Part shown: positions 1 to 33,219 of the stretch, one piece after another
How the letters are laid out: each line of letters begins with the position of its first letter
Numbering within the stretch: position 1 is the first letter of the stretch
Virus record (IMG/VR): IMGVR_UViG_3300046533_000211
Span: 1-33,219 of that record
Reading direction: 5' to 3' (one strand)
From: a virus
Taxonomy: Duplodnaviria; Heunggongvirae; Uroviricota; Caudoviricetes
DNA: 33,219 bases
The notes under the pieces: generated by a model
What the model saw: only the letters and a program-made list of their open reading frames with translations
What the model was told of the DNA's origin: nothing
Databases searched by the model: none
Made by a program: the position numbers and the translations under genes

Positions 1-119
1 CACCACCCCCACACACCACCCCCATGCCCACCCCTGCCTGCCCTACCTAGCAGGCACCCACTCTGGCATTACCCCCATCACCACCCACCCATGGGCGCAC
101 ACACCCCCCCCTCGCATAC

Positions 120-310
120 CACAGGGCCGCGCATGCACACAGGGGCGCAGCTACCTCGGGGGTGGTCACACACAGCCACCCCATGCACAGGGCCGCTTGC
201 TCACACAGGGCCACTCACACACACAGGGCCGGTCACACACAGGGCCTGGCCCTCCCCAAGTGGACGCATGTCGCATGCTGGCCGAGGTAGGGCTGGTCCT
301 CCACAGGGTG
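120..310. repeat. Cluster of short direct repeats CACAGGGCC in a CA-rich non-coding region
   Basis: Exact copies at 120, 186, 204, 222, 238; variants at 138 and 302; the central copies are 16-18 nt apart; no credible ORF. Confidence 0.75.
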
Positions 311-411
311 CGCCACCTTGATCCACCTCTCCACGCCAACCATGCTGCACCACACGGCCATCACGGCGAGTCTGCCCACACACAGCCTGCGCTGTCCTTA
401 CGCTTGGCCCC

Positions 412-1377
412 ATGACCGCACCAGTGGGTAGCCCGCTCACGTTCTTCCCTGTCAGTGGGCACTGGTACGCCGCTGCTGACCCGGCCATATCCGGGCACAG
501 TAACCAGCCCGAGGTGCAGCCGATGAACGGGCTGGTGCTATTCACGCCCCGGCTGAAGGTCGGTCAGGTCATGTGGGTGGACGACTTCCTGGTCACGGCG
601 GCATATGACTCGCTGCAGACCATCACGATCATCAACAACCCGAACTCGGGGCTGTGGAAGGTCAATCTGCTGGGCACCTGGACCACCGATCTGCCCTGGA
701 ACATCTCGAATACGGCGCTCCAGACGGCCCTGCTGACGGCTGCGGGCGCAGCTGCGGGCGACCTCACCGTGGTCACCGGGCTGAACCCGCAGAGCTACGA
801 CGTGCAGTTCGCCAATGGCCTTGGTGGGCAAGACATTCCAGTGATGGTCGTAGACCCCGGCACCCTGATGAACGCCCTCGGGCAGACCTGCGCGGTGAGC
901 GTGGCCCCCACCGATCTGGGCACCCCTGAGATCGTGGCCAAGACCGCAATCGCGATTCCGCCGCTGCAGGCCCGGATCTGGTTCGGCGAGCTGAGCACCA
1001 TCGACTACGAGGACACCCCCGGCTTCCAGCTGGTCGCGAATACCGGCCATTTCGGCGAGGTGGACCAGGGGCCACCGTTCAACACCGACCCCGATCTGGG
1101 GCTGGAATATCAGGAGCTGATCTACGACGTGACGTTCAGTTCGGTGACGTACAACGGCAAGTCACGCGAGCTGGCCCCGTGGGCGTTCGTGGCCCCGCCC
1201 GACAACCGGGAGATCTGCCTGACCGATCCCGATCTGGCCCGGTATCCGTGGGTGCGCCCGCTGGATGATGTCTGGACACCGCCGTACACCGGCCCCACGC
1301 TGGTGGGCGGCACGAACTGGCGGGAGCGGGCAGCCGCTGAGCGTGACAGCATGCGACCGAAGCGGAGGACGGCATGA
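412..1377 (+). CDS. Phage structural / minor tail-type protein (321 aa)
   Basis: N-terminal ...VLFTPRL and C-terminal LVANT...LIYDVTFSSVTYN...PWAFVAP resemble a recalled mycobacteriophage minor tail family; internal beta-rich insert; starts a coupled + strand run. Confidence 0.6.
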   Translation: MTAPVGSPLTFFPVSGHWYAAADPAISGHSNQPEVQPMNGLVLFTPRLKVGQVMWVDDFLVTAAYDSLQTITIINNPNSGLWKVNLLGTWTTDLPWNISNTALQTALLTAAGAAAGDLTVVTGLNPQSYDVQFANGLGGQDIPVMVVDPGTLMNALGQTCAVSVAPTDLGTPEIVAKTAIAIPPLQARIWFGELSTIDYEDTPGFQLVANTGHFGEVDQGPPFNTDPDLGLEYQELIYDVTFSSVTYNGKSRELAPWAFVAPPDNREICLTDPDLARYPWVRPLDDVWTPPYTGPTLVGGTNWRERAAAERDSMRPKRRTA

Positions 1378-1601
1378 GCAGCATCGAGGTATCGCAGACC
1401 AAGCTGGACGCCGTGGTGCGCGAGTGCCCGGTGACCGAGAAGGAGATGGCCCTGGTCGAGGCCGAATGGCTGGGCCACCTGGAGGTGGCGGGCGTCGGGG
1501 CAGGCACCGACACGCCAGAGGGCCGGATGAGGGTGACGTTCTCCGACGAGAGCGAGCTGCTGATGAGCAAGGCCCAGTTCGAGGCCATCAAGGCGCTGTG
1601 A
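1374..1601 (+). CDS. Hypothetical protein (75 aa)
   Basis: ATGA overlap with upstream gene, TGATG overlap with downstream gene. Confidence 0.7.
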   Translation: MSSIEVSQTKLDAVVRECPVTEKEMALVEAEWLGHLEVAGVGAGTDTPEGRMRVTFSDESELLMSKAQFEAIKAL

Positions 1602-1987
1602 TGACCGCTGACGTGTACGAGGACACCCCTGAGTCGGCCCCGCCTGTCCACACGCCTGGGCAGCTGCTGTCAGCCGAGATCCGGCGCATCCGCTCCTCGC
1701 ACCAGTACCTGAGCGCAGTGGCCCGGTTCAGGAAGGAGTGCGCGTCACACCGCAACCAGGACGGGACCTACGGGGCGCATTGCTGGCTCGACGATCAGCC
1801 GATCGACTATCGGCTCAAGGGACCTCACCCGTTGTCGTTCAGCCTGGACCACGCCATCCCGCTCCGTGAGCGCGCTGACCTCATCCTCGATCCGGGCAAT
1901 TTCCGGCCTTCTCACCTGGACTGCAACTGTCGGCGCGGGACCGACGAGCCTGCCCTCGATCTGGGCGAACCCTCGGAGGTGTGGTGA
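1601..1987 (+). CDS. HNH endonuclease, phage packaging-associated type (128 aa)
   Basis: CWLDDQPIDY...SLDHAIP...GNFRPSHLDCNCRRG; start inferred from the TGATG overlap at 1601. Confidence 0.85.
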   Translation: MTADVYEDTPESAPPVHTPGQLLSAEIRRIRSSHQYLSAVARFRKECASHRNQDGTYGAHCWLDDQPIDYRLKGPHPLSFSLDHAIPLRERADLILDPGNFRPSHLDCNCRRGTDEPALDLGEPSEVW

Positions 1988-1988
1988 C

Positions 1989-2180
1989 ATGCTGACCGTG
2001 ACCATCCTGGGTCGGGAGATCATCGCGATCAAGTGGACGCAGAACAGGCCCGCAGAGGCCGTCGTTGCGGCTCCTGCCGACCCAGCCGCCAATGGCAGTG
2101 GGCTGGGTGGGACATTCGAGCGCGGGGCAGCAGCGGCCTCGCTGCCCAGGTTCGGGTTCAAGGTCTGGGGCGACGAATGA
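1989..2180 (+). CDS. Hypothetical protein (63 aa)
   Basis: ATG 1 nt after the HNH stop; ATGA overlap with next gene. Confidence 0.6.
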   Translation: MLTVTILGREIIAIKWTQNRPAEAVVAAPADPAANGSGLGGTFERGAAAASLPRFGFKVWGDE

Positions 2181-2650
2181 GGTGGGGACGGGTCGGTCAG
2201 GTTCACGCCAGTGCGCCCTACGTGATCGAGCCAGCCAGTGAGAACTACGGTGTGGTGCGCTACCGATTGACCGGCCCAGGCGGGCTGGATGAGCTGTCGC
2301 GCAGTGTCCACAGGCTCAAGGAGATGGCCGAGGCCCATCAGCGCCGCCTGGTGGCCGAGGCCCAGGAGCAGCGGCAGCGTAAGGCCGAGCAGCAGAAGCA
2401 GCTCACGGCCATGGAGCGCCACCTGGCCGAGGTCCGAGATCGTGCCGAGGGTGTCCTGACGAAGCCAGCGGAGTCACACCCGGACTGGACAGGGCTGACC
2501 CAGGCCGAAATCGAGGATCGCATCCGGCAGGAAGCGACCGAGCTGTTCGCCCAGCGGCAGCAGCAGGCCAGGCAGGCAGCAGATGACACCCCCCAGCGCC
2601 AGCGTGAGATCATCGCGCGGGCCGAAGCCGCCCTGGCGGACACGGAATAG
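2177..2650 (+). CDS. Hypothetical coiled-coil protein (157 aa)
   Basis: ATGA overlap; Q/E/R/A-rich helical C-terminal half. Confidence 0.65.
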   Translation: MRWGRVGQVHASAPYVIEPASENYGVVRYRLTGPGGLDELSRSVHRLKEMAEAHQRRLVAEAQEQRQRKAEQQKQLTAMERHLAEVRDRAEGVLTKPAESHPDWTGLTQAEIEDRIRQEATELFAQRQQQARQAADDTPQRQREIIARAEAALADTE

Positions 2651-2660
2651 GAGAAGCACG

Positions 2661-2948
2661 GTGGAGCTACGCAACGCATGGTTCAACGAGGATCAGTCCG
2701 AGCTGCGGGTCGACGGCCAGCTGCTGGGCCAGCCGGGTGACGACACCGATGTGGTCGAGCTGGCCACCATCGAGCTGGACGCCACGGTTGGCTCAGACGC
2801 CTTCGAGATCAACGACTCGGGTGACATGATCGCCACCGTGGGCGGGACCAACTACGCGGTCTTCCTGTGCCAGGTGAGACAGCCCGATGGCCGTCTTGAC
2901 GACAAGCTCGTTTTCATCGGCGTCCGTACCTCGGTCGCACCCGGATAG
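2661..2948 (+). CDS. Hypothetical acidic protein (95 aa)
   Basis: GTG start after an AGGAG SD. Confidence 0.65.
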   Translation: MELRNAWFNEDQSELRVDGQLLGQPGDDTDVVELATIELDATVGSDAFEINDSGDMIATVGGTNYAVFLCQVRQPDGRLDDKLVFIGVRTSVAPG

Positions 2949-2959
2949 GAAGGTTCAAC

Positions 2960-3130
2960 ATGGCAACCAAGGACGCAGTCGAGGCCCAGGCCAACACAGC
3001 CGCGACCCCGCTGACGACACCCTGCACGGTGCTCCAGCTGCGCCAGTGGCTGAAGGACGTGGACTCGATCCGACCGGGCACCAACACGGCCCAGGTGACA
3101 GCCAGCGCCAGCTCGATCAGCGTCGCGTGA
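2960..3130 (+). CDS. Hypothetical protein (56 aa, MATKDAVEAQ...)
   Basis: Manually translated; GGAAGG SD; GTGA overlap with the lysin gene. Confidence 0.6.
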   Translation: MATKDAVEAQANTAATPLTTPCTVLQLRQWLKDVDSIRPGTNTAQVTASASSISVA

Positions 3131-3567
3131 CGCGGTTCTACCCGCTCACCGACGGCGCACAGATCACCAGTCCATTCGGCCCCCGCAGTGGCGGGTTCCA
3201 CTCCGGGTGCGACTTCGGCTTCGAGGGCGGCTCAGCAGACAGGCCGGTGTACGCCTGCGCTGGTGGCACCGTGCAGTTCGCAGGAGCGGCGCAGGGCTAC
3301 GGCGGGCCTGACCCTGCAGGCTGGCTGGTGATCGACCACCCGGCCAGCCACGGTGGCGGGTGCACCGAGTACGGCCACATCGTCCGAGAGGTCAGCTCAG
3401 GTGATTGGGTCGAGGCAGGGCAGCGCATCGCCCATGTCAACCCGGATCAGGGCACGAATGGCGGCACCGCACCGCACCTGCATTTATCCGTCATGCCGAG
3501 TGGGTATGACTCCAGTGCCAAGATCGACCCGATTCCATGGCTCACAGGTGCGGAGGTCCCATCATGA
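3127..3567 (+). CDS. M23 family peptidase, single-domain endolysin (146 aa)
   Basis: HSGCD (HxxxD) and HLH (HxH) zinc motifs; TSPFGPR, GAAQGYGGPDPAGWLVID and EYGHI match the recalled N-terminal M23 domain of mycobacteriophage LysA. Confidence 0.9.
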   Translation: MTRFYPLTDGAQITSPFGPRSGGFHSGCDFGFEGGSADRPVYACAGGTVQFAGAAQGYGGPDPAGWLVIDHPASHGGGCTEYGHIVREVSSGDWVEAGQRIAHVNPDQGTNGGTAPHLHLSVMPSGYDSSAKIDPIPWLTGAEVPS

Positions 3568-3719
3568 TCATTCTCGGCTTGGTGCTGTTCCTGATCGGCC
3601 TGCTGACCGGCATCGGCATCCTGGAGACGATTGGCATCGTGCTGATGGTCGTCGGCATCATCCTGTTCGTCCTGGGCAGAACAGGCCGCTCAGTGGGCGG
3701 CAGGGCGCACTGGTACTGA
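3564..3719 (+). CDS. Small two-TM membrane protein, DUF6131-like (51 aa); holin candidate by position
   Basis: MIILGLVLFLIG...GRSVGGRAHWY matches the recalled actinobacterial DUF6131 pattern; ATGA overlap with lysin. Confidence 0.7.
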   Translation: MIILGLVLFLIGLLTGIGILETIGIVLMVVGIILFVLGRTGRSVGGRAHWY

Positions 3720-3726
3720 CGCAAGA

Positions 3727-3754
3727 CAGCCCCCCAGATCTCTCCGGGGGGCTG
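3727..3754. terminator. Hairpin terminator between convergent operons
   Basis: CAGCCCCCC/GGGGGGCTG 9-bp stem between the stops at 3719 (+) and 3769 (-). Confidence 0.75.
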
Positions 3755-3768
3755 CTCTGTGCAGGTGG

Positions 3769-4653
3769 TCAGAACCGCTCGTTGGCCTGCTTCCAGGCGA
3801 ACTTGGCTTCCTCGGCAGCACGCTCCTGCTCAGCCTCGCGCTTGGCGAACTCGTTCTTCCACTCAGCCCAGTCGCGGTTGGCCAGCTCGGCCTCGGCCTG
3901 ATTGTCATCAGCGATGTCCAGGTCACGCACCTGGACATAGGCCTGGGCCACAGGAGCGGGAGCAGCGGCCTTGCCCGCCTTGATGGCAGCCAGTTGCTCG
4001 GCCACCTGGGGATCGAGCGCGGCAGCCTTGCGGGCCGCCTTGTACTCATCGCCACCCAGGATGGCAGGGCCACACTTGGTGCCCAGCCCGATCTTCTTCG
4101 AAATCGGATCCTCCAGGCCACGTGAGCACTGCGCACACACCTGGGTGCGGATGCCGAACTCGGCGATCTGCTCAGGGGTCATCCGCATCTCGGCGGTCAG
4201 CTTGAAGATCATGCCCTTGGCCCACTCCCAGCCATGGGCGGTGACCATCTTGGCCACGAAGCGGCCCGGATTGCGCTTGGACTCGACCACGCGGTACACG
4301 GAACCATCCGTGAAGCGGTAGATGCCCTCAGTGGAAACACTGGGGGCCTCAGCCCTGGCCTGGGCCTGGGCAGGAGCACCACCCTTGCGGTTGGCGAAGG
4401 GCTGCTTGAACAGCCACGTGATCCACTTGCTGGCCTGGTCACCGGTCATACCGGCAGCGGTCATCTCAGCGATCTTGGCAACAACATCCTCGGCGATGAT
4501 CTTCTGGAGGTCACCAGAGACACAACGCTCGATGGTGGCCATCTGCTTAAGGCTGGCAGGCCTGGCCTGGCGGGCAGGGCGATCCTGGCCACCGTTGTAG
4601 CGGTTGGTGCGGGGGTAAGAGGTGCGGTAGCGGTCGGTGCGCTCGTAGCTCAT
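3769..4653 (-). CDS. DUF6011 domain protein (294 aa)
   Basis: CAQCSRGLEDPISKKIGLGTKC fits the CxxC...LxDxxS...GxGxxC zinc motif; AAGGAG SD; preceded by the cassette. Confidence 0.75.
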   Translation of the reverse strand: MSYERTDRYRTSYPRTNRYNGGQDRPARQARPASLKQMATIERCVSGDLQKIIAEDVVAKIAEMTAAGMTGDQASKWITWLFKQPFANRKGGAPAQAQARAEAPSVSTEGIYRFTDGSVYRVVESKRNPGRFVAKMVTAHGWEWAKGMIFKLTAEMRMTPEQIAEFGIRTQVCAQCSRGLEDPISKKIGLGTKCGPAILGGDEYKAARKAAALDPQVAEQLAAIKAGKAAAPAPVAQAYVQVRDLDIADDNQAEAELANRDWAEWKNEFAKREAEQERAAEEAKFAWKQANERF

Positions 4654-4676
4654 GGGAACTCCTTGGTTTCAGACCT

Positions 4677-4725
4677 GGCCTGGTGCCTGGTCGTGCCACC
4701 AATATAACACAGCGCACTAGCAATT
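4677..4725 (-). promoter_or_regulatory. Cassette 1: AATTGCTA-N11-TATATT plus GGCACCAGGCC hairpin
   Basis: Read on the minus strand; box 4718-4725, -10 4701-4706, hairpin core 4677-4687. Confidence 0.85.
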
Positions 4726-4754
4726 ATTCCTGTGGCGCTGGTCACAGGGCGGGA

Positions 4755-4931
4755 TCATGGCTTCGGGCCGACCTGGGCATACTCCTTCGCTATCCGCTGC
4801 AGCATGTCCACCACCCAGTCCATCTTCTGGTTCGTCTGCAAACGGATCGTGCCGTCCGGGTAGACCAGGACCGTCAGAACGGTGTCCTCGGTGTCGATGA
4901 CCTCGACCTTGCGGCCATCCAGGCTGGCCAC
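4755..4931 (-). CDS. Hypothetical protein (58 aa, VASLDGRKVEVID...)
   Basis: Manually translated; GGAG SD; start overlaps the upstream TAG. Confidence 0.55.
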   Translation of the reverse strand: MASLDGRKVEVIDTEDTVLTVLVYPDGTIRLQTNQKMDWVVDMLQRIAKEYAQVGPKP

Positions 4932-5179
4932 TACTTGCTCCTCAGCAGCTTGCGGGTCGCATCCAGCTCAGCGTCACACGCCGAACACTTGTATTCCACG
5001 ATGATCATCAGGCCACGGTCATCGCGCTTGGCCCGCACGTTCTTCTCTAGCCAGTCGAACGGATGCAAGCAGGGCATCTCCAGGGGCGGGGCCGGATTGC
5101 CAGGATCGGGGTTGCGCCGTTGCTCCATCATCTCCAGGAACTCGGCGTAGCTCATCCCCCGGTGGTACTCACGCGCCAT
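4931..5179 (-). CDS. Hypothetical protein with CxxC (82 aa)
   Basis: AGGAGG SD; MPCLH...YKCSAC. Confidence 0.6.
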   Translation of the reverse strand: MAREYHRGMSYAEFLEMMEQRRNPDPGNPAPPLEMPCLHPFDWLEKNVRAKRDDRGLMIIVEYKCSACDAELDATRKLLRSK

Positions 5180-5459
5180 GGTCACCGCCCTCCTTGCCGC
5201 CGCCATACCCTGCCTCGCGCAGGAAACGCTGAGCCGTCATCAGGGGATCGACCACCCCGGTGTAGGCACAGCACTTGGCACACCAGCCCATCTCGATGTC
5301 GTTGGGGTTGTACGAGGTCATCGAGCAGACCGGGCAGGTGATCGAGGGCGGGTCGGTGTAGCGGGGCGGCTTGCCCATCGGGCACCCGCTCTGGCGTCCA
5401 TCCCAGCACCACTCGCGCGGTGTGGGCTTCTGGCAACCAGGACACAGCTTGATGGTCAT
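5169..5459 (-). CDS. Cys-rich putative zinc-binding protein (96 aa)
   Basis: CPGC, CPVC and CAKC motifs; ATGA coupling. Confidence 0.65.
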   Translation of the reverse strand: MTIKLCPGCQKPTPREWCWDGRQSGCPMGKPPRYTDPPSITCPVCSMTSYNPNDIEMGWCAKCCAYTGVVDPLMTAQRFLREAGYGGGKEGGDHGA

Positions 5460-5614
5460 GCGCCCCCCGATGCCACCGAGGACCACTGGGCCAGTCCCGC
5501 AGCGAAGGCGCAGATGATCTGGCCCTGATGATCCCGGCTGATGTCCTCCCAGGCCACGTCCGCACGCTTCCCGTTGCGGAGCGACTCGTAGACGGCCTTC
5601 CCGGCAGCCCTCAT
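5456..5614 (-). CDS. Hypothetical protein (52 aa)
   Basis: ATGA overlaps at both ends. Confidence 0.55.
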   Translation of the reverse strand: MRAAGKAVYESLRNGKRADVAWEDISRDHQGQIICAFAAGLAQWSSVASGGA

Positions 5615-5745
5615 TCGGTCGCTGCCGAGTTCATCTTCCTGTCGAGCCATCCTCGAACTCCTTCCTCGTCATCGTGCGCTTGGCCCTCACGGATCTCGGC
5701 CCGCCAGCGTTCCCTGTCCTCTGCGGTCCAGCCGGTGAGCTTCAT
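5611..5745 (-). CDS. Hypothetical protein (44 aa)
   Basis: ATGA overlaps at both ends. Confidence 0.5.
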   Translation of the reverse strand: MKLTGWTAEDRERWRAEIREGQAHDDEEGVRGWLDRKMNSAATE

Positions 5746-6077
5746 TTCGGGCACCTCGTATGCGTGCGCGGTTTGCCGTTCATCAGGATCGTGAGCATCT
5801 TGCCGCAGCGTGGGCAGGGTGAGTGACCCCGGCGATGGGCGTGCTGCCAGGAACGCACATGGTCCACGTCGTAGCCGGTGGCCCCGCAGATCTTGCAACG
5901 GATCTTCCCGGTCCGCGACCCTGGCAGTGGCTCGAATACCTCCGATACCCAGTAGGCGTCACCACCGATCTCGACACAGGCCCACTGCTCGCCACAATCC
6001 AGGCAGGTCCACCGGTCGCCGTCCACGGCCTCACTCGGGGGTTCACACCAGCCCAGACCCAGCCTGCGGACGCTCAT
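5742..6077 (-). CDS. Multi-zinc-finger protein (111 aa)
   Basis: CLDC, CKIC, HxH and CPRC motifs; TGATG coupling. Confidence 0.65.
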   Translation of the reverse strand: MSVRRLGLGWCEPPSEAVDGDRWTCLDCGEQWACVEIGGDAYWVSEVFEPLPGSRTGKIRCKICGATGYDVDHVRSWQHAHRRGHSPCPRCGKMLTILMNGKPRTHTRCPK

Positions 6078-6376
6078 CAGCCACACCCCGGCAGGGCATC
6101 GCGCACAGCCTGCCCGGTCTGCCAGATGGACTGGCGTCCGTCGCCCTGGTGGAGCCGCTCAGCGATCTCCCCAGGTGACTCCCCGAGGGCGAGCTGGGTG
6201 CAGATGACCCCGTTGAGATCAGGCTGGTCGATGGAGCTGTCCACCCCACCGTTGCCGTACACGTCGGCGTGGGCCTGGCCCTGGCCCAGCGTGAAGCCGA
6301 GGGCGATCCCGCATGCCCAGATGACCATCAGCGTGAACCACAGCAGCCAGCCATGGACGGTGACTCGCTTCCTCAT
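6077..6376 (-). CDS. Secreted/membrane protein, DUF732-like (99 aa)
   Basis: N-terminal hydrophobic segment ending AHA-D; ICTQLALGESP...C pattern. Confidence 0.6.
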   Translation of the reverse strand: MRKRVTVHGWLLWFTLMVIWACGIALGFTLGQGQAHADVYGNGGVDSSIDQPDLNGVICTQLALGESPGEIAERLHQGDGRQSIWQTGQAVRDALPGCG

Positions 6377-6630
6377 GTGCCCTCCTTCGCGGCCCGTTTC
6401 ACAGCAGCCTGTTCCTCGAATATCTTCTGGCTCGGGCTGACAATCTCGCGCTGGGGCGCGGTGATGAAAGGCCGAGCGCTGATGCCGGGGTCGGCGTAGT
6501 AGGTGTGCTGGTGCTCCTCCAGCACCTCGACCCAACATGTCAGCCGTAGCAGGATCTGGAGCACCCGACTGGTGTCCGCGTTCGCCAACGCCTCGATGAT
6601 CTCCTCACGGATGGACTCGATCTCGCTCAC
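6373..6630 (-). CDS. Hypothetical protein (85 aa)
   Basis: GTGA and ATGA overlaps. Confidence 0.6.
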   Translation of the reverse strand: MSEIESIREEIIEALANADTSRVLQILLRLTCWVEVLEEHQHTYYADPGISARPFITAPQREIVSPSQKIFEEQAAVKRAAKEGT

Positions 6631-6995
6631 AGGTCCAGCACCCGATCTGCCGTCATGCGGACATTGACCGGCTTCGGGCCATCGAGGTCCAAGTAGGCCG
6701 TGCGGGCCGAGGCCAGCATCGCCAGCACTCCTGCATCGAGGGCCTTGGCCGGGATGGGCAGAGCGGCCAGGCGGCTCAGGATGTCCGTCAGGTGCTTGCA
6801 CTTGCGATGGTGAATCCAGCCTGGACATGAGCAGCACCACTGCCCATTGGCACGCCGCTGCGACACCAGGTAGAACGACGACGACGAGGTCGACTTCACG
6901 GTGAAGCGGTTGGTGTAGTCCCGGTTGTCGGGCTTAAGGCTGGAGCCGATCTGCTGAGCGATCAGCTCTACCTGTGCCCTGCTTTCGTGGGCCAT
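6627..6995 (-). CDS. SWIM zinc-finger protein (122 aa)
   Basis: YLVSQ...WCCSCPGWIHHRKCKH is CxC-xn-CxH; GAAGGAG SD; preceded by a hairpin. Confidence 0.8.
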   Translation of the reverse strand: MAHESRAQVELIAQQIGSSLKPDNRDYTNRFTVKSTSSSSFYLVSQRRANGQWCCSCPGWIHHRKCKHLTDILSRLAALPIPAKALDAGVLAMLASARTAYLDLDGPKPVNVRMTADRVLDL

Positions 6996-7018
6996 TCGTA
7001 CTCCTTCGGTTAGTGACC

Positions 7019-7029
7019 GGCCTGGTGCC
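7019..7029 (-). promoter_or_regulatory. Hairpin motif copy 2 (GGCACCAGGCC), no clear promoter
   Basis: Flanks GATC/GGTC extend the stem; SD follows. Confidence 0.75.
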
Positions 7030-7095
7030 GATCCTGGTCTGAATTGACCACCGGCACACAGGGACCGGGCGGGCGTCCCTGTGGCCGAGTTCCAC

Positions 7096-7437
7096 TCATC
7101 CCTTCGGATGCCACGTCCTGCCACCATCGTGGCTGTGGGTGCCTGCGGCGACCACCTTGCGGTCGACCTGCACTCCAGCGATCTGCTCAGCGCGCTGGAT
7201 GGCCATCCGGGTGGCGGCAGAACCCCTGATCCGCAGCGTCCGATAGATGCACGCATCCGTCATCCGCTTCCGGTCGTCATCGCTGATCCCGATGAAGGTG
7301 ATGGCACCCTGCGGGCCGACCTTCACCTGGACCTTGCGGGCCGCGATGAGCTTGTCCACAGCGGTCACCGCCTTCTTGACCTCCTCGACCCGCTGGGTCA
7401 GCGTCTGGTCGGGCATCCGCATCGTGTCGCATGGCAT
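7096..7437 (-). CDS. Conserved hypothetical protein of the AAA+ module (113 aa; MPCDT...HSHDGGRTWH)
   Basis: AGGAGG SD; MPC N-terminus, DAC and His-rich C-terminus suggest metal binding. Confidence 0.75.
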   Translation of the reverse strand: MPCDTMRMPDQTLTQRVEEVKKAVTAVDKLIAARKVQVKVGPQGAITFIGISDDDRKRMTDACIYRTLRIRGSAATRMAIQRAEQIAGVQVDRKVVAAGTHSHDGGRTWHPKG

Positions 7438-7439
7438 GA

Positions 7440-8420
7440 TCAGACCTCCTTCTCGTTCTCGATGTTCTGGATGGCTGCCTCAAGCTCGGCCACCACCACT
7501 GGGTTGTCGGCGTTCTTCTCGATGTCGGCCCTGATCTGTGCGATGGCCGCGCCGCTGTCGTCACCCATGCCGGGTGCCGTCTCTGTGATCTCATCCCAGC
7601 CTTCGGGCAGCGGCGCTGAGTCGTCCATCTCCAGCTCTGGCGTGGCAGGCCCGCCGTACTGGATGTTCTCGTACATCGACTCGGTCAAGTCCAGGCCCCG
7701 CACATCCACGTCAGGAGTGCCGATGGCGACCTCGTCCTCAATGTCCAGGAAGGACACGCGGGCCTTGTCGATCTGCTCGATGGCCACCTTGTCGATCTCG
7801 ATACCGACCTGCTCGCCTGCCTTCGCCATCTTGGTGGCAGAGGAGCGGGCCACCTTCACGGCTTCCTCCAGGCGCTCGCGCGCTGCGGGGGACAGCATCT
7901 CGCCGATCTGCTTGGCCTTGGCGGCAGCGTCACGGACCTGCTTGACATCCAGGTTCGCCAAGCCCTGTTGCATGTCCTCCATGAGGTCCCGCAGCTCGGC
8001 GCTGATGGCCCGAACAGCTTCCACGTCATCCTGGGCAATGCGCCCGAAGATCACGTTGACGGAGAGTCGCGTCAGCCGCGCCTGCTCGTTGAACCTCTGA
8101 GCCAGTGCACGGGCCTCAGCGATGGCAGCGATCAACTCGGGTGCCCGGTCCTCTGGGCAGAGCTGGCCGAACGCCGACTGGGCGCACACGGTCTTGATCA
8201 TCGAGCGGGCCTTGCTGCGGGTCTTGATGGCAGCCTCATGCTCCTCGGGGTCAATGATGATCCGGGTCGTCTCCCAGCGGGCCACTTCCTCGCCTGCCTC
8301 ATTGATGTGGGTGCCCTCGATCTCACGGGTCCCGTAGCTGATGTTCCCCTTCACGCTGGTGGTTACTGCCACCAGAAGGCCCGGACGGAGCGTCTGGATG
8401 GGGGTGGTGATGGTTGACAT
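7440..8420 (-). CDS. Alpha/beta plus coiled-coil protein of the AAA+ module (326 aa)
   Basis: Long open frame; GAGAGGA SD; has its own cassette; acidic tail. Confidence 0.8.
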   Translation of the reverse strand: MSTITTPIQTLRPGLLVAVTTSVKGNISYGTREIEGTHINEAGEEVARWETTRIIIDPEEHEAAIKTRSKARSMIKTVCAQSAFGQLCPEDRAPELIAAIAEARALAQRFNEQARLTRLSVNVIFGRIAQDDVEAVRAISAELRDLMEDMQQGLANLDVKQVRDAAAKAKQIGEMLSPAARERLEEAVKVARSSATKMAKAGEQVGIEIDKVAIEQIDKARVSFLDIEDEVAIGTPDVDVRGLDLTESMYENIQYGGPATPELEMDDSAPLPEGWDEITETAPGMGDDSGAAIAQIRADIEKNADNPVVVAELEAAIQNIENEKEV

Positions 8421-8449
8421 GATCTGGTGCTTTCCTCTCGGTTGTGACC

Positions 8450-8517
8450 GGCCTGGTGCCAGTCCTGTTGTCGAATATAGCCTACCGGGGTAGCAATTGA
8501 CAAGCTACCCCGGTAGG
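8450..8517 (-). promoter_or_regulatory. Cassette 3: TTGTCA-ATTGCTA-N11-TATATT plus hairpin, inside a 14-bp inverted repeat
   Basis: Box 8491-8498, -10 8474-8479, core 8450-8460; IR arms 8481-8494 and 8504-8517. Confidence 0.85.
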
Positions 8518-8525
8518 CCGGGTTC

Positions 8526-10118
8526 CTACAGATCCAGCTTGCGGGCTGGGCTGTCGGCCTCGACTGCCTTGGCGGCAGCCTGGGGGCTGGTGGCAGGACG
8601 GGCACGGCCTGCCCACTCCTTGCGGAGCCGGTCGATCTTCTCGGCAGCTGTCTTGGCCAGCGGCACGATGGTCTTGGCTATCCGCAGGATGTCATCCGTG
8701 GTGACCTCGCGGGCATCATCCGCAAAGGAGGTGAACATCGCCTCGGGCACCAGGGCAGCCAGCTCGGCACCCGTGAAGGTATCGGTTGCGTCTGCAATGG
8801 CAGGCAGGTCGATGCCGATGGTGTCGGCGTCCCGCCCGTTGGCCTTCAGTGCTGCAGCCATGACGGCCTCGCGCTCGTCGTGAGTGGGCACGTCGACCCA
8901 CCAGATCTCGTCGAACCTCCCCTTCCTCATCAGCTCCGGGGGCAGCTTGCTGGCGTCGTTCGCCGTGGCAATCACGAACGCGGAACCTTGGCGGTCCTGC
9001 ATCCAGGACAGGATGGCACCCAGTGCGTCGGCAGACACACCACCATCGCCCTGTTCACCCGTGGAACCGGCGAGCGCCTTCTCGATCTCATCCAGCCAGA
9101 CCACGCAGCGACCAATCGCCTCGATCACGCTGAGCGCCTTGCGGAGGTTGCCCTCGCTCTCGCCCACGTACTTGGACTTGAGCGCACCCAGGTCCAGCCG
9201 GATCAGCGGGACGTTCCACTCAGCCGCAAGGGCCTTGGCGCTGTAGGACTTGCCACAGCCTGGGACACCGATGACCATCGTGCCCTTGGGAGCCTGCAGG
9301 CCATAGGCCCGAGCAGCGGGGCTGAAGGCCAGCGACCGGCTGACGAGCCAGGCCTTGTAATCGGGCATGCCGCCCACGATGGACAGGCCACCGGCTGGCG
9401 GGTCGATCCACTCCAGGACACCCTCGCGGGCGATCACACGCTTCTTCTCGCTGGCGATGGTGGCCGGGTCGATCTTGCGGAGCTGGACCAGTGAGCGCGC
9501 GAAGCAGGCTTGCGCTTCCTCACCACTCAGGCCCACGGCTGCGTCGATGGCAGCATCCCGCTGGCCGTTGACTGCCGTCCTCTGCAGCTCCTCGGGCAGG
9601 GATGACACGGTGGCGTCCAGCAGGGCCGCGATCTCCTCACGGTCAGGCAGCGGCCACTCGATCACGGTTGCGTGACCAGCCAGCTCAGCGGGAATGTCGC
9701 CACTGGGGCTGATCACGATCACAGCCTGGGCGTTCTCACGGGCCTGGCCAGGAAGCCAGCGGGCCAGGTTGCGCAGGCGACGCAGTGTCATGGCGCTTGT
9801 CGGACCACTCAGCCACACTGGCAGGTCGCGCATGATCCACACGCCACGCTCACCACTGGTGTCCTTGATGATGTCCAGCGCGCCATCGGGATCGCCCACA
9901 CCCTGGTCTGTGGTCCTGCCGCTGATGCTGGCCACACCTTGGGCAATGTCCCAGGTCCTGGCCAGGTAGCCCGCTGAGGCAGCAGCCTCGAACAGGTACT
10001 TCTCGACCCGCGCTTCCTCGCGACTTACCACCCAGAGGAGTGGGTTGCGGGCACGCAGGAGGGCAGCCACATCAGCGGCAACGGTCTGCGAACGGGTTAC
10101 ATCTGCTTTCACGCTCAT
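8526..10118 (-). CDS. AAA+ ATPase, Ycf46-like (degenerate N-terminal AAA plus active C-terminal AAA; 530 aa)
   Basis: Walker A GVPGCGKS, pore loop KYVGESE, Walker B VVWLDEIEK, SRH ATANDASKLPPELMRKGRFDE. Confidence 0.92.
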   Translation of the reverse strand: MSVKADVTRSQTVAADVAALLRARNPLLWVVSREEARVEKYLFEAAASAGYLARTWDIAQGVASISGRTTDQGVGDPDGALDIIKDTSGERGVWIMRDLPVWLSGPTSAMTLRRLRNLARWLPGQARENAQAVIVISPSGDIPAELAGHATVIEWPLPDREEIAALLDATVSSLPEELQRTAVNGQRDAAIDAAVGLSGEEAQACFARSLVQLRKIDPATIASEKKRVIAREGVLEWIDPPAGGLSIVGGMPDYKAWLVSRSLAFSPAARAYGLQAPKGTMVIGVPGCGKSYSAKALAAEWNVPLIRLDLGALKSKYVGESEGNLRKALSVIEAIGRCVVWLDEIEKALAGSTGEQGDGGVSADALGAILSWMQDRQGSAFVIATANDASKLPPELMRKGRFDEIWWVDVPTHDEREAVMAAALKANGRDADTIGIDLPAIADATDTFTGAELAALVPEAMFTSFADDAREVTTDDILRIAKTIVPLAKTAAEKIDRLRKEWAGRARPATSPQAAAKAVEADSPARKLDL

Positions 10119-10141
10119 GAGATCTCCATCTGTCTTGACCA

Positions 10142-10194
10142 GGCCTGGTGCCTGATCTCCTGTCGAGGATATGTTACCCCGCTAGCAATTGCAA
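10142..10194 (-). promoter_or_regulatory. Cassette 4: TTGCAATTGCTA-N11-TATCCT plus hairpin
   Basis: Box 10183-10190, -10 10166-10171, core 10142-10152. Confidence 0.85.
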
Positions 10195-10240
10195 GCTCAC
10201 TGAGCGATTGCCTGCACAGAGTTGAGGGTATCCACCGGGT

Positions 10241-10483
10241 ATGACAACTCAGGACCGCAAGCAGGATCGCAACCAGTTCGATGGCGATGCAGCCAATTTC
10301 GCCAACACCGCCCGTGCCCAGCTCAGTGCGTTCATCGACAACCTGGAGCAGATGGTCAGCAAGGGCCGAGATCTCCTGGTGGACATGGACGCGCGACTGG
10401 AGGACTTCGATGGCGGGAGCCGTCGCCTCACGGAGACGGAGACGGAGAAGCGGGAGAAGGTGCGTGCCGGAACTCGTTCTTGA
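10241..10483 (+). CDS. Hypothetical helical protein on the opposite strand (80 aa)
   Basis: Amphipathic, protein-like composition; no SD (possibly leaderless); 56-nt convergent overlap with the HTH gene. Confidence 0.5.
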   Translation: MTTQDRKQDRNQFDGDAANFANTARAQLSAFIDNLEQMVSKGRDLLVDMDARLEDFDGGSRRLTETETEKREKVRAGTRS

Positions 10484-10694
10484 TCTGGAACAGCCGCGCT
10501 GAACTCAGGCCCGTGACACCCATCAGCTGGCCCGAGGTGATGCCGTAGCGCATGGCCTCACGGATGAGTCCTCGCAGCTCCAGCTCGGCATCGAGGGCCT
10601 CCTGGCGCTTCTTGTCCAGCCGCACCGAGGCCTTGGAGATCGCGGCCATCCGGGCCACAGCCCACTCGGAAGTGTTGCGTTTGCGGTTACCCAT
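10428..10694 (-). CDS. Helix-turn-helix DNA-binding protein (88 aa)
   Basis: LIREAMRYGITSGQLMGVTGLSSARLFQIK is a typical phage HTH segment. Confidence 0.65.
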   Translation of the reverse strand: MGNRKRNTSEWAVARMAAISKASVRLDKKRQEALDAELELRGLIREAMRYGITSGQLMGVTGLSSARLFQIKNEFRHAPSPASPSPSP

Positions 10695-10864
10695 CGGTTT
10701 GCTGGCCTTCCTGGTGGCGGGAACCACCGCTGGAGGGTGAACGTAAAAACATACGTTGACCTGGCGAAACGGCGAGTTTAAGAGGGGTGGTGTGGTGGTG
10801 CCCACGAAGGACAAAAGCCGCTCTCGGGGCCGCTGAGGGCCGGCAATCGCTACCTGGGTAGCTA

Positions 10865-11026
10865 TTAACGATCATTAGCTACATCCTCGTCGGGCGCGTC
10901 CCCGAGGTCCTCGATCAGGCCGAGGGCGAGCAGCAGGCTGACCACCCGAAGGCGCAGCCAGTGCAGGCCTTCAGCGATGGTCATGTCTCGCCAGTCGCCG
11001 TATGGCTCGGGGCTGTATCCCGGCAT
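10865..11026 (-). CDS. Hypothetical protein (53 aa, MPGYSPEPYG...)
   Basis: Manually translated; GAGGAG SD. Confidence 0.55.
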   Translation of the reverse strand: MPGYSPEPYGDWRDMTIAEGLHWLRLRVVSLLLALGLIEDLGDAPDEDVANDR

Positions 11027-11217
11027 GGCTCCTCTATCTCGTAGACGACCCCCCTGGCGACCTCCCCGTGCAGCAGGCCCTCATGCTCACCGCAGCGCCA
11101 CCAACGGTTGCCGTTGGAGTCAATGACCGCCGAGGTGGCGGGCTGGCGGCAGCGGGCGTTTCCGCCCATGCCGAAACTGCACTCCTTGAACATGTCAGTG
11201 ATCCTCACCATCGTCAT
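10981..11217 (-). CDS. Hypothetical protein with Cys/His motif (78 aa)
   Basis: CRQPAT...WWRCGEH; ATGA coupling. Confidence 0.55.
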   Translation of the reverse strand: MTMVRITDMFKECSFGMGGNARCRQPATSAVIDSNGNRWWRCGEHEGLLHGEVARGVVYEIEEPCRDTAPSHTATGET

Positions 11218-11357
11218 GAGCGGCCCATCCCCGCCCAGTCATCGAAGCTGCGATCCAGACCGGAGTAGTTCAACGGCTCCTCTGCCGCATCCTCCTTCAC
11301 GCCAAGGGTGGCCTTGCGCTCCTCGCGGTCCTGCCCGCACACGATGCAGGTGCTCAC
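11214..11357 (-). CDS. Hypothetical protein (47 aa)
   Basis: GTGA overlap; CIVC. Confidence 0.45.
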   Translation of the reverse strand: MSTCIVCGQDREERKATLGVKEDAAEEPLNYSGLDRSFDDWAGMGRS

Positions 11358-11680
11358 TTGATCACCTCCCCCGGCAGCACGTTCTCGGGCGTGCTCACGC
11401 TGATGCTGAAGGCAGTGAACGGGCGGTTCGGCCTGCCGTCCGGGCGCACCGGGTTCCGTGGGTCCACAGAGCGCCACAGCTCGAACGCTTCCGTGGAGGT
11501 GTAGCGGGTGGCCTCATCGAGGTTGGGTGTGGTGCGCAGGTGGGCCATCATCACCTGGCCGGTGAGCGGCTCCCTTCCGTCACGTGACGGATCGAACTCG
11601 ACCACATACTGCCCGTCGAACCCAGTCACCCCGCCATTGATCAGCCCGACCACCTGGATGACCACCTCAGTGCTGTCCAT
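11354..11680 (-). CDS. Hypothetical protein (108 aa)
   Basis: GAGGAG SD; ends ...RPDGRPNRPFTAF. Confidence 0.65.
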   Translation of the reverse strand: MDSTEVVIQVVGLINGGVTGFDGQYVVEFDPSRDGREPLTGQVMMAHLRTTPNLDEATRYTSTEAFELWRSVDPRNPVRPDGRPNRPFTAFSISVSTPENVLPGEVIK

Positions 11681-12104
11681 CGTTCTCCTCCTCGTTGGCA
11701 GGCTCGGCCAGCCGCGCCAGCGACTGGGCACGGGCGATCTGGCCCATGATCTCGATCAGGCCCAGCATCTCCACCGGGGCCAGTTCATGCTGTGAGATCA
11801 CCCCGGAGCCATCGCCGTTCACGGTCACCTGGAGCAGGCCGAAGCGGTACACCGTGACATGCTCCACGTCGATCCTGCTGGGGCCGATCACGTCGGGCTG
11901 CACAGGCCTCAGCCGCAGCCCGTGGCGCTCCAGCCCCTCCTTGACGGAGTCCAGGTCCTTCTGGCTGAAGCCACGGAAGCTGAGCAGGTCCATCTCGGTC
12001 ATCGCGGTCAGGGCATCCACGCTGCAGACGCCCTCGCGCTTGAGGATGTTGAACGCCCGCACCGTGAGGTCCAGGTCCTCGATCTGGAGCGGCACAATGG
12101 TCAT
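11667..12104 (-). CDS. RNA polymerase alpha-subunit C-terminal-domain homolog fused to an unknown domain (145 aa)
   Basis: IEDLDLTVRAFNILKREGVCSVDALTAMTEMDLLSFRGFSQKDLDSVKEGLERHGL aligns with actinobacterial RpoA CTD ([25 protein letters not shown]...). Confidence 0.88.
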   Translation of the reverse strand: MTIVPLQIEDLDLTVRAFNILKREGVCSVDALTAMTEMDLLSFRGFSQKDLDSVKEGLERHGLRLRPVQPDVIGPSRIDVEHVTVYRFGLLQVTVNGDGSGVISQHELAPVEMLGLIEIMGQIARAQSLARLAEPANEEENDGQH

Positions 12105-12817
12105 CGGGCTAGCGCCTTCCATCGGTCCAGCATCTCCTGCCAGTCGGCCTTCCATCGGGCCAGCGTCCCCTTCCACTCCGCGACCTGCCAGCTGACCTCG
12201 TCCTTGCCTTCCCCTGCGTCACTGAGTTCATTGAGCACATCGAGCAGGTTGGTCATGTCACCAATCACATTGGTGTCCTCGATGTTTGGCGGCTCAGGCA
12301 GCTTGGCCTCGGCCATGATGGCGCGTCGGAAGATCTTGTTCGCCAGCACCCGCAGGATGGCGTGGTCCTCTAGGAAGTCCTGCTGTTCGGCATCGGGCAG
12401 CGGCTCAGCGATCACCACGAGCTGAGCCTTGTCGGTGCTGAAGGTGTACACGCCCTGCGGCCCCTCCTCCTGGGGGTGGCAGTATTCGCAGTCCTCCTCT
12501 GCTCCGGGGTGCATGACGTGGACCTTGCCGCCGTCCGGGCCGGTGAAGGTCAGACTGTCCTCATCGACCGGCTGATGAGTGGCATGCGTGGCAGCCTGAG
12601 CTGGCGGCAACACGTCACCGCCCCATGTCTCCACCTCGACGGCCCTGCGCTCAGGGGTGCGCTCGATGTACTGCGCCGGGGTCACGATGGCGATGCCGCT
12701 GGTCATCTCGGGGTCGATCTCCGGGTGGGTGAACCCACCGTCGTAGCCCTCCATGTCACCATCCGGGTCGTCACCCAGGTCGACGTGCTCCACGTCAAGG
12801 GGTTCATCCTTGGTCAC
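12101..12817 (-). CDS. Acidic hypothetical protein (238 aa)
   Basis: GTG after GGAGGAG; C-terminal 11-aa repeat W..TLARWKA / WQEMLDRWKA. Confidence 0.7.
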   Translation of the reverse strand: MTKDEPLDVEHVDLGDDPDGDMEGYDGGFTHPEIDPEMTSGIAIVTPAQYIERTPERRAVEVETWGGDVLPPAQAATHATHQPVDEDSLTFTGPDGGKVHVMHPGAEEDCEYCHPQEEGPQGVYTFSTDKAQLVVIAEPLPDAEQQDFLEDHAILRVLANKIFRRAIMAEAKLPEPPNIEDTNVIGDMTNLLDVLNELSDAGEGKDEVSWQVAEWKGTLARWKADWQEMLDRWKALAR

Positions 12818-12996
12818 GTCTGCTCCTCCTTCGCAGCCTTCCTGGCTGCCTTGACCTGTGCGTGCAGCTCAGCCCTGGATAGGTGGCGGTTGCATGCACA
12901 GGTGATCGGAAATCGTTTGAAGCGGGTGGCGTAGCCACACACCGGGCACGGGGTGGTCAGCTCCTTGCTGTCGTTACCCCGGACGCTGGTCGTCAC
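12814..12996 (-). CDS. Zinc-ribbon-like protein (60 aa)
   Basis: CPVC...CAC..H; AGGAGGAG SD. Confidence 0.6.
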   Translation of the reverse strand: MTTSVRGNDSKELTTPCPVCGYATRFKRFPITCACNRHLSRAELHAQVKAARKAAKEEQT

Positions 12997-13102
12997 GGTT
13001 CTCCTCCTTGGTTGGTTCCTGGCCCCACAGGATGCGGCGCAGCCTGGATGGCGGGGCGGGCTTACGATGCCGACCCACGTAGGTGTTGGCGTGGTTGCTC
13101 AT
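12974..13102 (-). CDS. Hypothetical protein (42 aa, MSNHANTYVGRHRK...)
   Basis: Manually translated; GAAAGGA SD. Confidence 0.5.
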   Translation of the reverse strand: MSNHANTYVGRHRKPAPPSRLRRILWGQEPTKEENRDDQRPG

Positions 13103-13120
13103 GGTTCCTTTCGGGTGGTT

Positions 13121-13160
13121 GGGTGGGTGCCCAGGAATCGTGATGTCCGGGCACCCACCC
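13121..13160. terminator. Long GC-rich hairpin (terminator or processing site)
   Basis: GGGTGGGTGCCC/GGGCACCCACCC 12-bp perfect arms just after the stop at 13186; no U-tract. Confidence 0.55.
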
Positions 13161-13185
13161 GGTGACTAGCTAGCGCCGCAGCAGG

Positions 13186-13521
13186 TCAGTTCGACCCGTT
13201 GTGGTTGTAGGGCTTGTGGTGATGCACCACGACCGTTGTGTTGCTGGTGTTGAACGAGCCAGCGCCGGTGTTGATCAGGTTGTTCGAGAAGTTGCCGTTG
13301 CCGACGTTCAGCGTCAACGAGTTGCCCGAGAACAAGGACACGTGGTTCCCGTTCACCGTGCCGATCTGGTTGATCGTCTTGGTGATGTTCTGGACAGGAT
13401 GCCCATTGCCCCACTGCGGACCATCGCTCGGTGAGGCCAAGGCCGACCCGGCACCACCAACGGCCATTGCCGTCATGCCGAGGCCGAGCACGGACCCTGC
13501 CACCATCTTGCGTACCTGCAT
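13186..13521 (-). CDS. Secreted Asn/Gly-rich low-complexity protein (111 aa)
   Basis: Signal peptide MQVRKMVAGSVLGLGMTAMAVGGAGSALA; GNGNFSNN / GAGSFN repeats; AAAGGA SD. Confidence 0.7.
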   Translation of the reverse strand: MQVRKMVAGSVLGLGMTAMAVGGAGSALASPSDGPQWGNGHPVQNITKTINQIGTVNGNHVSLFSGNSLTLNVGNGNFSNNLINTGAGSFNTSNTTVVVHHHKPYNHNGSN

Positions 13522-13544
13522 ACTCATTCCTTTCGTTGACCCCT

Positions 13545-13555
13545 GGCCCAGTGCC
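13545..13555 (-). promoter_or_regulatory. Hairpin motif copy 5 (GGCACTGGGCC)
   Basis: Flanks GACCTC-G / A-GGGGTC pair; intergenic, 5' of the SD. Confidence 0.75.
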
Positions 13556-13580
13556 CGAGGTCCTGCCGGGACTGTCCCGG

Positions 13581-13976
13581 TCAGGTCTGTGTGCGGCGTA
13601 GAGCCGCGAGCAGTCTCAGCCCCTCCGGGCTGTACCGCTGCTGTTCGTAGCTGATCTCCCACCGATTCAGGGCCTCGCGCACCAGCCGCTGGGCGATGCC
13701 ACGCCTCTGGCGCTTCGGGTGGACCCAGACGTTGATGTTCCCGGCCTGCTCCAGATCCGAGGTCGTCGGGTAGTGGTTGAGGATGCCGGTCAGGTCACCA
13801 TGCCGATCCCGCATGAGCAGGCAGTCGACAGGCTCACCGGGTGGCGCATCGTGCTCATTGGCATAGTGGCGCTCGTAGCTGATCCCCGGCTGGCCCTTGG
13901 CCGCATACTGGCACGCCTGCGACTCCCAGGTGTAGACCAGGCCCCAGACCATCTCAGGCTCCCATGTATCGCTCAC
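13581..13976 (-). CDS. GNAT family N-acetyltransferase (131 aa)
   Basis: Acetyl-CoA motif A VWVHPKRQRRGIAQRLV; YSPEG. Confidence 0.8.
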   Translation of the reverse strand: MSDTWEPEMVWGLVYTWESQACQYAAKGQPGISYERHYANEHDAPPGEPVDCLLMRDRHGDLTGILNHYPTTSDLEQAGNINVWVHPKRQRRGIAQRLVREALNRWEISYEQQRYSPEGLRLLAALRRTQT

Positions 13977-14185
13977 GCTGCGATCACCCCCGATGGCGGG
14001 AGCGGACCATGCTCACGACGCCAGGCAGCAGCAAACGCAAAGCCTGCGTTCATGCCCGCCACATCGAAGCCCAGGCCGTTCTCGGCAATGTGGGCATCCA
14101 TGGCAGCCTGGAACGCCACCACCTCAGGCAGGGCTTCCCAGGCCGCGACCAGCTGGGCCTGCTCATGCAGGGACTGCTTCATCAC
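13973..14185 (-). CDS. Hypothetical protein (70 aa)
   Basis: GTGA overlaps at both ends. Confidence 0.6.
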   Translation of the reverse strand: MMKQSLHEQAQLVAAWEALPEVVAFQAAMDAHIAENGLGFDVAGMNAGFAFAAAWRREHGPLPPSGVIAA

Positions 14186-14394
14186 GCCGCCCTTCCCCAG
14201 TGCTCACCGCAGTTGACATTCCGACCGCCACAGCAGAACCGAGCCGACTCGGCCCAATCATGCTCAGCCTGCTCGTCGGCCTCAAGGATCTCGCCCACGA
14301 AGTCAACGTCATGCTCGGTCACGGACTCAGGGTTATCGGCCAGTGGCCAGCCCGCCTGCTCCTCCAGGCACAGCACCTCGATCACTCTGATCAT
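14182..14394 (-). CDS. Hypothetical acidic protein (70 aa)
   Basis: ATGA coupling; CCGG..CGEH. Confidence 0.55.
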   Translation of the reverse strand: MIRVIEVLCLEEQAGWPLADNPESVTEHDVDFVGEILEADEQAEHDWAESARFCCGGRNVNCGEHWGRAA

Positions 14395-14546
14395 CGGGCC
14401 GTCTCCCTCGGGACAACATGGCCACAGGTGGCCAGGACAGCATGGACCTTGCCCATGATCTCCACGACCCGGCGGTCCATATGGCACTGCGGACAGTGGG
14501 CGACAAGCGCCAGCTTGCGGGCAGCGTTGGGGCGAGATACTCGCAT
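14391..14546 (-). CDS. Zinc-ribbon protein (51 aa; CPQC...TCGH)
   Basis: Manually translated; GAGGAGG SD; first gene after cassette 6. Confidence 0.6.
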   Translation of the reverse strand: MRVSRPNAARKLALVAHCPQCHMDRRVVEIMGKVHAVLATCGHVVPRETAR

Positions 14547-14572
14547 GATTCCCTCCTCAGGGACCAGTGCTC

Positions 14573-14623
14573 GGCCTGGTGCCGAACTGAGATCATTAAA
14601 CCATACCGGAATAGCAATTGCTA
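14573..14623 (-). promoter_or_regulatory. Cassette 6: palindrome TAGCAATTGCTA, N11, TTTAAT plus hairpin
   Basis: Palindrome 14612-14623, -10 14595-14600, core 14573-14583. Confidence 0.85.
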
Positions 14624-14917
14624 GTCAGGCCAACGACCCAGCAGGCAGTCGCCGCACTTGGCTTCCTCACCAGTGAGCCGCCAGACGCGCCCGCACGGCT
14701 CATGCCTGACCAGGATGCCCGCCATGTATCCACGGGGTTGCTCGTACTCATCGTGGTCGTACATCGTCTCGCCCAGCTTGATGGGTTCCGGGGTGGTGTG
14801 GTCAATGGCGTCCCAGTCCACAGTCCAGCCTGGTGGCGGCTTGCCCAGGAACCCATTGGCGAACCACAGCTCGGGTTCGGCGTGGAAGTCGCACTCGTTG
14901 TCTTGGCGCGCGCTCAC
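14621..14917 (-). CDS. Hypothetical protein ending VWRLT...GRWPD (98 aa)
   Basis: GTGA coupling; C-terminus similar to 17619-18086. Confidence 0.65.
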   Translation of the reverse strand: MSARQDNECDFHAEPELWFANGFLGKPPPGWTVDWDAIDHTTPEPIKLGETMYDHDEYEQPRGYMAGILVRHEPCGRVWRLTGEEAKCGDCLLGRWPD

Positions 14918-15132
14918 TCCAGCACCTCGGCCAGGGTGAACCTGGCCAACCGCAGCGGCTGGCCCGTCGCATCCGCGTGCATGCGGGCCAGGCCCTCCAG
15001 GCGACGGATGAGCAGCAGGTCCCGATGGATCAGCGGCGCGTGCTCACCGACGCCTGGGATCAGCGCCCCGACCATGCTCCACTGGCCATCCGGCTCCTGG
15101 ACCTGCCAGGCGTACAAAGTGTCACCGTCCAT
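14914..15132 (-). CDS. Hypothetical protein (72 aa)
   Basis: GAGGAAG SD; coupled. Confidence 0.6.
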   Translation of the reverse strand: MDGDTLYAWQVQEPDGQWSMVGALIPGVGEHAPLIHRDLLLIRRLEGLARMHADATGQPLRLARFTLAEVLE

Positions 15133-15307
15133 CAGTGCTTCCTCTCGGGTGGGATGTCATGTGCCACCTGCCGCAGCAGCATCGGTACGGCTGGTGGAAC
15201 CGCGTGTACGTCGCGACAATGAAGCCTCTGAGCGCCTCACCACGTGAGCGATAAGCGCGCTTCCAGGGCGTCGGGCAGGGCTTAAGCGGCGTCGGTGCCC
15301 GGCTCAC
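15122..15307 (-). CDS. Small phage Cys/His protein (61 aa)
   Basis: C...KRAY.SR.EA...YRCCCGRWHMTS pattern recalled from phage hypotheticals. Confidence 0.65.
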   Translation of the reverse strand: MSRAPTPLKPCPTPWKRAYRSRGEALRGFIVATYTRFHQPYRCCCGRWHMTSHPRGSTDGR

Positions 15308-15468
15308 CAGTCCACCTCCAGCTGATCAGGGCTGTAGTAGCTCGGGCGGTCCCGGCAGTCCCACAGGACTCCGATGGTGATGGTGCCCTTCGCAAGCACC
15401 TTCACCACGGACCCCTCGCTGGTGCGACCACACAGCCGCACCCGGTCGCCAAACTCTGGTGACCTCAT
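15304..15468 (-). CDS. Small SH3/KOW-like protein (54 aa)
   Basis: Manually translated: FGDRVRL...EGSVVKV...VLWD...YYSPDQLE; ATGA overlap with Ku. Confidence 0.55.
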   Translation of the reverse strand: MRSPEFGDRVRLCGRTSEGSVVKVLAKGTITIGVLWDCRDRPSYYSPDQLEVDW

Positions 15469-16277
15469 GCCGCCTTGCCCTTCACGCTGGCTTCGAGCTT
15501 GGCCAGCAGGTCTGACACGTCAGACGGGGCCACGTCATCGGCCTCGGTGATGTCCAGCTCCACACCTTCAGCCTTGGCCTCGATGAGGCTGGTGAGCCGG
15601 TTCGTGTAGGTGTCCACGTGGGCGTCCTTGTCGAACTTGCCCACCATGCTGGCCACCAGCTTCTCGGCCATGTCCAGTTCGGCGGCACTGTACTCAGCAC
15701 CCAGGCCGGGGACAGTGGCCTCACGGACCTCATCGGCCCAGCGCAGGGTGTGCAGGACCAGAACGCCCTCCACGACCCGGATGGCAGCGATGTGGGTCTT
15801 GGCCCTCATGGTGAACTCGGCAATCGCCACCAGCCCGCTGGACGCCATTGCGTTGGCAAGCAGGGCATACGCCTTGGAGGGCCGCACGGTTTTCTCGCTG
15901 CCGACCTTCCCACCACCCAGGTAGTAGCTGTCCTCGAACATGATGGGGTCGATCTCGGACTGGTCCACGAACTGCAGGATCTCGATCTGCTTCCCACGCT
16001 CGCCCTCCAGCTGGGCCAGATCATCCTCGGTGATGGTGACCAGGCTGCCGCCCACCTCAATGCCCTTGACGATGTCGCCGTAGGCCACATCCTCGCCGCA
16101 TTCCTTGCAGACGCGCTTGAGTGAGATGCCGCCCATGCAGGTCGGGCCGAGTGACCCTGGCCGAGCATGGTGCTGGTGGAAGCTGACATCGTGGTTATCG
16201 GTCGCCTTATAGAGGGCGACTGGGAACTGGACCAGCCCGAAGCCGAGCTGCCCCGTCCAGGTGCTGCGCATTGCCAT
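15465..16277 (-). CDS. ku: Ku DNA end-binding protein (NHEJ / Mu Gam-like)
   Basis: RSTWTGQLGFGLVQFPVALYKAT, CKECGEDVAYGDIVKG, EIDPIMFEDSYYL, LVLHTLRWADEVR. Confidence 0.95.
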   Translation of the reverse strand: MAMRSTWTGQLGFGLVQFPVALYKATDNHDVSFHQHHARPGSLGPTCMGGISLKRVCKECGEDVAYGDIVKGIEVGGSLVTITEDDLAQLEGERGKQIEILQFVDQSEIDPIMFEDSYYLGGGKVGSEKTVRPSKAYALLANAMASSGLVAIAEFTMRAKTHIAAIRVVEGVLVLHTLRWADEVREATVPGLGAEYSAAELDMAEKLVASMVGKFDKDAHVDTYTNRLTSLIEAKAEGVELDITEADDVAPSDVSDLLAKLEASVKGKAA

Positions 16278-16300
16278 GATGATTCCTTTCGATCGGGGCT

Positions 16301-16353
16301 GGCCTGGTGCCTGCCCTCCTGGTCATTAAAGCACAGCGGGCTAGCAATTGCCA
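16301..16353 (-). promoter_or_regulatory. Cassette 7 upstream of ku
   Basis: AATTGCTA 16342-16349, N11, TTTAAT 16325-16330, core 16301-16311. Confidence 0.85.
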
Positions 16354-16372
16354 GCCCACTGCGGGTGATTCG

Positions 16373-16822
16373 TCAGGCGCAATCGCCTGCGTGCTGGGTG
16401 AAGCAGCGCGAGCAGGTGGAGGGCCAGCGCGGCTCCTCTGCCTTGCCCTGACCGAGCGTGCGGAGCTGCCTGGTCCCTACGGGTGAGGTCACGGAGATCT
16501 CGCGGTTGATCTTGGCCAGCTCGGACAGGTGGGCCATGACCGCCCCACGCAGCCCCGGTGACATGTGCCCGGAAGCGAGCAGGTGCCGCAGCGCCAGCGC
16601 CACGTTGCGGGCATGATCTGGCCCGGTGGGCACCCGGCCCTGGAGCACATGCGCCCACTCGTTACGGCGCGCTCTCACGTTGCTCTCGGTGGTGTCTCCC
16701 AGCTCAGCGATCTCCGCATAGGTGAAGCCTGCATCGAGCGCCTGGAGGATCTCGGACAGCCGCAGGTTCGAGCAGTTACGTCCGAGCGTTTCCAGCTCAG
16801 CGGCCTGTGTGGGTGTGTACAT
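16373..16822 (-). CDS. HTH-containing protein with C-terminal CxxCFxxHxGxC motif (149 aa)
   Basis: GFTYAEIAELGDTTESNVRARR HTH; ends CSRCFTQHAGDCA. Confidence 0.7.
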   Translation of the reverse strand: MYTPTQAAELETLGRNCSNLRLSEILQALDAGFTYAEIAELGDTTESNVRARRNEWAHVLQGRVPTGPDHARNVALALRHLLASGHMSPGLRGAVMAHLSELAKINREISVTSPVGTRQLRTLGQGKAEEPRWPSTCSRCFTQHAGDCA

Positions 16823-16849
16823 GCGTGACGACTCCAATCGTTGTGGTCT

Positions 16850-16899
16850 GGCCTGGTGCCAGTTCCTGTGAATCAGGATAGCACACCCCACTAGCAATT
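16850..16899 (-). promoter_or_regulatory. Cassette 8
   Basis: AATTGCTA 16892-16899, N11, TATCCT 16875-16880, core 16850-16860. Confidence 0.85.
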
Positions 16900-16902
16900 A
16901 AA

Positions 16903-16932
16903 GAGGCCCCCCGGAGTTAACCGGGGGGCCTC
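16903..16932 (-). terminator. Intrinsic terminator
   Basis: GAGGCCCCCCGG/CCGGGGGGCCTC 12-bp stem followed by TTTAATT on the minus strand. Confidence 0.85.
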
Positions 16933-16948
16933 AGTGGGGCTGCTCCTC

Positions 16949-17113
16949 TCACATGTAATAGGCATTGTTCTCTGGGTCAGTGCCTGCGCCCTGGACCTCC
17001 ACATAGGCAGCGGGGAGGAAGTCATTCCAGCCAGCTGCTGCGTCGCGCTCGGCGAGGGCTTGGGCGCGAGCGGCCTTGGCCTCGGGGCTGAAGCTCGGGA
17101 TCTTGCGTGACAT
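16949..17113 (-). CDS. Hypothetical protein (54 aa, MSRKIPSFSPE...), apparently monocistronic
   Basis: Manually translated; AGGAG SD; lies between cassette 9 and a terminator. Confidence 0.65.
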   Translation of the reverse strand: MSRKIPSFSPEAKAARAQALAERDAAAGWNDFLPAAYVEVQGAGTDPENNAYYM

Positions 17114-17137
17114 GTCTGCTCCTGGGGGTTCTGGGCT

Positions 17138-17186
17138 GGCCCTGTGCCTGCCCGATACCTAATTAAAACACAGTCGGGTAGGCATT
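17138..17186 (-). promoter_or_regulatory. Cassette 9 (variant AATGCCTA-N11-TTTAAT; GGCACAGGGCC)
   Basis: Same geometry as the other copies. Confidence 0.75.
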
Positions 17187-17193
17187 GCAAGGC

Positions 17194-17340
17194 TCACGTA
17201 GCGGCTTCTGCTGCTGCTGCGTGCATGCAGCGGAAGCACAGGTCGAAGCCTCGGTACGAGGCCAGTGGCCAGCGCTCGTCGCACTGCGGGCAGTGCTTCC
17301 ACGGGAACGGCCCAAGGTGGCCCAGCCTGGTGTCAGGCAT
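17194..17340 (-). CDS. Zinc-finger-like protein (48 aa; CPQC...CFRC)
   Basis: CxxC pairs; short overlap with upstream gene. Confidence 0.5.
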   Translation of the reverse strand: MPDTRLGHLGPFPWKHCPQCDERWPLASYRGFDLCFRCMHAAAAEAAT

Positions 17341-17545
17341 CAGGCGTCCCCAGGTCAAACTCCTCCTCATACATCGGATAGAACTGGCTGAACGGCTCAG
17401 GCTGGCCCTCACTCACACCCACCAGGAACATGGCCAGCAGGCCGGTCAGGTAACCGGCATGGACAGGACTGGGGGCAGCTGCAATGGCCGCGTCGAACTT
17501 GCGGATCTGCTTCTCGACGTTCATGTCGGGCTGAATATTCTTCAC
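17333..17545 (-). CDS. Hypothetical protein (70 aa)
   Basis: GTG after GAAAGGG; first gene after cassette 10. Confidence 0.6.
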   Translation of the reverse strand: MKNIQPDMNVEKQIRKFDAAIAAAPSPVHAGYLTGLLAMFLVGVSEGQPEPFSQFYPMYEEEFDLGTPDA

Positions 17546-17568
17546 ATCAGCACCCTTTCGTTGGGCCT

Positions 17569-17616
17569 GGCCTGGTGCCAGACTGTCACCCATTAAAGCA
17601 CACCCCGCTAGCAATT
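17569..17616 (-). promoter_or_regulatory. Cassette 10
   Basis: AATTGCTA 17609-17616, N11, TTTAAT 17592-17597, core 17569-17579. Confidence 0.85.
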
Positions 17617-17618
17617 GA

Positions 17619-18086
17619 CTAGTCGGGCCAGACGCCCAGCCGCCAGGTGTCGTCGTCACCGAAGGTGTGGACGGGGTGGATCGTCACATCGGTCAGCTTC
17701 CAGACCGCACTCCAGCTCTCGACGCCCCAGTGCTCGTAGCGCATGGTCAGCCCCGGCATCGCCAGCTCGATGACCTCGTAGGGGTCGTTGGTCGGCCATT
17801 CCCTGTGGGCCTGATCCGGGGACATGTTCATCGTCCACTGGCCCACGTCGAGGTCCAGCAGGATGGCCTGGGCGCGTATCTCACTCGGCCTGACGCACTC
17901 GCCGTATCGGATGCGCTGGGTCAGCTCGGTCCCAGCAGCACCCGGCCACATGATCTGGGAACCCCAGACGACCAACGGGTGCAGGTGGCGGTCGAGGAAC
18001 CAGAGCCGAGGTCGGCGCGGTGGCGATCCCTGGAATGTATAGCCGACGAACTGCTCGTTGCTCAGCCCTGCTGGCAGCTCGGACAT
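17619..18086 (-). CDS. Hypothetical protein ending VWKLT...GVWPD (155 aa)
   Basis: GGGAGG SD; C-terminus similar to 14621-14917. Confidence 0.65.
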   Translation of the reverse strand: MSELPAGLSNEQFVGYTFQGSPPRRPRLWFLDRHLHPLVVWGSQIMWPGAAGTELTQRIRYGECVRPSEIRAQAILLDLDVGQWTMNMSPDQAHREWPTNDPYEVIELAMPGLTMRYEHWGVESWSAVWKLTDVTIHPVHTFGDDDTWRLGVWPD

Positions 18087-18313
18087 ACCGGCCTCCCGTG
18101 GTCCACGATCTTCCATTGGCGTGCTTCCAGCTCCAGGACAAGCATCGCCTGGGCGTCCTGGGAGGACTCGATCACCAGATCGGACACCAGGGCCATCGGC
18201 AGCATCCCCTTGCACACCGAGCAGATGATCGCGCAGGCCCTGGTGTTGGGTTCCGTGATATTCCACCGGAAGCAGAAGGCCTGCATCGCCGAAGGGCAGT
18301 CCGCGAACATCAT
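18062..18313 (-). CDS. Zinc-binding protein (83 aa; CSVC...W...GRPVCPSC)
   Basis: Two CxxC motifs. Confidence 0.55.
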   Translation of the reverse strand: MMFADCPSAMQAFCFRWNITEPNTRACAIICSVCKGMLPMALVSDLVIESSQDAQAMLVLELEARQWKIVDHGRPVCPSCQQG

Positions 18314-18315
18314 GA

Positions 18316-18507
18316 TCACCGGACGGTCCTCCAGACCCAGGACCAGCACCGCATCCCGTGGCGGGCACGGATACCGATGGGCCTGTTGTCGACGTACCTG
18401 CGGTTGAACCGGAGGGAAGTCTCCGGGGCATCGTCCTTGCTGGCGGCGTAGCTCATGAACCGCATGCGCCGGATGACTGGCAGGCGACGGCGCAGCTGCT
18501 CCTTCAC
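18316..18507 (-). CDS. Basic hypothetical protein (63 aa)
   Basis: GTGA overlap. Confidence 0.45.
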   Translation of the reverse strand: MKEQLRRRLPVIRRMRFMSYAASKDDAPETSLRFNRRYVDNRPIGIRARHGMRCWSWVWRTVR

Positions 18508-18698
18508 AGCAGCACCAGGCAGCCCGGATGGACAGCCAGCCTGGTGTCGGCATCCACGTCGTCACGCTGCCGAACTTCCAGCCAGAACTCCCCGGCCTTG
18601 ATGGGCTGGTGGCAGCCGACGCAGAGCAGCCACCCGTACATCCCTCGCGCTGGCGCTGGTGGCGCAACATGCTCGTCGAGCGGTTGGTTCATGGTCAC
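18504..18698 (-). CDS. LIM/PARP-like zinc-finger protein (64 aa)
   Basis: CVGCHQPIKAGE...VHPGC; GAGGAGG SD. Confidence 0.6.
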   Translation of the reverse strand: MTMNQPLDEHVAPPAPARGMYGWLLCVGCHQPIKAGEFWLEVRQRDDVDADTRLAVHPGCLVLL

Positions 18699-18874
18699 CG
18701 TTCCTCCTCGAACGCCTTGACTATTTGCGTGCCAACATGATTGGGCCATGGCGATTCCAGCGGCCAGTGCTTGCAGTCCGGGTTCGTACACGACCCGTTG
18801 CCGTCCGACTCATGCTTGGCGATGACATCGATCATCTTCTGGATGTCGGCCCCCGAGCTGAACCTCATAGGCAT
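18695..18874 (-). CDS. Hypothetical protein (59 aa, MPMRFSSGAD...)
   Basis: Manually translated; GTGA overlap downstream; H...CTNPDC...H. Confidence 0.5.
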   Translation of the reverse strand: MPMRFSSGADIQKMIDVIAKHESDGNGSCTNPDCKHWPLESPWPNHVGTQIVKAFEEER

Positions 18875-19032
18875 CGCCTGGGCAGCACGGCGCTGACCTC
18901 ACACCCGGGGTAGTGCTCATGGTGGGTCATCAGGGCATCGATGGAGTCGGCAGCCACCACCAGCCGGGTATGGTGTCGGGTGCCGTCACGGGACATCACC
19001 GTGTAGTGGTCGTGTTCCTCGAACTGGTTCAT
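18865..19032 (-). CDS. His-rich hypothetical protein (55 aa, MNQFEEHDHY...)
   Basis: Manually translated; ATGA overlap. Confidence 0.5.
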   Translation of the reverse strand: MNQFEEHDHYTVMSRDGTRHHTRLVVAADSIDALMTHHEHYPGCEVSAVLPRRCL

Positions 19033-19211
19033 CGGTCATCCTCAGGGATCTTGCGCTTGCCCACTGCCTTGCGGGCAGCGATGTGCCGGTCGTGGCGGGC
19101 CAACTGGGCCGGGAGGTCATCCAGCGCCTTGCGCGCTGCGCGCACCTTGGGGTCCTTCCGCTCCAGCTCATCCAGTTCCCGCTCCAGCCCCAACCAGGGC
19201 ACGTTGCTCAT
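19029..19211 (-). CDS. Hypothetical protein (60 aa)
   Basis: TGATG coupling. Confidence 0.6.
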   Translation of the reverse strand: MSNVPWLGLERELDELERKDPKVRAARKALDDLPAQLARHDRHIAARKAVGKRKIPEDDR

Positions 19212-19636
19212 CAGATGCTCCCGAATCGTCCGAAGTCAGGCAGCACAGGCTTACCGTCAGCTCTGCCCCAGAGGTGCAACACGTTCTCCCTCAGGTTGAT
19301 GTGCTCAGCAGTCGGAACGAACACCTGGTACGCATGCCCCTCCTCGAACACCGCGCGGTGTAACAGCTTCAGATCCGCATAGGTCGGCATCGTGCCCATC
19401 GCTCCACTGATGCTGGCGTGTATCCAGTCACAGCCGAAGTCACCATCGAGGTCCAGGTCGGCGGGCCACCATGACGCCACCACACGACGGCCATCGCGGG
19501 CATCGAACATCCAGGCCTCACCGAAGGGCATCGGTGGACTCCACACCTTGCGATCCAGCCGTGCCCGGATCTTCAGCGCATCGAGCCTGGCACGGCATGC
19601 CTCGATCTCACCTGGGGCCGGTTCCCTCATCCTCAT
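19211..19636 (-). CDS. DUF7694-like phage protein (141 aa)
   Basis: WIHASIS...PTYADLK...HINLRENVLHLW matches the recalled W.HvSvS...PtW...vN.H...LHLW pattern. Confidence 0.6.
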   Translation of the reverse strand: MRMREPAPGEIEACRARLDALKIRARLDRKVWSPPMPFGEAWMFDARDGRRVVASWWPADLDLDGDFGCDWIHASISGAMGTMPTYADLKLLHRAVFEEGHAYQVFVPTAEHINLRENVLHLWGRADGKPVLPDFGRFGSI

Positions 19637-20016
19637 CGTTCGTTCGCCATCCTCACCTGGTCGGCCACGTACTCGCGGCAGTGGGCCAGGCCCTCCTCGT
19701 CAGGCAGGTCAGGCGACTCGATCCCCAGCCGCTCATTCGCCCACTCGAACCAGCCATCGGCCAATGCGGGCATCGGGACGTTGCGCCAGCTGACCGGACC
19801 AATGATGTTGGTCGCAGCCTGGATACGCTCGCCCAGCCCCGCGCACCGCCCGCTCCAGGTGCCACCCTCGTCCCAGCGCTTGTTCGGGACACCCAGCCAG
19901 GTGCCGTCGAGATAGCTCCGGTACGCGTCGATCAGCTGGCCCCACAGGTAGATCAGCTCGTCACTCACGAAGGTGGAGATCTCCTCCATTAGAGCGGGAA
20001 GTTCCCGGTCGGCCAT
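19633..20016 (-). CDS. Hypothetical protein (127 aa)
   Basis: Coupled at both ends. Confidence 0.65.
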   Translation of the reverse strand: MADRELPALMEEISTFVSDELIYLWGQLIDAYRSYLDGTWLGVPNKRWDEGGTWSGRCAGLGERIQAATNIIGPVSWRNVPMPALADGWFEWANERLGIESPDLPDEEGLAHCREYVADQVRMANER

Positions 20017-20189
20017 CACACGGCTCCCTTCGGGGCGGGTCGCAGGTTGAAGATGTTGAACTCGGGCTTGGTGGCTAGCTCGACGTGGTCGGCACAGACC
20101 GCATAGCCTCGGATCACGGTGAGGTGCGGCACCCGCTTGCCGGTCAGGATGAAGCAGACGCAGCACGCGCAGAAGTTCTGGCGGCTCAT
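20016..20189 (-). CDS. Cys-rich protein (57 aa)
   Basis: CACCVC...CADH; GAGGAGG SD. Confidence 0.55.
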   Translation of the reverse strand: MSRQNFCACCVCFILTGKRVPHLTVIRGYAVCADHVELATKPEFNIFNLRPAPKGAV

Positions 20190-20890
20190 GGCCCCTCCTC
20201 GTCCAGGTCCAGCACCCGAGGGTCGGCGTAGACCTTGGGCTTGCGCTCCCACACGGTGATGTCATCGTGCAGGCCCCACCACTGGATCGGGGTGTGCGAC
20301 GCGACCTCGGTCCATTCCTCAGTCAGCAGCTCATGGAAGTCCTTGTCGCCCGTGCAGCCGCCCTCGCCCTCACCGATGTAGATCACCCGGTCGCCCTTGA
20401 ACTCACGCAGGGTGCGCCACGCTGACGGCTCGGAGTACGGGGGCCAGGACAGGAACAGCACCCGGTCGGGGTACTTGTCCACGGTCACCTCTGCGTAGCC
20501 CTGGTTGACCGGCACCCAGAGCGCGCAGTCCTTGTGCCAGACGTTGGCCCCTGGTGCAGCGTCATAGCTCGCCACATCGACGCCCAGCTGCTTCAGCACG
20601 TAGCCCCAGTAACCACTGCCCGCCATCGGATCCAGCAGTGACATCCGCGAGTAGGCCGCGACGAACTGCACCGAGCCAGGGTCCGTGACCGACCAGGCAT
20701 AGCGGCACACGTATTCGTGCCGGTCGAGGTAGTCCTCCTTGAACCCCGACTCGGTCAGGTTCGGTCCGAGCCGGTACCGCGCGATGCACGGCCCCTCCCA
20801 GGGGAACTCGCCCCGACTCACCTTCGTCCGCACATCGTCCCAGTACGGGTTATGGATGGGGATGGGAAACGAACGCAGCAGCTCAGTCAC
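20186..20890 (-). CDS. Class I SAM-dependent methyltransferase-like protein (234 aa)
   Basis: Motif I LLDPMAGSGYW, acidic VASYD, motif IV-like LFLSWPPY, IYIGEGEGGCTGD. Confidence 0.8.
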   Translation of the reverse strand: MTELLRSFPIPIHNPYWDDVRTKVSRGEFPWEGPCIARYRLGPNLTESGFKEDYLDRHEYVCRYAWSVTDPGSVQFVAAYSRMSLLDPMAGSGYWGYVLKQLGVDVASYDAAPGANVWHKDCALWVPVNQGYAEVTVDKYPDRVLFLSWPPYSEPSAWRTLREFKGDRVIYIGEGEGGCTGDKDFHELLTEEWTEVASHTPIQWWGLHDDITVWERKPKVYADPRVLDLDEEGP

Positions 20891-21119
20891 CGCGCTCCTT
20901 CTCTGCAGCAAGCACGGCCCCGATGAGGGCATCGCCCTGCTGGACAACGAGCATCAACTCACGCTCCATGTGACGGAACCGGGTGCCTGGCATGGCCAGG
21001 TTGAGCCGGTCAGCATGACGGGCCAGCACCCCGAAGTCGGCGGCGAGGTCCTCCAGGGTGGCCCTGATCCCCGCCAGGTTCTCGCGTGCGCTCTCGCCAG
21101 TCTCAGTGCAGGCACTCAT
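20883..21119 (-). CDS. Hypothetical protein (78 aa)
   Basis: ATGA coupling. Confidence 0.6.
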   Translation of the reverse strand: MSACTETGESARENLAGIRATLEDLAADFGVLARHADRLNLAMPGTRFRHMERELMLVVQQGDALIGAVLAAEKERGD

Positions 21120-21253
21120 CGCTTCGGCATCCTGCGGCTGGCGACAACGACCTTGACCACGACCAGGGCCATGCACCACAGCATCACGAACACAGCTACC
21201 AGAGCGGCCAGCCAGAGCACGACCTGCGTCATCGTGTTGGAGATCATCATCAT
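21116..21253 (-). CDS. Small single-pass membrane protein (45 aa)
   Basis: VVLWLAALVAVFVMLWCMALVVV plus basic tail; ATGA overlaps. Confidence 0.55.
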   Translation of the reverse strand: MMMISNTMTQVVLWLAALVAVFVMLWCMALVVVKVVVASRRMPKR

Positions 21254-21933
21254 CGGGGTGGGAACGGCAGGACACTGACACCGGTCATCACGCCAGCCTT
21301 GGGCGTGGGCGTCCTGGAGAAGGTGCGGGCCACCTTGACGAACTGCTCGATCAGGTTCCCCGAGATCCCCTCCTTCCAGCCCTCCTGCACAATCTCGCGC
21401 AGCTCCAGGGGCATCTCGCGGGCGATCTCCAGGCCCAGCTGGATCGCATTCCCGAAGCGTCCCCGCATGGCCTCGGGCTGGGGCCACTCCGTCCACTCGC
21501 CCAGCGTCGGGGGCTTGTCGGGGTAGCGGGCCAGTGGGGCACTGACCATCACGGCACGCTCCCCATCGGCACACATCAGCACGATGTTCTCGGTGCGGTC
21601 GGGCTGCTCCCGCACGGGTGTCTGCATGGTGGCGGTCTTGAGATCGACACCACGTGCCTCTGCTTCCTCGAACGGAATGTCCACCATCCAGGCAGTGGTG
21701 ACTATCACGACCTCGCTGGCGAGTGAGACAGCCAGCGTGGCGGTCATCCACAGCGAGCCTTCGTCCTTGGTGTCGTCGTCGTCCATCACCTGGCCGAGTG
21801 GCATCACCCCCAGGCCCCGTGGCCCTGTGAACAGCATCAGAGGCATGATGTCGGCGTCCGGGGCTTCCAGCTCCTCGCAGCACTCGCGCGACTTGGACTT
21901 GGCGTGCTCGATCAACTCGATCAACTCGCTCAC
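21250..21933 (-). CDS. Hypothetical protein (227 aa)
   Basis: GGGAGGA SD; first gene after cassette 11. Confidence 0.75.
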   Translation of the reverse strand: MSELIELIEHAKSKSRECCEELEAPDADIMPLMLFTGPRGLGVMPLGQVMDDDDTKDEGSLWMTATLAVSLASEVVIVTTAWMVDIPFEEAEARGVDLKTATMQTPVREQPDRTENIVLMCADGERAVMVSAPLARYPDKPPTLGEWTEWPQPEAMRGRFGNAIQLGLEIAREMPLELREIVQEGWKEGISGNLIEQFVKVARTFSRTPTPKAGVMTGVSVLPFPPR

Positions 21934-21958
21934 GTGATATTCCTCCCGTTGTCCGACC

Positions 21959-22007
21959 GGCCCGATGCCAGGTCTGGAGTCTAACTATAGCTAGCGCGGT
22001 AGCATCT
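21959..22007 (-). promoter_or_regulatory. Cassette 11 (variant AGATGCTA-N10-TATAGT; GGCATCGGGCC)
   Basis: -10 21984-21989, core 21959-21969. Confidence 0.7.
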
Positions 22008-22023
22008 GACCACCGCTCCAGTC

Positions 22024-22239
22024 TCACACTGGTTCGTGCGGTTTGAAACCGAAATACAGTCGTGGCTGGTGGGTGAACTCCAGCGTGCCCACCACGCCAT
22101 CGGACTTGCGCCTGACGGCCACGTAGGGCGCACCGAAGCCCATCACCTCGAAGTCCTTCTGGAGCTGCTCGGTGTCCCAGGTCTGGCCCTCGGGCTGGTT
22201 GCCCGTGCCGTAGTCCTTGATGTGGATGTCGTCGCTCAT
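22024..22239 (-). CDS. Conserved phage hypothetical protein (71 aa)
   Basis: WDTEQLQKDFEVMGFGAPYVAVRRKSDGVVGTLEFTHQPRLYF; ATGA coupling. Confidence 0.7.
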   Translation of the reverse strand: MSDDIHIKDYGTGNQPEGQTWDTEQLQKDFEVMGFGAPYVAVRRKSDGVVGTLEFTHQPRLYFGFKPHEPV

Positions 22240-22667
22240 GCCATCACCTTCCGACGCACCGGGCTGGTGCCCAGCTCTTGATGCAACGTCAGGGCCTTGG
22301 CCTCGGCCCGTTCCTTGTCAGTGTGCGTGCCGCCGTAGCGCCTCTTGTCACGGGTGCAGATGACGACCTGCCAGCGCGAGCGCCAGCGGTTCCAGGTCAC
22401 ACCCTTCACGTCGCTGACCTTCCCGCGCCCCGGCACTGGGCGCACCTTCTCGGCCTCTGGCGGCGGCAGCGGATGGCCCTCCAGCAGGGCCTTGCGCTCG
22501 TCCTCGGTCTTGCCACCCCAGATCCCGAACTCGATCCCGTGCTCCAGCGCATGATCACCGCAGGCCTGCTGGATCGGACATCGCCCACAGATCGCCTTGG
22601 CCTTCTCGATGGCATCCTTGGTGCCGATGAACCACAGCTCGGGGTCCTCCCCGAAGCAGGCGGTCAT
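22236..22667 (-). CDS. whiB: WhiB-family Fe-S transcription factor fused to an AP2-like DNA-binding domain (143 aa)
   Basis: C-x22-C-x2-C-x5-C plus GIWGGKTEDER; C-terminal SDVKGVTWNRWRSRWQVVI...YGGTHTDKERA fits AP2. Confidence 0.85.
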   Translation of the reverse strand: MTACFGEDPELWFIGTKDAIEKAKAICGRCPIQQACGDHALEHGIEFGIWGGKTEDERKALLEGHPLPPPEAEKVRPVPGRGKVSDVKGVTWNRWRSRWQVVICTRDKRRYGGTHTDKERAEAKALTLHQELGTSPVRRKVMA

Positions 22668-22876
22668 GGTGCCATCACCTGCAACGGGTTGGTCCCCGGC
22701 ACGTACTCGCCTGGGACGAGCTGGTGGCTGGGCTGGCTGTTGCCTGCCATGGCACACAGCCACACGTCGATCACGGTCGTGGGCTTGGCATTGCAGTCGG
22801 GGCCTGTCTGGGCCTGGGCCGGGGCTGCCAGACCCAGCGCAAGGGCCGCCATTCCGGCAAGGATCAGCCGCTTCAT
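22664..22876 (-). CDS. Small secreted protein (70 aa)
   Basis: Signal peptide MKRLILAGMAALALGLAAPAQA; two Cys. Confidence 0.7.
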   Translation of the reverse strand: MKRLILAGMAALALGLAAPAQAQTGPDCNAKPTTVIDVWLCAMAGNSQPSHQLVPGEYVPGTNPLQVMAP

Positions 22877-23433
22877 GAGACAAGCAGGTTGTAGATGCGG
22901 CGCTCGGTGGCTGTGGCAGAGCCGCACTCCGTGGCCTGGAAGCTGACAGCGATGGCCTCACCGGGGTTGATGACCCCATTTTCGAAGGCATAGCCGTGCA
23001 GGTCAGTGCCGACCTGGCCAGCAGCGACGGCTCGGGTCAGCACCTGGCGGGCATACGCCCCGTTGCGCTGGTCGATGACATGGGCCACCTCATGGATCGC
23101 CACGGCCTGGATGCCGCCACAGCCACCCGGCTGATAGCCAGCTGCAATATCGTCCTCGACGCTGGCGTTGAACTGATCCGGGGACAGGTTCGCATAGGGC
23201 AGGTTGAGTGTGATCACCCCGTACTGAGTCCCGGCGACAATGCTGTCATCGCCCAGGTTGGCGACACTGACCTGGATCGGGCTGAGGCCCCATCTGTCGG
23301 CCTCAGCGTTCACCGCCGCAACGAACTGCGCCACGGTGTCCTGGTCGGCTGCCGCCTGGGCTGTGGGTGTCAGCACCTGCCCAGACAGGCCAACCGCGAG
23401 GGCCGTGAGGCCCCCCACAATCAGCTTCCTCAA
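22873..23433 (-). CDS. Secreted zinc metallopeptidase (zincin; 186 aa)
   Basis: TTG start after GAAAGGA; signal peptide ending AQA; HEVAH plus downstream GEAIA Glu. Confidence 0.8.
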   Translation of the reverse strand: MRKLIVGGLTALAVGLSGQVLTPTAQAAADQDTVAQFVAAVNAEADRWGLSPIQVSVANLGDDSIVAGTQYGVITLNLPYANLSPDQFNASVEDDIAAGYQPGGCGGIQAVAIHEVAHVIDQRNGAYARQVLTRAVAAGQVGTDLHGYAFENGVINPGEAIAVSFQATECGSATATERRIYNLLVS

Positions 23434-23456
23434 TGTGATTCCTTTCGCTGGACTCT

Positions 23457-23505
23457 GGCCGGTTGCCATGAGTAGCCCTTCGCGCCAGGACCCGAAGGCC
23501 CTGGC
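23457..23505 (-). promoter_or_regulatory. Hairpin motif copy 12 (GGCAACCGGCC) preceded by a cUUCGg hairpin
   Basis: Core 23457-23467; GCCAGGGCC-TTCG-GGTCCTGGC at 23484-23505 on the minus strand. Confidence 0.7.
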
Positions 23506-23525
23506 ACTCAGGCAGCTCACGTGTG

Positions 23526-23861
23526 TCAGACTGCGTTGCCGTTGGAATCAAAGCCCAGGTAAACCTGGGTCGCGCAGTTCACCAGCACGTTGGCATCAAT
23601 CACACCGACTGACGCATCCGTGTTGTTGTAGACCCAGTTGCGCTCCTGGAGCGCATTGCGGAACCCCGAGGAGATGTGGCCTGCGATCTGACGGCCATGC
23701 TCGCCAAGGGCCTCATCACCATCGGATGAGTAGAGGCTGCTCGACGCATGGACACAGTGGGCGTACTGCATTTCCAGCGTGCCTGCATTAGCCTGGCCAG
23801 CGCCCAGCAGGGCGGCAGCAGTTGCAGCAGCAGCGCAGCCGCCGATAACGATCTTCTTCAT
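23526..23861 (-). CDS. Secreted DUF732-like protein (111 aa)
   Basis: Signal peptide ending ANA; two Cys; GAAAGGA SD. Confidence 0.7.
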   Translation of the reverse strand: MKKIVIGGCAAAATAAALLGAGQANAGTLEMQYAHCVHASSSLYSSDGDEALGEHGRQIAGHISSGFRNALQERNWVYNNTDASVGVIDANVLVNCATQVYLGFDSNGNAV

Positions 23862-23887
23862 GGTGGTGCTTCCTTTCGTATGGACCT

Positions 23888-23898
23888 GGCCTAGTGCC
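23888..23898 (-). promoter_or_regulatory. Hairpin motif copy 13 (GGCACTAGGCC)
   Basis: Flanks GATCT/AGGTC give an 8-bp stem. Confidence 0.75.
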
Positions 23899-23907
23899 AG
23901 ATCTCGC

Positions 23908-23951
23908 CGCCTGTCCGGGGGTCGAACCCGGAATGTTCTCCATGTCAGGCG
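23908..23951 (-). ncRNA. tRNA-like mini-element (T-arm plus acceptor-like stem), not a full tRNA
   Basis: CCGGG-TTCGACC-CCCGG T-arm; CGCCTG...CAGGCG 6-bp stem; no D or anticodon arm, no CCA. Confidence 0.35.
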
Positions 23952-24005
23952 TCCCTGTGTGTCAGGGTGTCCTCCTCTCAATTCAGTTGTGCTGGATGGC
24001 AATCA

Positions 24006-24016
24006 GGCCCGGTGCC
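24006..24016 (-). promoter_or_regulatory. Hairpin motif copy 14 (GGCACCGGGCC), weak flanks
   Basis: Core match in a non-coding gap; may be chance. Confidence 0.4.
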
Positions 24017-24099
24017 GGTCACACGGGGGCGGGCTTTCGGTTCCCTCCGTGATGGCTGCAGACTCACATGGCGGCTCCTGTCTGGCTGGGGTGGTGGGG

Positions 24100-24249
24100 T
24101 CAGATCCTGGGCAGCGCAATGCCATTGGGGTAAGCGACCTGGGTCAGCTCATGGATGCGGTCCTGGACCTCAGCCGGAACTACGTCCCAAGGCTTGTACT
24201 GAGCAAGGGTCTGCTCGATCTCGCGCTTCGCGGCAGCCTTGGTGATCAT
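24100..24249 (-). CDS. Hypothetical protein (49 aa)
   Basis: GAAGGAG SD; first gene after cassette 15. Confidence 0.65.
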   Translation of the reverse strand: MITKAAAKREIEQTLAQYKPWDVVPAEVQDRIHELTQVAYPNGIALPRI

Positions 24250-24271
24250 GGTGTCTCCTTCGGTTTGGCCT

Positions 24272-24319
24272 GGCCTCTTGCCTGGCTCCTGACTAATATA
24301 GCATAGCGGGGTAGCAATT
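24272..24319 (-). promoter_or_regulatory. Cassette 15
   Basis: AATTGCTA 24312-24319, N11, TATATT 24295-24300, core GGCAAGAGGCC 24272-24282. Confidence 0.85.
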
Positions 24320-24335
24320 ATTCCTGTGATCCGGG

Positions 24336-24506
24336 TCACAGCTCCCGGTATCGTGGCGGGTCGTAGTCATAGCTGGTGATCAGCACGTTGCCAGCCTCGG
24401 TGAGGTAGGCCCGTGCGAAGGTCGGGTCGAATGAGCTGTCATCGACCATCACAGCCGCATCCTGGTCACAGGTCTGCAGCACAGCGATCAGCTCCTTGAC
24501 GGTCAT
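24336..24506 (-). CDS. Hypothetical protein (56 aa, MTVKELIAVL...)
   Basis: Typical phage MTV.ELI..L N-terminus; AAGGAGG SD. Confidence 0.65.
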   Translation of the reverse strand: MTVKELIAVLQTCDQDAAVMVDDSSFDPTFARAYLTEAGNVLITSYDYDPPRYREL

Positions 24507-24727
24507 CGGTTCACCTCCTTCCCCAGGTTGGGCGTCCAGACATAGCCGTCGTTGTCGTGGACAACGGAGGCGAACAGGTTGCCGGTGGACTGGAAGCTGA
24601 CCCACTGGCGGGCCTGCTCACGTGGCTGGAAGCCATTGGTCCTCAGCCATGCCTCAGCCACCTCCACGGACCCGAAGGGCCGTCCAGCGGCTGGGCCTTG
24701 GGTGTCATAGACCTTGACGCTGCTCAT
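24503..24727 (-). CDS. Hypothetical protein (74 aa)
   Basis: TGATG and ATGA coupling. Confidence 0.6.
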   Translation of the reverse strand: MSSVKVYDTQGPAAGRPFGSVEVAEAWLRTNGFQPREQARQWVSFQSTGNLFASVVHDNDGYVWTPNLGKEVNR

Positions 24728-25107
24728 CACCAGCACTCGCCCTCGGCATGGACACAGAAGCACTTGGGGCACATGGCCGCACGCACTGCGGCACGCTCCT
24801 GGGCTGCCTCGCGGGCATCCTTCTTGGCCTTGATGCGGGCATTGACCCTGGTAGCGATCACATTGTGCTTAGCGATCAGCTTGGCCTCAGCCTGCTTGTC
24901 GGCATCAGTCATGGAGAGGAAGCCCAGGCCCAGGATCAGCCTGCAGACCTCGTCCTGCTGGCCTGGAAGAAGGGGGGCCAGCTCCTGCATGTCCTCAGCA
25001 ATGCGCTGCTCGACCACGCCCAGCGGGCGGGCCTTGACAGCTGCATAGAGGGCCTTGAGGTCAGCGGCAACCTGGTTAAGCTCTGCGCGCTCCTGGGGCG
25101 TGGTCAT
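24727..25107 (-). CDS. Helical protein with C-terminal CxxCFxxH..GxC motif (126 aa)
   Basis: AGGAG SD; ends CPKCFCVHAEGECW. Confidence 0.7.
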   Translation of the reverse strand: MTTPQERAELNQVAADLKALYAAVKARPLGVVEQRIAEDMQELAPLLPGQQDEVCRLILGLGFLSMTDADKQAEAKLIAKHNVIATRVNARIKAKKDAREAAQERAAVRAAMCPKCFCVHAEGECW

Positions 25108-25126
25108 CTTGACTCCTGTTCTGATC

Positions 25127-25180
25127 GGCCTGGTGCCGGTCTGGTGAGACAGTACCACAGTGCCTAGTCAGGTAACAATT
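25127..25180 (-). promoter_or_regulatory. Cassette 16 (AATTGTTA-N18-TACTGT; GGCACCAGGCC)
   Basis: Exact hairpin core 25127-25137; spacer longer than in the other copies. Confidence 0.7.
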
Positions 25181-25208
25181 AAACTTGCGCCTGGCGGTAT
25201 CCTGGGCT

Positions 25209-25484
25209 GTGTCTGCCCAGGTGAGCTATAGCACCGTGCACGCGCGGCTCTCGAAGCTGCGCGGGCCAGCTCGGGCGTACCGCTGTGCCTGCGGTCGGCG
25301 GGCGCGACACTGGAGCTACGCGCGGGACTGCCCCGATGAGTACTTCAGCCCCTCTGGGCCGTACTGCCAGCACCCCGGCCATTACGCTCCCCAGTGCGGA
25401 CGCTGCCACAAACGCCACGATCTGGAGGGCCGGATGCGGGATCGGAAGCTGCGGCGCAAGCCTGGCCAGTTGTTGCTGTTCTAG
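25209..25484 (+). CDS. HNH-like (His-Me finger) endonuclease-family protein (about 91 aa)
   Basis: YSTVHARL...RGPA..YRCACGRRARHWSY...YAPQCGRCHKRHD; start uncertain (GTG 25209 just after TATCCT, or 25221). Confidence 0.7.
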   Translation: MSAQVSYSTVHARLSKLRGPARAYRCACGRRARHWSYARDCPDEYFSPSGPYCQHPGHYAPQCGRCHKRHDLEGRMRDRKLRRKPGQLLLF

Positions 25485-25981
25485 CAGAGCGTCCCAGCGC
25501 TGGCCGGGTGCCCAGGTGGCGGGTTCACCTCCACAGGCACCGTCCCCGAGGATGGCGTCAGAGCGATCTGGCAGGCCAGCACGGCACTCCTGGGCCGACC
25601 CATTCCACCAGCCCACACGTCGATGTGGTTCCCACCGCAGGCAGCGCAGGAGTCCTCCACGATCAGGTACTTCGCCAGGTACGGCAGGTAGAGCCGGGTG
25701 CCGGGGGGCCACCGCCCACCGGCCACCGTCGTCGGGTTGTCGTAGGTGCCCACTCCCCCAGCCTCGGAGTGGCGCGGGGCTGGGCCGGGGTAGCGGATGC
25801 GGGCGCTGTACGGCGGGTCGTTGTCGGGGTAGCCGTAGAAGGTCAGCGTGACACTGGCCGTGCTGTCTGCCGATGCCCTACAGGCCAGCTTCTCGCCGAG
25901 TCCCGTGAAGATCAGGACGATGATGATCATCCCCACCACGAACCAGGCCGTCAGGTTGATCTTCTGCCACACGGTCATCAC
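25481..25981 (-). CDS. Membrane-anchored 3D / RlpA-like double-psi beta-barrel protein (166 aa)
   Basis: N-terminal TM; LTFYGYPDNDPP...GGVGTYDNPTTVA...YLIVEDSC...HIDVW. Confidence 0.7.
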   Translation of the reverse strand: MMTVWQKINLTAWFVVGMIIIVLIFTGLGEKLACRASADSTASVTLTFYGYPDNDPPYSARIRYPGPAPRHSEAGGVGTYDNPTTVAGGRWPPGTRLYLPYLAKYLIVEDSCAACGGNHIDVWAGGMGRPRSAVLACQIALTPSSGTVPVEVNPPPGHPASAGTLC

Positions 25982-28392
25982 CGGCCTGCGATGGCCACGG
26001 TGTTCAGCCGTTCCAGCTTGTCCCAGGAGAACTCGGCACCCTTGAGCACCCGGTACAGGCAGGCGTAGAGCAGGTACACGCGCATCAGCTCATAGATCGG
26101 TCGATAGAGCGGGACCACCAGCAGATGCACCAGACTCTCCTTCGCAATCGCCACGGCGGTGATGGCGATGATCGTGTGCATGACGAGCACCACCAGCGCG
26201 AACGCGACGATTGGATGCCAATCCCCCTGCGCCGCCGTGATGCCTGCCACCACCAGCAGGATGGGAAGAAATAGCAGGTTCATCAGGAGCTGAGCCACCG
26301 AGTACGGCATGGTGACCATGCCGAGCACACCGTAGCTGGGCCGGAACAGCATCGCCTTGTTCTTCCACATCACCTGGAAGTTGCCGAACATCCAGCGCTT
26401 GCGCTGCTTGAGTAGCGGGACCACGGTCTCGGGTGCCTCGGTGTCGCAGATCGCGTGGTTCTCATGCAGCACCGCATAGCCCAGCCGCTGGAACGTCATG
26501 GCCGCGTCGGCATCCTCGGCCAGGGTGTCCTCACTGAACCCACCGATTCGCTCCAGGGCGACCCGTCTCCAGGCCGAGCAGGCACCCGGCACGATGCCCA
26601 CCGCACCGACCATCATCTCGGCCATGCGGATGATGCAGATGCCGTTGAGGTACTCCAGCGACTGCCAGGCGGTGAGGATGTTGTTGCGGTTGCCCACCTT
26701 GACGTGACCGGCCACCGCGCCCACGATCTTGCCCCCGTGCACACCCGTGATGAAGTGGCGGGCCAGCTTGCGGATGGTGTCCTTGCGGAACAGGGTGTCG
26801 GCGTCCATGGTCATGATCACGCTGCTGCGTGGGTCCGCATGCCTGACGGCATTGTTCAGGGCCGTCGACTTCCCGGCGTTGCGCTGGTCCACCACCTTCA
26901 GCTGGGGCCAGTCGTAGGCCTGCAGAAGTGACAGCGTGTCATCCTTCGAGCCATCGTTGACCGCAATGACCTCGAAGCGGTTCGCTGGGTAGTCACTCTC
27001 GCGCAGCATGTCCAGCGTGCGCGTGATGACCTTCTCCTCGTTATAGGCAGCCAGGCACACACTGACGAAGGGCAGCTCATCCTCCGGGGTATCCGGCCAG
27101 GCCTTCCTGCGCTGCCGCCACTCGTTGATCACCGACAGGATCAGGTAGAGGCCGGTCAGGATGAGCATCGACCCCACACCGAACCAGAACACCGCCGTGA
27201 GCGCCTTCCGTGGGAGCACGTGAACGGTCTGAATGAAGAACAGCGTGGCCCGGTCGGAGAACGATGGCGTGACGTGCCGGGGCAGGTCTCGCTGAGGCAG
27301 GATGTAGCCCGCCGTGGCGAACTTGTAGCCCTGCGCCTTGGCCTCATGGATCAGCTTCTCCAGCATCGCCACCGTCCCGGCGCGGCTCCTCCCACCGGCA
27401 TCGTGCATGATCACGACGTGCCCGTTGCCATCGAGCTGTGGGACAGGCACCTCCCGGCCCTGAGCATCGAACTCCCAGTCATGGCTGTCGGTGTCGAAGA
27501 GGACCTGGAGGTAGCCGAGCTGCTGCGACTCCAGCTGGGCCAGGCTGTTGACCTCCGGTTGCCCGGTGGGGATGCGGAAGATCGGCGAGGCATAGCCAGC
27601 CACGGCCCGCAGCACACGGTCGGTCAGGTTGATCTCCTGCTGGTTCTGGAAGTCAGAGTGGGCGTCGAACGTCTCGGGGTGCGTCATGGTGTGGTTGCCC
27701 ACCATGTGGCCCTCTCGGATCATCCGCTGGACCAGCTCGGGGTGGTTGGCCACGTTCTGCCCCACCACGAAGAACGTCGCAGGGACATGCTCGCGGGCCA
27801 GCACATCGAGGACCTCCCTGGTCCACACCGGGTCCGGGCCGTCATCGAAGGTCAGGATTAGGGTGCGACCAGGGACCGAGCCGTAGCGGTCCACCGCAAA
27901 GGCATTGCTTCCGATGGTCTGGACCTCGTAGTCGTTGGCGTTCCTGATGAACTCACCAGTGACCGCATCGACCAGCCTGACCGGGGGCGGGGGTGGTGGG
28001 GCGGGCGGCTCAGGCATCACCATGTCAGGCACGCCGTCACCATCGAGGTCATCAGGAATGCCGTCACCGTCGTAGTCGGGTGCCGGGATCGGCTGCAGCA
28101 GAGCAGGATCAGGCCCAGGTGGCGCGCCGCTGCCGGTGTGCTCACGCTCCACCCGTACCAGCCGAGTGAAGATGCCATGATCCTGATCGCCGACCAGTGG
28201 GAGATTGTCATGCTCACCCAGCGTGCGGCGTGCCCAGCCCTCATCGGAGTGGGCACCCCGCACCGGGGAGAACACAGAGGGCAGCAGGATGGCCCCGGCC
28301 CCTCCGATCAGCAGCAGCAGCAGGAACACACTGAGCGCCACCCGAGGTAGCCGCTTCCCGCTCTTGTCGTAGAAGATGGGCGGGCCGCTCAT
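25978..28392 (-). CDS. Bifunctional polysaccharide deacetylase (NodB/CE4) and GT2 glycosyltransferase (IcaA/PgaC-like), 804 aa
   Basis: CE4 motifs TFDDGP, HTMTH, FRIP, DSHDW, IMHDAGG; GT2 motifs AYNEE, NDGSKD, GKSTALN, MDAD, EDAD, QRKRW; C-terminal TMs. Confidence 0.93.
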   Translation of the reverse strand: MSGPPIFYDKSGKRLPRVALSVFLLLLLIGGAGAILLPSVFSPVRGAHSDEGWARRTLGEHDNLPLVGDQDHGIFTRLVRVEREHTGSGAPPGPDPALLQPIPAPDYDGDGIPDDLDGDGVPDMVMPEPPAPPPPPPVRLVDAVTGEFIRNANDYEVQTIGSNAFAVDRYGSVPGRTLILTFDDGPDPVWTREVLDVLAREHVPATFFVVGQNVANHPELVQRMIREGHMVGNHTMTHPETFDAHSDFQNQQEINLTDRVLRAVAGYASPIFRIPTGQPEVNSLAQLESQQLGYLQVLFDTDSHDWEFDAQGREVPVPQLDGNGHVVIMHDAGGRSRAGTVAMLEKLIHEAKAQGYKFATAGYILPQRDLPRHVTPSFSDRATLFFIQTVHVLPRKALTAVFWFGVGSMLILTGLYLILSVINEWRQRRKAWPDTPEDELPFVSVCLAAYNEEKVITRTLDMLRESDYPANRFEVIAVNDGSKDDTLSLLQAYDWPQLKVVDQRNAGKSTALNNAVRHADPRSSVIMTMDADTLFRKDTIRKLARHFITGVHGGKIVGAVAGHVKVGNRNNILTAWQSLEYLNGICIIRMAEMMVGAVGIVPGACSAWRRVALERIGGFSEDTLAEDADAAMTFQRLGYAVLHENHAICDTEAPETVVPLLKQRKRWMFGNFQVMWKNKAMLFRPSYGVLGMVTMPYSVAQLLMNLLFLPILLVVAGITAAQGDWHPIVAFALVVLVMHTIIAITAVAIAKESLVHLLVVPLYRPIYELMRVYLLYACLYRVLKGAEFSWDKLERLNTVAIAGR

Positions 28393-28676
28393 TAGTCGGC
28401 ACCATTCCAGCTCGCGGTGTCCTCATCGAACGCACCGACCGTCCAGACGGGTGGGGTGCCATCGGTGGCGAAGACATTCCACCAGCCATGCCCATTGGAC
28501 ATGATCAGGTGGGCCTCGTAGCCCTCCTCGATAGCTATCGTATTGCCGGTGATCACTGCCGCGAACCCGGCCTGTTCCAGTGCGCGCTGTGCTGCCCCGA
28601 TCTGGGGTATGGCGGCAATGGTCTTGGCCACCAGCTCAGCGGTGACGACGGACGATAGCATGTTTGCTTCAGACAT
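28392..28676 (-). CDS. Hypothetical protein (94 aa)
   Basis: AAGGAAG SD; TAATG coupling to the GT2 gene. Confidence 0.65.
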   Translation of the reverse strand: MSEANMLSSVVTAELVAKTIAAIPQIGAAQRALEQAGFAAVITGNTIAIEEGYEAHLIMSNGHGWWNVFATDGTPPVWTVGAFDEDTASWNGAD

Positions 28677-28704
28677 GTGTGTGTGCTTCCTTAGCTAATT
28701 GGGC

Positions 28705-28733
28705 GGCCCTTTGCCGACCAAGTCATAGCATAG
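28705..28733 (-). promoter_or_regulatory. Cassette 17 (TATGCT -10; GGCAAAGGGCC hairpin)
   Basis: Core 28705-28715 with TTGGTC/GCCCAA flanks; upstream box not recognisable. Confidence 0.7.
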
Positions 28734-28739
28734 CTCATA

Positions 28740-29036
28740 ATGTCTAGTCGGGTTACAGTCAAACCCGTGGAGCACTGGAAGGAAACCGTCAGGTATCGGG
28801 GCTACGAGGTCAGCGACCACTACCGGGTCCGGTCCCGCAACCGCATCGTGAAGGGCAGGAGCGGCTCCAGCCGATTCATCAAGGGCAGGGTGCTCGTCCC
28901 TGTTCTGAGACACGGACATCCCTGCGTGAACCTGTGGCGTGGGAATCATGTCGTCCGGGTACGGGTGGACCATCTGGTGGCCGAGGCGTTCGGCCTGTCT
29001 GTGCAAGATCCCCTGCGACGGAAGCTGATGAGATGA
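28740..29036 (+). CDS. NUMOD4-domain protein, truncated homing-endonuclease-like (98 aa)
   Basis: EHWKETVRYRGYEVSDHYRVRSRNR...VNLWR...VDHLVAEAF; ends where an HNH domain would begin. Confidence 0.75.
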   Translation: MSSRVTVKPVEHWKETVRYRGYEVSDHYRVRSRNRIVKGRSGSSRFIKGRVLVPVLRHGHPCVNLWRGNHVVRVRVDHLVAEAFGLSVQDPLRRKLMR

Positions 29037-29236
29037 GCGGCATTCGGGCCGAGTGGCTGGTGGGCTGTGACCACTGCCAGATCGACGTGGAGCCTGGAAG
29101 GTTCTACGACAGCAAGGCAGCTGCAATGCTGGTGCTGAACCGGGCTGTGAAGTTCGAGTCGTGGTTGCTGACCAAGAGCGGCCAGCTGCTGTGCCCGGAG
29201 TGCGCGGCGCTAGGTGTAGCCACCGCTCAGGTGTAG
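29033..29236 (+). CDS. Zinc-binding protein (67 aa; CDHC...W...GQLLCPEC)
   Basis: ATGA coupling; two CxxC. Confidence 0.6.
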   Translation: MSGIRAEWLVGCDHCQIDVEPGRFYDSKAAAMLVLNRAVKFESWLLTKSGQLLCPECAALGVATAQV

Positions 29237-29407
29237 CTCGACATCCCGCGCCTTGTGGATTCGCACACCCAGCTCACCGTTGTCGCCGTCAATCTTGACC
29301 CGTGAGATCGAACCGTCCTTGTGGACCACTGACACCCACTCCGGTTCGTCACCGGGTCGGATCACTCGCGAAGTCTGGACCTCCTGATGTCTGTCTCGCC
29401 GCCACAT
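29210..29407 (-). CDS. Hypothetical protein (65 aa)
   Basis: GAGGGA SD; convergent overlap with the + strand gene. Confidence 0.45.
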   Translation of the reverse strand: MWRRDRHQEVQTSRVIRPGDEPEWVSVVHKDGSISRVKIDGDNGELGVRIHKARDVELHLSGGYT

Positions 29408-29501
29408 CGTCCCTCACCGCCTCTGGCTGGACGGCTGTTTACAGGCTCCAGCATGCGCTCAGCCAGGGGCTGGCAACGGGGGCGACACACAGGAGGAGGA
29501 G

Positions 29502-30152
29502 CTACTTTGCAGTTTCGCCCGAGTAGTCCTGCAGACGCCATCGCATAGAGCGCACCGAGTGTTCCGTACGACGAAGCAAGCGCGCAATCTCTCTGAGTGG
29601 CAGATCTTCACGCATCACCGTCGCCCGGTCCTCTGATGTCCACGGGCGAGCATGGTGGTCCCGGCGACGGTAGTATCCAATTTCCGATACATCATCGCGG
29701 CGGTCCGGGTCACACGCCTCTACTAGCTCGTCATCGACTACGGAGTGGAGTCGATCCAGATAGGACTGAGCGGCATCCAACACGGCCCTGGCGTTCTTCA
29801 ACCACGTTTGGTCACCGATCTCTCGGGCGTCGGCAACATCACCAGCGAAACAATGCTCGGCGTTGACCTCCCGTAGTTCCCGCTCCATTGAACCCAGTAG
29901 GGCCAGCGTCACTGATCGGAGGTACGCCTGATCCGGTGGCGGTGGCACTGGTAGCGAGCTGATTGTGGCAGGTGTTCGAGCCTTCGGTTCGATAGCCCTC
30001 AGGTAGTTGGACACACTCGATGGGCTGATCCCGAGCTGCGCCGCGATGTCAAGCATCTTGTGACCTTGGCGGCGCAGCTCACGGCACTGGTCCGTCAGCC
30101 TCGCCCGTTTCTCGGGGGAGAAGTGGGCGAATTTCCCCCTAGAGTCGGCCAC
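29502..30152 (-). CDS. Protein with N-terminal HTH and C-terminal Myb/SANT-like HTH (216 aa)
   Basis: GHKMLDIAAQLGISPSSVSNYL; RPWTSED...LREIARLLRRTEHSVRSMRWRL. Confidence 0.75.
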   Translation of the reverse strand: MADSRGKFAHFSPEKRARLTDQCRELRRQGHKMLDIAAQLGISPSSVSNYLRAIEPKARTPATISSLPVPPPPDQAYLRSVTLALLGSMERELREVNAEHCFAGDVADAREIGDQTWLKNARAVLDAAQSYLDRLHSVVDDELVEACDPDRRDDVSEIGYYRRRDHHARPWTSEDRATVMREDLPLREIARLLRRTEHSVRSMRWRLQDYSGETAK

Positions 30153-30954
30153 GGCGTCGGCCCCGGTTGTACTCGCCGATGATCCCGTTTCGGATCGCCT
30201 CGTCAGGGGAGGGGAGGTCGGACCCCTTGCCGAAGTTGATCCACTGTGTCGCGGGGCGAACCTGTAGTGACTTCACCAGCCTGGCCCGGTCCACCTCGGG
30301 ATGGTTCTGCAGGATGAACGCCACGGCCAGCAGCATCCAACGATCCCAGCGGCTGGTGCTGGAGTCATGATCATGTGTCGGGAAGGCCGACTTGATGACC
30401 TGCACCACTCCGTCCAGCAATCTCGCCCCGTACTCCGGGCTGAACTGACCCCCATGGATGATCCTGCGCACCGTGGCCACCGCGCTGATCGTAGTGGCCG
30501 ACCCTGACTTCCCGACACGCATGCCGTGTTCGGCCAGGGCGGCGGTCGCCATGATCTCATGCGCGTGCCCAGCGTTGTGGCACAGCTTCCACCTGTCGAA
30601 CGCCGAATGACCACGACGGCCTGTGGTGATGTCCAGCGCAATCTGAGCCTGCCGCTTGTCACCAGTTCCCTTGGGCAATATCAGACAGGGCACCAATAGG
30701 AGGGGGCTGAGGCCCTGCGCTGCCATCCCCCGGTGTTGGCCCTCAGTGATCTCATAGAGATTTGGCTTGGCTGTGCGGGCCACGGTGAGCGCCTCGAACC
30801 GATTCCAATCGAACTCATTCTGGATACGTGCCACCTTCTCGGGATCAATGTCGCGCTGCTTGCGCTCATCAACCCGCAACTGATCCGCTTGCAAATAGAT
30901 GAACTCACGTGGGTCGGGTTCTGGTGCTTCTGGTTCCTGACGTGCGACTGTCAC
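30139..30954 (-). CDS. ParB/Srx-like N-terminal domain protein (DUF6551-like; 271 aa)
   Basis: QLRVDERKQRDID..KV..I...FDW...LTVAR...YEITEGQHR. Confidence 0.75.
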   Translation of the reverse strand: MTVARQEPEAPEPDPREFIYLQADQLRVDERKQRDIDPEKVARIQNEFDWNRFEALTVARTAKPNLYEITEGQHRGMAAQGLSPLLLVPCLILPKGTGDKRQAQIALDITTGRRGHSAFDRWKLCHNAGHAHEIMATAALAEHGMRVGKSGSATTISAVATVRRIIHGGQFSPEYGARLLDGVVQVIKSAFPTHDHDSSTSRWDRWMLLAVAFILQNHPEVDRARLVKSLQVRPATQWINFGKGSDLPSPDEAIRNGIIGEYNRGRRRGRL

Positions 30955-30981
30955 TTCCGTCGGTGTCCTTTCGTTACTCCC

Positions 30982-31026
30982 GGCCCCTTGCCAAGGTGTG
31001 ATGAGTATAACACCGCACTGTCAATT
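30982..31026 (-). promoter_or_regulatory. Cassette 18 (AATTGACA-N9-TATACT; GGCAAGGGGCC)
   Basis: Box 31019-31026, -10 31004-31009, core 30982-30992. Confidence 0.75.
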
Positions 31027-31047
31027 GCCAGGGGGTGAGCTAAGAGA

Positions 31048-31073
31048 ACGCCCCCAGCCGAAGCTGGGGGCGT
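31048..31073 (-). terminator. Intrinsic terminator with UUCG tetraloop
   Basis: ACGCCCCCAGC-TTCG-GCTGGGGGCGT then TCTCTT on the minus strand, 15 nt after the stop at 31088. Confidence 0.85.
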
Positions 31074-31087
31074 GTCCCTTCAGTGAG

Positions 31088-31564
31088 TTACTCGGCTGCT
31101 GCCCGCGCCTCGCGCCTCGCGGCGACGATGGCCTGGGTGGCCAGCTCAGCGATGCCAGCGACCTGCTCAGTCAGATCGTCCAGCTGTTTGTTCAGCTGAA
31201 CGGTCATCTTCACCGACTCGGGCAACTCGCCCTCGCGGTCCTCCAGGAATGCGTAGTGCTTCTTGCGTCCCCGCCGAACTCCGTCCTCGATCCGCCTGGC
31301 ATGCAGAGCGGAGTCGATGACATATTGGACCTCACCCGCGAGGGTGTAGGTGTGGCCAGTGGCTGGGCAGGCCCACGGGATGATCTGCCCATCGGCCTCA
31401 GCCAACTCGCGGATCTTGCGGAGGATCGTCCGCGCCGACTTGCTGTTGTTGAGGTTCAGCACCGACAGCAGCTGCGCGTAGGTCAGCGGCGTGTTCATGT
31501 ACTGAGCAACCAGCAGGCGGTAGCCCTCCTTGGCCTGGAAGGCAAGAGCTTTCCGACTGGCCAT
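31088..31564 (-). CDS. Putative winged-helix protein (158 aa)
   Basis: LTYAQLLSVLNLNNSKSARTILRKIRE...HTYTL; TGATG coupling. Confidence 0.65.
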   Translation of the reverse strand: MASRKALAFQAKEGYRLLVAQYMNTPLTYAQLLSVLNLNNSKSARTILRKIRELAEADGQIIPWACPATGHTYTLAGEVQYVIDSALHARRIEDGVRRGRKKHYAFLEDREGELPESVKMTVQLNKQLDDLTEQVAGIAELATQAIVAARREARAAAE

Positions 31565-32442
31565 CAGACAGCTCCGTCGTTCAGCAGAGCGGCGAGTTCG
31601 TCGTCCATCGACTTGCCCTGAGCAGCCTCGCGGATGGCATCGAGCACCATCTGCACACTCTCCGCTTCGGTGAGCACCGCATCCCGCGCCTGGCCCTCGA
31701 ACTGACCCAGGCCCCGGATGTCGACCGCGTAGCGCAGCACCGACTGCAGTGCCCGCTTGGCTGCCCGGAATGCAACCACCGCGTTCTCCAGATCAGCGGT
31801 TGAGGTGGCGAAGTCGTCCTTGATCACCCGGCCCTTCTTGGGCTTGACCTTGGCCTCGTCCTCGGCGATCTTCTCGTCGATGGCCTGGCTTGCCGCAATG
31901 GCTGACTTGGGCCTCGACTTGACTGCTGTCGAGACCACCTTGTCAACCGACTTGCGTGGGGCCTTCTCTGGCTCCTGCGGCTCCTCGACGTAGGCCTGGG
32001 CAACCTTCTCATCGGATAGCAGCTGGTCCACGATCTCGGCCTTCTGCTCCACCGACTTGCCCGCCAGCTGCTTGTCGAACGATCCCGTGGTGTGACCTGA
32101 CGGAGGCCATTCGAGATCGGGTGCGATGAACGGGTCACCCGGTGAGACCGGATAGACCCGACCGTTGCGCTTGCGCTTGGTCAGCTCGATGGCTTCCGTC
32201 CACCTGTCGCGATAGAGCTTCACGGTGTCCCTGCTGCGCAGGCCGTGAATCTTCAGCTTCGCGAACTGCTCGAAGCTGAGGACTTCTCTAGAAGTAGAGA
32301 GGTCGGTCCGTTTGCCCTGGCCAGGGGCTTCAGTGAAGGCGTACACGATGGCGGCACGCTCCCATTCCGACGCCGTGACGATCTCACCGAGGCTGGTCAA
32401 CCGGGTGGTTGCCTGCTCAAGGGTCTTCGGGATGTTGCTCAC
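31564..32442 (-). CDS. Phage hypothetical protein with GKRTDL motif (292 aa)
   Basis: Long frame; GTG start overlapping the uORF stop; PGQGKRTDL. Confidence 0.75.
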   Translation of the reverse strand: MSNIPKTLEQATTRLTSLGEIVTASEWERAAIVYAFTEAPGQGKRTDLSTSREVLSFEQFAKLKIHGLRSRDTVKLYRDRWTEAIELTKRKRNGRVYPVSPGDPFIAPDLEWPPSGHTTGSFDKQLAGKSVEQKAEIVDQLLSDEKVAQAYVEEPQEPEKAPRKSVDKVVSTAVKSRPKSAIAASQAIDEKIAEDEAKVKPKKGRVIKDDFATSTADLENAVVAFRAAKRALQSVLRYAVDIRGLGQFEGQARDAVLTEAESVQMVLDAIREAAQGKSMDDELAALLNDGAV

Positions 32443-32477
32443 GTGGCGACCCCCCTGTTCTTCTTCAACAATTTCAT
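32439..32477 (-). CDS. 12-aa leader ORF (MKLLKKNRGVAT)
   Basis: AGGAAGG SD right after hairpin 19; GTGA overlap with next gene. Confidence 0.45.
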   Translation of the reverse strand: MKLLKKNRGVAT

Positions 32478-32496
32478 GCCTTCCTGTTTGGCCCCC

Positions 32497-32543
32497 GGCC
32501 GTTTGCCGAGGTGTGACCACTATAACTCACCCCGGTGTCAATT
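32497..32543 (-). promoter_or_regulatory. Cassette 19 (AATTGACA-N11-TATAGT; GGCAAACGGCC)
   Basis: Box 32536-32543, -10 32519-32524, core 32497-32507. Confidence 0.85.
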
Positions 32544-32597
32544 GCTTCCCCACCTACGACACCAATTTTGGTGGAGTAGAAACCGTTCCCCGGCAGC

Positions 32598-32642
32598 TTG
32601 TCAGACCCCCGAAGTAGGGTCAGGGCACCACGGCATCAGGCC
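32598..32642 (+). promoter_or_regulatory. Cassette 20 on the + strand (TTGTCA-N11-TAGGGT; GGCATCAGGCC)
   Basis: Same geometry in reversed orientation, upstream of the SD and ATG 32658. Confidence 0.75.
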
Positions 32643-32657
32643 AAGGGAAGGCACCCC

Positions 32658-33219
32658 ATGACCATCCGCATCTACCGGCCCCATGACCCCGAGTTCGCCC
32701 TGCCGGGTGGCCCCAAGCACAGCGCCATGATCACCGCCAGCAAGGCCGCTGCGATCTGTGGGGTGAGCCGCTGGCAGTCCGCGTACTCCTGCTGGCTGGA
32801 GATGCGTGGCCTGATCAACCCCGAACCACCGAAGGACATCTTCGCCACCGGGCAGGCCTTCGAGATGGCGCTGGCCGAGCTGTGGAAGCTGCGGCACCCA
32901 CTCTGGCGGCTGTCACGGAGCGAGGTCCAGTACCAGAGTGACGAGCTGCACTACCCAGCAGCAGGAACACCGGATCGGGTGGCCTCGCGGGGCAAGGCCC
33001 GGAAGCTGGTGGAGTTCAAGATCGCTCGCGACTGGGAGGACTGGGGCGACGTGAGCACCGAGGGCGACTGCCCTGCCGATTACGCCACGCAGTGCATGTT
33101 CCAGATGGGCGTGAGTCAGGTGCACCGGCCCACCGACCTGCTGGTGATGGGGCCATGGTTCAGCGAGAAGCTCTACACCGTCGAGTGGGACGAGAAGATC
33201 TGGGCCTGGATCGACAGGT
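32658..33219 (+). CDS. YqaJ-like viral recombinase exonuclease (RecE-type), runs off the window end
   Basis: Manually translated: ITASKAAAICGVSRWQSAYSCWLEMRG, GTPD, VEFK, YATQCMFQM. Confidence 0.85.
   Translation, partial: MTIRIYRPHDPEFALPGGPKHSAMITASKAAAICGVSRWQSAYSCWLEMRGLINPEPPKDIFATGQAFEMALAELWKLRHPLWRLSRSEVQYQSDELHYPAAGTPDRVASRGKARKLVEFKIARDWEDWGDVSTEGDCPADYATQCMFQMGVSQVHRPTDLLVMGPWFSEKLYTVEWDEKIWAWIDR

Follow-up and report, generated by a model that had tools for sequence, protein, structure and literature searches.

In T4-type phages, PeSL (promoter-early stem-loop) cassettes recur between genes, each combining a host-type promoter with a stem-loop and an SD; they precede small genes, most of them without a known function, in the plastic genome region, and the set of carrier genes changes from one related phage to the next (Arbiol et al. 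2010, PMC2839356). Their stem-loop, which terminates upstream transcription, may sit between the -35 and -10 elements, overlap them, lie upstream of them, or come just before the start site; the stems are runs of G/C, and a conserved loop was not reported (PMC2839356). The start-associated sequences (SAS) of Cluster K mycobacteriophages, and their extended form, are oriented, multicopy elements (11 to 19 copies of SAS) confined to actinobacteriophage nonstructural genes; they lie a short, constant distance ahead of start codons, and a reader from host or phage has been suspected (Pope et al. 2011, PMC3203893). SAS itself, GGGATAGGAGCCC, is linear, spans 13 bp, includes the SD, and lies 3 to 7 bp from the start; the inverted repeats of the extended SAS lack compensatory changes and were considered DNA sites (PMC3203893). 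In bacteria, 5′-terminal stem-loops are established mRNA stabilizers (Emory, Bouvet and Belasco 1992; Bouvet and Belasco 1992; in PMC3997798); those of the ompA and papA leaders each serve a single gene and are not known to have a sequence-specific tip.

Here, we describe a leader hairpin of the type GGC-ANNNG-GCC on the 97-kb contig of an uncultured soil phage of actinobacteria. Like the boxB of lambda and P22, it is a pentaloop on a short stem and, like boxB and the T4 RegA and RegB sites, it would be a compact RNA signal close to the start of early transcripts, through which a phage protein could control a set of genes. The boxB hairpin has a GNRA-like loop, is found once in each operon, and acts together with boxA; RegA and RegB recognize linear sites overlapping the SD or the start codon. 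None of these is known to share the sequence, copy number, or fixed SD spacing of the present hairpin, which, to our knowledge, also differs from mycobacteriophage stoperators. As with PeSLs, the cassette that contains it precedes small genes, mostly of unassigned function, in the plastic genome region, and related phages carry it at different genes. Unlike the PeSL stem-loop, it lacks a U tract, joins an invariant tip to a covarying stem, and begins 7 to 10 nt after the -10, such that it is probably part of the cassette's own transcript. It differs from SAS, as an initial annotation of this DNA had stated, in that it excludes the SD, lies 15 to 29 nt from the start, and displays clear compensatory pairing; and, in contrast to the ompA and papA leaders, one hairpin type serves about 27 genes, with eight fixed positions across diverged phages. 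Identification as a PeSL, SAS, stoperator, or boxB was rejected on the defining features of each.

Occurrence and orientation

The window (the whole 33,219-nucleotide stretch analyzed) contains 24 matches to GGCANNNGGCC, versus 4.36 ± 2.29 expected from dinucleotide shuffles, with 0 of 100 shuffles reaching 24. All 20 coordinates in the initial annotation carry the motif on the strand given there, and 19 of these are, as proposed, hairpins just 5′ of starts (Table 1). The exception is 24006: its flanks are noncomplementary and there is no convincing start nearby, and it is therefore a doubtful or degenerate copy. The four additional window matches (16629+, 19677+, 24768+, and 25502-) are in coding sequence, have no paired flanks, and are at the level expected by chance.

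When flanks were required to be paired (positions 2 to 5 all paired, or three of those plus the closing pair), the whole contig yielded 19 copies; 100 first-order Markov simulations gave an average of 1.01 ± 1.00 and never more than 4. Of the 19, 18 are sense-oriented and immediately 5′ of a start codon. In looser copies, the fold is interrupted by a bulge or an internal loop. Altogether, there are about 27 start-associated copies: 19 in the window and 8 beyond it (35918+, 37738+, 42675-, 76605-, 77419-, 80531-, 93491-, and 96791-). All follow the direction of transcription, on leftward and rightward genes alike, in agreement with the orientation first noted. The genes behind them are nonstructural, and the structural module has no copies. 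The copy at 32632(+) is weak (only about two extra pairs and a core pairing probability of 0.59); its core is nonetheless kept at the orthologue in G2, one of two relatives considered below.

TABLE 1 Leader hairpins and associated features in the window
Feature	Coordinates (strand)	Gene behind hairpin	Promoter or remark
Leader hairpin gacc-a-GGC ACCAG GCC-a-ggtc	4672..4692 (-)	294 aa	31.1 bits; start codon 23 nt past core
Promoter-like ATTGCTA-N11-TATATT	4701..4724 (-)		-10 end 13 nt before core of 4672..4692 hairpin
Leader hairpin	7014..7034 (-)		No recognizable promoter; start codon 23 nt on
Leader hairpin	8445..8465 (-)	326 aa	ATTGCTA-N11-TATATT at 8474-8497
Leader hairpin	10137..10157 (-)	AAA+ ATPase (8526-10118)	ATTGCTA-N11-TATCCT at 10166-10189
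Leader hairpin, 7-bp lower stem	13538..13562 (-)	Signal-peptide-like start	No promoter; preceded by another GC hairpin
Leader hairpin	14568..14588 (-)		ATTGCTA-N11-TTTAAT at 14595-14618; hairpin kept at G1 orthologous gene
Leader hairpin	16296..16316 (-)	Ku (15465-16277)	Promoter at 16325-16348
Leader hairpin, looser stem	16845..16865 (-)		Promoter at 16875-16898
Strong terminator-like hairpin	16903-16932		Directly upstream of 16875-16898 promoter
Leader hairpin gggc-a-GGC ACAGG GCC-a-gccc	17133..17153 (-)	54 aa (16949-17113)	
Leader hairpin	17564..17584 (-)	70 aa (17333-17545)	Promoter at 17592-17615
Leader hairpin	21954..21974 (-)	227 aa	-10 TATAGT at 21984-21989; hairpin kept at G1 orthologous gene
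Leader hairpin, offset stem	23452..23472 (-)	Signal-peptide-like start	No promoter
Leader hairpin	23883..23903 (-)	Begins MKKIVIGGCAAAA, lipoprotein-signal-like	No promoter
Core match, doubtful	24006..24016 (-)		9.6 bits; flanks noncomplementary
Leader hairpin	24267..24287 (-)		ATTGCTA-N11-TATATT at 24295-24318
Leader hairpin	25122..25142 (-)	126 aa	-10 TACTGT at 25149-25154
Leader hairpin ttgg-t-cGGC AAAGG GCCg-c-ccaa	28698..28722 (-)	94 aa (28392-28676)	
Leader hairpin	30977..30997 (-)	271 aa	ATTGACA box and TATACT at 31004-31025
Leader hairpin cctc-GGC AAACG GCC-gggg	32492..32512 (-)		ATTGACA-N11-TATAGT at 32519-32542
Leader hairpin, only rightward copy	32627..32647 (+)	302 aa (exonuclease per initial annotation)	Lower stem weak; TTGTCA-N11-TAGGGT upstream

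A fixed tip on a covarying stem

The tip consists of three pairs (G-C, G-C, C-G) closing the pentaloop A-N-N-N-G, below which 4 to 5 further pairs are free in sequence and maintained in complementarity. Covariation within this genome was assessed on 26 copies. The relatives G1 and G2, with 65 to 80% DNA identity where alignable, contribute 11 and 4 copies, and these occupy the same position in the leader. Across the 42 copies from the three phages, whose DNA identity is about 70%, G11, G12, C13, A14, G18, G19, and C21 are invariant, and the core is kept at five orthologous gene pairs whose proteins share about 50 to 60% identity. The recurrent A·A mismatch reported beside the core is real (8 of 42 copies, with C·A in another 7 of 42), and a single copy (G1 22822) has a G·U inside the core.

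Within the genome, 75.6% of cells are paired, versus 62.4% after shuffling (score, 0.339 versus 0.127); for the 42 copies, the figures are 82.4% versus 68.6% (0.352 versus 0.135), and in both sets 0 of 500 shuffles reach the observed value. Because copies from one genome are paralogues, the shuffles overstate significance, and the slid controls (scores of 0.04 to 0.15 for the 42 copies) and the comparison of orthologues are the sounder evidence. Covariation far exceeds both types of control; it is strong at the four pairs below the invariant GGC/GCC (7:25, 8:24, 9:23, and 10:22), each of which occurs as 4 to 5 standard pair types. G·U-type pairs, which the initial annotation had noted in the flanks, are in excess over A·C-type pairs (17 versus 7, mismatch position excluded; one-sided p = 0.03). 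In 40 of 42 leader contexts, the hairpin, of 7 to 8 bp and -9 to -17 kcal/mol, is predicted to form almost always (probability, about 1), with the SD mostly unpaired (mean, 0.60). It has no match in Rfam.

The exact GGC-ANNNG-GCC type was found in three contigs only and is absent from 37 related loci, which weighs against the reading preferred below. In a more distant relative, L016, seven copies could be aligned that follow this design and carry another invariant tip, G-CUUGCC-C, on stems made of many different GC pairs (97.6% paired, with five covarying pairs; 0 of 500 shuffles). The tip sequence is lineage-specific, and the L016 copies point to a tip reader that would differ between lineages.

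The hairpin within a promoter-SD cassette

In most cases, the hairpin forms the central part of a rigid, portable promoter-hairpin-SD cassette, a unit that escaped the initial annotation. Its order is a TTG(C/A)(T/C)A box, 11 nt, a -10-like TAnnnT, 7 to 10 nt, the hairpin, 4 to 10 nt of spacer, the SD, and the start codon. A -10-like hexamer ends 11 to 14 nt before the core in 15 of the 19 window copies, placing the stem base 7 to 10 nt after the -10. From the core end, the SD is 9 to 15 nt and the start codon 15 to 29 nt (mode, 23) away, and the distance from stem base to SD is narrow (4 to 10 nt). The spacer is, as described earlier, rich in A and C and poor in G (A 32%, C 38%, G 18%, and T 13%, versus 17/33/32/18% for the genome).

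Promoter geometry predicts a transcription start 1 to 3 nt before the stem (stem at about +2) and, hence, a 5′-terminal stem-loop. The copies at 7019, 13545, 23457, and 23888, already singled out as promoter-less, have neither a -10-like hexamer at the usual distance nor an ATTGCTA box, and 35918, beyond the window, is also without a promoter. These copies (at least four in the window and one beyond) would therefore have no primary 5′-terminal position, and a processing step must be assumed for them.

An RNA element and its possible roles

Covariation above controls, sense orientation, and the excess of G·U-type pairs support the original view that the element acts as RNA, as a stem with a conserved pentaloop; covariation, combined with retention of the core in diverged orthologues, favors RNA over a DNA operator. 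Binding of the tip by a putative factor is plausible because an invariant tip sits on a variable stem, is conserved in diverged orthologous leaders, and has a counterpart in the other fixed tip of L016. Counting against this, a Pfam scan of 45 proteins turned up no RNA-binding domain. Of the functions listed in the initial annotation, a 5′-end stabilizer fits the geometry best, since the stem base follows the -10 by 7 to 10 nt, and boxB/nut-like antitermination fits poorly, given the roughly 27 copies, the fixed SD distance, and the promoter-less copies. The reading that we prefer, with somewhat more belief than doubt, is a 5′-terminal leader hairpin that belongs to a portable promoter-hairpin-SD cassette, has its tip recognized by a putative lineage-specific factor, and would combine stability with recognition.

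A purely structural stabilizer or insulator, protecting the 5′ end and isolating the ribosome site with no specific reader, has a minor though appreciable chance of being the full explanation. The stem is placed at the probable 5′ end, it folds stably in nearly all contexts with the SD open, the cassette is portable from gene to gene, Pfam revealed no RNA-binding protein, and a hairpin of this length and energy could stabilize a message factor-free; the tip would then reflect common descent and cassette copying, or a thermodynamically favorable loop and closing pairs. Copying, however, should homogenize the lower stem too, yet in the 42 copies the lower stem varies with compensation and the tip does not; moreover, the exonuclease leader retains its core in two phages despite a weak lower stem, and the varied GC pairs in L016 stems indicate that stability needs no single fixed sequence. 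We think it improbable that the hairpin is instead a recognition or cleavage site for a host or phage endoribonuclease (by a Cas6/Csy4-like or RegB-like logic), which would cut polycistronic early RNA into units beginning or ending with a protective hairpin. The four promoter-less window copies do lie within operons, hairpin-specific RNases typically act on targets that combine a fixed tip with a variable stem, and a location right before ribosome sites suits monocistronic units; but most copies directly follow their own promoter and need no processing, no nuclease candidate was found, and the stem is far shorter than RNase III substrates, which need roughly two helical turns.

Slightly more doubtful again is a promoter-proximal antitermination signal, either boxB/nut-like, with a phage N-like protein loaded on RNA polymerase, or put-like and direct. 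The pentaloop hairpin is predicted to be the first thing transcribed from nearly every promoter, and two paralogous small proteins have a basic N terminus, M-x-NRKR (10428-10694 in the window and 42750-42998 on the contig), albeit with no Pfam match. Besides the copy number (about 27, rather than one per operon) and the promoter-less copies, this reading is opposed by an SD distance (4 to 10 nt from the stem base) that antitermination does not require, by an A-N-N-N-G loop that is not GNRA-like, and by the scarcity of terminator-like sites to override (5, versus 7.1 expected). A DNA-level element, be it an oriented operator resembling the Cluster A stoperators or a DNA hairpin promoter resembling those read by the N4 virion RNA polymerase, is very unlikely: a short, asymmetric, transcription-oriented core does recur in many short intergenic gaps of nonstructural genes, and a hairpin that was itself a promoter would explain copies lacking a sigma-type one, but only eight positions are fixed, the arms covary rather than being conserved, wobble pairs favor sense RNA, the A14/G18 asymmetry breaks the dyad for a dimeric DNA binder, and a search of the large proteins revealed no phage RNA polymerase.

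For the preferred reading, a 5′-terminal hairpin with a specifically read tip, we infer the stabilizing effect as well as the existence and nature of the factor. The hairpin would cap the 5′ end, shielding the message from 5′-end-dependent decay (in actinobacteria, by RNase E and RNase J), and would prevent the ribosome site from pairing with RNA farther upstream. Its invariant tip would serve as a sequence-specific address for a trans-acting factor, most likely phage-encoded, that may coregulate stability, processing, or translation across the whole gene set.

The leader hairpin and its covariation

The leader hairpin (a GGC-ANNNG-GCC stem-loop ahead of start codons, with copies named by the coordinate of the core, that is, of the invariant GGC/GCC pairs and the pentaloop) belongs to a family that is a real, strongly nonrandom RNA-level element. 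In the window, GGCANNNGGCC occurs 24 times, versus 4.36 ± 2.29 expected from dinucleotide shuffles, none of which reaches 24; the entire contig contains 36 matches, versus 13.5 ± 4.1 in first-order Markov simulations, and the excess therefore represents a true hairpin family. When paired flanks are required, 19 copies are counted on the contig versus 1.0 ± 1.0 expected, and 18 of these 19 lie in sense orientation immediately upstream of a start codon. With bulged or offset lower stems included, the start-associated copies number ~27, of which 19 lie in the window and 8 lie on the rest of the contig. A covariance model derived from 26 copies recovers all 26 plus 93491, and on both contig strands it finds no further match above ~15 bits.

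The 20 sites listed in the initial annotation all have correct coordinates and strands when checked with GGCANNNGGCC, although 24006 (−) is a doubtful copy and 32632, which is retained, has a weak lower stem. That orientation follows transcription also holds: the copies at 32632, 35918, and 37738 are rightward, and the others are leftward. The structural module (44 to 75 kb) has zero copies, and among gaps of at least 40 nt, roughly half in the window's leftward block contain a copy, versus 4/47 elsewhere (approximate figures, based on rough gene calls).

When the copies are aligned without gaps on the core, three pairs (G-C, G-C, and C-G) never vary, nor do loop positions A14 and G18, and the loop consensus is A-[C/A/T]-N-[A/G/C]-G. 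The four pairs below the core covary, bearing out the earlier claim of covarying stems: among the 26 copies from this contig, 75.6% of cells are paired (62.4% when shuffled) with a covariation score of 0.339 (0.127 when shuffled), and among 42 copies from three phages, the corresponding values are 82.4% (68.6%) and 0.352 (0.135), the observed score being reached by 0 of 500 shuffles in either set. This shuffle control overstates significance because copies within one genome are paralogues; free of that weakness are the comparison of orthologues (see below) and a control in which the 3′ partner is slid by 1 to 3 columns, whereupon the score of the 42-copy set falls to 0.04 to 0.15. Each of the four variable pairs takes four or five standard pair types across the 42 copies. 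The mismatch described next to the core is present as A.A in 8 and as C.A in 7 of the 42, and at the remaining stem positions G.U-type pairs outnumber A.C-type pairs by 17 to 7 (P = 0.03), as expected if it is the sense strand that folds, as RNA. In 40 of the 42 leader contexts, the predicted hairpin probability is near 1, with the SD region largely unpaired. Taken together, covariation, strand bias, and sense orientation show an RNA hairpin in the leader.

Putative promoters and leader geometry

The core ends 15 to 29 nt before the start codon and 9 to 15 nt before the SD, and the spacer of 4 to 10 nt between stem and SD is, as first described, A/C-rich and G-poor (A 32%, C 38%, G 18%, T 13%). 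In 15 of the 19 window copies, a −10-like hexamer (TAnnnT or TTTAAT) ends 11 to 14 nt before the core, which places the stem base 7 to 10 nt past the hexamer. Sigma-A promoters have their start site ~7 nt after the −10; with this spacing, the transcript would thus start 1 to 3 nt before the stem.

Most of these putative promoters have a TTGCTA, TTGACA, or TTGTCA box just 11 nt upstream of the −10 (consensus TTG(C/A/T)(T/C)A, often within the near-palindrome TAGCAATTGCTA), and a scan with the standard 16- to 18-nt spacer recovers only 2 of the 15 window promoters; in some copies, a hexamer directly upstream (TTGCAA, TGGCAA) would yield a normal 17-nt spacer. The same box occurs in two related contigs, G1 and G2, at 11 nt or at 19 to 21 nt from the −10, i.e., about one helical turn more. 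The geometry is like that of the T4 MotA-dependent middle promoters, in which the box is centered near −30, about 11 to 13 bp from the −10, and by this analogy it suggests a phage activator rather than a normal −35. Two proteins encoded in the window, one with a WhiB domain and one with an RNA polymerase alpha C-terminal domain, are candidate factors for steering host RNA polymerase toward these box promoters.

The copies at 7019, 13545, 23457, and 23888 do lack a −10-like or box promoter, as had been reported, and so does 35918. A second GC-rich hairpin precedes each of 13545, 23457, and 23888, and the genes behind these three copies may form a differently regulated subset encoding secreted or membrane proteins.

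A motif match at 76669(+) was rejected as a hairpin copy because it falls in a long, terminator-like inverted repeat. At 76675 to 76720, a long inverted repeat lies beside the cassette at 76605, and a box-like promoter there points the opposite way; this arrangement may represent either a terminator working in both directions or a short antisense unit.

Coordinates of promoters, genes, and other features (window positions unless marked otherwise)
Feature	Position	Strand	Description
Box promoter	4701-4724		
Box promoter	8474-8497		
Box promoter	10166-10189		
Box promoter	14595-14618		
Box promoter	16325-16348		
Box promoter	16875-16898		
Box promoter	17592-17615		
Box promoter	24295-24318		
Box promoter	32519-32542		
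Box promoter			Before 32632(+)
GC hairpin	16903-16932	−	Strong, 12 bp, then TTTAATT; abuts the 16850 cassette promoter upstream
88-aa protein	10428-10694	−	Basic N terminus M-x-NRKR
82-aa protein	42750-42998 (contig)	+	Paralogue of the 88-aa protein; basic N terminus M-x-NRKR
151-aa protein	11667-12122	−	RNA polymerase alpha C-terminal domain (E 6e-15)
251-aa protein	22236-22991	−	WhiB domain (E 4e-20); C terminus with weak AP2-like match (E 0.006, below Pfam cutoff)
Gene behind 13545	13186-13521	−	Hydrophobic, signal-peptide/lipoprotein-like start
Gene behind 23457	22873-23418	−	Hydrophobic, signal-peptide/lipoprotein-like start
Gene behind 23888	23526-23861	−	Hydrophobic, signal-peptide/lipoprotein-like start
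804-aa protein	25978-28392	−	Fused polysaccharide deacetylase and family-2 glycosyltransferase domains (PgaB-like plus PgaC-like); nonstructural region
Inverted repeat	76675-76720 (contig)		Arms of ~14 bp, AGAGGCCCCCGGAC ... GTCTCCGGGGGCCTCT
L016 hairpins	7885-12982 (L016)	+	At least 7, start-associated

Relatives and known elements

The window covers positions 1 to 33,219 of a linear IMG/VR viral contig of 97,219 bases (completeness of ~80% by CheckV estimate; GC content of ~64%), which has a siphovirus-type set of portal, prohead protease, and capsid-like genes; a protein ~80% conserved in two relatives looks like an HK97-type capsid protein. The host of this phage, which encodes a WhiB-domain protein and Ku, is an actinobacterium. 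ARAGORN detected 0 tRNA or tmRNA genes, a megablast search of 8 kb of the phage DNA against GenBank phages gave zero matches, and GTDB genomes, searched for a prophage or host with the capsid and AAA+ alignments, yielded distant cellular AAA+ proteins but no phage relative. With the 804-aa deacetylase-glycosyltransferase, tblastn returned only distant domain matches. The phage DNA is present in several rhizosphere metagenomes, and contigs from four other rhizosphere runs are exactly identical to positions 4600 to 24400 in the long pieces listed; zero differences are listed at any hairpin, and there is therefore no microdiversity for testing compensation within a single hairpin.

Two IMG/VR pattern scans (box plus hairpin, and hairpin plus GGAGATTC) gave nearly all chance matches, and the only true relatives from them are G1 (55,959 bases) and G2 (63,688 bases), which have 65 to 80% identity in alignable DNA and mosaic gene content. 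Both have the same hairpin at the same position (11 and 4 copies used, respectively), with loops that include AUAGG, AAAAG, AACAG, and AAGCG and, in one core, a G.U pair. At five orthologous genes, whose products are ~50 to 60% identical, the hairpin core is kept in both phages, and the lower stems diverge with double changes (e.g., A-U to G-C and U.G to A-U); the G1 orthologue of the 37738 gene has no hairpin, one loss versus five kept. Ku as a query found one distant locus, and the capsid protein alone found one fragment. The capsid alignment added four contigs with zero model matches, but these are just 5 to 49% complete and therefore permit no inference of hairpin absence.

We also considered 37 loci around AAA+ ATPase relatives (mostly 56 to 70% protein identity, with four near 30%). 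Covariance model R1 gave just 3 weak matches there, and a direct count of the motif was at chance level; these relatives therefore lack the GGC-ANNNG-GCC tip. One of them, L016 (IMGVR_UViG_3300036832_001138), has start-associated hairpins of its own, with 5- to 6-bp stems and a fixed tip in which a G-C pair closes the hexaloop CUUGCC (G-CUUGCC-C), preceded at ~16 nt by an ATAGTG −10-like box and followed at ~8 to 10 nt by the SD GAAGGAGTC. Five stem pairs covary: in seven copies, 97.6% of cells are paired versus 62.2% when shuffled, and covariation is 0.889 versus 0.229, a score that 0 of 500 shuffles reach. The same design with another tip means that the architecture extends to more phages than any single tip sequence does. 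CTTGCC in L016 is the reverse complement of the GGCAAG present in some copies here, which we rejected as a coincidence because the pairing registers differ.

Among described elements, the T4-type promoter-early stem-loop (PeSL) cassettes place a strong sigma-70-like early promoter inside a repeat, with a stem-loop that overlaps the promoter, precedes it, or sits directly before +1 and that terminates upstream transcription (PMC2839356). Common to both cassettes are a portable promoter-stem-loop-SD idea and a link to plastic regions: copies here are confined to nonstructural blocks, and the G1 orthologue of the 37738 gene lacks the hairpin that five other orthologues keep. Unlike PeSLs, the stem here starts past the −10, has no U tract, and has the A/C-rich spacer behind it; the 16850 cassette, with terminator, promoter, and leader hairpin in that order, has a layout nearer to the PeSL. 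The Cluster K start-associated sequence (SAS) is a 13-bp asymmetric linear sequence, GGGATAGGAGCCC, that contains the SD and lies 3 to 7 bp before the start codon; extended SAS have 17-bp inverted repeats, in which departures do not support RNA pairing and compensatory changes are absent (PMC3203893). SAS and the leader hairpin share orientation, copy number, restriction to nonstructural genes, and a function unexplained in both, but the elements are distinct, as the initial annotation stated: the core GGCANNNGGCC lies 15 to 29 nt from the start and 9 to 15 nt before the SD, and only here do the arms show compensatory covariation. Cluster A stoperators (L5 gp71 sites) are conserved, asymmetric, repressor-bound DNA of 13 to 14 bp with no hairpin requirement, and here, too, the stated difference stands, with only 8 fixed positions and flanks that are variable but complementary. 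N4-type DNA hairpin promoters are read by a phage-encoded virion RNA polymerase; no RNA polymerase domain was found among the large proteins scanned. Rfam covariance models at the gathering threshold gave 0 matches on both strands of the window, and a literature search for a described equivalent or for the 11-mer itself found nothing relevant.

Possible functions of the fixed tip

Stem-loops that act as 5′-terminal stabilizers are well known (see the references in PMC3997798). They lie within about 0 to 4 unpaired nt of the transcript 5′ end; here, the 5′ end is placed only by the 7- to 10-nt distance from the −10 to the stem. The position of the leader hairpin, after the promoter and before an open ribosome site, fits such an element, and the hairpin would also be an insulator keeping upstream RNA off the SD. 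A plain stabilizer with no reader is the likeliest of the four rival explanations, but three features are not explained by stability alone: eight positions stay fixed across 42 copies while the stem varies freely, the core is kept despite a weak stem in the leaders of two phages ahead of the gene initially called an exonuclease, and a related phage has another fixed tip. They point toward a reader that is sequence specific and lineage dependent, hence probably a phage protein, which could protect or cleave the message or could block or promote ribosome entry. Next among the rivals is a processing site, an option that would fit the copies without a promoter. Antitermination of the nut or put type ranks third, with copy number, fixed SD spacing, and the scarcity of terminators against it. 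The boxB/nut option raised initially fits poorly: a boxB site occurs once in each early operon, combines a 5-bp stem with a GNRA-like pentaloop, and goes with boxA and an arginine-rich N protein. The loop here follows another consensus, ~27 copies are present, and Pfam recognizes no N-like family. A DNA-level site, against which the covarying arms argue, comes last.

Pfam searches of 45 proteins gave no match to an RNA-binding domain, a nuclease, or an RNA polymerase, and the small basic proteins surveyed included no convincing reader. The paralogous M-x-NRKR proteins, which have no Pfam match and have tblastn matches in G2 at 43% and 64% identity, are speculative nucleic-acid binders.

A regulon-wide posttranscriptional switch, in which the invariant tip would be an address tag and a phage-encoded RNA-binding protein its reader, is a tentative proposal that we consider rather unlikely. 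Such a switch would mark nonstructural phage mRNAs for selective survival, translation, or timed shut-off, with host mRNAs treated otherwise. Tag and reader would coevolve, so that related phages bear different tags, GGC-ANNNG-GCC here and G-CUUGCC-C in L016. If true, the tip would be a lineage-specific “self” label for phage mRNA, and the switch could also account for the start-associated sequences of actinobacteriophages, which have long gone unexplained.

The leader hairpin cassette belongs as a variant to the phage leader and regulatory cassettes, a class already known. New here are its clean RNA-level signature, with a fixed tip on a freely covarying stem at the probable message start of ~27 genes, and the other fixed tip on the same design in a related phage. 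For annotating uncultured actinophage genomes, the cassette is a useful landmark of where genes start and of transcription units; even if the hairpin is only a stabilizer, the cassette's promoter, 5′ cap hairpin, open spacer, and strong SD make up a natural and compact part for gene expression in high-GC hosts. Should a phage factor read the tip, the family would constitute a multigene RNA operator system in actinobacteriophages whose specificity changes between lineages.

Follow-up and report, generated by a model that had tools for sequence, protein, structure and literature searches.

Short repeated operators stand at the early promoters of actinophages, as exemplified by the conserved inverted repeats of phiC31 and the stoperators of Cluster A, and the CII-dependent promoters of lambda carry TTGC-N6-TTGC flanking the -35 region. 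The stoperators are discussed in PMC4351075, and the CII motif is cited in PMC2629481. In the T4 middle promoters, the MotA box, (a/t)(a/t)(a/t)TGCTTtA, is located 12 +/- 1 bp from the -10 element, and TGn is present in about half of the promoters (PMC2988021). T4-type phages also possess PeSL (promoter-early stem-loop) cassettes (Arbiol et al. 2010, PMC2839356), small repeats found among small accessory genes that join a strong host-type promoter to a stem-loop. The phage described here is an uncultured soil phage with a Mycobacterium-like host, and its nearest cultured relatives are the Cluster O mycobacteriophages (Corndog group): both have a long leftward arm with genes for an AAA-ATPase (53% identical), Ku and a ParB-like protein (PMC4351075), and both have several predicted SigA promoters. 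The predicted promoters of Cluster O differ from those reported below in having a canonical -35 that a 17-bp spacer separates from the -10, and the Cluster O repeat is also different, a 17-bp palindrome (TGTTCGG-N3-CCGAACA) located mostly away from promoters.

The window, i.e., the entire stretch of 33,219 nt that was analysed, is part of a 97-kb genome that is approximately 80% complete. About 20 early gene units start with the same module, made up of a box of eight invariant bases, a promoter of host type and a small hairpin in the RNA. The sequence AATTGCTA occurs nine times in the window, compared to 0.12 expected copies, and none of 100 shuffles of the window attained nine. Each of its minus-strand copies is positioned in an intergenic gap, with T(A/T)nnnT 11 nt downstream and the next gene ahead. 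The remainder of the genome contains two further copies of the box, at 77467 and 80179; there are no orphan exact boxes, all exact copies being promoter-associated. The pattern TTGCTA-N11-TnnnnT appears eight times in the window, always on the minus strand (4718, 8491, 10183, 14612, 16342, 16892, 17609 and 24312), such that the eight exact sites of the original prediction hold at every coordinate, as do its variants at 17179 and 32536 (N11), 31019 (N9), 22000 (N10), 25173 (N18) and 32598 (plus strand). A second element, G(C/G)T(A/G), follows at a constant distance, 4 nt past the box, to give the composite (A/T)ATTGCTA, 4 nt, then G(C/G)T(A/G). The promoters of the early arm all have this box unit, including those of the divergent control region, and no early promoter without a box was seen in that arm.

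All of the exact cassettes are on the minus strand. The first (4677..4725; box 4718-4725, N11, -10 TATATT 4701-4706, hairpin core 4677-4687) precedes a 294-aa gene (3769-4653), whose ortholog in L204, a syntenic relative with proteins 60-80% identical, uses N6 instead; a CRP-like TGTGA-N6-CCACA is found immediately upstream of this cassette. At 8450..8503, a -35 TTGTCA (N18) overlaps the box (8491-8498), which lies inside a 14-nt inverted repeat and is followed by -10 TATATT (8474-8479) and hairpin core 8450-8460; this cassette drives a 326-aa gene (7440-8420) with a conserved L204 ortholog. An AAA+ ATPase gene (8526-10118), also with an ortholog in L204, is served by the cassette at 10142..10195 (-35 TTGCAA at N17, box 10183-10190, -10 TATCCT 10166-10171, hairpin core 10142-10152). 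The cassette of a 51-aa gene (14391-14546), located at 14573..14623, contains the perfect palindrome TAGCAATTGCTA (14612-14623), N11, TTTAAT (14595-14600) and hairpin core 14573-14583, and its L204 ortholog likewise has N11-TTTAAT. The Ku gene (15465-16277) is preceded by a cassette at 16301..16349 (box 16342-16349, N11 with TGTG, TTTAAT 16325-16330, hairpin core 16301-16311); in the L204 Ku promoter the box, TGTG and TTTAAT are kept, and the spacer and flanks are different. At 16850..16932, a terminator hairpin (16903-16932), the one true case of a terminator-like hairpin before a box, is directly followed by box 16892-16899, -10 TATCCT (16875-16880) and hairpin core 16850-16860, ahead of a 149-aa gene (16373-16822) with a weak sigma-r4-like HTH. 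The remaining two exact cassettes are located at 17569..17616 (box 17609-17616, N11 with TGTG, TTTAAT 17592-17597, hairpin core 17569-17579) and 24272..24340 (box 24312-24319, N11, TATATT 24295-24300, hairpin core 24272-24282), the latter having a perfect CRP-like TGTGA-N6-TCACA before the box and heading the unit that contains a WhiB-AP2 gene.

The minus-strand variants are similarly organised. A 54-aa gene (16949-17113) follows the cassette at 17138..17186 (AATGCCTA 17179-17186, N11, TTTAAT 17162-17167, hairpin core 17138-17148), and a 227-aa gene (21250-21933) the one at 21959..22012 (-35 TGGTCA at N17, AGATGCTA 22000-22007, N10, TATAGT 21984-21989, hairpin core 21959-21969), for which the L204 ortholog has AAGTGTTA-N10-TATAAT. 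At 25127..25180, AATTGTTA (25173-25180) is placed at N18, the canonical -35 position, before TGg-TACTGT (25149-25154) and hairpin core 25127-25137, an arrangement that recurs at L204 position 1320. AATTGACA is found in two variants: at 30982..31026 (31019-31026, N9, TGt-TATACT 31004-31009, hairpin core 30982-30992), ahead of genes for a ParB-like 271-aa protein and a two-HTH 216-aa protein, and at 32497..32543 (32536-32543, N11, TATAGT 32519-32524, hairpin core 32497-32507), the first leftward promoter of the divergent control region. The rightward TTGTCA-N11-TAGGGT (32598..32620, plus strand) has neither the second element nor TG, and is the weakest and an uncertain member.

At its core the module has an extended -10 promoter of the ordinary Gram-positive/actinobacterial kind, T-17 R-16 T-15 G-14 n TAnnnT. 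Among 15 sites, T-17, R-16 and T-12 occur in all, T-7 in 14, G-14 in 12 and T-15 in 10, i.e., the "-16 region" TRTG of Gram-positive bacteria stands before TAnnnT. The invariant T-17, the conserved R-16 and G-19 and the second element had escaped the original prediction, which had correctly described TGn as mostly present (TG at -15/-14 in six of the eight exact sites) and had correctly assigned normally spaced TTGTCA and TTGCAA to the TG-less sites 8491 and 10183, where they lie at N18 and N17, respectively. At 10 of the 18 sites (2.6 +/- 1.5 in controls), a -35-like hexamer (>=4/6, 16-19 nt from the -10) is positioned over the left edge of the box; only two sites pass a stricter consensus scan. 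This -35 largely complements TG, as in ordinary SigA promoters, and is present in four of the five TG-less N11 sites; the N6 promoters have neither. TTTAAT, with T in place of A at -11, is found at five window sites, and the canonical A at -11 is missing in this way from seven N11 sites. The TTGCTA of the box itself is at N11, and is thus outside the 16-19 nt range of a canonical -35. The proposal that the box replaces the -35 in the manner of MotA is not supported, in view of this enrichment and of the MotA/AsiA search, which in the approximately 80% of the genome available yielded no homologue (no match for PF09114, and a 10.8-bit match at E = 0.043 for PF09010). Profile searches of the genome detected no phage sigma factor; a T7-type polymerase was not detected either, a result of little weight, as the search matched none of its control genomes. 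Conserved positions run unbroken from -32 to -7. That the box often extends to a palindrome, as had also been said, is an overstatement: the perfect 12-bp form does occur, at 14612-14623 only, and the other sites have a weak left half (C-32 in 10/15, G-33 in 7/15), indistinguishable from a -35 hexamer TTGCAA at N17.

A covarying hairpin is located at the predicted RNA 5' end, downstream of the promoter. Its G-U pairs are workable only in the sense predicted from these promoters, and it shifts together with the -10 between the orthologous promoters of the 294/278-aa gene. The modules resemble PeSL cassettes in being small repeats with a host-type promoter and a stem-loop near small accessory genes, and in that relatives differ in gene content at the cassettes (PMC2839356). 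However, PeSL stem-loops are effective terminators, whereas the hairpin here is 8 bp long, lacks a U-tract and has a conserved loop; moreover, a separate invariant box is absent from PeSLs.

In the related phages, selection on the box is strong. Within the genome it is identical at all eight positions across 10 copies, and the spacer (-23 to -18) and flanks are near random. In six orthologous promoters compared between the window and L204, 45 of 48 box positions are the same (94%), versus 46 of 120 in the upstream flanks (Fisher p = 7e-12); the box is kept while its flanks diverge, and is therefore selected, which sustains the earlier view of a functional cis-element marking a coordinately organised promoter class. 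The 11-nt spacer, in contrast, is not supported as the defining geometry of this class, since the distance from box to -10 ranges from 6 to ~21 nt when paralogues and orthologues are compared. Among 37 sites in related phages, N11 accounts for 19, N6 for 6, N9 for 5, N10 for 4, N18 for 2 and ~N21 for 1, and the two commonest registers, N11 and N6, are on opposite faces of the helix. The orthologous 294/278-aa gene is itself preceded by different registers, N11 in the window and N6 in L204.

The box behaves like a docking site of a regulator rather than a new promoter geometry, and we infer that a protein binds it. Our tentative reading, based on sequence comparison, is that the box may be the operator of a phage-encoded regulator acting, probably negatively, on host-SigA promoters, with a small HTH protein as the candidate reader. 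A site for a phage regulator, as originally suggested, is retained as the best reading, with a variable register in place of the proposed position at about -31 to -24. As would be expected of a generic transcription-factor operator, the box is under purifying selection apart from its neighbours, lies inside the polymerase footprint (approximately -41 to -19) and co-occurs with a conserved DNA-binding protein. The module would then be a movable unit for starting early genes. Its extended -10 promoter (TRTGnTAnnnT), of the actinobacterial/Gram-positive type read by host SigA and in some copies supplied with a canonical -35, would start transcription at the foot of the short hairpin, which would form the mRNA 5' end, with the Shine-Dalgarno sequence and start codon next. 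The box would not be a -35 at odd spacing, but a separate protein-binding site, and a regulator bound there would tie the ~20 transcription units together. Its effect would most likely be negative, either switching early transcription off or holding strong promoters in check, with autoregulation in addition; the variable register fits polymerase occlusion and not stereospecific contact.

Like the phiC31 and Cluster A operators (repressor sites in those phages), the boxes are numerous, highly conserved, short and intergenic sites of an actinophage, and they share with stoperators an asymmetric form and an orientation that follows transcription. Those phages are temperate, and their sites serve the immunity repressor; here, neither a tyrosine nor a serine integrase was found in genome searches, and a lysogeny repressor consequently cannot be invoked, a point that weighs against the operator reading. 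Stoperators also occur away from promoters, unlike the exact boxes.

The best candidate reader would be a conserved 82-88-aa HTH protein (phrog_686), in view of its co-occurrence with the box in one poorly sampled lineage. Its gene was found in the unit-bearing phage contigs G000, G001, L204 and L205-L207, and in all six phages it has a leaderless start preceded by a box unit abutting the -10. The N-terminal arm of the protein is basic and precedes a long helix and a C-terminal HTH; the predicted structure (pLDDT 90) shows the long helix plus HTH, and a structural search with this model gave no significant relative, so that any assignment to an HTH class is tentative. The recognition helix, LSTPRLYQIK, is near-invariant over 16 homologues, matching the invariant target. 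A rival candidate is the WhiB-AP2 fusion (143 aa; 22236..22667, minus strand), in which four Cys residues and a GIWGG turn are connected by a Pro-rich linker to an AP2-type DNA-binding domain. Residues C4, C27, C30 and C36, the four predicted [4Fe-4S] ligands, and the G[V/I]WGG turn conform to the Wbl family, as do matches to PF02467 (E = 3e-20) and to WhiB1, WhiB3, WhiB4 and WhiB7 chains (E = 1e-10 to 1e-13); for the AP2 part, the matches are to PF00847 (E = 0.002) and to PHROGs of HNH endonucleases (E down to 8e-8).

A phage factor at the box might instead replace or assist -35 recognition, as do T4 MotA/AsiA, lambda CII or WhiB7, a possible but rather unlikely alternative. The putative activator could be WhiB-AP2 (in which a monomeric DNA-binding domain would be tethered to a module that binds SigA region 4), the small HTH protein or a stand-alone 151-aa homologue of the RNA polymerase alpha C-terminal domain (11667..12122, minus strand), nearest to mycobacterial RpoA and conserved in L204; two of these phage proteins are from families that touch sigma region 4 or upstream DNA. 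The asymmetry of the box, its single orientation throughout and the retention of N11, the commonest register, in four of five orthologous early-arm pairs would suit an activator as well as the operator reading. The non-canonical TTTAAT of N11 sites, conserved in orthologues, and the N6 promoters would be more readily explained by activation. The promoters are also like T4 middle promoters in their phage-specific (a/t)3TGCT... box near -30, ~11-13 bp before a host -10, in the frequent TGn and in the many copies heading prereplicative genes (PMC2988021), and in WhiA/WhiB targets both the spacing and the orientation can vary (PMC10243135). Against an activator, the box is not fixed at 12 +/- 1 bp from the -10 (N11 in only 19/37), N6 and N11 face opposite sides of the helix, a canonical -35 is often present, and, unlike in T4, the box is on every early promoter, with no box-free class seen from which an activator could first be made. 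Moreover, Wbl proteins in solved complexes touch DNA upstream, not downstream, of the -35; L204 (20 kb covered) keeps its boxes with no WhiB-AP2 gene, and a 57%-identical WhiB-AP2 is encoded on a 5.4-kb contig without a box. As with lambda CII, a small phage HTH protein is combined with a TTGC-containing site near -30 and poor -35 elements, a likeness that carries no claim of homology; a single box plus GSTR in a variable register replaces the two TTGC motifs 10 bp apart.

It is improbable that the box is read by the host transcription machinery itself (SigA holoenzyme together with RbpA/CarD, or else some abundant host factor) as one element of early promoters of unusual strength. In sigma-70-type holoenzymes, sigma region 4 cannot reach the box over an 11- or 6-nt spacer. 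Polymerase modules are geometrically fixed, yet the distance of the box from the -10 varies by up to 15 bp, and box plus hairpin were found in bacterial genomes only as single chance matches. The continuous conservation, the resemblance of both TTGCTA and TTGACA to a -35, the box at canonical N18 in two promoters and the extra consensus regions of T4 early promoters (PMC2988021) would be in favor of such an element. Very improbable is a cassette with no regulatory role of its own, spread by duplication and providing recombination homology that shuffles gene units as PeSLs do in T4-type phages (PMC2839356): longer upstream homology within sub-families (e.g., 10190, 77467, 17186 and 80579) and the three cassettes with different genes in the window, versus one cassette between the same conserved flanks in L204, would agree with it, but conversion or descent would preserve contiguous tracts, whereas here 8 bp are invariant amid randomised spacer and flanks in paralogues and orthologues, and recombination homology needs more than 8 bp.

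A divergent pair of DNA-binding genes is present at 42 kb. In the window, an 88-aa paralogue of the small HTH family (phrog_686) is encoded at 10431..10694 (minus strand), and ~170 nt upstream of its gene an unstranded inverted pair of box-like 8-mers, AATAGCTA facing AATCGCTA, is located at 10845..10866 with no -10.

The octamer AATTGCTA (the box) occurs nine times in the window, compared with 0.12 copies expected, and two further copies are found in the rest of the genome. As originally predicted, TTGCTA-N11-TnnnnT (N followed by a number denoting the nucleotides between box and -10 hexamer) occurs eight times; all eight prove to be on the minus strand, and all of the variant sites were located at the positions reported for them. 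Every box copy is intergenic, with 41-53 nt from the -10 hexamer to the start codon and a conserved hairpin in between, and no orphan exact boxes were found. Copies with one mismatch number 31 versus 21 expected, an excess that approximates the number of true sites.

The information content of 15 N11 sites reveals a single continuous module extending from -32 to -7: C at position -32, AATTGCTA at -31 to -24, G at -19 (13 of 15 sites), T at -17 and R at -16 (all 15), T at -15 (10 of 15), G at -14 (12 of 15), T at -12, A or T at -11, T at -10 and T at -7. The sequence is nearly random at -23 to -18 and upstream of -36. Positions -17 to -14 represent the TRTG "-16 region" of extended -10 promoters recognized by Gram-positive SigA, and the G-rich positions -6 and -5 fit the corynebacterial consensus. 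Two boxes are each preceded, at a distance of 5 nt, by a CRP/GlxR-type site: the one at 24312 by a perfect TGTGA-N6-TCACA (24325-24340, minus strand), and the one at 4718 by a site with one mismatch (4731-4746, minus strand). Both of these promoters lack a -35 hexamer, and the CRP/GlxR site of the 4718 promoter is not kept in its orthologue on L204, a syntenic contig of a related phage.

We reject TTGCTA as a -35 element with an 11-nt spacer, since a separate canonical -35 often occurs 16-19 nt upstream of the -10. Such hexamers (TTGTCA, TTGCAA, TTGCCA, TGGTCA and others) overlap the left edge of the box at 10 of 18 sites, versus 2.6 ± 1.5 when the upstream sequence is randomised; because some of these sites share a common ancestry, they can be counted as six or more independent cases. 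A good -35 is present in most sites without TG at -15/-14, namely four of the five such N11 sites and the N10 site at 22007, and this complementarity between TG and -35 is the usual SigA trade-off. The left half of the semi-palindrome described at the box is indistinguishable from such a -35 hexamer.

Selection on the box was assessed in six orthologous promoter pairs of the window and L204, upstream of the genes for the 227-aa protein, Ku, the 51/42-aa protein, the ATPase, the 326/273-aa protein and the 294/278-aa protein. The box matches at 45 of 48 positions and the 20 nt upstream of it at 46 of 120 (Fisher p = 7e-12 for box versus flank), whilst the following 4-nt gap matches at 14 of 24 and the second element, G(C/G)T(A/G), at 18 of 24. 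The two Ku promoters both read AATTGCTA-N11-TTTAAT with TGTG, and their spacers and flanks differ; both the box and the TTTAAT hexamer are therefore selected, which rules out simple hitch-hiking.

The fixed 11-nt distance between box and -10 did not survive the same comparison. When each -10 was placed so as to lie 10-16 nt from the hairpin, or 6-9 nt from the ATG of a leaderless gene, 37 sites comprise 19 N11, six N6, five N9, four N10, two N18 and one of about N21. N11, N10, N9 and N18 occur in the window; L204 has four N11, two N10, two N6 and one N18, and G001, another related contig, has two N9, one N6 and one of about N21. At the orthologous 294/278-aa gene, the window has N11 but L204 has N6, the hairpin shifting along with the -10. 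For the gene of a small helix-turn-helix (HTH) protein, the leaderless promoter is N6 in four phages, whilst one phage has N10 and another N11. N6 and N11 place the box half a helical turn apart, and overall it ranges from about -41 to -19. The constant part across sites is a 16-bp unit composed of the box, 4 nt and GST(A/G). As a lesson in method, a spacing seemingly fixed in one genome may dissolve once orthologous promoters are compared.

An element that is fixed in sequence, selected, within the polymerase footprint and variable in register is operator-like, and the variable register sets it apart from a core promoter element or the site of a stereospecific activator. The original prediction had named the box as an activator or repressor site. 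The best account, which we put forward tentatively, is that the box is the operator of a regulator, probably a negative one; an activator site is kept as its rival. The unit is carried by all early-arm promoters, including those of the divergent control region, and thus no box-free promoter is seen that could supply an activator beforehand. Under the operator reading the promoters would be host-ready and shut down later, with nothing from the phage needed at the start.

Of the candidate readers of the box, the small HTH family is the most likely. Its gene is present in the unit-carrying phage contigs found here and has the unit right next to the -10 of its promoter, an arrangement as would be expected in autoregulation. 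The recognition helix is almost invariant among 16 members, and the AlphaFold model, which is confident (pLDDT 90), consists of a basic arm, a 40-residue helix and a two-helix HTH. Foldseek retrieved no significant relative of the model from the PDB (best E = 0.77), and a Pfam search with the protein gave no family. Upstream of the window paralogue of this gene (10431-10694, minus strand), two box-like octamers form an inverted pair 6 bp apart without a -10 (10845-10866), which may be a stand-alone operator.

It is possible, if rather doubtful, that the box instead serves a phage factor that aids or replaces -35 recognition. Both the sequence and the position of the box are similar to those of the MotA box of T4 (PMC2988021), its orientation is fixed, N11 is kept in four of five orthologous early-arm pairs, the TTTAAT hexamer lacks the canonical A at -11, and both a -35 and TG are missing from the N6 promoters. 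Variable spacing is tolerated at WhiA/WhiB targets (PMC10243135), and the phage encodes both a copy of the RNA polymerase alpha-CTD and a true Wbl protein, joined via a Pro-rich linker to a DNA-binding domain of the AP2 type (WhiB-AP2; 22236-22667, minus strand). As reader of the box, however, WhiB-AP2 fares poorly: Wbl proteins in solved complexes contact DNA upstream of the -35, the gene was not found in the first 20 kb of L204, where nine unit promoters persist, and the sole full-length homologue (57% identity) resides on a contig without the box. Relatives of the fusion are few, with 5 matches among 5.8 billion protein clusters. One relative belongs to the same phage (99.97% identity), and the 57%-identical homologue is on the boxless contig just mentioned, which is 5.4 kb long and has a different promoter motif. 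The fusion has a WhiB7-like build in which a sequence-specific module replaces the AT-hook.

By analogy with sigma appropriation in T4, the box might even anchor to the DNA a system by which the actinophage takes over the host SigA polymerase, which we consider improbable. A box-bound phage factor would then substitute for -35 recognition, its partners being WhiB-AP2, directed at sigma region 4, together with the free alpha-CTD copy, directed at the alpha subunit; it might be a position-dependent dual regulator, activating at the N9-N11 face and repressing at the N6/N18 face. If true, this would be the first analogue outside T4-like phages. WhiB and sigma region 4 are a textbook pair. The free-standing alpha-CTD homologue (151 aa; 11667-12122, minus strand) is conserved in L204 (48% identity) and keeps equivalents of R265, N268 and K298 as well as the acidic 261 determinant; no counterpart was found in cultured actinophages. 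Genes for sigma region 2, MotA or AsiA were not detected in the phage genome, nor was a T7-type polymerase gene, for which the search was also silent in control genomes and carries little weight. A -10 located 16-18 nt downstream of TTGCTA was dismissed, no hexamer in that interval being -10-like, as was a sigma-54 reading (hairpin TGGCAC, box TTGC), with its elements in reversed order and at the wrong spacing.

The hairpin, GGC-N5-GCC with flanking pairs, starts 11-14 nt after the -10, and its full helix begins 7-10 nt after the -10, i.e., at the predicted RNA 5' end. In 18 copies, compensatory changes are evident in five of eight pairs and 82% of cells pair, and none of 500 shuffles attained the covariation score of the real alignment; the frequent U-G pairs can form only on the strand predicted to be transcribed. 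The GGC/GCC pairs are invariant, with A and G at the ends of a loop that is usually ACCAG. Promoter-less copies on the minus strand (7029, 13555, 23467, 23898 and 24016) each lie 10-25 nt before a Shine-Dalgarno sequence, so the hairpin is a separate module. Its sequence pattern suggests a protein-recognised RNA element, e.g., a processing, stabilising or translational signal; no Rfam family matched in the window. Right after the first leftward hairpin begins a 12-codon ORF (MKLLKKNRGVAT; 32439-32477, minus strand), which could be a leader peptide or serve translational coupling; its stop codon overlaps a GTG within the 318-aa frame, a possible internal start.

The window covers the initial 33.2 kb of an IMG/VR virus record of 97 kb that is about 80% complete and has 64.6% G+C; nearly all window genes between 32.5 kb and 3.8 kb are on the minus strand. 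Several rhizosphere metagenomes hold near-identical contigs; those from four other runs are essentially the same phage, with no informative promoter variation, and a near-identity search of the phage collection gave no match. The AAA-ATPase is 53% identical to a Cluster O mycobacteriophage homologue, and the window encodes Ku and ParB-like genes, which Cluster O phages also carry (PMC4351075). The best matches of the alpha-CTD homologue are mycobacterial RpoA proteins, which points to a Mycobacterium-like host.

The lineage of box-carrying phages is thinly sampled. All 33 AAA-ATPase relatives (56-70% identity) lack the box. The box-plus-hairpin pattern retrieved only G001 and one chance match from IMG/VR, and 13 single chance matches, with no prophage or clue to the host, from 185,000 bacterial genomes, leaving G001 as the sole related contig from these scans. 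A 14-base promoter pattern gave single chance matches only among the IMG/VR matches listed, and peptide patterns of the small HTH protein gave none or G001 only. When the 82-aa protein encoded at 42.7 kb was aligned with the window paralogue and the G001 orthologue, the alignment retrieved 17 homologues from a large protein index, one of them on the 53-kb contig L204, whose first 20 kb are syntenic with the window from 21.9 to 3.8 kb (protein identity 60-80%), including Ku, GNAT, the alpha-CTD homologue and the AAA-ATPase, among others.

A literature search for the octamer gave unrelated primer matches only, and the motif, the 16-bp unit, its pairing with a 5'-terminal RNA hairpin and the phage lineage are undescribed as far as our searches reach. 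To our knowledge, very little is known about the timing of early genes in large lytic actinophages. The present analysis provides a putative regulon, in which about 20 promoters share a cis-element that is short, invariant and demonstrably under selection, and a short list of candidate readers testable in standard surrogate hosts. The cassette of promoter, box and 5' hairpin is also a compact, ready-made expression part for mycobacteria or corynebacteria.

Operators embedded in promoters and repeated early-promoter cassettes are known kinds of element, e.g., the conserved inverted repeats of phiC31, the stoperators of Cluster A phages, Aca-controlled promoters and PeSLs (PMC2839356). At 16277-18170, within a conserved gene neighbourhood, the window contains three cassettes and unrelated small genes, where L204 (8680-9480) has one cassette and two other genes; the gene replacement has cassettes at its boundaries, as with PeSLs. 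The genes for a 207-aa and the 82-aa DNA-binding protein are divergent in the window phage (intergenic region 42652-42750, outside the window) and tandem in L204 (1-161), with the 207-aa frame ending at a stop codon inside the box. The 42652-42750 gap also has an 18-bp palindrome, TTGGAC-N6-GTCCAA, unrelated to the box. The early arm of L204 further includes a gene for a fusion of an Lsr2 domain with an HTH domain (3729-4526), which may bear on the silencing of the AT-rich promoter islands of these GC-rich genomes.

Follow-up and report, generated by a model that had tools for sequence, protein, structure and literature searches.

An AAA+ ATPase and two smaller proteins of 326 and 113 aa (P326 and P113), encoded next to each other in a 33,219-nucleotide stretch of phage DNA (the window), constitute a self-contained, widespread module that recurs in many unrelated phages. 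Taken as a whole, the observations are best explained by a phage unfoldase whose clients are tethered to it via shared C-terminal tails, a tentative reading to which we give a probability of about 0.42. A neighborhood search for the triad had been set beforehand as a refutation test of a sequence-only reading of this DNA, and its outcome did not refute that reading. Among 88 loci seeded by P113 alone, all three genes were found in 78, and 75 had them in the order ATPase, P326, P113 on one strand, with contig ends cutting four more. The hosts of the phages carrying the triad span at least six phyla; those named in genome records include Rhizobiales, Bradyrhizobium, Elusimicrobia, Acidobacteriaceae, Planctomycetota, Gemmataceae and Mycobacterium, and the host of the phage studied here is Mycobacterium-like. 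No further conserved neighbor of the triad was found, with any flanking gene present in at most 6 of 65 distinct loci.

The window carries a fourth gene beside the triad, coding for a protein with a SWIM motif. An ORF check confirmed all four genes (Table 1), which are consecutive and co-oriented on the minus strand, as the sequence-only reading had described them. The three large ORFs are coding, since their GC3 is 0.79-0.85, and P113 starts 2 nt past the P326 stop. The SWIM ORF was listed at 209 aa, but the true start is most likely an ATG at 6995, which is preceded by a GGAG site and by one of the hairpin element copies. The ATPase, P326 and SWIM genes each have a hairpin or cassette of their own upstream, in agreement with the earlier count of three out of four. 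The cassette in front of the ATPase gene belongs to repeat families D1/D2, and the hairpin in front of the SWIM gene to D3, D5, D17 and D19. The cassette preceding P326 belongs to families D1-D5, and its promoter, flanked by an inverted repeat, scored 10/12 in a promoter scan.

Table 1 Features of the ATPase-P326-P113 locus and of its predicted proteins.
Feature	Position	Strand	Details
Promoter-plus-hairpin cassette before ATPase gene	10134..10196	-	TTGCAA, spacer, GGCACCAGGCC element, GGAG ribosome site
AAA+ ATPase gene	8526..10118	-	530 aa
AAA+ ATPase domains			N-domain 1-265; AAA domain + lid 270-480; variable linker; C-terminal RKLDL
ATPase tail motif	8529..8543	-	R-K-L-D-L-COOH at the C-terminus
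Promoter-plus-hairpin cassette before P326 gene	8426..8504	-	TTGTCA, 18 nt, TATATT, then GGCACCAGGCC
P326 gene	7440..8420	-	326 aa
P326 parts (AlphaFold model)			alpha/beta domain 10-127; four-helix bundle 133-225; acidic disordered stretch; two terminal helices
P326 tail module	7686..7775	-	residues 216-245: last bundle helix, SFLDI, 12-aa spacer, RGLDL
P113 gene	7096..7437	-	113 aa
Hairpin element and GGAG before SWIM gene	6995..7036	-	GGCACCAGGCC, without the promoter half
SWIM-motif protein gene	6627..6995	-	122 aa from likely start
P326-family tail copy in SWIM protein	6630..6749	-	residues 83-122: ARTAYLDLD, 12-aa spacer, RVLDL-COOH

Judged by its sequence, the ATPase is a classic-clade AAA+ enzyme with an intact motor (PF00004, E 4e-28, with AAA_lid_3, E 2e-6), which agrees with its earlier assignment to this clade. 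The motor motifs it was said to retain were all found and are invariant among 66 relatives: Walker A (GVPGCGKS at 284), Walker B (VVWLDE at 339), the pore loop (KYVG at 316; family consensus KFVG) and the arginine-finger segment (RKGRFD at 398, with R398, G400, R401, F402 and D403 invariant). The protein belongs with phrog_8638 (E 5e-179), and its best solved sequence relatives are the D2 domains of Cdc48/p97 (E 1e-45). Clade membership suggests that it would form a hexameric ring and thread substrates in an ATP-driven manner. An identity as a MoxR/CobS AAA+ was rejected, as the enzyme is of the classic clade rather than MoxR and no vWA match was found in its three neighbors, the vWA partner being absent from the sequence-only reading as well.

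The N-domain looks like a degenerate AAA-like module, given a weak hhalign match to the protein's own C-domain (E 0.017) that spans sensor-1 to lid. It also matches the N-domain of a bacterial AAA whose gene neighbors are DUF2997 and DUF1257 (residues 16-240 against the DUF2997-linked AAA of locus L103: 29% identity across 231 aa, E 5e-25; E 1.7e-23 by phmmer), while the AAA domain matches its bacterial counterpart with E 9e-67. The earlier label "Ycf46-like" thereby gains support, the comparison being with DUF2997/DUF1257-linked bacterial AAAs rather than with cyanobacterial Ycf46 itself, and one relative of the ATPase carries the source label "SpoVK/Ycf46/Vps4 family". Like the phage triad, the bacterial AAA-DUF2997-DUF1257 (Ycf35) module consists of one AAA and two small proteins. 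The partners differ, however: neither P113 nor P326 had a Pfam match to either family, hhalign was negative for P113 against DUF2997 and for P326 against DUF1257, and DUF2997 (PF11211) had no match anywhere in the 97-kb phage record. In cyanobacteria, ycf46 has been described as a stress operon of three genes (PMC13683863), while the pairing of DUF2997 with DUF1257 (ycf35) is reported to be conserved (PMC4284462).

Defined as a short sequence pattern, an acidic tail motif is shared by the ATPase and P326. Nearly all 116 full-length ATPase relatives have Rx[LIVM]D[LIVMF] among their last 9 residues, and a short form, Rx[LI]D[LI]-COOH, terminates almost all AAAs of the family. Of 73 distinct locus copies, 57 carry the strict pattern, and most of the 16 that depart from it end in a hydrophobic-D/E-hydrophobic variant. 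In P326 relatives, FLDL, about 12 aa, RxLDL and a hydrophobic-acidic-hydrophobic C-terminus are near-universal, with R221, F224, L225 and D226 invariant and P236, R241 and D244 nearly so. Two bacterial DUF2997/DUF1257-paired AAAs that were read lack Rx[LI]D[LI]-COOH; therefore, the motif appears to go with the phage partners. Only 3 of 763 ORFs among the neighbors end in the motif, versus 0.94 expected, one of them being the SWIM gene of the window.

The SWIM protein seems tied to the module solely by a borrowed 40-aa tail of the P326 type. Its basic N-terminal part carries the signature CSC-x9-CKH (Pfam SWIM, PF04434: 14.4 bits, E 0.029, below the 19.6 cut-off) and is followed by the tail, which the P326-family profile recognizes at profile positions 203-242 (E 1.2e-6). 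A phmmer search of 19,348 ORFs returned P326 tails only (E 2.5e-4 to 2e-3), and the whole protein had a single, partial phage match. Among the P113-seeded loci, no SWIM gene was found beside the triad elsewhere. Thus, the ATPase, P326 and P113 of the four-gene module first proposed are conserved together, whereas the SWIM protein lies outside the conserved set.

P326 was originally read as a coiled coil, but AlphaFold (pLDDT 82) models it instead as an alpha/beta domain followed by a four-helix bundle. Residues 1-245 are the conserved part, and the last ~80 aa are lineage-specific. The protein matches phrog_11021 (E 5e-65) and nothing in Pfam, and its relatives number more than 428 clusters when grouped at 90% identity and 1018 when grouped at 50%. 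A folded body, a linker and an acidic tip are also what would be expected if the triad served DNA metabolism. P326 would then be SSB-like or recombination-mediator-like, with a nucleic-acid-binding body, a disordered linker and a hydrophobic-ended acidic tip as in the SSB C-terminal tail, and its loading, unloading or recycling at intermediates of replication or repair would fall to the ATPase and P113. The triad does adjoin RusA, RuvC, primase or ParB-like nuclease genes at some loci, although these neighbors vary (ParB-like genes at 6 of 65 loci), and Ku is encoded both in the window and in mycobacteriophages of cluster O. P113 and the N-terminal part of the SWIM protein are basic; the N-domain of P326, however, has a near-neutral pI of 7.8, and P326 as a whole is very acidic. 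An Atlas model of the P326 N-terminal part has PUR/PC4-type folds as its nearest neighbors (TM 0.35-0.40), yet the model is poor (pLDDT 0.47), and neither an OB fold nor a significant match to any DNA-binding family was found. Moreover, classic-clade AAA+ enzymes with an aromatic pore loop target proteins rather than DNA. We consider a role in DNA metabolism unlikely.

Direct homologues of the triad are present in the cluster O mycobacteriophage Corndog, in the same order and genome arm as in the window: gp96 (ATPase, 53% identity, with RVLDL at its C-terminus), gp95 (P326, 49%) and gp93 (P113, 56%). Corndog differs in having an additional 86-aa gene, gp94, between gp95 and gp93, in lacking a SWIM homologue and in the absence from gp95 of the ~80-aa C-terminal extension of the window P326. 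Of the three proteins the ATPase alone is annotated, and no function or link among them is reported (PMC4351075). Peptides detected by mass spectrometry came from gp95 and gp96 of Corndog, from gp95 and gp97, the corresponding proteins of Catdawg, and also from Catdawg gp93 (PMC4351075), which from its position beside gp95 is the likely P113 counterpart.

Transfer as a unit between unrelated phages, amid small accessory genes, is typical of conflict genes, and the triad could accordingly be a system of defense or superinfection exclusion built on an AAA+ enzyme, as in IetAS, or a hypothetical anti-defense device for unfolding an immune complex of the host. Models of IetA/IteA do match the ATPase (PADLOC IetA, E 4e-20; NCBIfam IteA, E 2e-18), but the matches cover the generic AAA domain only (residues 271-494), and the IteA score is 66.5 bits, where the family cut-off is 510. 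No peptidase domain that could stand for the subtilisin-like protease partner of IetAS/IteAS was found in P326, P113 or the SWIM protein, which also match no defense model save ZorA at chance level, and the triad has no nuclease or other effector partner. The triad is also present in cluster O phages, whose lysogens could not be recovered (PMC4351075), which argues against a prophage-defense role there. A conflict function is in our view improbable. Anti-defense, the disassembly of a host complex and polymer dynamics of P326 had been put forward as speculative targets in the sequence-only reading.

This leads us back to the tethered unfoldase. We envisage a horizontally mobile, self-contained three-gene module that would be transcribed from its own promoters in the early, leftward arm. 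Its motor would be a Ycf46-type, classic-clade AAA+ with a nucleotide-free AAA-like N-domain, one active ring and an aromatic pore loop, and the hexamer, by analogy with its clade, would thread and unfold proteins. Assembly would proceed through the short acidic-hydrophobic motif: each ATPase subunit would offer its terminal Rx[LI]D[LI]-COOH, and the disordered acidic tail of P326 would hold two or three copies, namely FLDL, RxLDL and a C-terminus of the hydrophobic-D/E-hydrophobic kind. The SWIM protein of this phage has acquired the P326-type tail. A single receptor, P113 as first choice and the ATPase N-domain as second, would read the tails, so that the proteins bearing them (always P326, and here also the SWIM protein) are tethered to the ATPase and serve as its adaptors or clients.

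P113 is highly conserved and nearly fixed in length, almost all of its 1106 clusters being 107-114 aa long. It matches phrog_11784 (E 2e-40) and retains C3, C63, H101, H103 and an Asp-box-like C-terminal HSHDGGxTW; weak BNR/Asp-box matches were found in 38 of 52 family members. Its high-confidence AlphaFold model (pLDDT 92.5) matched no solved or Atlas fold. From its co-occurrence with tail-bearing proteins and its charge (pI 10.1, versus 4.05 for the P326 tail), we infer that P113 may be the tail receptor. Loci L028-30 carry the ATPase and P113 without P326, and a 64.5-kb record without the ATPase (L066) pairs P113 with a 127-aa tail-only ORF; at least one tail-bearing protein thus accompanies P113, with the exception of the near-identical loci L013/L063, where neither partner lies within 6 kb upstream. 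The tails could alternatively be read by the ATPase N-domain or by a host protein conserved across phyla. The specific proposal that P113, as a new fold, reads the hydrophobic-acidic-hydrophobic C-terminal tail and couples its bearers to a Ycf46-type unfoldase in a motif-based recruitment system is possible, if rather doubtful. If true, phages could re-aim the machine by moving a 40-aa tail to new proteins, as in the SWIM protein and the L066 ORF, and the module would give a hint of what the Ycf46 machines in cyanobacteria and plastids do with their small partners.

Cofactors of p97 dock via short motifs on its N-domain and extreme C-terminal tail, which resembles the tail logic proposed here, and Cdc48/p97-type unfoldases share the aromatic pore loop. 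Unlike them, the phage ATPase has one active ring rather than two, an N-domain unrelated to that of p97 and a different tail motif sequence, and the triad comes without a ubiquitin system. Very unlikely is a self-directed system in which the ATPase, with P113 as regulator, takes apart a P326 polymer or lattice via C-terminal tails as Vps4 does ESCRT-III through MIM motifs: the helical bundle, disordered acidic linker and terminal short motifs of P326 follow ESCRT-III tail logic, the ATPase shares its broad clade with Vps4 and CdvC (CdvC, E 8e-17), and gp95 peptides in CsCl-purified Corndog virion preparations suggest abundance (PMC4351075), but the ATPase appears to have an AAA-like N-domain in place of an MIT domain and bears the tail motif itself, which Vps4 does not, neither MIT nor Snf7 was matched in Pfam, P326 has no sequence or fold match to ESCRT-III, PspA or Vipp1 (fold searches gave only generic helical bundles), and some phages lack P326 (L028-30).

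P326 also shows a weak resemblance to DUF3150 (PF11348), a family with members in phages and integrative elements. One DUF3150 gene, examined in a mobile element, adjoins a CobT-like vWA protein, a kind of partner that the phage triad does not have; CobT-type proteins are partners of an AAA+ ATPase. At the sequence level, the window P326 had no match to PF11348 at E up to 0.1, and hhalign against one DUF3150 sequence was negative. The P326 model matched the full extent of several phage proteins of ~290 aa (Foldseek probability 1.0, E about 1e-3), including a protein named DUF3150 (BFVD: probability 1.0, E 1.6e-3, TM 0.34); the TM-scores were low (0.33-0.37). One of 66 P326 relatives matched PF11348 (E 8e-4).

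The genes for the 530-aa AAA+ ATPase, the 326-aa protein (P326) and the 113-aa protein (P113) move as a unit. A locus search seeded by P113 alone yielded 8 loci from bacterial genomes and 80 from IMG/VR, in which the other genes were then sought with profiles. The order ATPase, P326, P113 on one strand was found in 75 of the 88 loci, three more carried all three genes in another order, and four were cut by a contig end. This bears out the grouping of the three in the sequence-only reading, which had also described them as consecutive and co-oriented with a fourth gene, for a SWIM-motif protein; that layout is indeed seen in the window. The SWIM protein does not belong to the module: a search of 50,697 phage records gave a single partial match, and in no other locus does its gene adjoin the triad. 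Exceptions to the common arrangement include loci L028-30, where P113 lies directly 3' of the ATPase gene, and L013 and L063, where P113 stands alone. When 763 flanking ORFs were clustered, no further gene proved to be conserved beside the triad; the largest cluster occurred in 6 of 65 loci. A ParB-like nuclease, considered as a fourth member, was rejected (6/65 loci).

Coordinates of the module and of other features discussed in the window
Feature	Position	Strand	Remarks
AAA+ ATPase, 530 aa	8526-10118	minus	ORF
P326, 326 aa	7440-8420	minus	ORF
P113, 113 aa	7096-7437	minus	ORF; start 2 nt past P326 stop
P326 promoter cassette	8426-8504	minus	13-nt inverted repeat around the -35 box
85-aa ORF	6373-6631	minus	GTG start
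phrog_19090 protein	20186-20947	minus	RVLDL at 244 of 253
phrog_636 protein	3769-4653	minus	RDLDI at 243 of 294
Ku-like protein	15465-16277	minus	Pfam Ku, E 3e-45

The module is common, with about 1000 clusters of P326 at 50% identity and more than 1100 of P113 at 90% identity. The phages that carry it have hosts in six or more bacterial phyla, and only its ATPase is annotated; PHROG places P326 and P113 in families without an assigned function. Among cultured phages the cluster O mycobacteriophages come closest, with Corndog gp96, gp95 and gp93 as counterparts at 53, 49 and 56% identity. The homologues in Corndog and Catdawg are expressed (PMC4351075). The window covers the leftward arm of an uncultured virus record of 97 kb, has a GC content of ~65% and carries nearly all genes from 3.7 to 32.5 kb on the minus strand. 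It gave no match in a nucleotide search of phage records. It also encodes a Ku-like DNA end-binding protein, as cluster O mycobacteriophages do, which supports kinship of the uncultured phage to that cluster.

The motor is intact and of the unfoldase type. Its ORF matches Pfam AAA (E 4e-28) and an AAA lid, among solved structures it is closest to the D2 rings of Cdc48/p97 (E about 1e-45), and the Walker A and B motifs, the KYVG pore loop and the RKGRFD arginine-finger segment are all present and invariant among 66 relatives. Residues 1-265 match no Pfam family but are more conserved than the motor half. Since their profile aligns weakly (E 0.017) with the stretch from sensor 1 to the lid in the AAA domain of the same protein, we tentatively read them, from sequence, as a nucleotide-free AAA-like module. 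In a pair of near-identical metagenome contigs the ATPase gene is intact in one (L005, 4639-5973) and broken over several frames in the other (L006, 4267-5973), which keeps P326 and P113 intact; the break stems either from decay of the ATPase or from misassembly.

Bacterial relatives of this ATPase lie beside different partners. DUF2997-DUF1257 (ycf35) is a known cyanobacterial gene pair (PMC4284462), and ycf46 is reported to form a stress-induced operon of three genes, its ATPase interacting with KaiC (PMC13683863). A search for DUF2997 in 401 proteobacterial genomes gave two matches, one of them L103. There, DUF2997 has a DUF1257 (Ycf35) gene on one side and an AAA+ gene on the other, and both halves of that ATPase match the window ATPase (N-domain 29% identity, E 5e-25). 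A Gemmataceae genome has three consecutive genes, for DUF1257-like, DUF2997-like and AAA+ proteins, the two DUF assignments having been made by eye. Thus the label Ycf46-like proposed from the sequence is reasonable at the level of domain architecture, whereas the phage partners differ from DUF2997 and DUF1257. Relationship of P113 to DUF2997 and of P326 to DUF1257 was rejected within the reach of the tools used, with no Pfam match in 52 and 66 members, respectively, and negative hhalign comparisons. We conclude that the module is a Ycf46-type AAA+ three-gene unit whose two partners are new and whose tail motif is portable. At about 7540 the L103 ATPase gene passes from one frame into another. 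At two bacterial loci (L103, 4686-8949; L104, 549-1291) the DUF2997 gene is near an ORF for a small NrdG-like radical-SAM activase (Fer4_12), assigned by Pfam in L104 and by eye in L103; DUF2997 is alone in L104 and accompanied by AAA+ and DUF1257 genes in L103.

Neither P326 nor P113 has a relative in Pfam, NCBIfam or solved structures, and profile searches of solved structures with each found nothing. The AlphaFold model of P326 (pLDDT 82) has three long strands and helices at residues 10-127 and a four-helix bundle at 133-225, beyond which come a disordered acidic segment and a pair of terminal helices. Its earlier description as a coiled-coil protein is thus replaced by an alpha/beta part plus a helix bundle, and the coiled coil drops out of the sequence-only reading together with SWIM membership, while the conserved triad and the Ycf46-like architecture stand. 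The top Foldseek hit of P326 in the PDB reached only E 0.027, and VIA-align returned generic four-helix bundles over residues 128-232, with the N-terminal alpha/beta domain hardly covered. P326 could be distantly related to DUF3150: its model matches phage DUF3150-type proteins with a Foldseek probability of 1.0 (E about 1e-3), and one of 66 P326 relatives has a DUF3150 Pfam match, but profile comparison with one DUF3150 sequence was negative. An exhaustive P326 profile search was read over its best 150 matches. In a proteobacterial genome (L100, 7903-16981) a DUF3150 gene precedes genes for a 731-aa CobT-like vWA protein, a primase and a relaxase-type protein (TraI_2), which places DUF3150 there in an integrative or conjugative element.

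P113 is basic (pI 10.1) and nearly constant in length, with conserved C3, C63, H101 and H103 and an Asp-box-like HSHDGGxTW end; these cysteines and histidines could form a zinc site. The conserved MPCD start places the beginning of its gene at 7437 and not at the internal Met of some database records. The protein is confidently modelled (pLDDT 92.5) and, as modelled, is without a fold match: Foldseek on the PDB gave a top row of E 0.43, VIA-align over 48,161 chains a top Z of 3.9, and the Atlas a best TM of 0.51 by shape, to an unnamed cluster, and nothing by features, so that no Atlas neighbour bears a name.

A short tail motif is common to the motor, P326 and, in the window, the SWIM protein. 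Nearly every ATPase of the family ends in a variable linker followed by Rx[LI]D[LI]-COOH. In P326 relatives the folded part closes with an invariant [AS]FLD[LF], followed about 12 residues on by RxLD[LF] and then by a Pro/Ala/Glu-rich stretch that usually has a hydrophobic-D/E-hydrophobic C-terminus. The window SWIM protein reproduces this P326 tail module in its last 40 residues, with identical spacing (E 1.2e-6 to the P326-family profile), and P326 tails were its sole matches among 19,348 ORFs. Few flanking ORFs in general end in the motif (3/763), and the two bacterial ATPases, from L103 and Gemmataceae, lack it, unlike the phage ATPases. The sliding-clamp-binding motif, QL[SD]LF, was rejected by inspection as a reading of the tail, which has neither the Q that opens that motif nor the aromatic that closes it. 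In one IMG/VR record (L066, 7549-8342) a 127-aa ORF directly before P113 consists of a P326-type tail only, with two RxLDL copies; no ATPase of this family was found anywhere in this 64.5-kb record (61% complete). Two further window proteins carry tail-like sequences near their C-termini, the phrog_19090 protein and, less clearly, the phrog_636 protein, and may be additional clients of the same reader or chance matches.

How might the tail work? The ATPase would form a hexamer displaying six tails, P326 would be multivalent for the same motif, and a common reader would tie the two together. We give this model as a whole a probability of about 0.42. P113 is the favoured candidate for the reader because it is the most conserved of the module members, because it is basic and the tails acidic, because a tail-bearing protein lies beside it (L013 and L063 excepted), and because the motif is absent from bacterial ATPase relatives without P113 (two cases). 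The N-domain of the ATPase or a conserved host protein is a possible alternative reader. Complex prediction with the ATPase, P326 (residues 1-250) and P113 from separate alignments scored 0.00 in two runs and carries no weight either way. Rivals to the tail-reader model are a role of the module in DNA metabolism, a role in conflict, and a Vps4-like cycle of self-disassembly.

The function of Ycf46-type proteins in cyanobacteria and plastids is still debated, and the module connects this poorly understood AAA+ family with a portable tail motif and with a small, conserved protein as candidate reader. If the tail-reader model is right, this would explain how a phage unfoldase chooses its clients, offer a simple rule for spotting clients in any phage genome and add a new fold to the peptide-recognition domains. 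As the module is widespread, unannotated and includes a confidently modelled protein without a fold match, it merits bench work in cluster O mycobacteriophages, a tractable model with the same genes and growth on M. smegmatis.

The genes also differ in their upstream elements. Three of the four had been assigned their own hairpin or cassette; a full copy of the promoter-plus-hairpin cassette, which is repeated in the window, is present at the ATPase and P326 genes, and the hairpin half only at the SWIM gene. The -35 box of the P326 cassette lies between the arms of an inverted repeat (CTACCGGGGTAGC / GCTACCCCGGTAG), which looks like a putative operator for a dimeric regulator. The SWIM ORF is 209 aa as listed, but the GGAG and hairpin element ahead of the ATG at 6995 make this the sensible start, giving 122 aa. 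The 85-aa ORF that follows seems to be coupled to the SWIM gene in translation, its start overlapping the SWIM stop codon (GTGA), and is itself followed by a small secreted-looking protein with its real start near 6376 and its end at 6077.

Follow-up and report, generated by a model that had tools for sequence, protein, structure and literature searches.

Repeated promoter–hairpin cassettes share one arm of the uncultured phage genome G000 (97,219 nt) with genes for two unusual proteins, a free-standing RNA polymerase α-subunit C-terminal domain (α-CTD) and a WhiB domain fused to an AP2 domain. The question raised by this arm, centered on positions 11,667–22,667 of the window (the whole 33,219-nt stretch analysed, a part of G000), is whether these elements constitute one integrated transcription-takeover system in which the WhiB-AP2 protein reads the promoter box, as proposed in the initial annotation. 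The reading preferred here, to which we assign about an even chance, is that of a mosaic arm of early genes in which three separable layers (a promoter class, a leader hairpin, and two lineage-gained accessory proteins) coincide, rather than one co-evolved machine.

The host of the phage is Mycobacterium-like, and its lifestyle is apparently lytic. For comparison, we used 29 related phage records, 13 of them at least 90% complete, including the closest kin G016 and G001 (60% and 65% complete, respectively) and the complete relative G002, which has terminal repeats.

A promoter class with a box in fixed register

Each cassette, read on the minus strand (as are all features given below with window coordinates), consists of a AATTGCTA box (−31 to −24), 11 nt, a TRTGn-TAnnnT extended −10, a hairpin, an RBS, and the start codon. 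Searching with a position weight matrix (PWM) built from 10 perfect copies identified 14 promoters of this fixed spacing in the 97,219-nt genome and 0 in each of 20 shuffles, all 14 being on the same strand as the downstream gene; the repeated cassette noted initially is therefore real. Ten of them fall in the window, and five of these in 11,667–22,667: P14619 (14,595–14,619; PWM score 45.6, sequence checked), the operon of which has the α-CTD gene as a distal gene; P16349 (16,325–16,349; 43.3), upstream of a Ku gene (Pfam match, E 3e-45); P16899 (16,875–16,899; 43.0), upstream of a gene for a σ region 4-like HTH protein, with a strong intrinsic terminator of 12 pairs (16,903–16,932) adjoining its box; P17186 (17,162–17,186; 23.9), a variant with the box AATGCCTA; and P17616 (17,592–17,616; 42.3). 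The same range contains the variant P22007 (21,984–22,012), with the box GATGCTA, a 10-nt spacer, and the −10 TATAGT. Beyond it, the PWM search located P4725 (4,701–4,725), P8498 (8,474–8,498), P10190 (10,166–10,190; upstream of an AAA+ ATPase gene), P24319 (24,295–24,319; 46.1), with the WhiB-AP2 gene as a distal gene of its operon, and the variant P32543 (32,519–32,543; 29.8), whose box AATTGACA includes an exact TTGACA hexamer. The 81–97 kb stretch of G000 is devoid of cassette promoters.

These could be constitutive strong early promoters that require no phage factor, being served by the host holoenzyme and possibly also by a host factor bound there, and that spread by recombination as portable modules, like the PeSLs of T4-type phages, which are repeated units of strong promoter, stem-loop, and SD mediating shuffling (PMC2839356). 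In keeping with this, the information sits in the extended −10 (the T of TRTG and the T/A/T positions of the −10 amount to about 2 bits each), about 60% of the copies have a TTGnCA-like hexamer that is located 17–18 nt upstream of the −10 and shares bases with the 5′ end of the box, G000 and G016 have the genes near the cassettes in scrambled order relative to each other, and a terminator adjoins P16899. Also, no other promoter class was detected in the arm. However, the box is composed of eight invariant bases between variable flanks, which argues for selection by a specific reader, and −31 to −24 is not where σ region 4 or α-CTD normally sits. The box is moreover common to G000 and its two closest kin only and missing in more distant relatives, as would not be expected if it were read by the host; we thus regard this explanation as unlikely.

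A leader hairpin at the RNA level

The hairpin is composed of a GGC-ANNNG-GCC core (3 bp, GGC/GCC, closing a loop of 5 nt) to which an outer stem with covariation is added, and is found in about 21 genomic copies. In a gapless alignment of 22 hairpin copies, covariation reached 0.315, as compared with 0.119 in shuffles (0 of 500 reached the observed value) and at most 0.125 in slid controls, indicating a hairpin at the RNA level. It starts at about +1 to +4 of each promoter-borne transcript, with a fixed distance of 11–14 nt between the −10 and the hairpin core. Such hairpins lie behind P4725 (4,673–4,691), P8498 (8,446–8,464), P10190 (10,138–10,156), P14619 (14,569–14,587), P16349 (16,297–16,315), P16899 (16,846–16,864), P17186 (17,134–17,152), P17616 (17,565–17,583), P22007 (21,955–21,973), P24319 (24,268–24,286), and P32543 (32,493–32,511; variant core GGCAAACGGCC), and one (25,123–25,141) follows a degenerate box, AATTGTTA, the spacer of which is non-standard. 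The window further has 4–5 hairpins without a promoter, within operons, as at 7,015–7,033, 13,541–13,559 (intergenic, before an RBS), 23,453–23,471, and 23,884–23,902 (preceded by a stem-loop like a tRNA T-arm). In G002, at least 10 hairpin-plus-RBS leaders occur on one strand, none of them behind a promoter; as the exact box was not found there, G002 bears on the hairpin alone. At the RNA level, the hairpin is thus a genuine element and distinct from initiation, and in this respect the earlier proposal of a layer apart from initiation held.

HTH proteins as candidate readers of the box

The T4 MotA box is located 12 ± 1 bp from the −10, and about half of the T4 middle promoters have a TGn (PMC2988021). 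The box at about −30, confirmed here, is close to this geometry with its 11 nt to the extended −10, which, combined with the excellent TGn −10, suggests an activator. Three HTH proteins pointed out initially are indeed encoded in the window and are candidates for alternative box binders: an HTH DNA-binding protein (10,428–10,814; phrog_686, E 1e-7), for which G001 has a relative and G000 itself a paralogue (42,738–42,998); a 149-residue protein with a weak σ70 region 4.2-type HTH (16,373–16,822; Sigma70_r4_2, E 0.0016, under the cut-off), which has no PHROG match; and a protein with an HTH_23 or σ region 4-like N terminus (29,502–30,152; HTH_23, E 2e-7). For the latter two, no counterpart was found in G016 and G001.

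A small phage HTH protein of σ region 4 or LuxR type might read the box and activate middle promoters, with the WhiB-AP2 and α-CTD proteins being unrelated cargo. With its TTGnTA, the box is similar to a −35 element, and one copy contains the exact TTGACA. The best candidate would be a 58-residue HTH protein encoded at 92,367–92,543 of G000 (minus strand), which shows weak matches to Sigma70_r4, r4_2, and RepB, is kept with 56–57% identity in both other box-bearing phages, and is encoded in the cassette-free 81–97 kb stretch, hence outside the box regulon; the second would be the 16,373–16,822 protein. We nevertheless judge this possibility quite unlikely, since the HTH matches are under the curated cut-offs, the 16,373–16,822 protein is the one lacking a counterpart in the two box-bearing relatives, and the 58-residue protein is also found (41–50% identity) in G002, G003, G008, G024, and G027, which do not have the exact box, so that its distribution may merely track phylogeny.

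A free-standing α-CTD of mycobacterial type

The α-CTD protein (145 residues; 11,667–12,104; Pfam PF03118, E 7.7e-15) is encoded by a gene with an ATGA overlap with the upstream gene, and consists of the α-CTD (residues 1–66) and a new module of a β-meander plus a helix (residues 76–133). Its best PDB matches are residues 248–320 of the Mycobacterium tuberculosis and M. smegmatis RpoA (E 1.4e-14), and the E-values increase from the M. tuberculosis (1.4e-14) through the Streptomyces (4e-12) and Bacillus (1e-10) to the Escherichia coli RpoA (7e-5). The AF2 model (pLDDT, 84) matched the fold of 1z3e_B (Z-score, 11.8; rmsd, 1.7 Å over 65 residues), and the M. smegmatis α-CTD with an rmsd of 1.0 Å and 58% identity. 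Based on the order of E-values and the 58% identity, capture of the domain from a mycobacterial-type rpoA of the host lineage is the best explanation.

The C-terminal module probably makes the protein a dimer, as suggested by modeling. The homodimer prediction for two copies of residues 68–140 passed the test, with a median score of 0.45 versus 0.01 for the best of 3 controls (contact agreement, at least 20%; partner pLDDT, at least 44), although one of the three runs scored just 0.01; among proteins of solved structure, 20 of 30 that are pairs of one chain attained this mark, as compared with 1 of 23 that are single chains. In the α-CTD itself, the alignment shows two UP-element contact positions to be altered (in E. 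coli numbering, G296 is replaced by S and S299 by D), which weakens a role as a simple DNA decoy.

A WhiB domain fused to an AP2 domain

The WhiB-AP2 protein (143 residues; 22,236–22,667) consists of WhiB (about residues 1–62; E 4e-20), a linker, and AP2 (about residues 85–135). The AP2 domain scores below the Pfam cut-off (17–21 versus 33.3 bits). Its identity is nonetheless established: Pfam AP2 matches the best relative, P0014 (E 2e-24), with 94.5 bits, residues 85–139 match the AP2-bearing part of PHROG HNH-endonuclease families, and this part was modeled as β-β-β-α (pLDDT, 93–97) with AP2 domains as top Foldseek matches. Thus, both the α-CTD homolog and the WhiB–AP2 fusion had been correctly recognized at the outset. 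The WhiB part has four Cys residues, and its ELWF and GIWGG motifs align with F17/F18/W60 of WhiB1, the aromatic-patch positions AP2-4 (bioRxiv 10.1101/2025.06.05.653497). In the same work, three phage Wbls pulled down σA region 4, and the authors compared the binding to that of AsiA. As judged from sequence, the WhiB part retains the reported determinants for binding to σA region 4. The protein is the sole WhiB and the sole AP2 protein of the genome, and the only one found here that pairs a putative σ region 4 binder with a sequence-specific DNA-binding domain. The only neighbor recurring with it is the directly downstream 71-residue ORF (22,024–22,239; no Pfam family), a 57% identical ORF being located two genes from the relative in the contig L021.

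Distribution of the parts among related phages

Neither the α-CTD protein nor the WhiB-AP2 protein was found in any of the 29 related records (13 at least 90% complete), only plain WhiB domains being present in G016 and G003. The box and −10 cassettes occur in G016 (n = 4) and G001 (n = 2–3), and neither protein was found in their available sequences, which are weak evidence for absence as these genomes are incomplete (60% and 65%). The complete G002 has no α-CTD match and no WhiB match. Conversely, the contigs L021 and L120 with WhiB-AP2 relatives contain neither box nor hairpin, and the L021 promoters are of TGn-TAnnnT type with unrelated −30 regions. As the parts occur independently in related phages, a single integrated machine is not supported; the domains, the box geometry, and the RNA hairpin of the original proposal stand, and its unification is improbable.

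This distribution bears most directly on the idea that WhiB-AP2 unites AsiA and MotA in one chain, WhiB holding σA region 4 and AP2 reading the box for activation of phage promoters, while the α-CTD mimic strips host promoters of activator and UP-element input, like T4 Alt/ModA, and the hairpins act after initiation. The T4 middle-promoter spacing (PMC2988021), the asymmetry of the box and its constant orientation and register, which would suit an activator that binds as a monomer, the combination of σ region 4-binding determinants with a real AP2, the reported likeness of Wbl binding to that of AsiA (bioRxiv 10.1101/2025.06.05.653497), and the lack of another WhiB or AP2 in the genome all accord with it. 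We find it very unlikely nonetheless, because the box occurs without WhiB-AP2 (G016 and G001) and WhiB-AP2 without the box (L021 and L120), and because the occurrence of the hairpins is unrelated to either protein. The WhiB-AP2 gene is, in addition, the fifth or later gene of the P24319 operon, and with both genes inside box-promoter operons, WhiB-AP2 as the box reader would face a bootstrapping problem. Furthermore, promoters with a strong TRTGn extended −10 normally fire without an upstream activator. Finally, a plain repressor closing many early promoters together, as at the stoperators of Cluster A phages and the CIR sites of phiC31, is highly improbable: the box overlaps the −35/spacer region, a common repressor target, and its left flank completes the near-palindrome GCAATTGC in 5–6 copies, but the left half holds merely 0.1–0.7 bits, leaving the site essentially asymmetric, its constant distance from the −10 points to a function in initiation, and neither a tyrosine integrase nor a serine recombinase was found in the 97 kb.

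Proposed roles of the three layers

The box, the hairpin, and the proteins are distributed independently, which supports the three-layer reading. A point against it is that the available sequence, from which about 20% of the genome is missing, showed no further promoter class capable of driving immediate-early expression. From the observed anatomy, domain identities, covariation, and distributions, we infer the binding events and transcription effects as follows. The promoters would fire with the host primary σ factor through the strong extended −10 (T-R-T-G-n-TAnnnT), in view of its information content and of the absence of an encoded σ70 region 2 protein from the available genome. The leader hairpin would most likely serve in protection or processing of the mRNA 5′ end and in setting up the RBS. 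Both proteins may be lineage-specific accessory modulators of host transcription: the α-CTD protein as a decoy rivaling the α tails of the polymerase for UP-element DNA, activators, or σ region 4, and WhiB-AP2 by docking on σA region 4 through its WhiB domain with the AP2 DNA-binding domain attached, which could redirect or block σA at particular DNA sites.

The link between proteins and cassettes is most likely insulation, not recognition. Extended −10 promoters lean little on the σ region 4/−35 and α-CTD/UP contacts, so that the phage could disturb host promoters with its own left unharmed. Such insulation would resemble the escape of extended −10 promoters from AsiA, and that of the promoters of gp67-encoding phages from gp67 (PMC3694059).

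Promoter cassettes of the early arm

The window forms the first 33,219 nt of a linear IMG/VR viral contig of 97,219 nt (G000; ~80% complete, 64.7% GC), which belongs to an uncultured actinophage family found on dozens of IMG/VR contigs, with identities of 52–77% for the terminase and 56–70% for the AAA+ ATPase. A megablast search among GenBank phages gave no match to the 11 kb stretch, and no close relative was found there. Compared with G016, one of its two closest kin, G000 shows a heavily rearranged gene order in the early arm.

The cassettes always lie on the same strand as the downstream gene and consist, in order, of a box (AATTGCTA), a G+C-rich spacer of 11 nt that ends in T-R-T-G-n, the element TAnnnT, a further 11–14 nt, a hairpin, an RBS, and a start codon. 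A position weight matrix built on ten perfect copies located 14 promoter sites in the genome, compared with 0 in 20 shuffles, and its information peaks at the eight box positions, the T of TRTG, and the T/A/T/T of the −10 element. When the −10 element is placed at −12 to −7, the box spans −31 to −24, and TRTGn corresponds to the extended −10 element, also called "−16". With just 0.1–0.7 bits at each position 5′ of it, the box is essentially asymmetric. One variant box reads AATTGACA. A TTGnCA-like hexamer at 17–18 nt is also seen in ~60% of the cassette copies, and scans of 10–26 kb and 80–97 kb for canonical −35/−10 promoters gave nothing above chance. Searched in IMG/VR, the exact cassette pattern matched 2 contigs, one of which (L009, 39% GC) was discarded as a chance match.

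Neither σ70 region 2, nor a tyrosine integrase, nor a resolvase-type recombinase was found in G000. Since no phage σ factor is found and the extended −10 element is near-ideal, the cassette promoters are taken to be read by the host SigA holoenzyme. A scan for regulators among the plus-strand and small conserved ORFs gave only NUMOD4, ParB_N, TAGT, and weak σ4 matches, and ARAGORN found no tRNA genes.

Several other features of the genome were noted. At 16903–16932(−), a 12-bp GC-rich intrinsic terminator has its T-tail running directly into the AATTGCTA box of promoter P16899, forming a terminator–promoter junction. A divergent promoter pair at G000 76600–76680 has a common near-palindrome, TAGCAT(C/A)(T/G)ATGCTA, and is flanked by leader hairpins at 76615 (minus strand) and 76669 (plus strand). 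A Ku homologue (15465–16277(−); Pfam Ku, E 3e-45) has its own cassette promoter and lies directly 3′ of a σ4-like helix-turn-helix (HTH) gene, which likewise has its own cassette. The 804-aa product of 25978–28392(−) matches family-2 (PgaC-like) N-glycosyltransferases over residues ~400–690, an unusual cargo for an early arm. Within this minus-strand arm, two plus-strand ORFs (28740–29036(+) and 25185–25484(+)), the one carrying a NUMOD4 motif (E 2e-7) and the other rich in Cys, are conserved in both G016 and the other closest kin, G001, and are probably remnants of homing endonucleases. G000 also encodes three ParB_N or ParB-like proteins, including those at G000 77844–78967(+) and at 30139–30954(−) of the window; two of the three are adjacent paralogues, with 52–58% identity in G016 and G001.

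Leader hairpin

The hairpin combines a GGC/GCC core that never varies with a loop of 5 nt, mostly ACCAG, and an outer stem that does vary; the genome holds ~21 copies. When 22 copies, including two from G001, were aligned without gaps, the covariation score was 0.315, as against 0.119 in shuffles (0 of 500 reaching the observed value) and at most 0.125 in slid controls. The stem begins 7–10 nt past the −10 element, corresponding to about +1 to +4 of the RNA, and the hairpin keeps a fixed distance, 11–14 nt, after the −10 element without a U-tract; the terminator scan did not pick up the leader hairpins. No Rfam family was matched anywhere in the window. Four or five hairpins (7029, 13555, 23467, 23898, and partly 25137) stand without a promoter.

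The hairpin is an RNA element tied to gene starts. Its location at the extreme 5′ end of primary transcripts, together with the internal copies, suggests a role in 5′-end protection or processing and in presentation of the RBS, and a protein partner is suggested by the conservation of the loop. A role in loading an antiterminator, in the manner of boxB, was also considered; the 21 copies, with the promoter-less ones placed directly before RBSs, fit better with an element of mRNA ends or translation. Binding of the hairpin DNA by the AP2 domain described below was rejected, as a linker of ~25 aa from a WhiB domain bound to σ region 4 would not reach from −35 to +10/+25.

A related arrangement is seen in G002, a related uncultured phage, where a larger GC-rich stem-loop lies 5′ of each small leader hairpin (L121, G002:C1:55600–74300). 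The loop of this larger element resembles a tRNA T-arm (GGGTCGAACC), and the same kind of T-arm-like element (CCGGGTTCGACCCCCGG) is present in the window at ~23905–23945(−), just upstream of hairpin 23898. This stem-loop may be a tRNA-like signal for mRNA processing.

A WhiB domain fused to an AP2 domain

Regulation in Mycobacterium and Streptomyces depends centrally on Wbl proteins, most of which have no recognisable DNA-binding motif, so that their choice of promoters is still to be explained. The 143-aa product of 22236–22667(−), WhiB-AP2, would offer a natural fusion in which a Wbl protein carries a conventional, testable DNA reader. Its WhiB domain is clear (PF02467, 72.6 bits against a cut-off of 23.6; E 4e-20) and in alignments keeps C4, C27, C30, and C36 as well as the GIWGG turn. 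The ELWF and GIWGG motifs align to F17/F18/W60 of WhiB1; of the four aromatic-patch positions AP1–4 (W3, F17, F18, and W60 of WhiB1), AP2–3 are represented by W12 and F13 and AP4 by W50, with AP1 absent, which lies within the family norm of at least two positions including at least one of AP2–3. These positions are reported to mediate binding to σA region 4, including in three phage Wbls (bioRxiv 10.1101/2025.06.05.653497).

The C-terminal domain scores below the PF00847 cut-off of 33.3 bits (17.3 bits in the whole protein, 21.3 for the domain alone, and 20.5 in the genome scan). It is homologous by phmmer (E 2e-24) to protein P0014, which itself scores 94.5 bits on AP2; further AP2 relatives are P0019 (59.6 bits) and P0146, an HNH_3 plus AP2 protein (36.7 bits), and PHROG HNH-AP2 families match WhiB-AP2 with E 8e-8 to 4e-5. 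The predicted model consists of three strands (90–93, 98–104, and 109–115) and a helix (118–132) in the order β-β-β-α, at pLDDT 93–97, and its top Foldseek matches are 7et5, 3igm, 7wq5, and 1gcc (E 0.02–0.2, probability 0.44–1.0). Because of this homology, the PHROG matches, and the β-β-β-α model with its AP2 matches, the C-terminal domain is judged from sequence and predicted fold to be an AP2 domain, despite the Pfam cut-off. G000 encodes no WhiB and no AP2 domain other than those of WhiB-AP2.

Besides WhiB-AP2 itself (P0009), only two such fusions were found (P0010 and P0020), all three being in phage-like contigs. The WhiB of Cluster F mycobacteriophages aligns over 84% of WhiB-AP2, but was rejected as the same fusion, because the tail of Yoshi gp69 is Cys-rich and has no AP2. 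This 164-aa "WhiB family transcription factor" of a Mycobacterium phage (L023) has a C-terminal extension without a Pfam match, possibly a zinc ribbon. P0011 (106 aa, on a 3.7 kb contig) is a WhiB protein with 90% identity to WhiB-AP2 in its first 80 residues that diverges completely beyond the linker, with no AP2; it represents a natural variant, by frameshift or truncation, or else a misassembly. The genes at 22664–23520(−), which directly precede WhiB-AP2 in its operon, appear to encode exported proteins: by eye, the N terminus of one resembles a signal peptide, and the other has a HEVAH motif reminiscent of zinc metalloproteases.

A free α-CTD with a C-terminal module

The coding sequence of the α-CTD protein (11667–12104(−), 145 aa) overlaps the upstream gene at its start, in an ATGA. 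Its residues 1–66 are an α-CTD (PF03118, 54.8 bits against a cut-off of 23.8; E 7.7e-15), as in the relatives P0002 and P0007, which also score above the cut-off. The helix-hairpin-helix fold superposes on 1z3e_B (Z-score, 11.8; rmsd, 1.7 Å over 65 residues) and on M. smegmatis 5vi8_T (rmsd, 1.0 Å over 53 residues; identity, 58%). The nearest solved relatives are the Mtb and M. smegmatis RpoA (residues 248–320, E 1.4e-14), with more distant matches to Streptomyces (4e-12), Bacillus (1e-10), and E. coli (7e-5); from this order of PDB E-values, on which the assignment of the donor lineage is based, the domain appears to derive by capture from the 3′ end of an actinobacterial rpoA, and the comparison points to a host near Mycobacterium. 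Equivalents of R265, N268, and K298 are kept, and G296 and S299 are changed to Ser and Asp, respectively. The protein begins at the α-CTD, without the N-terminal dimerisation and assembly domain (α-NTD) or the linker; it therefore cannot assemble into polymerase and is not a polymerase subunit.

Residues 76–133 are predicted to form a four-strand meander and a long helix (pLDDT 84–88). All seven known relatives, which come from short metagenomic contigs, share this module; its fold matches, to connectase (Z-score, 5.8) and the Plk4 polo box (Z-score, 4.5–4.9), are weak. Complex prediction with two copies of residues 68–140 gave a median score of 0.45, a mark reached by 20 of 30 proteins whose solved structure pairs two copies of one chain and by 1 of 23 proteins solved as single chains, whereas the best of three controls gave 0.01. 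Contact agreement among the runs was at least 20% and partner pLDDT at least 44, and one run scored 0.01. The prediction supports, but does not show, a dimer in which two α-CTDs would be tethered without an α-NTD.

No PHROG family and no actinophage record matched the α-CTD protein, tblastn against phages returned just 12 records, which belong to Firmicutes phages or to contigs lacking annotation, and an IMG/VR search for related loci found nothing. We found no literature description, for any studied phage, of a host α-CTD copy that is free and probably dimeric. The protein would represent a new kind of interference with host transcription, by a decoy and not by modification (T4 Alt/ModA) or steric block (G1 gp67).

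Distribution of the components and the reader of the box

The initial annotation had combined these components into one candidate integrated transcription-takeover system, in which WhiB-AP2 would read the −30 box, the α-CTD protein would act as a mimic, and the hairpins would add a post-initiation layer. The cassette, the α-CTD protein, and WhiB-AP2 are all present as described, and the domain assignments and the −30 geometry hold; their unity as one system is not supported by the distribution data. A co-occurrence check covered 29 related records (13 with a completeness of 90% or more), and neither the α-CTD protein nor WhiB-AP2 occurred in any (0/29 each). Plain WhiB domains are present in G016 and in a further relative, G003. 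Among the 29 records, the exact pattern of box plus −10 element is confined to G016 (four, three with a hairpin) and G001 (two or three), which are 60% and 65% complete, so that absences there are limited accordingly. Where G016 has counterparts of the genes neighbouring α-CTD and WhiB-AP2, those two genes are absent beside them. The 114-kb genome of G002, which is complete and has terminal repeats, contains an abundance of the generalised hairpin plus RBS and neither protein; every hairpin copy there is intergenic without a promoter, 3′ of the larger stem-loop. Conversely, the other contigs with WhiB-AP2 (L021 and L120) and that of an α-CTD relative (L022) have neither box nor hairpin, and the promoters of L021 are of the form TGn-TAnnnT with unrelated −30 regions. 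These results caution that genes which are physical neighbours in a mosaic phage arm need not work as one system.

The eight invariant bases of the box, flanked by variable sequence, imply a specific reader, for which several candidates can be weighed. A 58-aa σ4/LuxR-type HTH protein (P0163; G000 92367–92543(−), L035:17368–17544), itself a candidate early regulator, occurs in all three box-bearing phages, with 56–57% identity in the other two, and its gene falls outside the box regulon, where no cassette promoters occur. Against it, its Pfam hits are weak, and it is also found at 41–50% identity in five further relatives that are without the box. The host itself is another candidate reader. 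WhiB-AP2 fits the geometry of the promoters but not their distribution or the regulatory logic; the α-CTD and WhiB-AP2 genes are distal members of the box-promoter operons P14619 and P24319, respectively. The σ4-like protein encoded at 16373, also a candidate, has no counterpart in kin. The box is unlikely to be the operator of a lysogeny repressor, given its asymmetry and the lack of an integrase or recombinase among the genes found in G000.

The best reading of the α-CTD protein and WhiB-AP2 is as accessory modulators of host transcription specific to this lineage, with WhiB-AP2 acting as a σ4-docking factor with its own DNA reader and the α-CTD protein as a decoy of the host domain. AsiA is escaped by extended −10 promoters, and gp67 by the promoters of gp67-encoding phages (PMC3694059); insulated in this manner by its own extended −10 promoters, the window phage could afford to disturb σ4 and α-CTD contacts. 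A stronger version, in which one chain combines AsiA and MotA, with WhiB capturing σA region 4, AP2 reading AATTGCTA at −30, and the dimeric free α-CTD stripping host UP-element and activator input, appears improbable. If true, it would define a phage-specific promoter class in an actinobacterial host. It would also be the first case of σ appropriation described for a phage that is not T4-like, and would give a Wbl protein a defined DNA motif for the first time. Of the individual parts, WhiB-AP2 and the free, probably dimeric α-CTD most merit experiments.

Comparison with known systems

The cassette promoters resemble T4 middle promoters (MotA/AsiA), in which a phage box at about −30 replaces the canonical −35 element, with 12 ± 1 nt between the box and an excellent −10 element that often carries TGn (PMC2988021); here, an 8-nt box, an 11-nt spacer, and TRTGn-TAnnnT recur in 14 promoters. 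T4 also uses a protein that grips σ region 4 and addresses α-CTD function (PMC2988021), and counterparts of both are predicted here. They differ in that a single chain, with WhiB and AP2 folds, holds both the σ4 binder and the DNA-binding domain, and in that the α-CTD is addressed by a free copy instead of ADP-ribosylation by Alt/ModA (PMC2988021). No match to the MotA or AsiA families was obtained among the ~45 proteins scanned against protein families, and the distribution data argue against a dependence of the cassette promoters on WhiB-AP2 or the α-CTD protein. T4 middle-promoter geometry in a high-GC actinophage makes σ appropriation directly testable in mycobacteria.

As a repeated unit, the cassette is comparable to the PeSLs of T4-type phages RB49 and phi1, which are ~100-bp units of a strong σ70-type promoter, a stem-loop, an SD sequence, and a start codon; both precede many unrelated small genes in a variable region where the surrounding gene order differs between close relatives (PMC2839356). 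PeSL stem-loops have variable positions and act as terminators (PMC2839356), whereas the hairpin here is fixed in the 5′ leader, lacks a U-tract, has a conserved loop and a covarying stem, and also occurs without a promoter and across a wider phage family. With the SAS/ESAS of Cluster K phages, the hairpin has in common only its start-associated position and single orientation. SAS are short repeats (11–19 per genome) just 5′ of the start codons of a gene subset, in one orientation and about half with upstream inverted repeats; they are conserved across subclusters before unrelated genes, and their function is unknown, though tied to translation starts (PMC3203893). The 13-bp SAS sequence GGGATAGGAGCCC is not found at the translation starts here, where the hairpin is GGC-ANNNG-GCC, and the ESAS inverted repeats are 17 bp with variable spacers, SAS having no described promoter link (PMC3203893).

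With respect to the α-CTD, gp67 of S. aureus phage G1 binds σ region 4 and disables α-CTD/UP-element contacts at host rRNA promoters, while the extended −10 promoters of G1 itself escape, the same insulation logic as proposed for the window phage (PMC3694059). Unrelated to gp67 in sequence and fold, the α-CTD protein would use a decoy copy of the domain itself, and by analogy would arrive at the same result as T4 Alt/ModA or G1 gp67, though along a different route. It has the common fold of the bacterial RpoA C-terminal domain (PF03118; Mtb RpoA 248–320), with ~55–58% identity to the mycobacterial α-CTD, and adds a new C-terminal module of ~65 aa that is predicted to dimerise. WhiB-AP2, finally, is a variant on the theme of WhiB7 (PDB 7kif family), an AT-hook protein bound to σA region 4: both have an Fe-S WhiB domain with aromatic-patch residues and a C-terminal DNA-contacting extension that gives a σ-bound factor promoter specificity, which is a short AT-hook in WhiB7 and a full AP2 domain, a β-sheet reader of the major groove, in the predicted phage protein.

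Follow-up and report, generated by a model that had tools for sequence, protein, structure and literature searches.

Why a bacteriophage should carry a free copy of the domain at the C-terminus of RNA polymerase (RNAP) subunit alpha (alpha-CTD), and what such a copy may do during infection, are the questions raised by a minus-strand gene at 11667..12104 (ATG at 12104, stop codon at 11667-11669), which codes for the 145-aa two-domain protein P0001. The gene lies in the window, i.e., the whole stretch of 33,219 nucleotides that was analysed, which represents the first 33 kb of a 97,219-bp IMG/VR virus record and forms a non-structural arm of nearly all small minus-strand genes. The 145-aa gene call and the same neighbours recur in identical DNA from four independent JGI metagenome assemblies, and a Logan assembly places the P0001 start six codons earlier, at ATG 12122, as an alternative start.

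P0001 is composed of an alpha-CTD (residues 6-66, equivalent to E. coli 255-315 and M. tuberculosis 249-309; 11907..12089 as delimited by Pfam, PDB sequence matches, and fold, and 11928-12089 in the genome search), a flexible linker of low pLDDT (residues 67-77; 11874..11906), a C-terminal beta-beta-beta-alpha domain seen solely alongside alpha-CTDs (residues 78-133; 11706..11873), and an acidic, probably disordered tail (residues 134-145; 11670..11705), all on the minus strand. The second domain of about 75 aa anticipated by the original prediction is real and conserved, and spans about 70 aa when residues 78-133 are taken together with the tail. Upstream, the stop codon of a 238-aa gene (12101..12817, minus) overlaps the P0001 start (ATGA), and a homologue occupies the same place in the related phage L095; downstream, a 108-aa gene (11354..11680, minus) with its own ribosome-binding site, GGAGGAG, overlaps the end of P0001 by 14 nt and is 68% identical in L095. 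Acidic in its N-terminal half, the product of the translationally coupled upstream gene ends in a helical, tryptophan-rich C-terminus (W-x-x-x-W spacing), and its conservation in L095 is limited to the C-terminal ~95 aa. Neither flanking gene has a match in Pfam, PHROGs, NCBIfam, or PADLOC, and the PADLOC defence-system models match neither P0001 nor its two neighbours.

Homology, fold, and residues of the alpha-CTD

The N-terminal domain of P0001 is a genuine RNAP alpha-CTD, in agreement with the original prediction of a phage homologue. Residues 6-59 match Pfam RNA_pol_A_CTD (PF03118) at E 6.4e-15, with a score of 55.1 bits where 23.8 is the cut-off, and phmmer aligns P0001 to residues 248-320 of M. 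tuberculosis and M. smegmatis RpoA with E 1.4e-14. The AlphaFold2 model, built from a 19-row alignment, has a mean pLDDT of 89 that rises to 97-98 over residues 11-60 and shows a compact helical fold with two helix-hairpin-helix (HhH) motifs; VIA-align superimposes it on the B. subtilis alpha-CTD 1z3e_B with Z 12.0 (rmsd 1.7 Å over 65 residues) and on E. coli alpha with Z 11.5. The closest cellular alpha-CTDs, searched in 185,579 species-representative genomes, are those of Nocardia and Tsukamurella (59%), followed by Mycolicibacterium, Rhodococcus, and Gordonia (57%), which fits a Mycobacteriales-type host on sequence grounds. Conversely, the match to the NCBIfam rpoA models (TIGR02027 / PRK05182) is confined to their last ~60 positions, with 57 bits against a cut-off of 434, and the alpha N-terminal domain (PF01193, PF01000) is absent from P0001 in the Pfam search; P0001 is hence not an RNAP subunit and cannot assemble into RNAP.

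The comparison of individual residues relies on E. coli RpoA from NC_000913, to which BLASTP aligns P0001 without gaps (P0001 residue i = E. coli i+249; M. tuberculosis numbering = P0001 residue + 243). All of the predicted correspondences are borne out in this alignment: R265 and N268 are kept as R16 and N19, position 261 stays acidic (E261 to D12), TEVE at 285-288 becomes TEMD (residues 36-39), and the hairpin NLGKKS at 294-299 becomes GFSQKD (residues 45-50). Nevertheless, to judge from the sequences, E. coli is the wrong yardstick and actinobacterial RpoA the apt one. In the consensus of 28 distinct actinobacterial alpha-CTDs, position 261 is D, 285-288 read T-E-x-D, and 297 is Q, so that D261, TE-x-D, and Q297 of P0001 are the host's own residues and no evidence for selective retention. 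Compared with the actinobacterial alpha-CTD (M. tuberculosis 248-320; PDB 5UH5, 8HIH), P0001 has the same fold and 50-59% identity, and shares R259, N262, K265, R266, R287, and K292 of M. tuberculosis RpoA, together with D at E. coli position 261 and TE-x-D; it differs in the missing N-terminal domain, in GFSQKD (11955..11972, minus) for the invariant NFGQKS, and in C269I. Moreover, it is phage-encoded, fused to a new acidic beta3-alpha domain, and evolves about 10 times faster, phage branches being about 10 times longer than cellular ones in the tree.

The second hairpin and what follows it, R-N-F-G-x-K-S-I-D-E, are invariant across the 28 actinobacterial sequences. Of the positions with at least 90% conservation in cells, 12 differ from the consensus in P0001, and on the DNA face the departures are C269I, N294G, G296S, and S299D. 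The GFSQKD hairpin is no assembly error, since the independent assemblies carry identical DNA. The partners of the determinants are DNA for 265, sigma region 4 for 261, and CRP AR1 for 287 (PMC1874639), and in B. subtilis the equivalents of R265 and G296 could not be replaced by alanine (PMC4495994). The 265 determinant is incomplete in P0001, where R265, N268, and K298 are kept and C269I, G296S, and S299D are changed, a deviation that bears on function and not on domain membership. In the M. tuberculosis GlnR complex, T257, R259, N262, R266, R287, N288, and K292 are probable DNA-phosphate contacts, and N262, K265, and R266 contact the GlnR DNA-binding domain, although the map has a local resolution of 5.5-7.5 Å and the authors word these contacts with "may" (PMC10235972). 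The corresponding positions of P0001 are T14, R16, N19, K22, R23, R44, G45, and K49, all kept except N288. In E. coli, SoxS and MarA, when off DNA, dock on the same 265 determinant (PMC9638938).

The two-domain phage family

An exhaustive phmmer search of 1.84 billion representatives returns 1,827 alpha-CTD matches, many of them multi-repeat or fused, and among the matches listed at least 13 proteins of about 130-170 aa match P0001 over both domains. Together with word-index matches, the family amounts to at least 19 clusters including P0001 (alignment A2), the 18 others being 31-58% identical to P0001 and alignable end to end over both domains. The build is common to all 19: an alpha-CTD, a short linker, a conserved segment of about 55-60 aa with the consensus VEHVTVYRxG..VTVNGDGS...ELxxxExxALCxI, and an acidic tail. 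In every member the C-terminal half has a net charge of -3 to -9, and the whole proteins have a pI of 4.3-5.3. Other architectures occur beside this family: the metagenomic proteins P0010, P0011, P0012, and P0014 are built of 8-13 alpha-CTDs repeated in tandem (reaching 1031 aa), and P0137 (116 aa) joins a Phd/YefM-like antitoxin N-terminus to an alpha-CTD.

The conservation pattern of the family was expressed as retention, i.e., the share of the 19 phage sequences that have the cellular consensus residue at a given position. Mean retention over all 58 positions is 0.56; it is 0.70 for 11 DNA-face positions chosen beforehand (p = 0.059), 0.57 for the second hairpin (294-299), and 0.95 for the helix-1 set R265, N268, K271, R272, and R293, a value that five random positions reach in about 0.1% of draws, the set having been picked post hoc. 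Family-invariant positions are R265, N268, L270, R272, L289, R293, and L307, of which R265, N268, R272, and R293 are surface residues. The helix-1 patch itself, RAFNILKR in P0001 (12036..12059, minus; E. coli R265-A272), is marked by this conservation and by the M. tuberculosis contacts (PMC10235972): no family member differs at R16, N19, or R23, and the position of K22 is K or R in 18 of 19. Conversely, K298, S299, and the following I-D-E, which are invariant in the 28 cellular sequences, vary among the phage proteins (position 298 is K in 8 members; position 299 is S in 6, G in 5, D in 4, and E in 1, with others in the remainder), as fits a relaxed constraint on canonical UP-type DNA binding. 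Read from the alignment, the two halves of the DNA/activator patch have fared differently in the family: the helix-1 half is kept, the K-S-I-D-E half released. This is at odds with the original picture of kept protein-contact faces and an altered DNA face, as retention of the 261 determinant (0.61) and of the 287 determinant (0.67) is close to the average and that of the helix-1 patch is not. Because these two determinants are not preferentially kept, the proposed binding to sigma or CRP-type activators finds no specific support.

The tree, whose 58 columns are compatible with a single capture as well as with several, groups P0001, P0002, P0003, P0004, and P0017 in a subclade (97/95), all with K298 followed by D or E at 299. 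P0001 pairs with P0003; N294G is common to both (P0003 has GMGQKD), and G296S occurs in P0001 alone. Sixteen of 19 members keep G296, and of the three without it two carry a glycine at 294 (GFS, GMT), which leaves their hairpin with one. As G296S is private, paired with N294G, and leaves one glycine in the hairpin, DNA binding by P0001 is probably weakened and still possible. Of the predicted decoy that would act without DNA, the free-standing phage alpha-CTD and the hairpin changes G296S and S299D therefore stand, and the complete loss of DNA binding gives way to a probable weakening.

The C-terminal domain has no named counterpart in the collections searched. Modelled alone (pLDDT 82), it forms three strands and a 24-residue helix, and every protein recovered with a profile of this part bears PF03118. 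Pfam, PHROGs, NCBIfam, and PADLOC give no match for it, Foldseek against PDB and BFVD gives none at E <= 0.001, the ESM Atlas yields no named relative by shape or by features, and motif scans of 185,579 representative prokaryote genomes and of IMG/VR, from which the window's own record may be missing, turn up no relative. The best fold matches are small dimerisation modules with scores within the chance range, a weak resemblance: the P1 ParB C-terminal dimer domain (1zx4; VIA-align Z 4.2, rmsd 2.1 Å over 48 residues), the F SopB C-domain (3kz5; Z 3.3), COMM domains ranking after these, and a ParB-family row of the ESM Atlas (TM 0.51). Like the P0001 domain, 1zx4 and 3kz5 have a three-stranded sheet followed by one helix and a similar size; unlike the ParB C-terminal domain, which binds DNA, the P0001 domain is strongly acidic, and there is no sequence similarity. 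The domain may make P0001 dimeric; a homodimer prediction from two copies of alignment A4 scores 0.33, with the mark at 0.42, and weighs neither for nor against it. A faint similarity to the alpha N-terminal domain (BLAST, E. coli, E 2.3) was dropped, as a profile comparison with full RpoA reveals none.

Candidate functions and the phage context

The original prediction is likely right in kind, in that a free alpha-CTD copy would meddle with transcription. Specifically, P0001 may be a free competitor of the host alpha-CTD for the ligands of the helix-1 patch, the first-ranked reading, to which we assign a probability of roughly 0.4. An alpha-CTD would have been captured from an actinobacterial (Mycobacteriales-like) rpoA and joined via a flexible linker to a small acidic beta3-alpha domain, possibly dimerising. 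We infer that P0001 acts in trans against the host's own alpha-CTDs, outside RNAP, and that its helix-1 patch (R265, N268, K271, R272, R293) is offered to the usual docking partners, which would be the DNA-binding domains of OmpR/PhoB-type activators (GlnR, PhoP) and perhaps upstream promoter DNA. In P0001, the canonical contact with the DNA backbone is probably weaker owing to G296S and S299D, a change that would tilt the balance toward protein ligands, and the outcome would be host RNAP uncoupled from alpha-CTD-dependent promoters during infection.

The serious rival, ranked second, stems from the same residues: since the four invariant surface residues are DNA contacts and G296 is kept in most members, the family may simply bind DNA. 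It is possible that P0001 is a DNA-binding phage regulator in which the alpha-CTD serves as an HhH minor-groove/backbone module, made bivalent by the C-terminal domain. P0001 has six of the seven M. tuberculosis DNA-contact residues (N288 excepted), the members without G296 tend to carry the glycine at 294, S at 296 also occurs in the phages L003-L005 (hairpin NISQK), and other phage alpha-CTDs are fused to DNA-binding modules, including sigma region 4 in L009. On the other hand, K298 and S299 are variable, with an acidic residue at 299 throughout the P0001 subclade, and the proteins are acidic, above all in their C-terminal half. The sites of such a regulator could conceivably be AT-containing UP-like DNA of the host, occluding the host alpha-CTD, or the AATT-centred AATTGCTA boxes of the phage.

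The AATTGCTA box is enriched in the window, with 9 occurrences against 0.12 expected, and belongs to promoter-like cassettes on the minus strand at window positions 4718, 8491, 10183, 14612, 16342, 16892, 17609, and 24312. The aligned cassette comprises AATTGCTA, 11 nt, an extended -10-like T/A-rich hexamer, a conserved GGCA-NNN-GGCC leader hairpin, and a Shine-Dalgarno site. The P0001 gene lies between the cassettes at 14612 and 10183; the former, whose box is palindromic (14612..14623, minus), is the nearest one upstream and, judging from its position, probably heads the operon that contains P0001. P0001 is thus probably an internal gene of a multi-gene unit whose promoter class is shared with Ku and an AAA ATPase. 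The box also occurs in the closest relative L095 (five in 16 kb) and is missing from the corresponding arm of Catdawg, a phage with no copy of the gene, a distribution that would suit a binding site for P0001. This co-occurrence, however, is that of three related phages, and distant family members go without the box (none to two in their contexts). Moreover, the DNA upstream of the boxes is GC-rich, and no AT-rich UP-like tract is found in the aligned cassettes, which speaks against the reading as a DNA-binding regulator.

The genomic contexts of the family are phage-like strings of small genes. In the window, P0001 is accompanied by Ku (15465-16277, minus; also L011 4427-5206 and L095 4897-5688), an AAA ATPase (8526-10118) with 53% identity to its counterpart in Cluster O mycobacteriophages, e.g., Catdawg, a GNAT acetyltransferase (13581-13976, minus) located three to four genes upstream and kept in L095 and in the SRR26076634 contig, and a glycosyltransferase-deacetylase (25978-28392). 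The synteny with L095 follows the order Ku (75% identity to the window), GNAT (66%), the 238-aa upstream gene (46%), the alpha-CTD protein (48%), the 108-aa gene (68%), the AAA ATPase (75%), a 326-aa gene (69%), a 113-aa gene (76%), and DUF6011 (56%). The alpha-CTD protein and the gene preceding it are the fastest-evolving of the shared set, and the low conservation of the former (48%) with respect to its neighbours (65-76%) is often typical of genes that interact with the host. The distant contig L011 has only Ku and the alpha-CTD protein in common with the window, and in four of five long contexts (window, L011, L095, SRR26076634 contig) a Ku gene of the same orientation is located 3-4 kb upstream. 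L098 shows no Ku over 16 kb. Catdawg shares with the window the AAA ATPase, the two genes beside it, and Ku, and has no alpha-CTD gene. A megablast of 6 kb against GenBank phages gives no match.

The same arm encodes a WhiB domain (PF02467, E 4.6e-22; 22485-22664, minus) inside the ORF 22236-22991, whose product of about 251 aa is far longer than ordinary WhiB proteins and is a second potential RNAP-directed factor. Two small sigma-70 region 4-like or HTH proteins are encoded on the minus strand at 29502-30152 and 16373-16897 (Sigma70_r4_2 E 7.8e-7 and 1.6e-3, respectively). As for the GNAT protein, the phiKMV-type GNAT Rac reportedly causes cleavage of the RNAP alpha subunit, and a functional link between the gene at 13581-13976 and the alpha-CTD gene is conceivable by analogy. 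The idea that the GNAT inactivates host alpha like Rac and that P0001 compensates was set aside, proximity being its sole support.

An unlikely alternative is that P0001 is a trans-acting adaptor, in which the C-terminal domain and the acidic tail, both conserved, dock on host RNAP or on a phage factor so that an extra, phage-specified alpha-CTD redirects the polymerase; such a detachable alpha-CTD could, with similarly low probability, steer host RNAP to the unusual AATTGCTA-box promoters of the phage. It would account for the two domains being an obligate pair on a flexible linker, like alpha itself, for the translational coupling to an upstream gene whose homologue is kept in L095, and for the coexistence of an unusual promoter class and a WhiB-domain protein in the same arm. 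Yet the C-terminal domain resembles neither the alpha N-terminal domain nor any named family, and the upstream gene is not recognisably kept in the more distant family contexts. Lastly, it is highly improbable that P0001 assists the phage Ku as an accessory factor for DNA ends or repair, with the HhH as a generic DNA binder: the recurrent upstream Ku, the overlap of the window with L011 in nothing but Ku and this gene, and RAD51-type HhH domains among the fold matches would suit it, but the sequence is clearly derived from rpoA and not from a repair HhH, L098 has the gene with no Ku nearby, and Catdawg has Ku and no alpha-CTD gene.

Relation to known systems and biological meaning

In the P0001 family, a known domain occurs in phages with a new architecture. 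Other phage alpha-CTD proteins, known from automatic annotation, include gp005 of the Bacillus phage Goe8 (210 aa), those of the Mycobacterium phage Mithril (149 aa) and the Rhodococcus phage Finch (240 aa), ORF40 of the Erythrobacter phage vB_EliS-L02, and a fusion protein in L009. Like P0001, they join the alpha-CTD fold to an unrelated module; unlike it, they have other partners in other orders, lack the P0001 C-terminal domain, and are 17-40% identical to P0001, an identity confined to the alpha-CTD. The alpha-CTD of the Erythrobacter phage ORF40 has received a passing mention (PMC9127768), and our literature searches for phage alpha-CTD homologues retrieved annotation-level mentions and no functional study. 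Among low-GC IMG/VR phages, L009 encodes at 3750-4514 a 254-aa fusion of sigma-70 region 4 and an alpha-CTD, and L003-L005 encode at ~5100-7300 proteins of 600-720 aa that contain an internal alpha-CTD with NISQK or NISRK as its hairpin; the G296-to-S change in L003-L005 arose independently of that in P0001. Two further phage alpha-CTD proteins, both high-GC, have 118 aa and 248 aa. A tblastn search of GenBank phages retrieves solely Firmicutes-type alpha-CTDs, several of which resemble host rpoA in unannotated records, and Goe8 gp005; absence by tblastn is weak evidence, because the Mithril and Finch proteins, matched in the fold search, are missed.

Phages are known to attack the alpha-CTD in other ways: gp67 of S. 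aureus phage G1 reportedly shields its DNA site, T4 Alt/ModA ADP-ribosylate R265, and the phiKMV-type GNAT Rac leads to alpha cleavage (PMC3694059, PMC2988021, PMC4495994, PMC7552054). The probable outcome resembles that proposed for P0001, i.e., the loss of alpha-CTD-dependent host transcription. The means differ, as G1 gp67, Alt/ModA, and Rac bind or modify host RNAP, whereas P0001 would copy the target domain, and there is no sequence relation. The pre-recruitment of SoxS and MarA and the GlnR complex define the 265/helix-1 patch as a protein dock as well as a DNA contact (PMC9638938, PMC10235972). SoxS, MarA, and GlnR are ligands of the patch and not homologues of P0001, and they illustrate the putative partners of the phage protein.

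If P0001 is a competitor, copying the alpha-CTD as a free protein would be a strategy distinct from modifying, shielding, or cleaving it; if it is instead an adaptor, supplying a subunit domain in trans would be a way to reprogram bacterial RNAP. The mycobacterial alpha-CTD has only lately been observed in complexes with the activators GlnR, PhoP, and DosR. A natural, fast-evolving free alpha-CTD with a conserved patch would probe which mycobacterial alpha-CTD contacts matter, and it may become a tool with which to shut down activator-dependent transcription in M. smegmatis.
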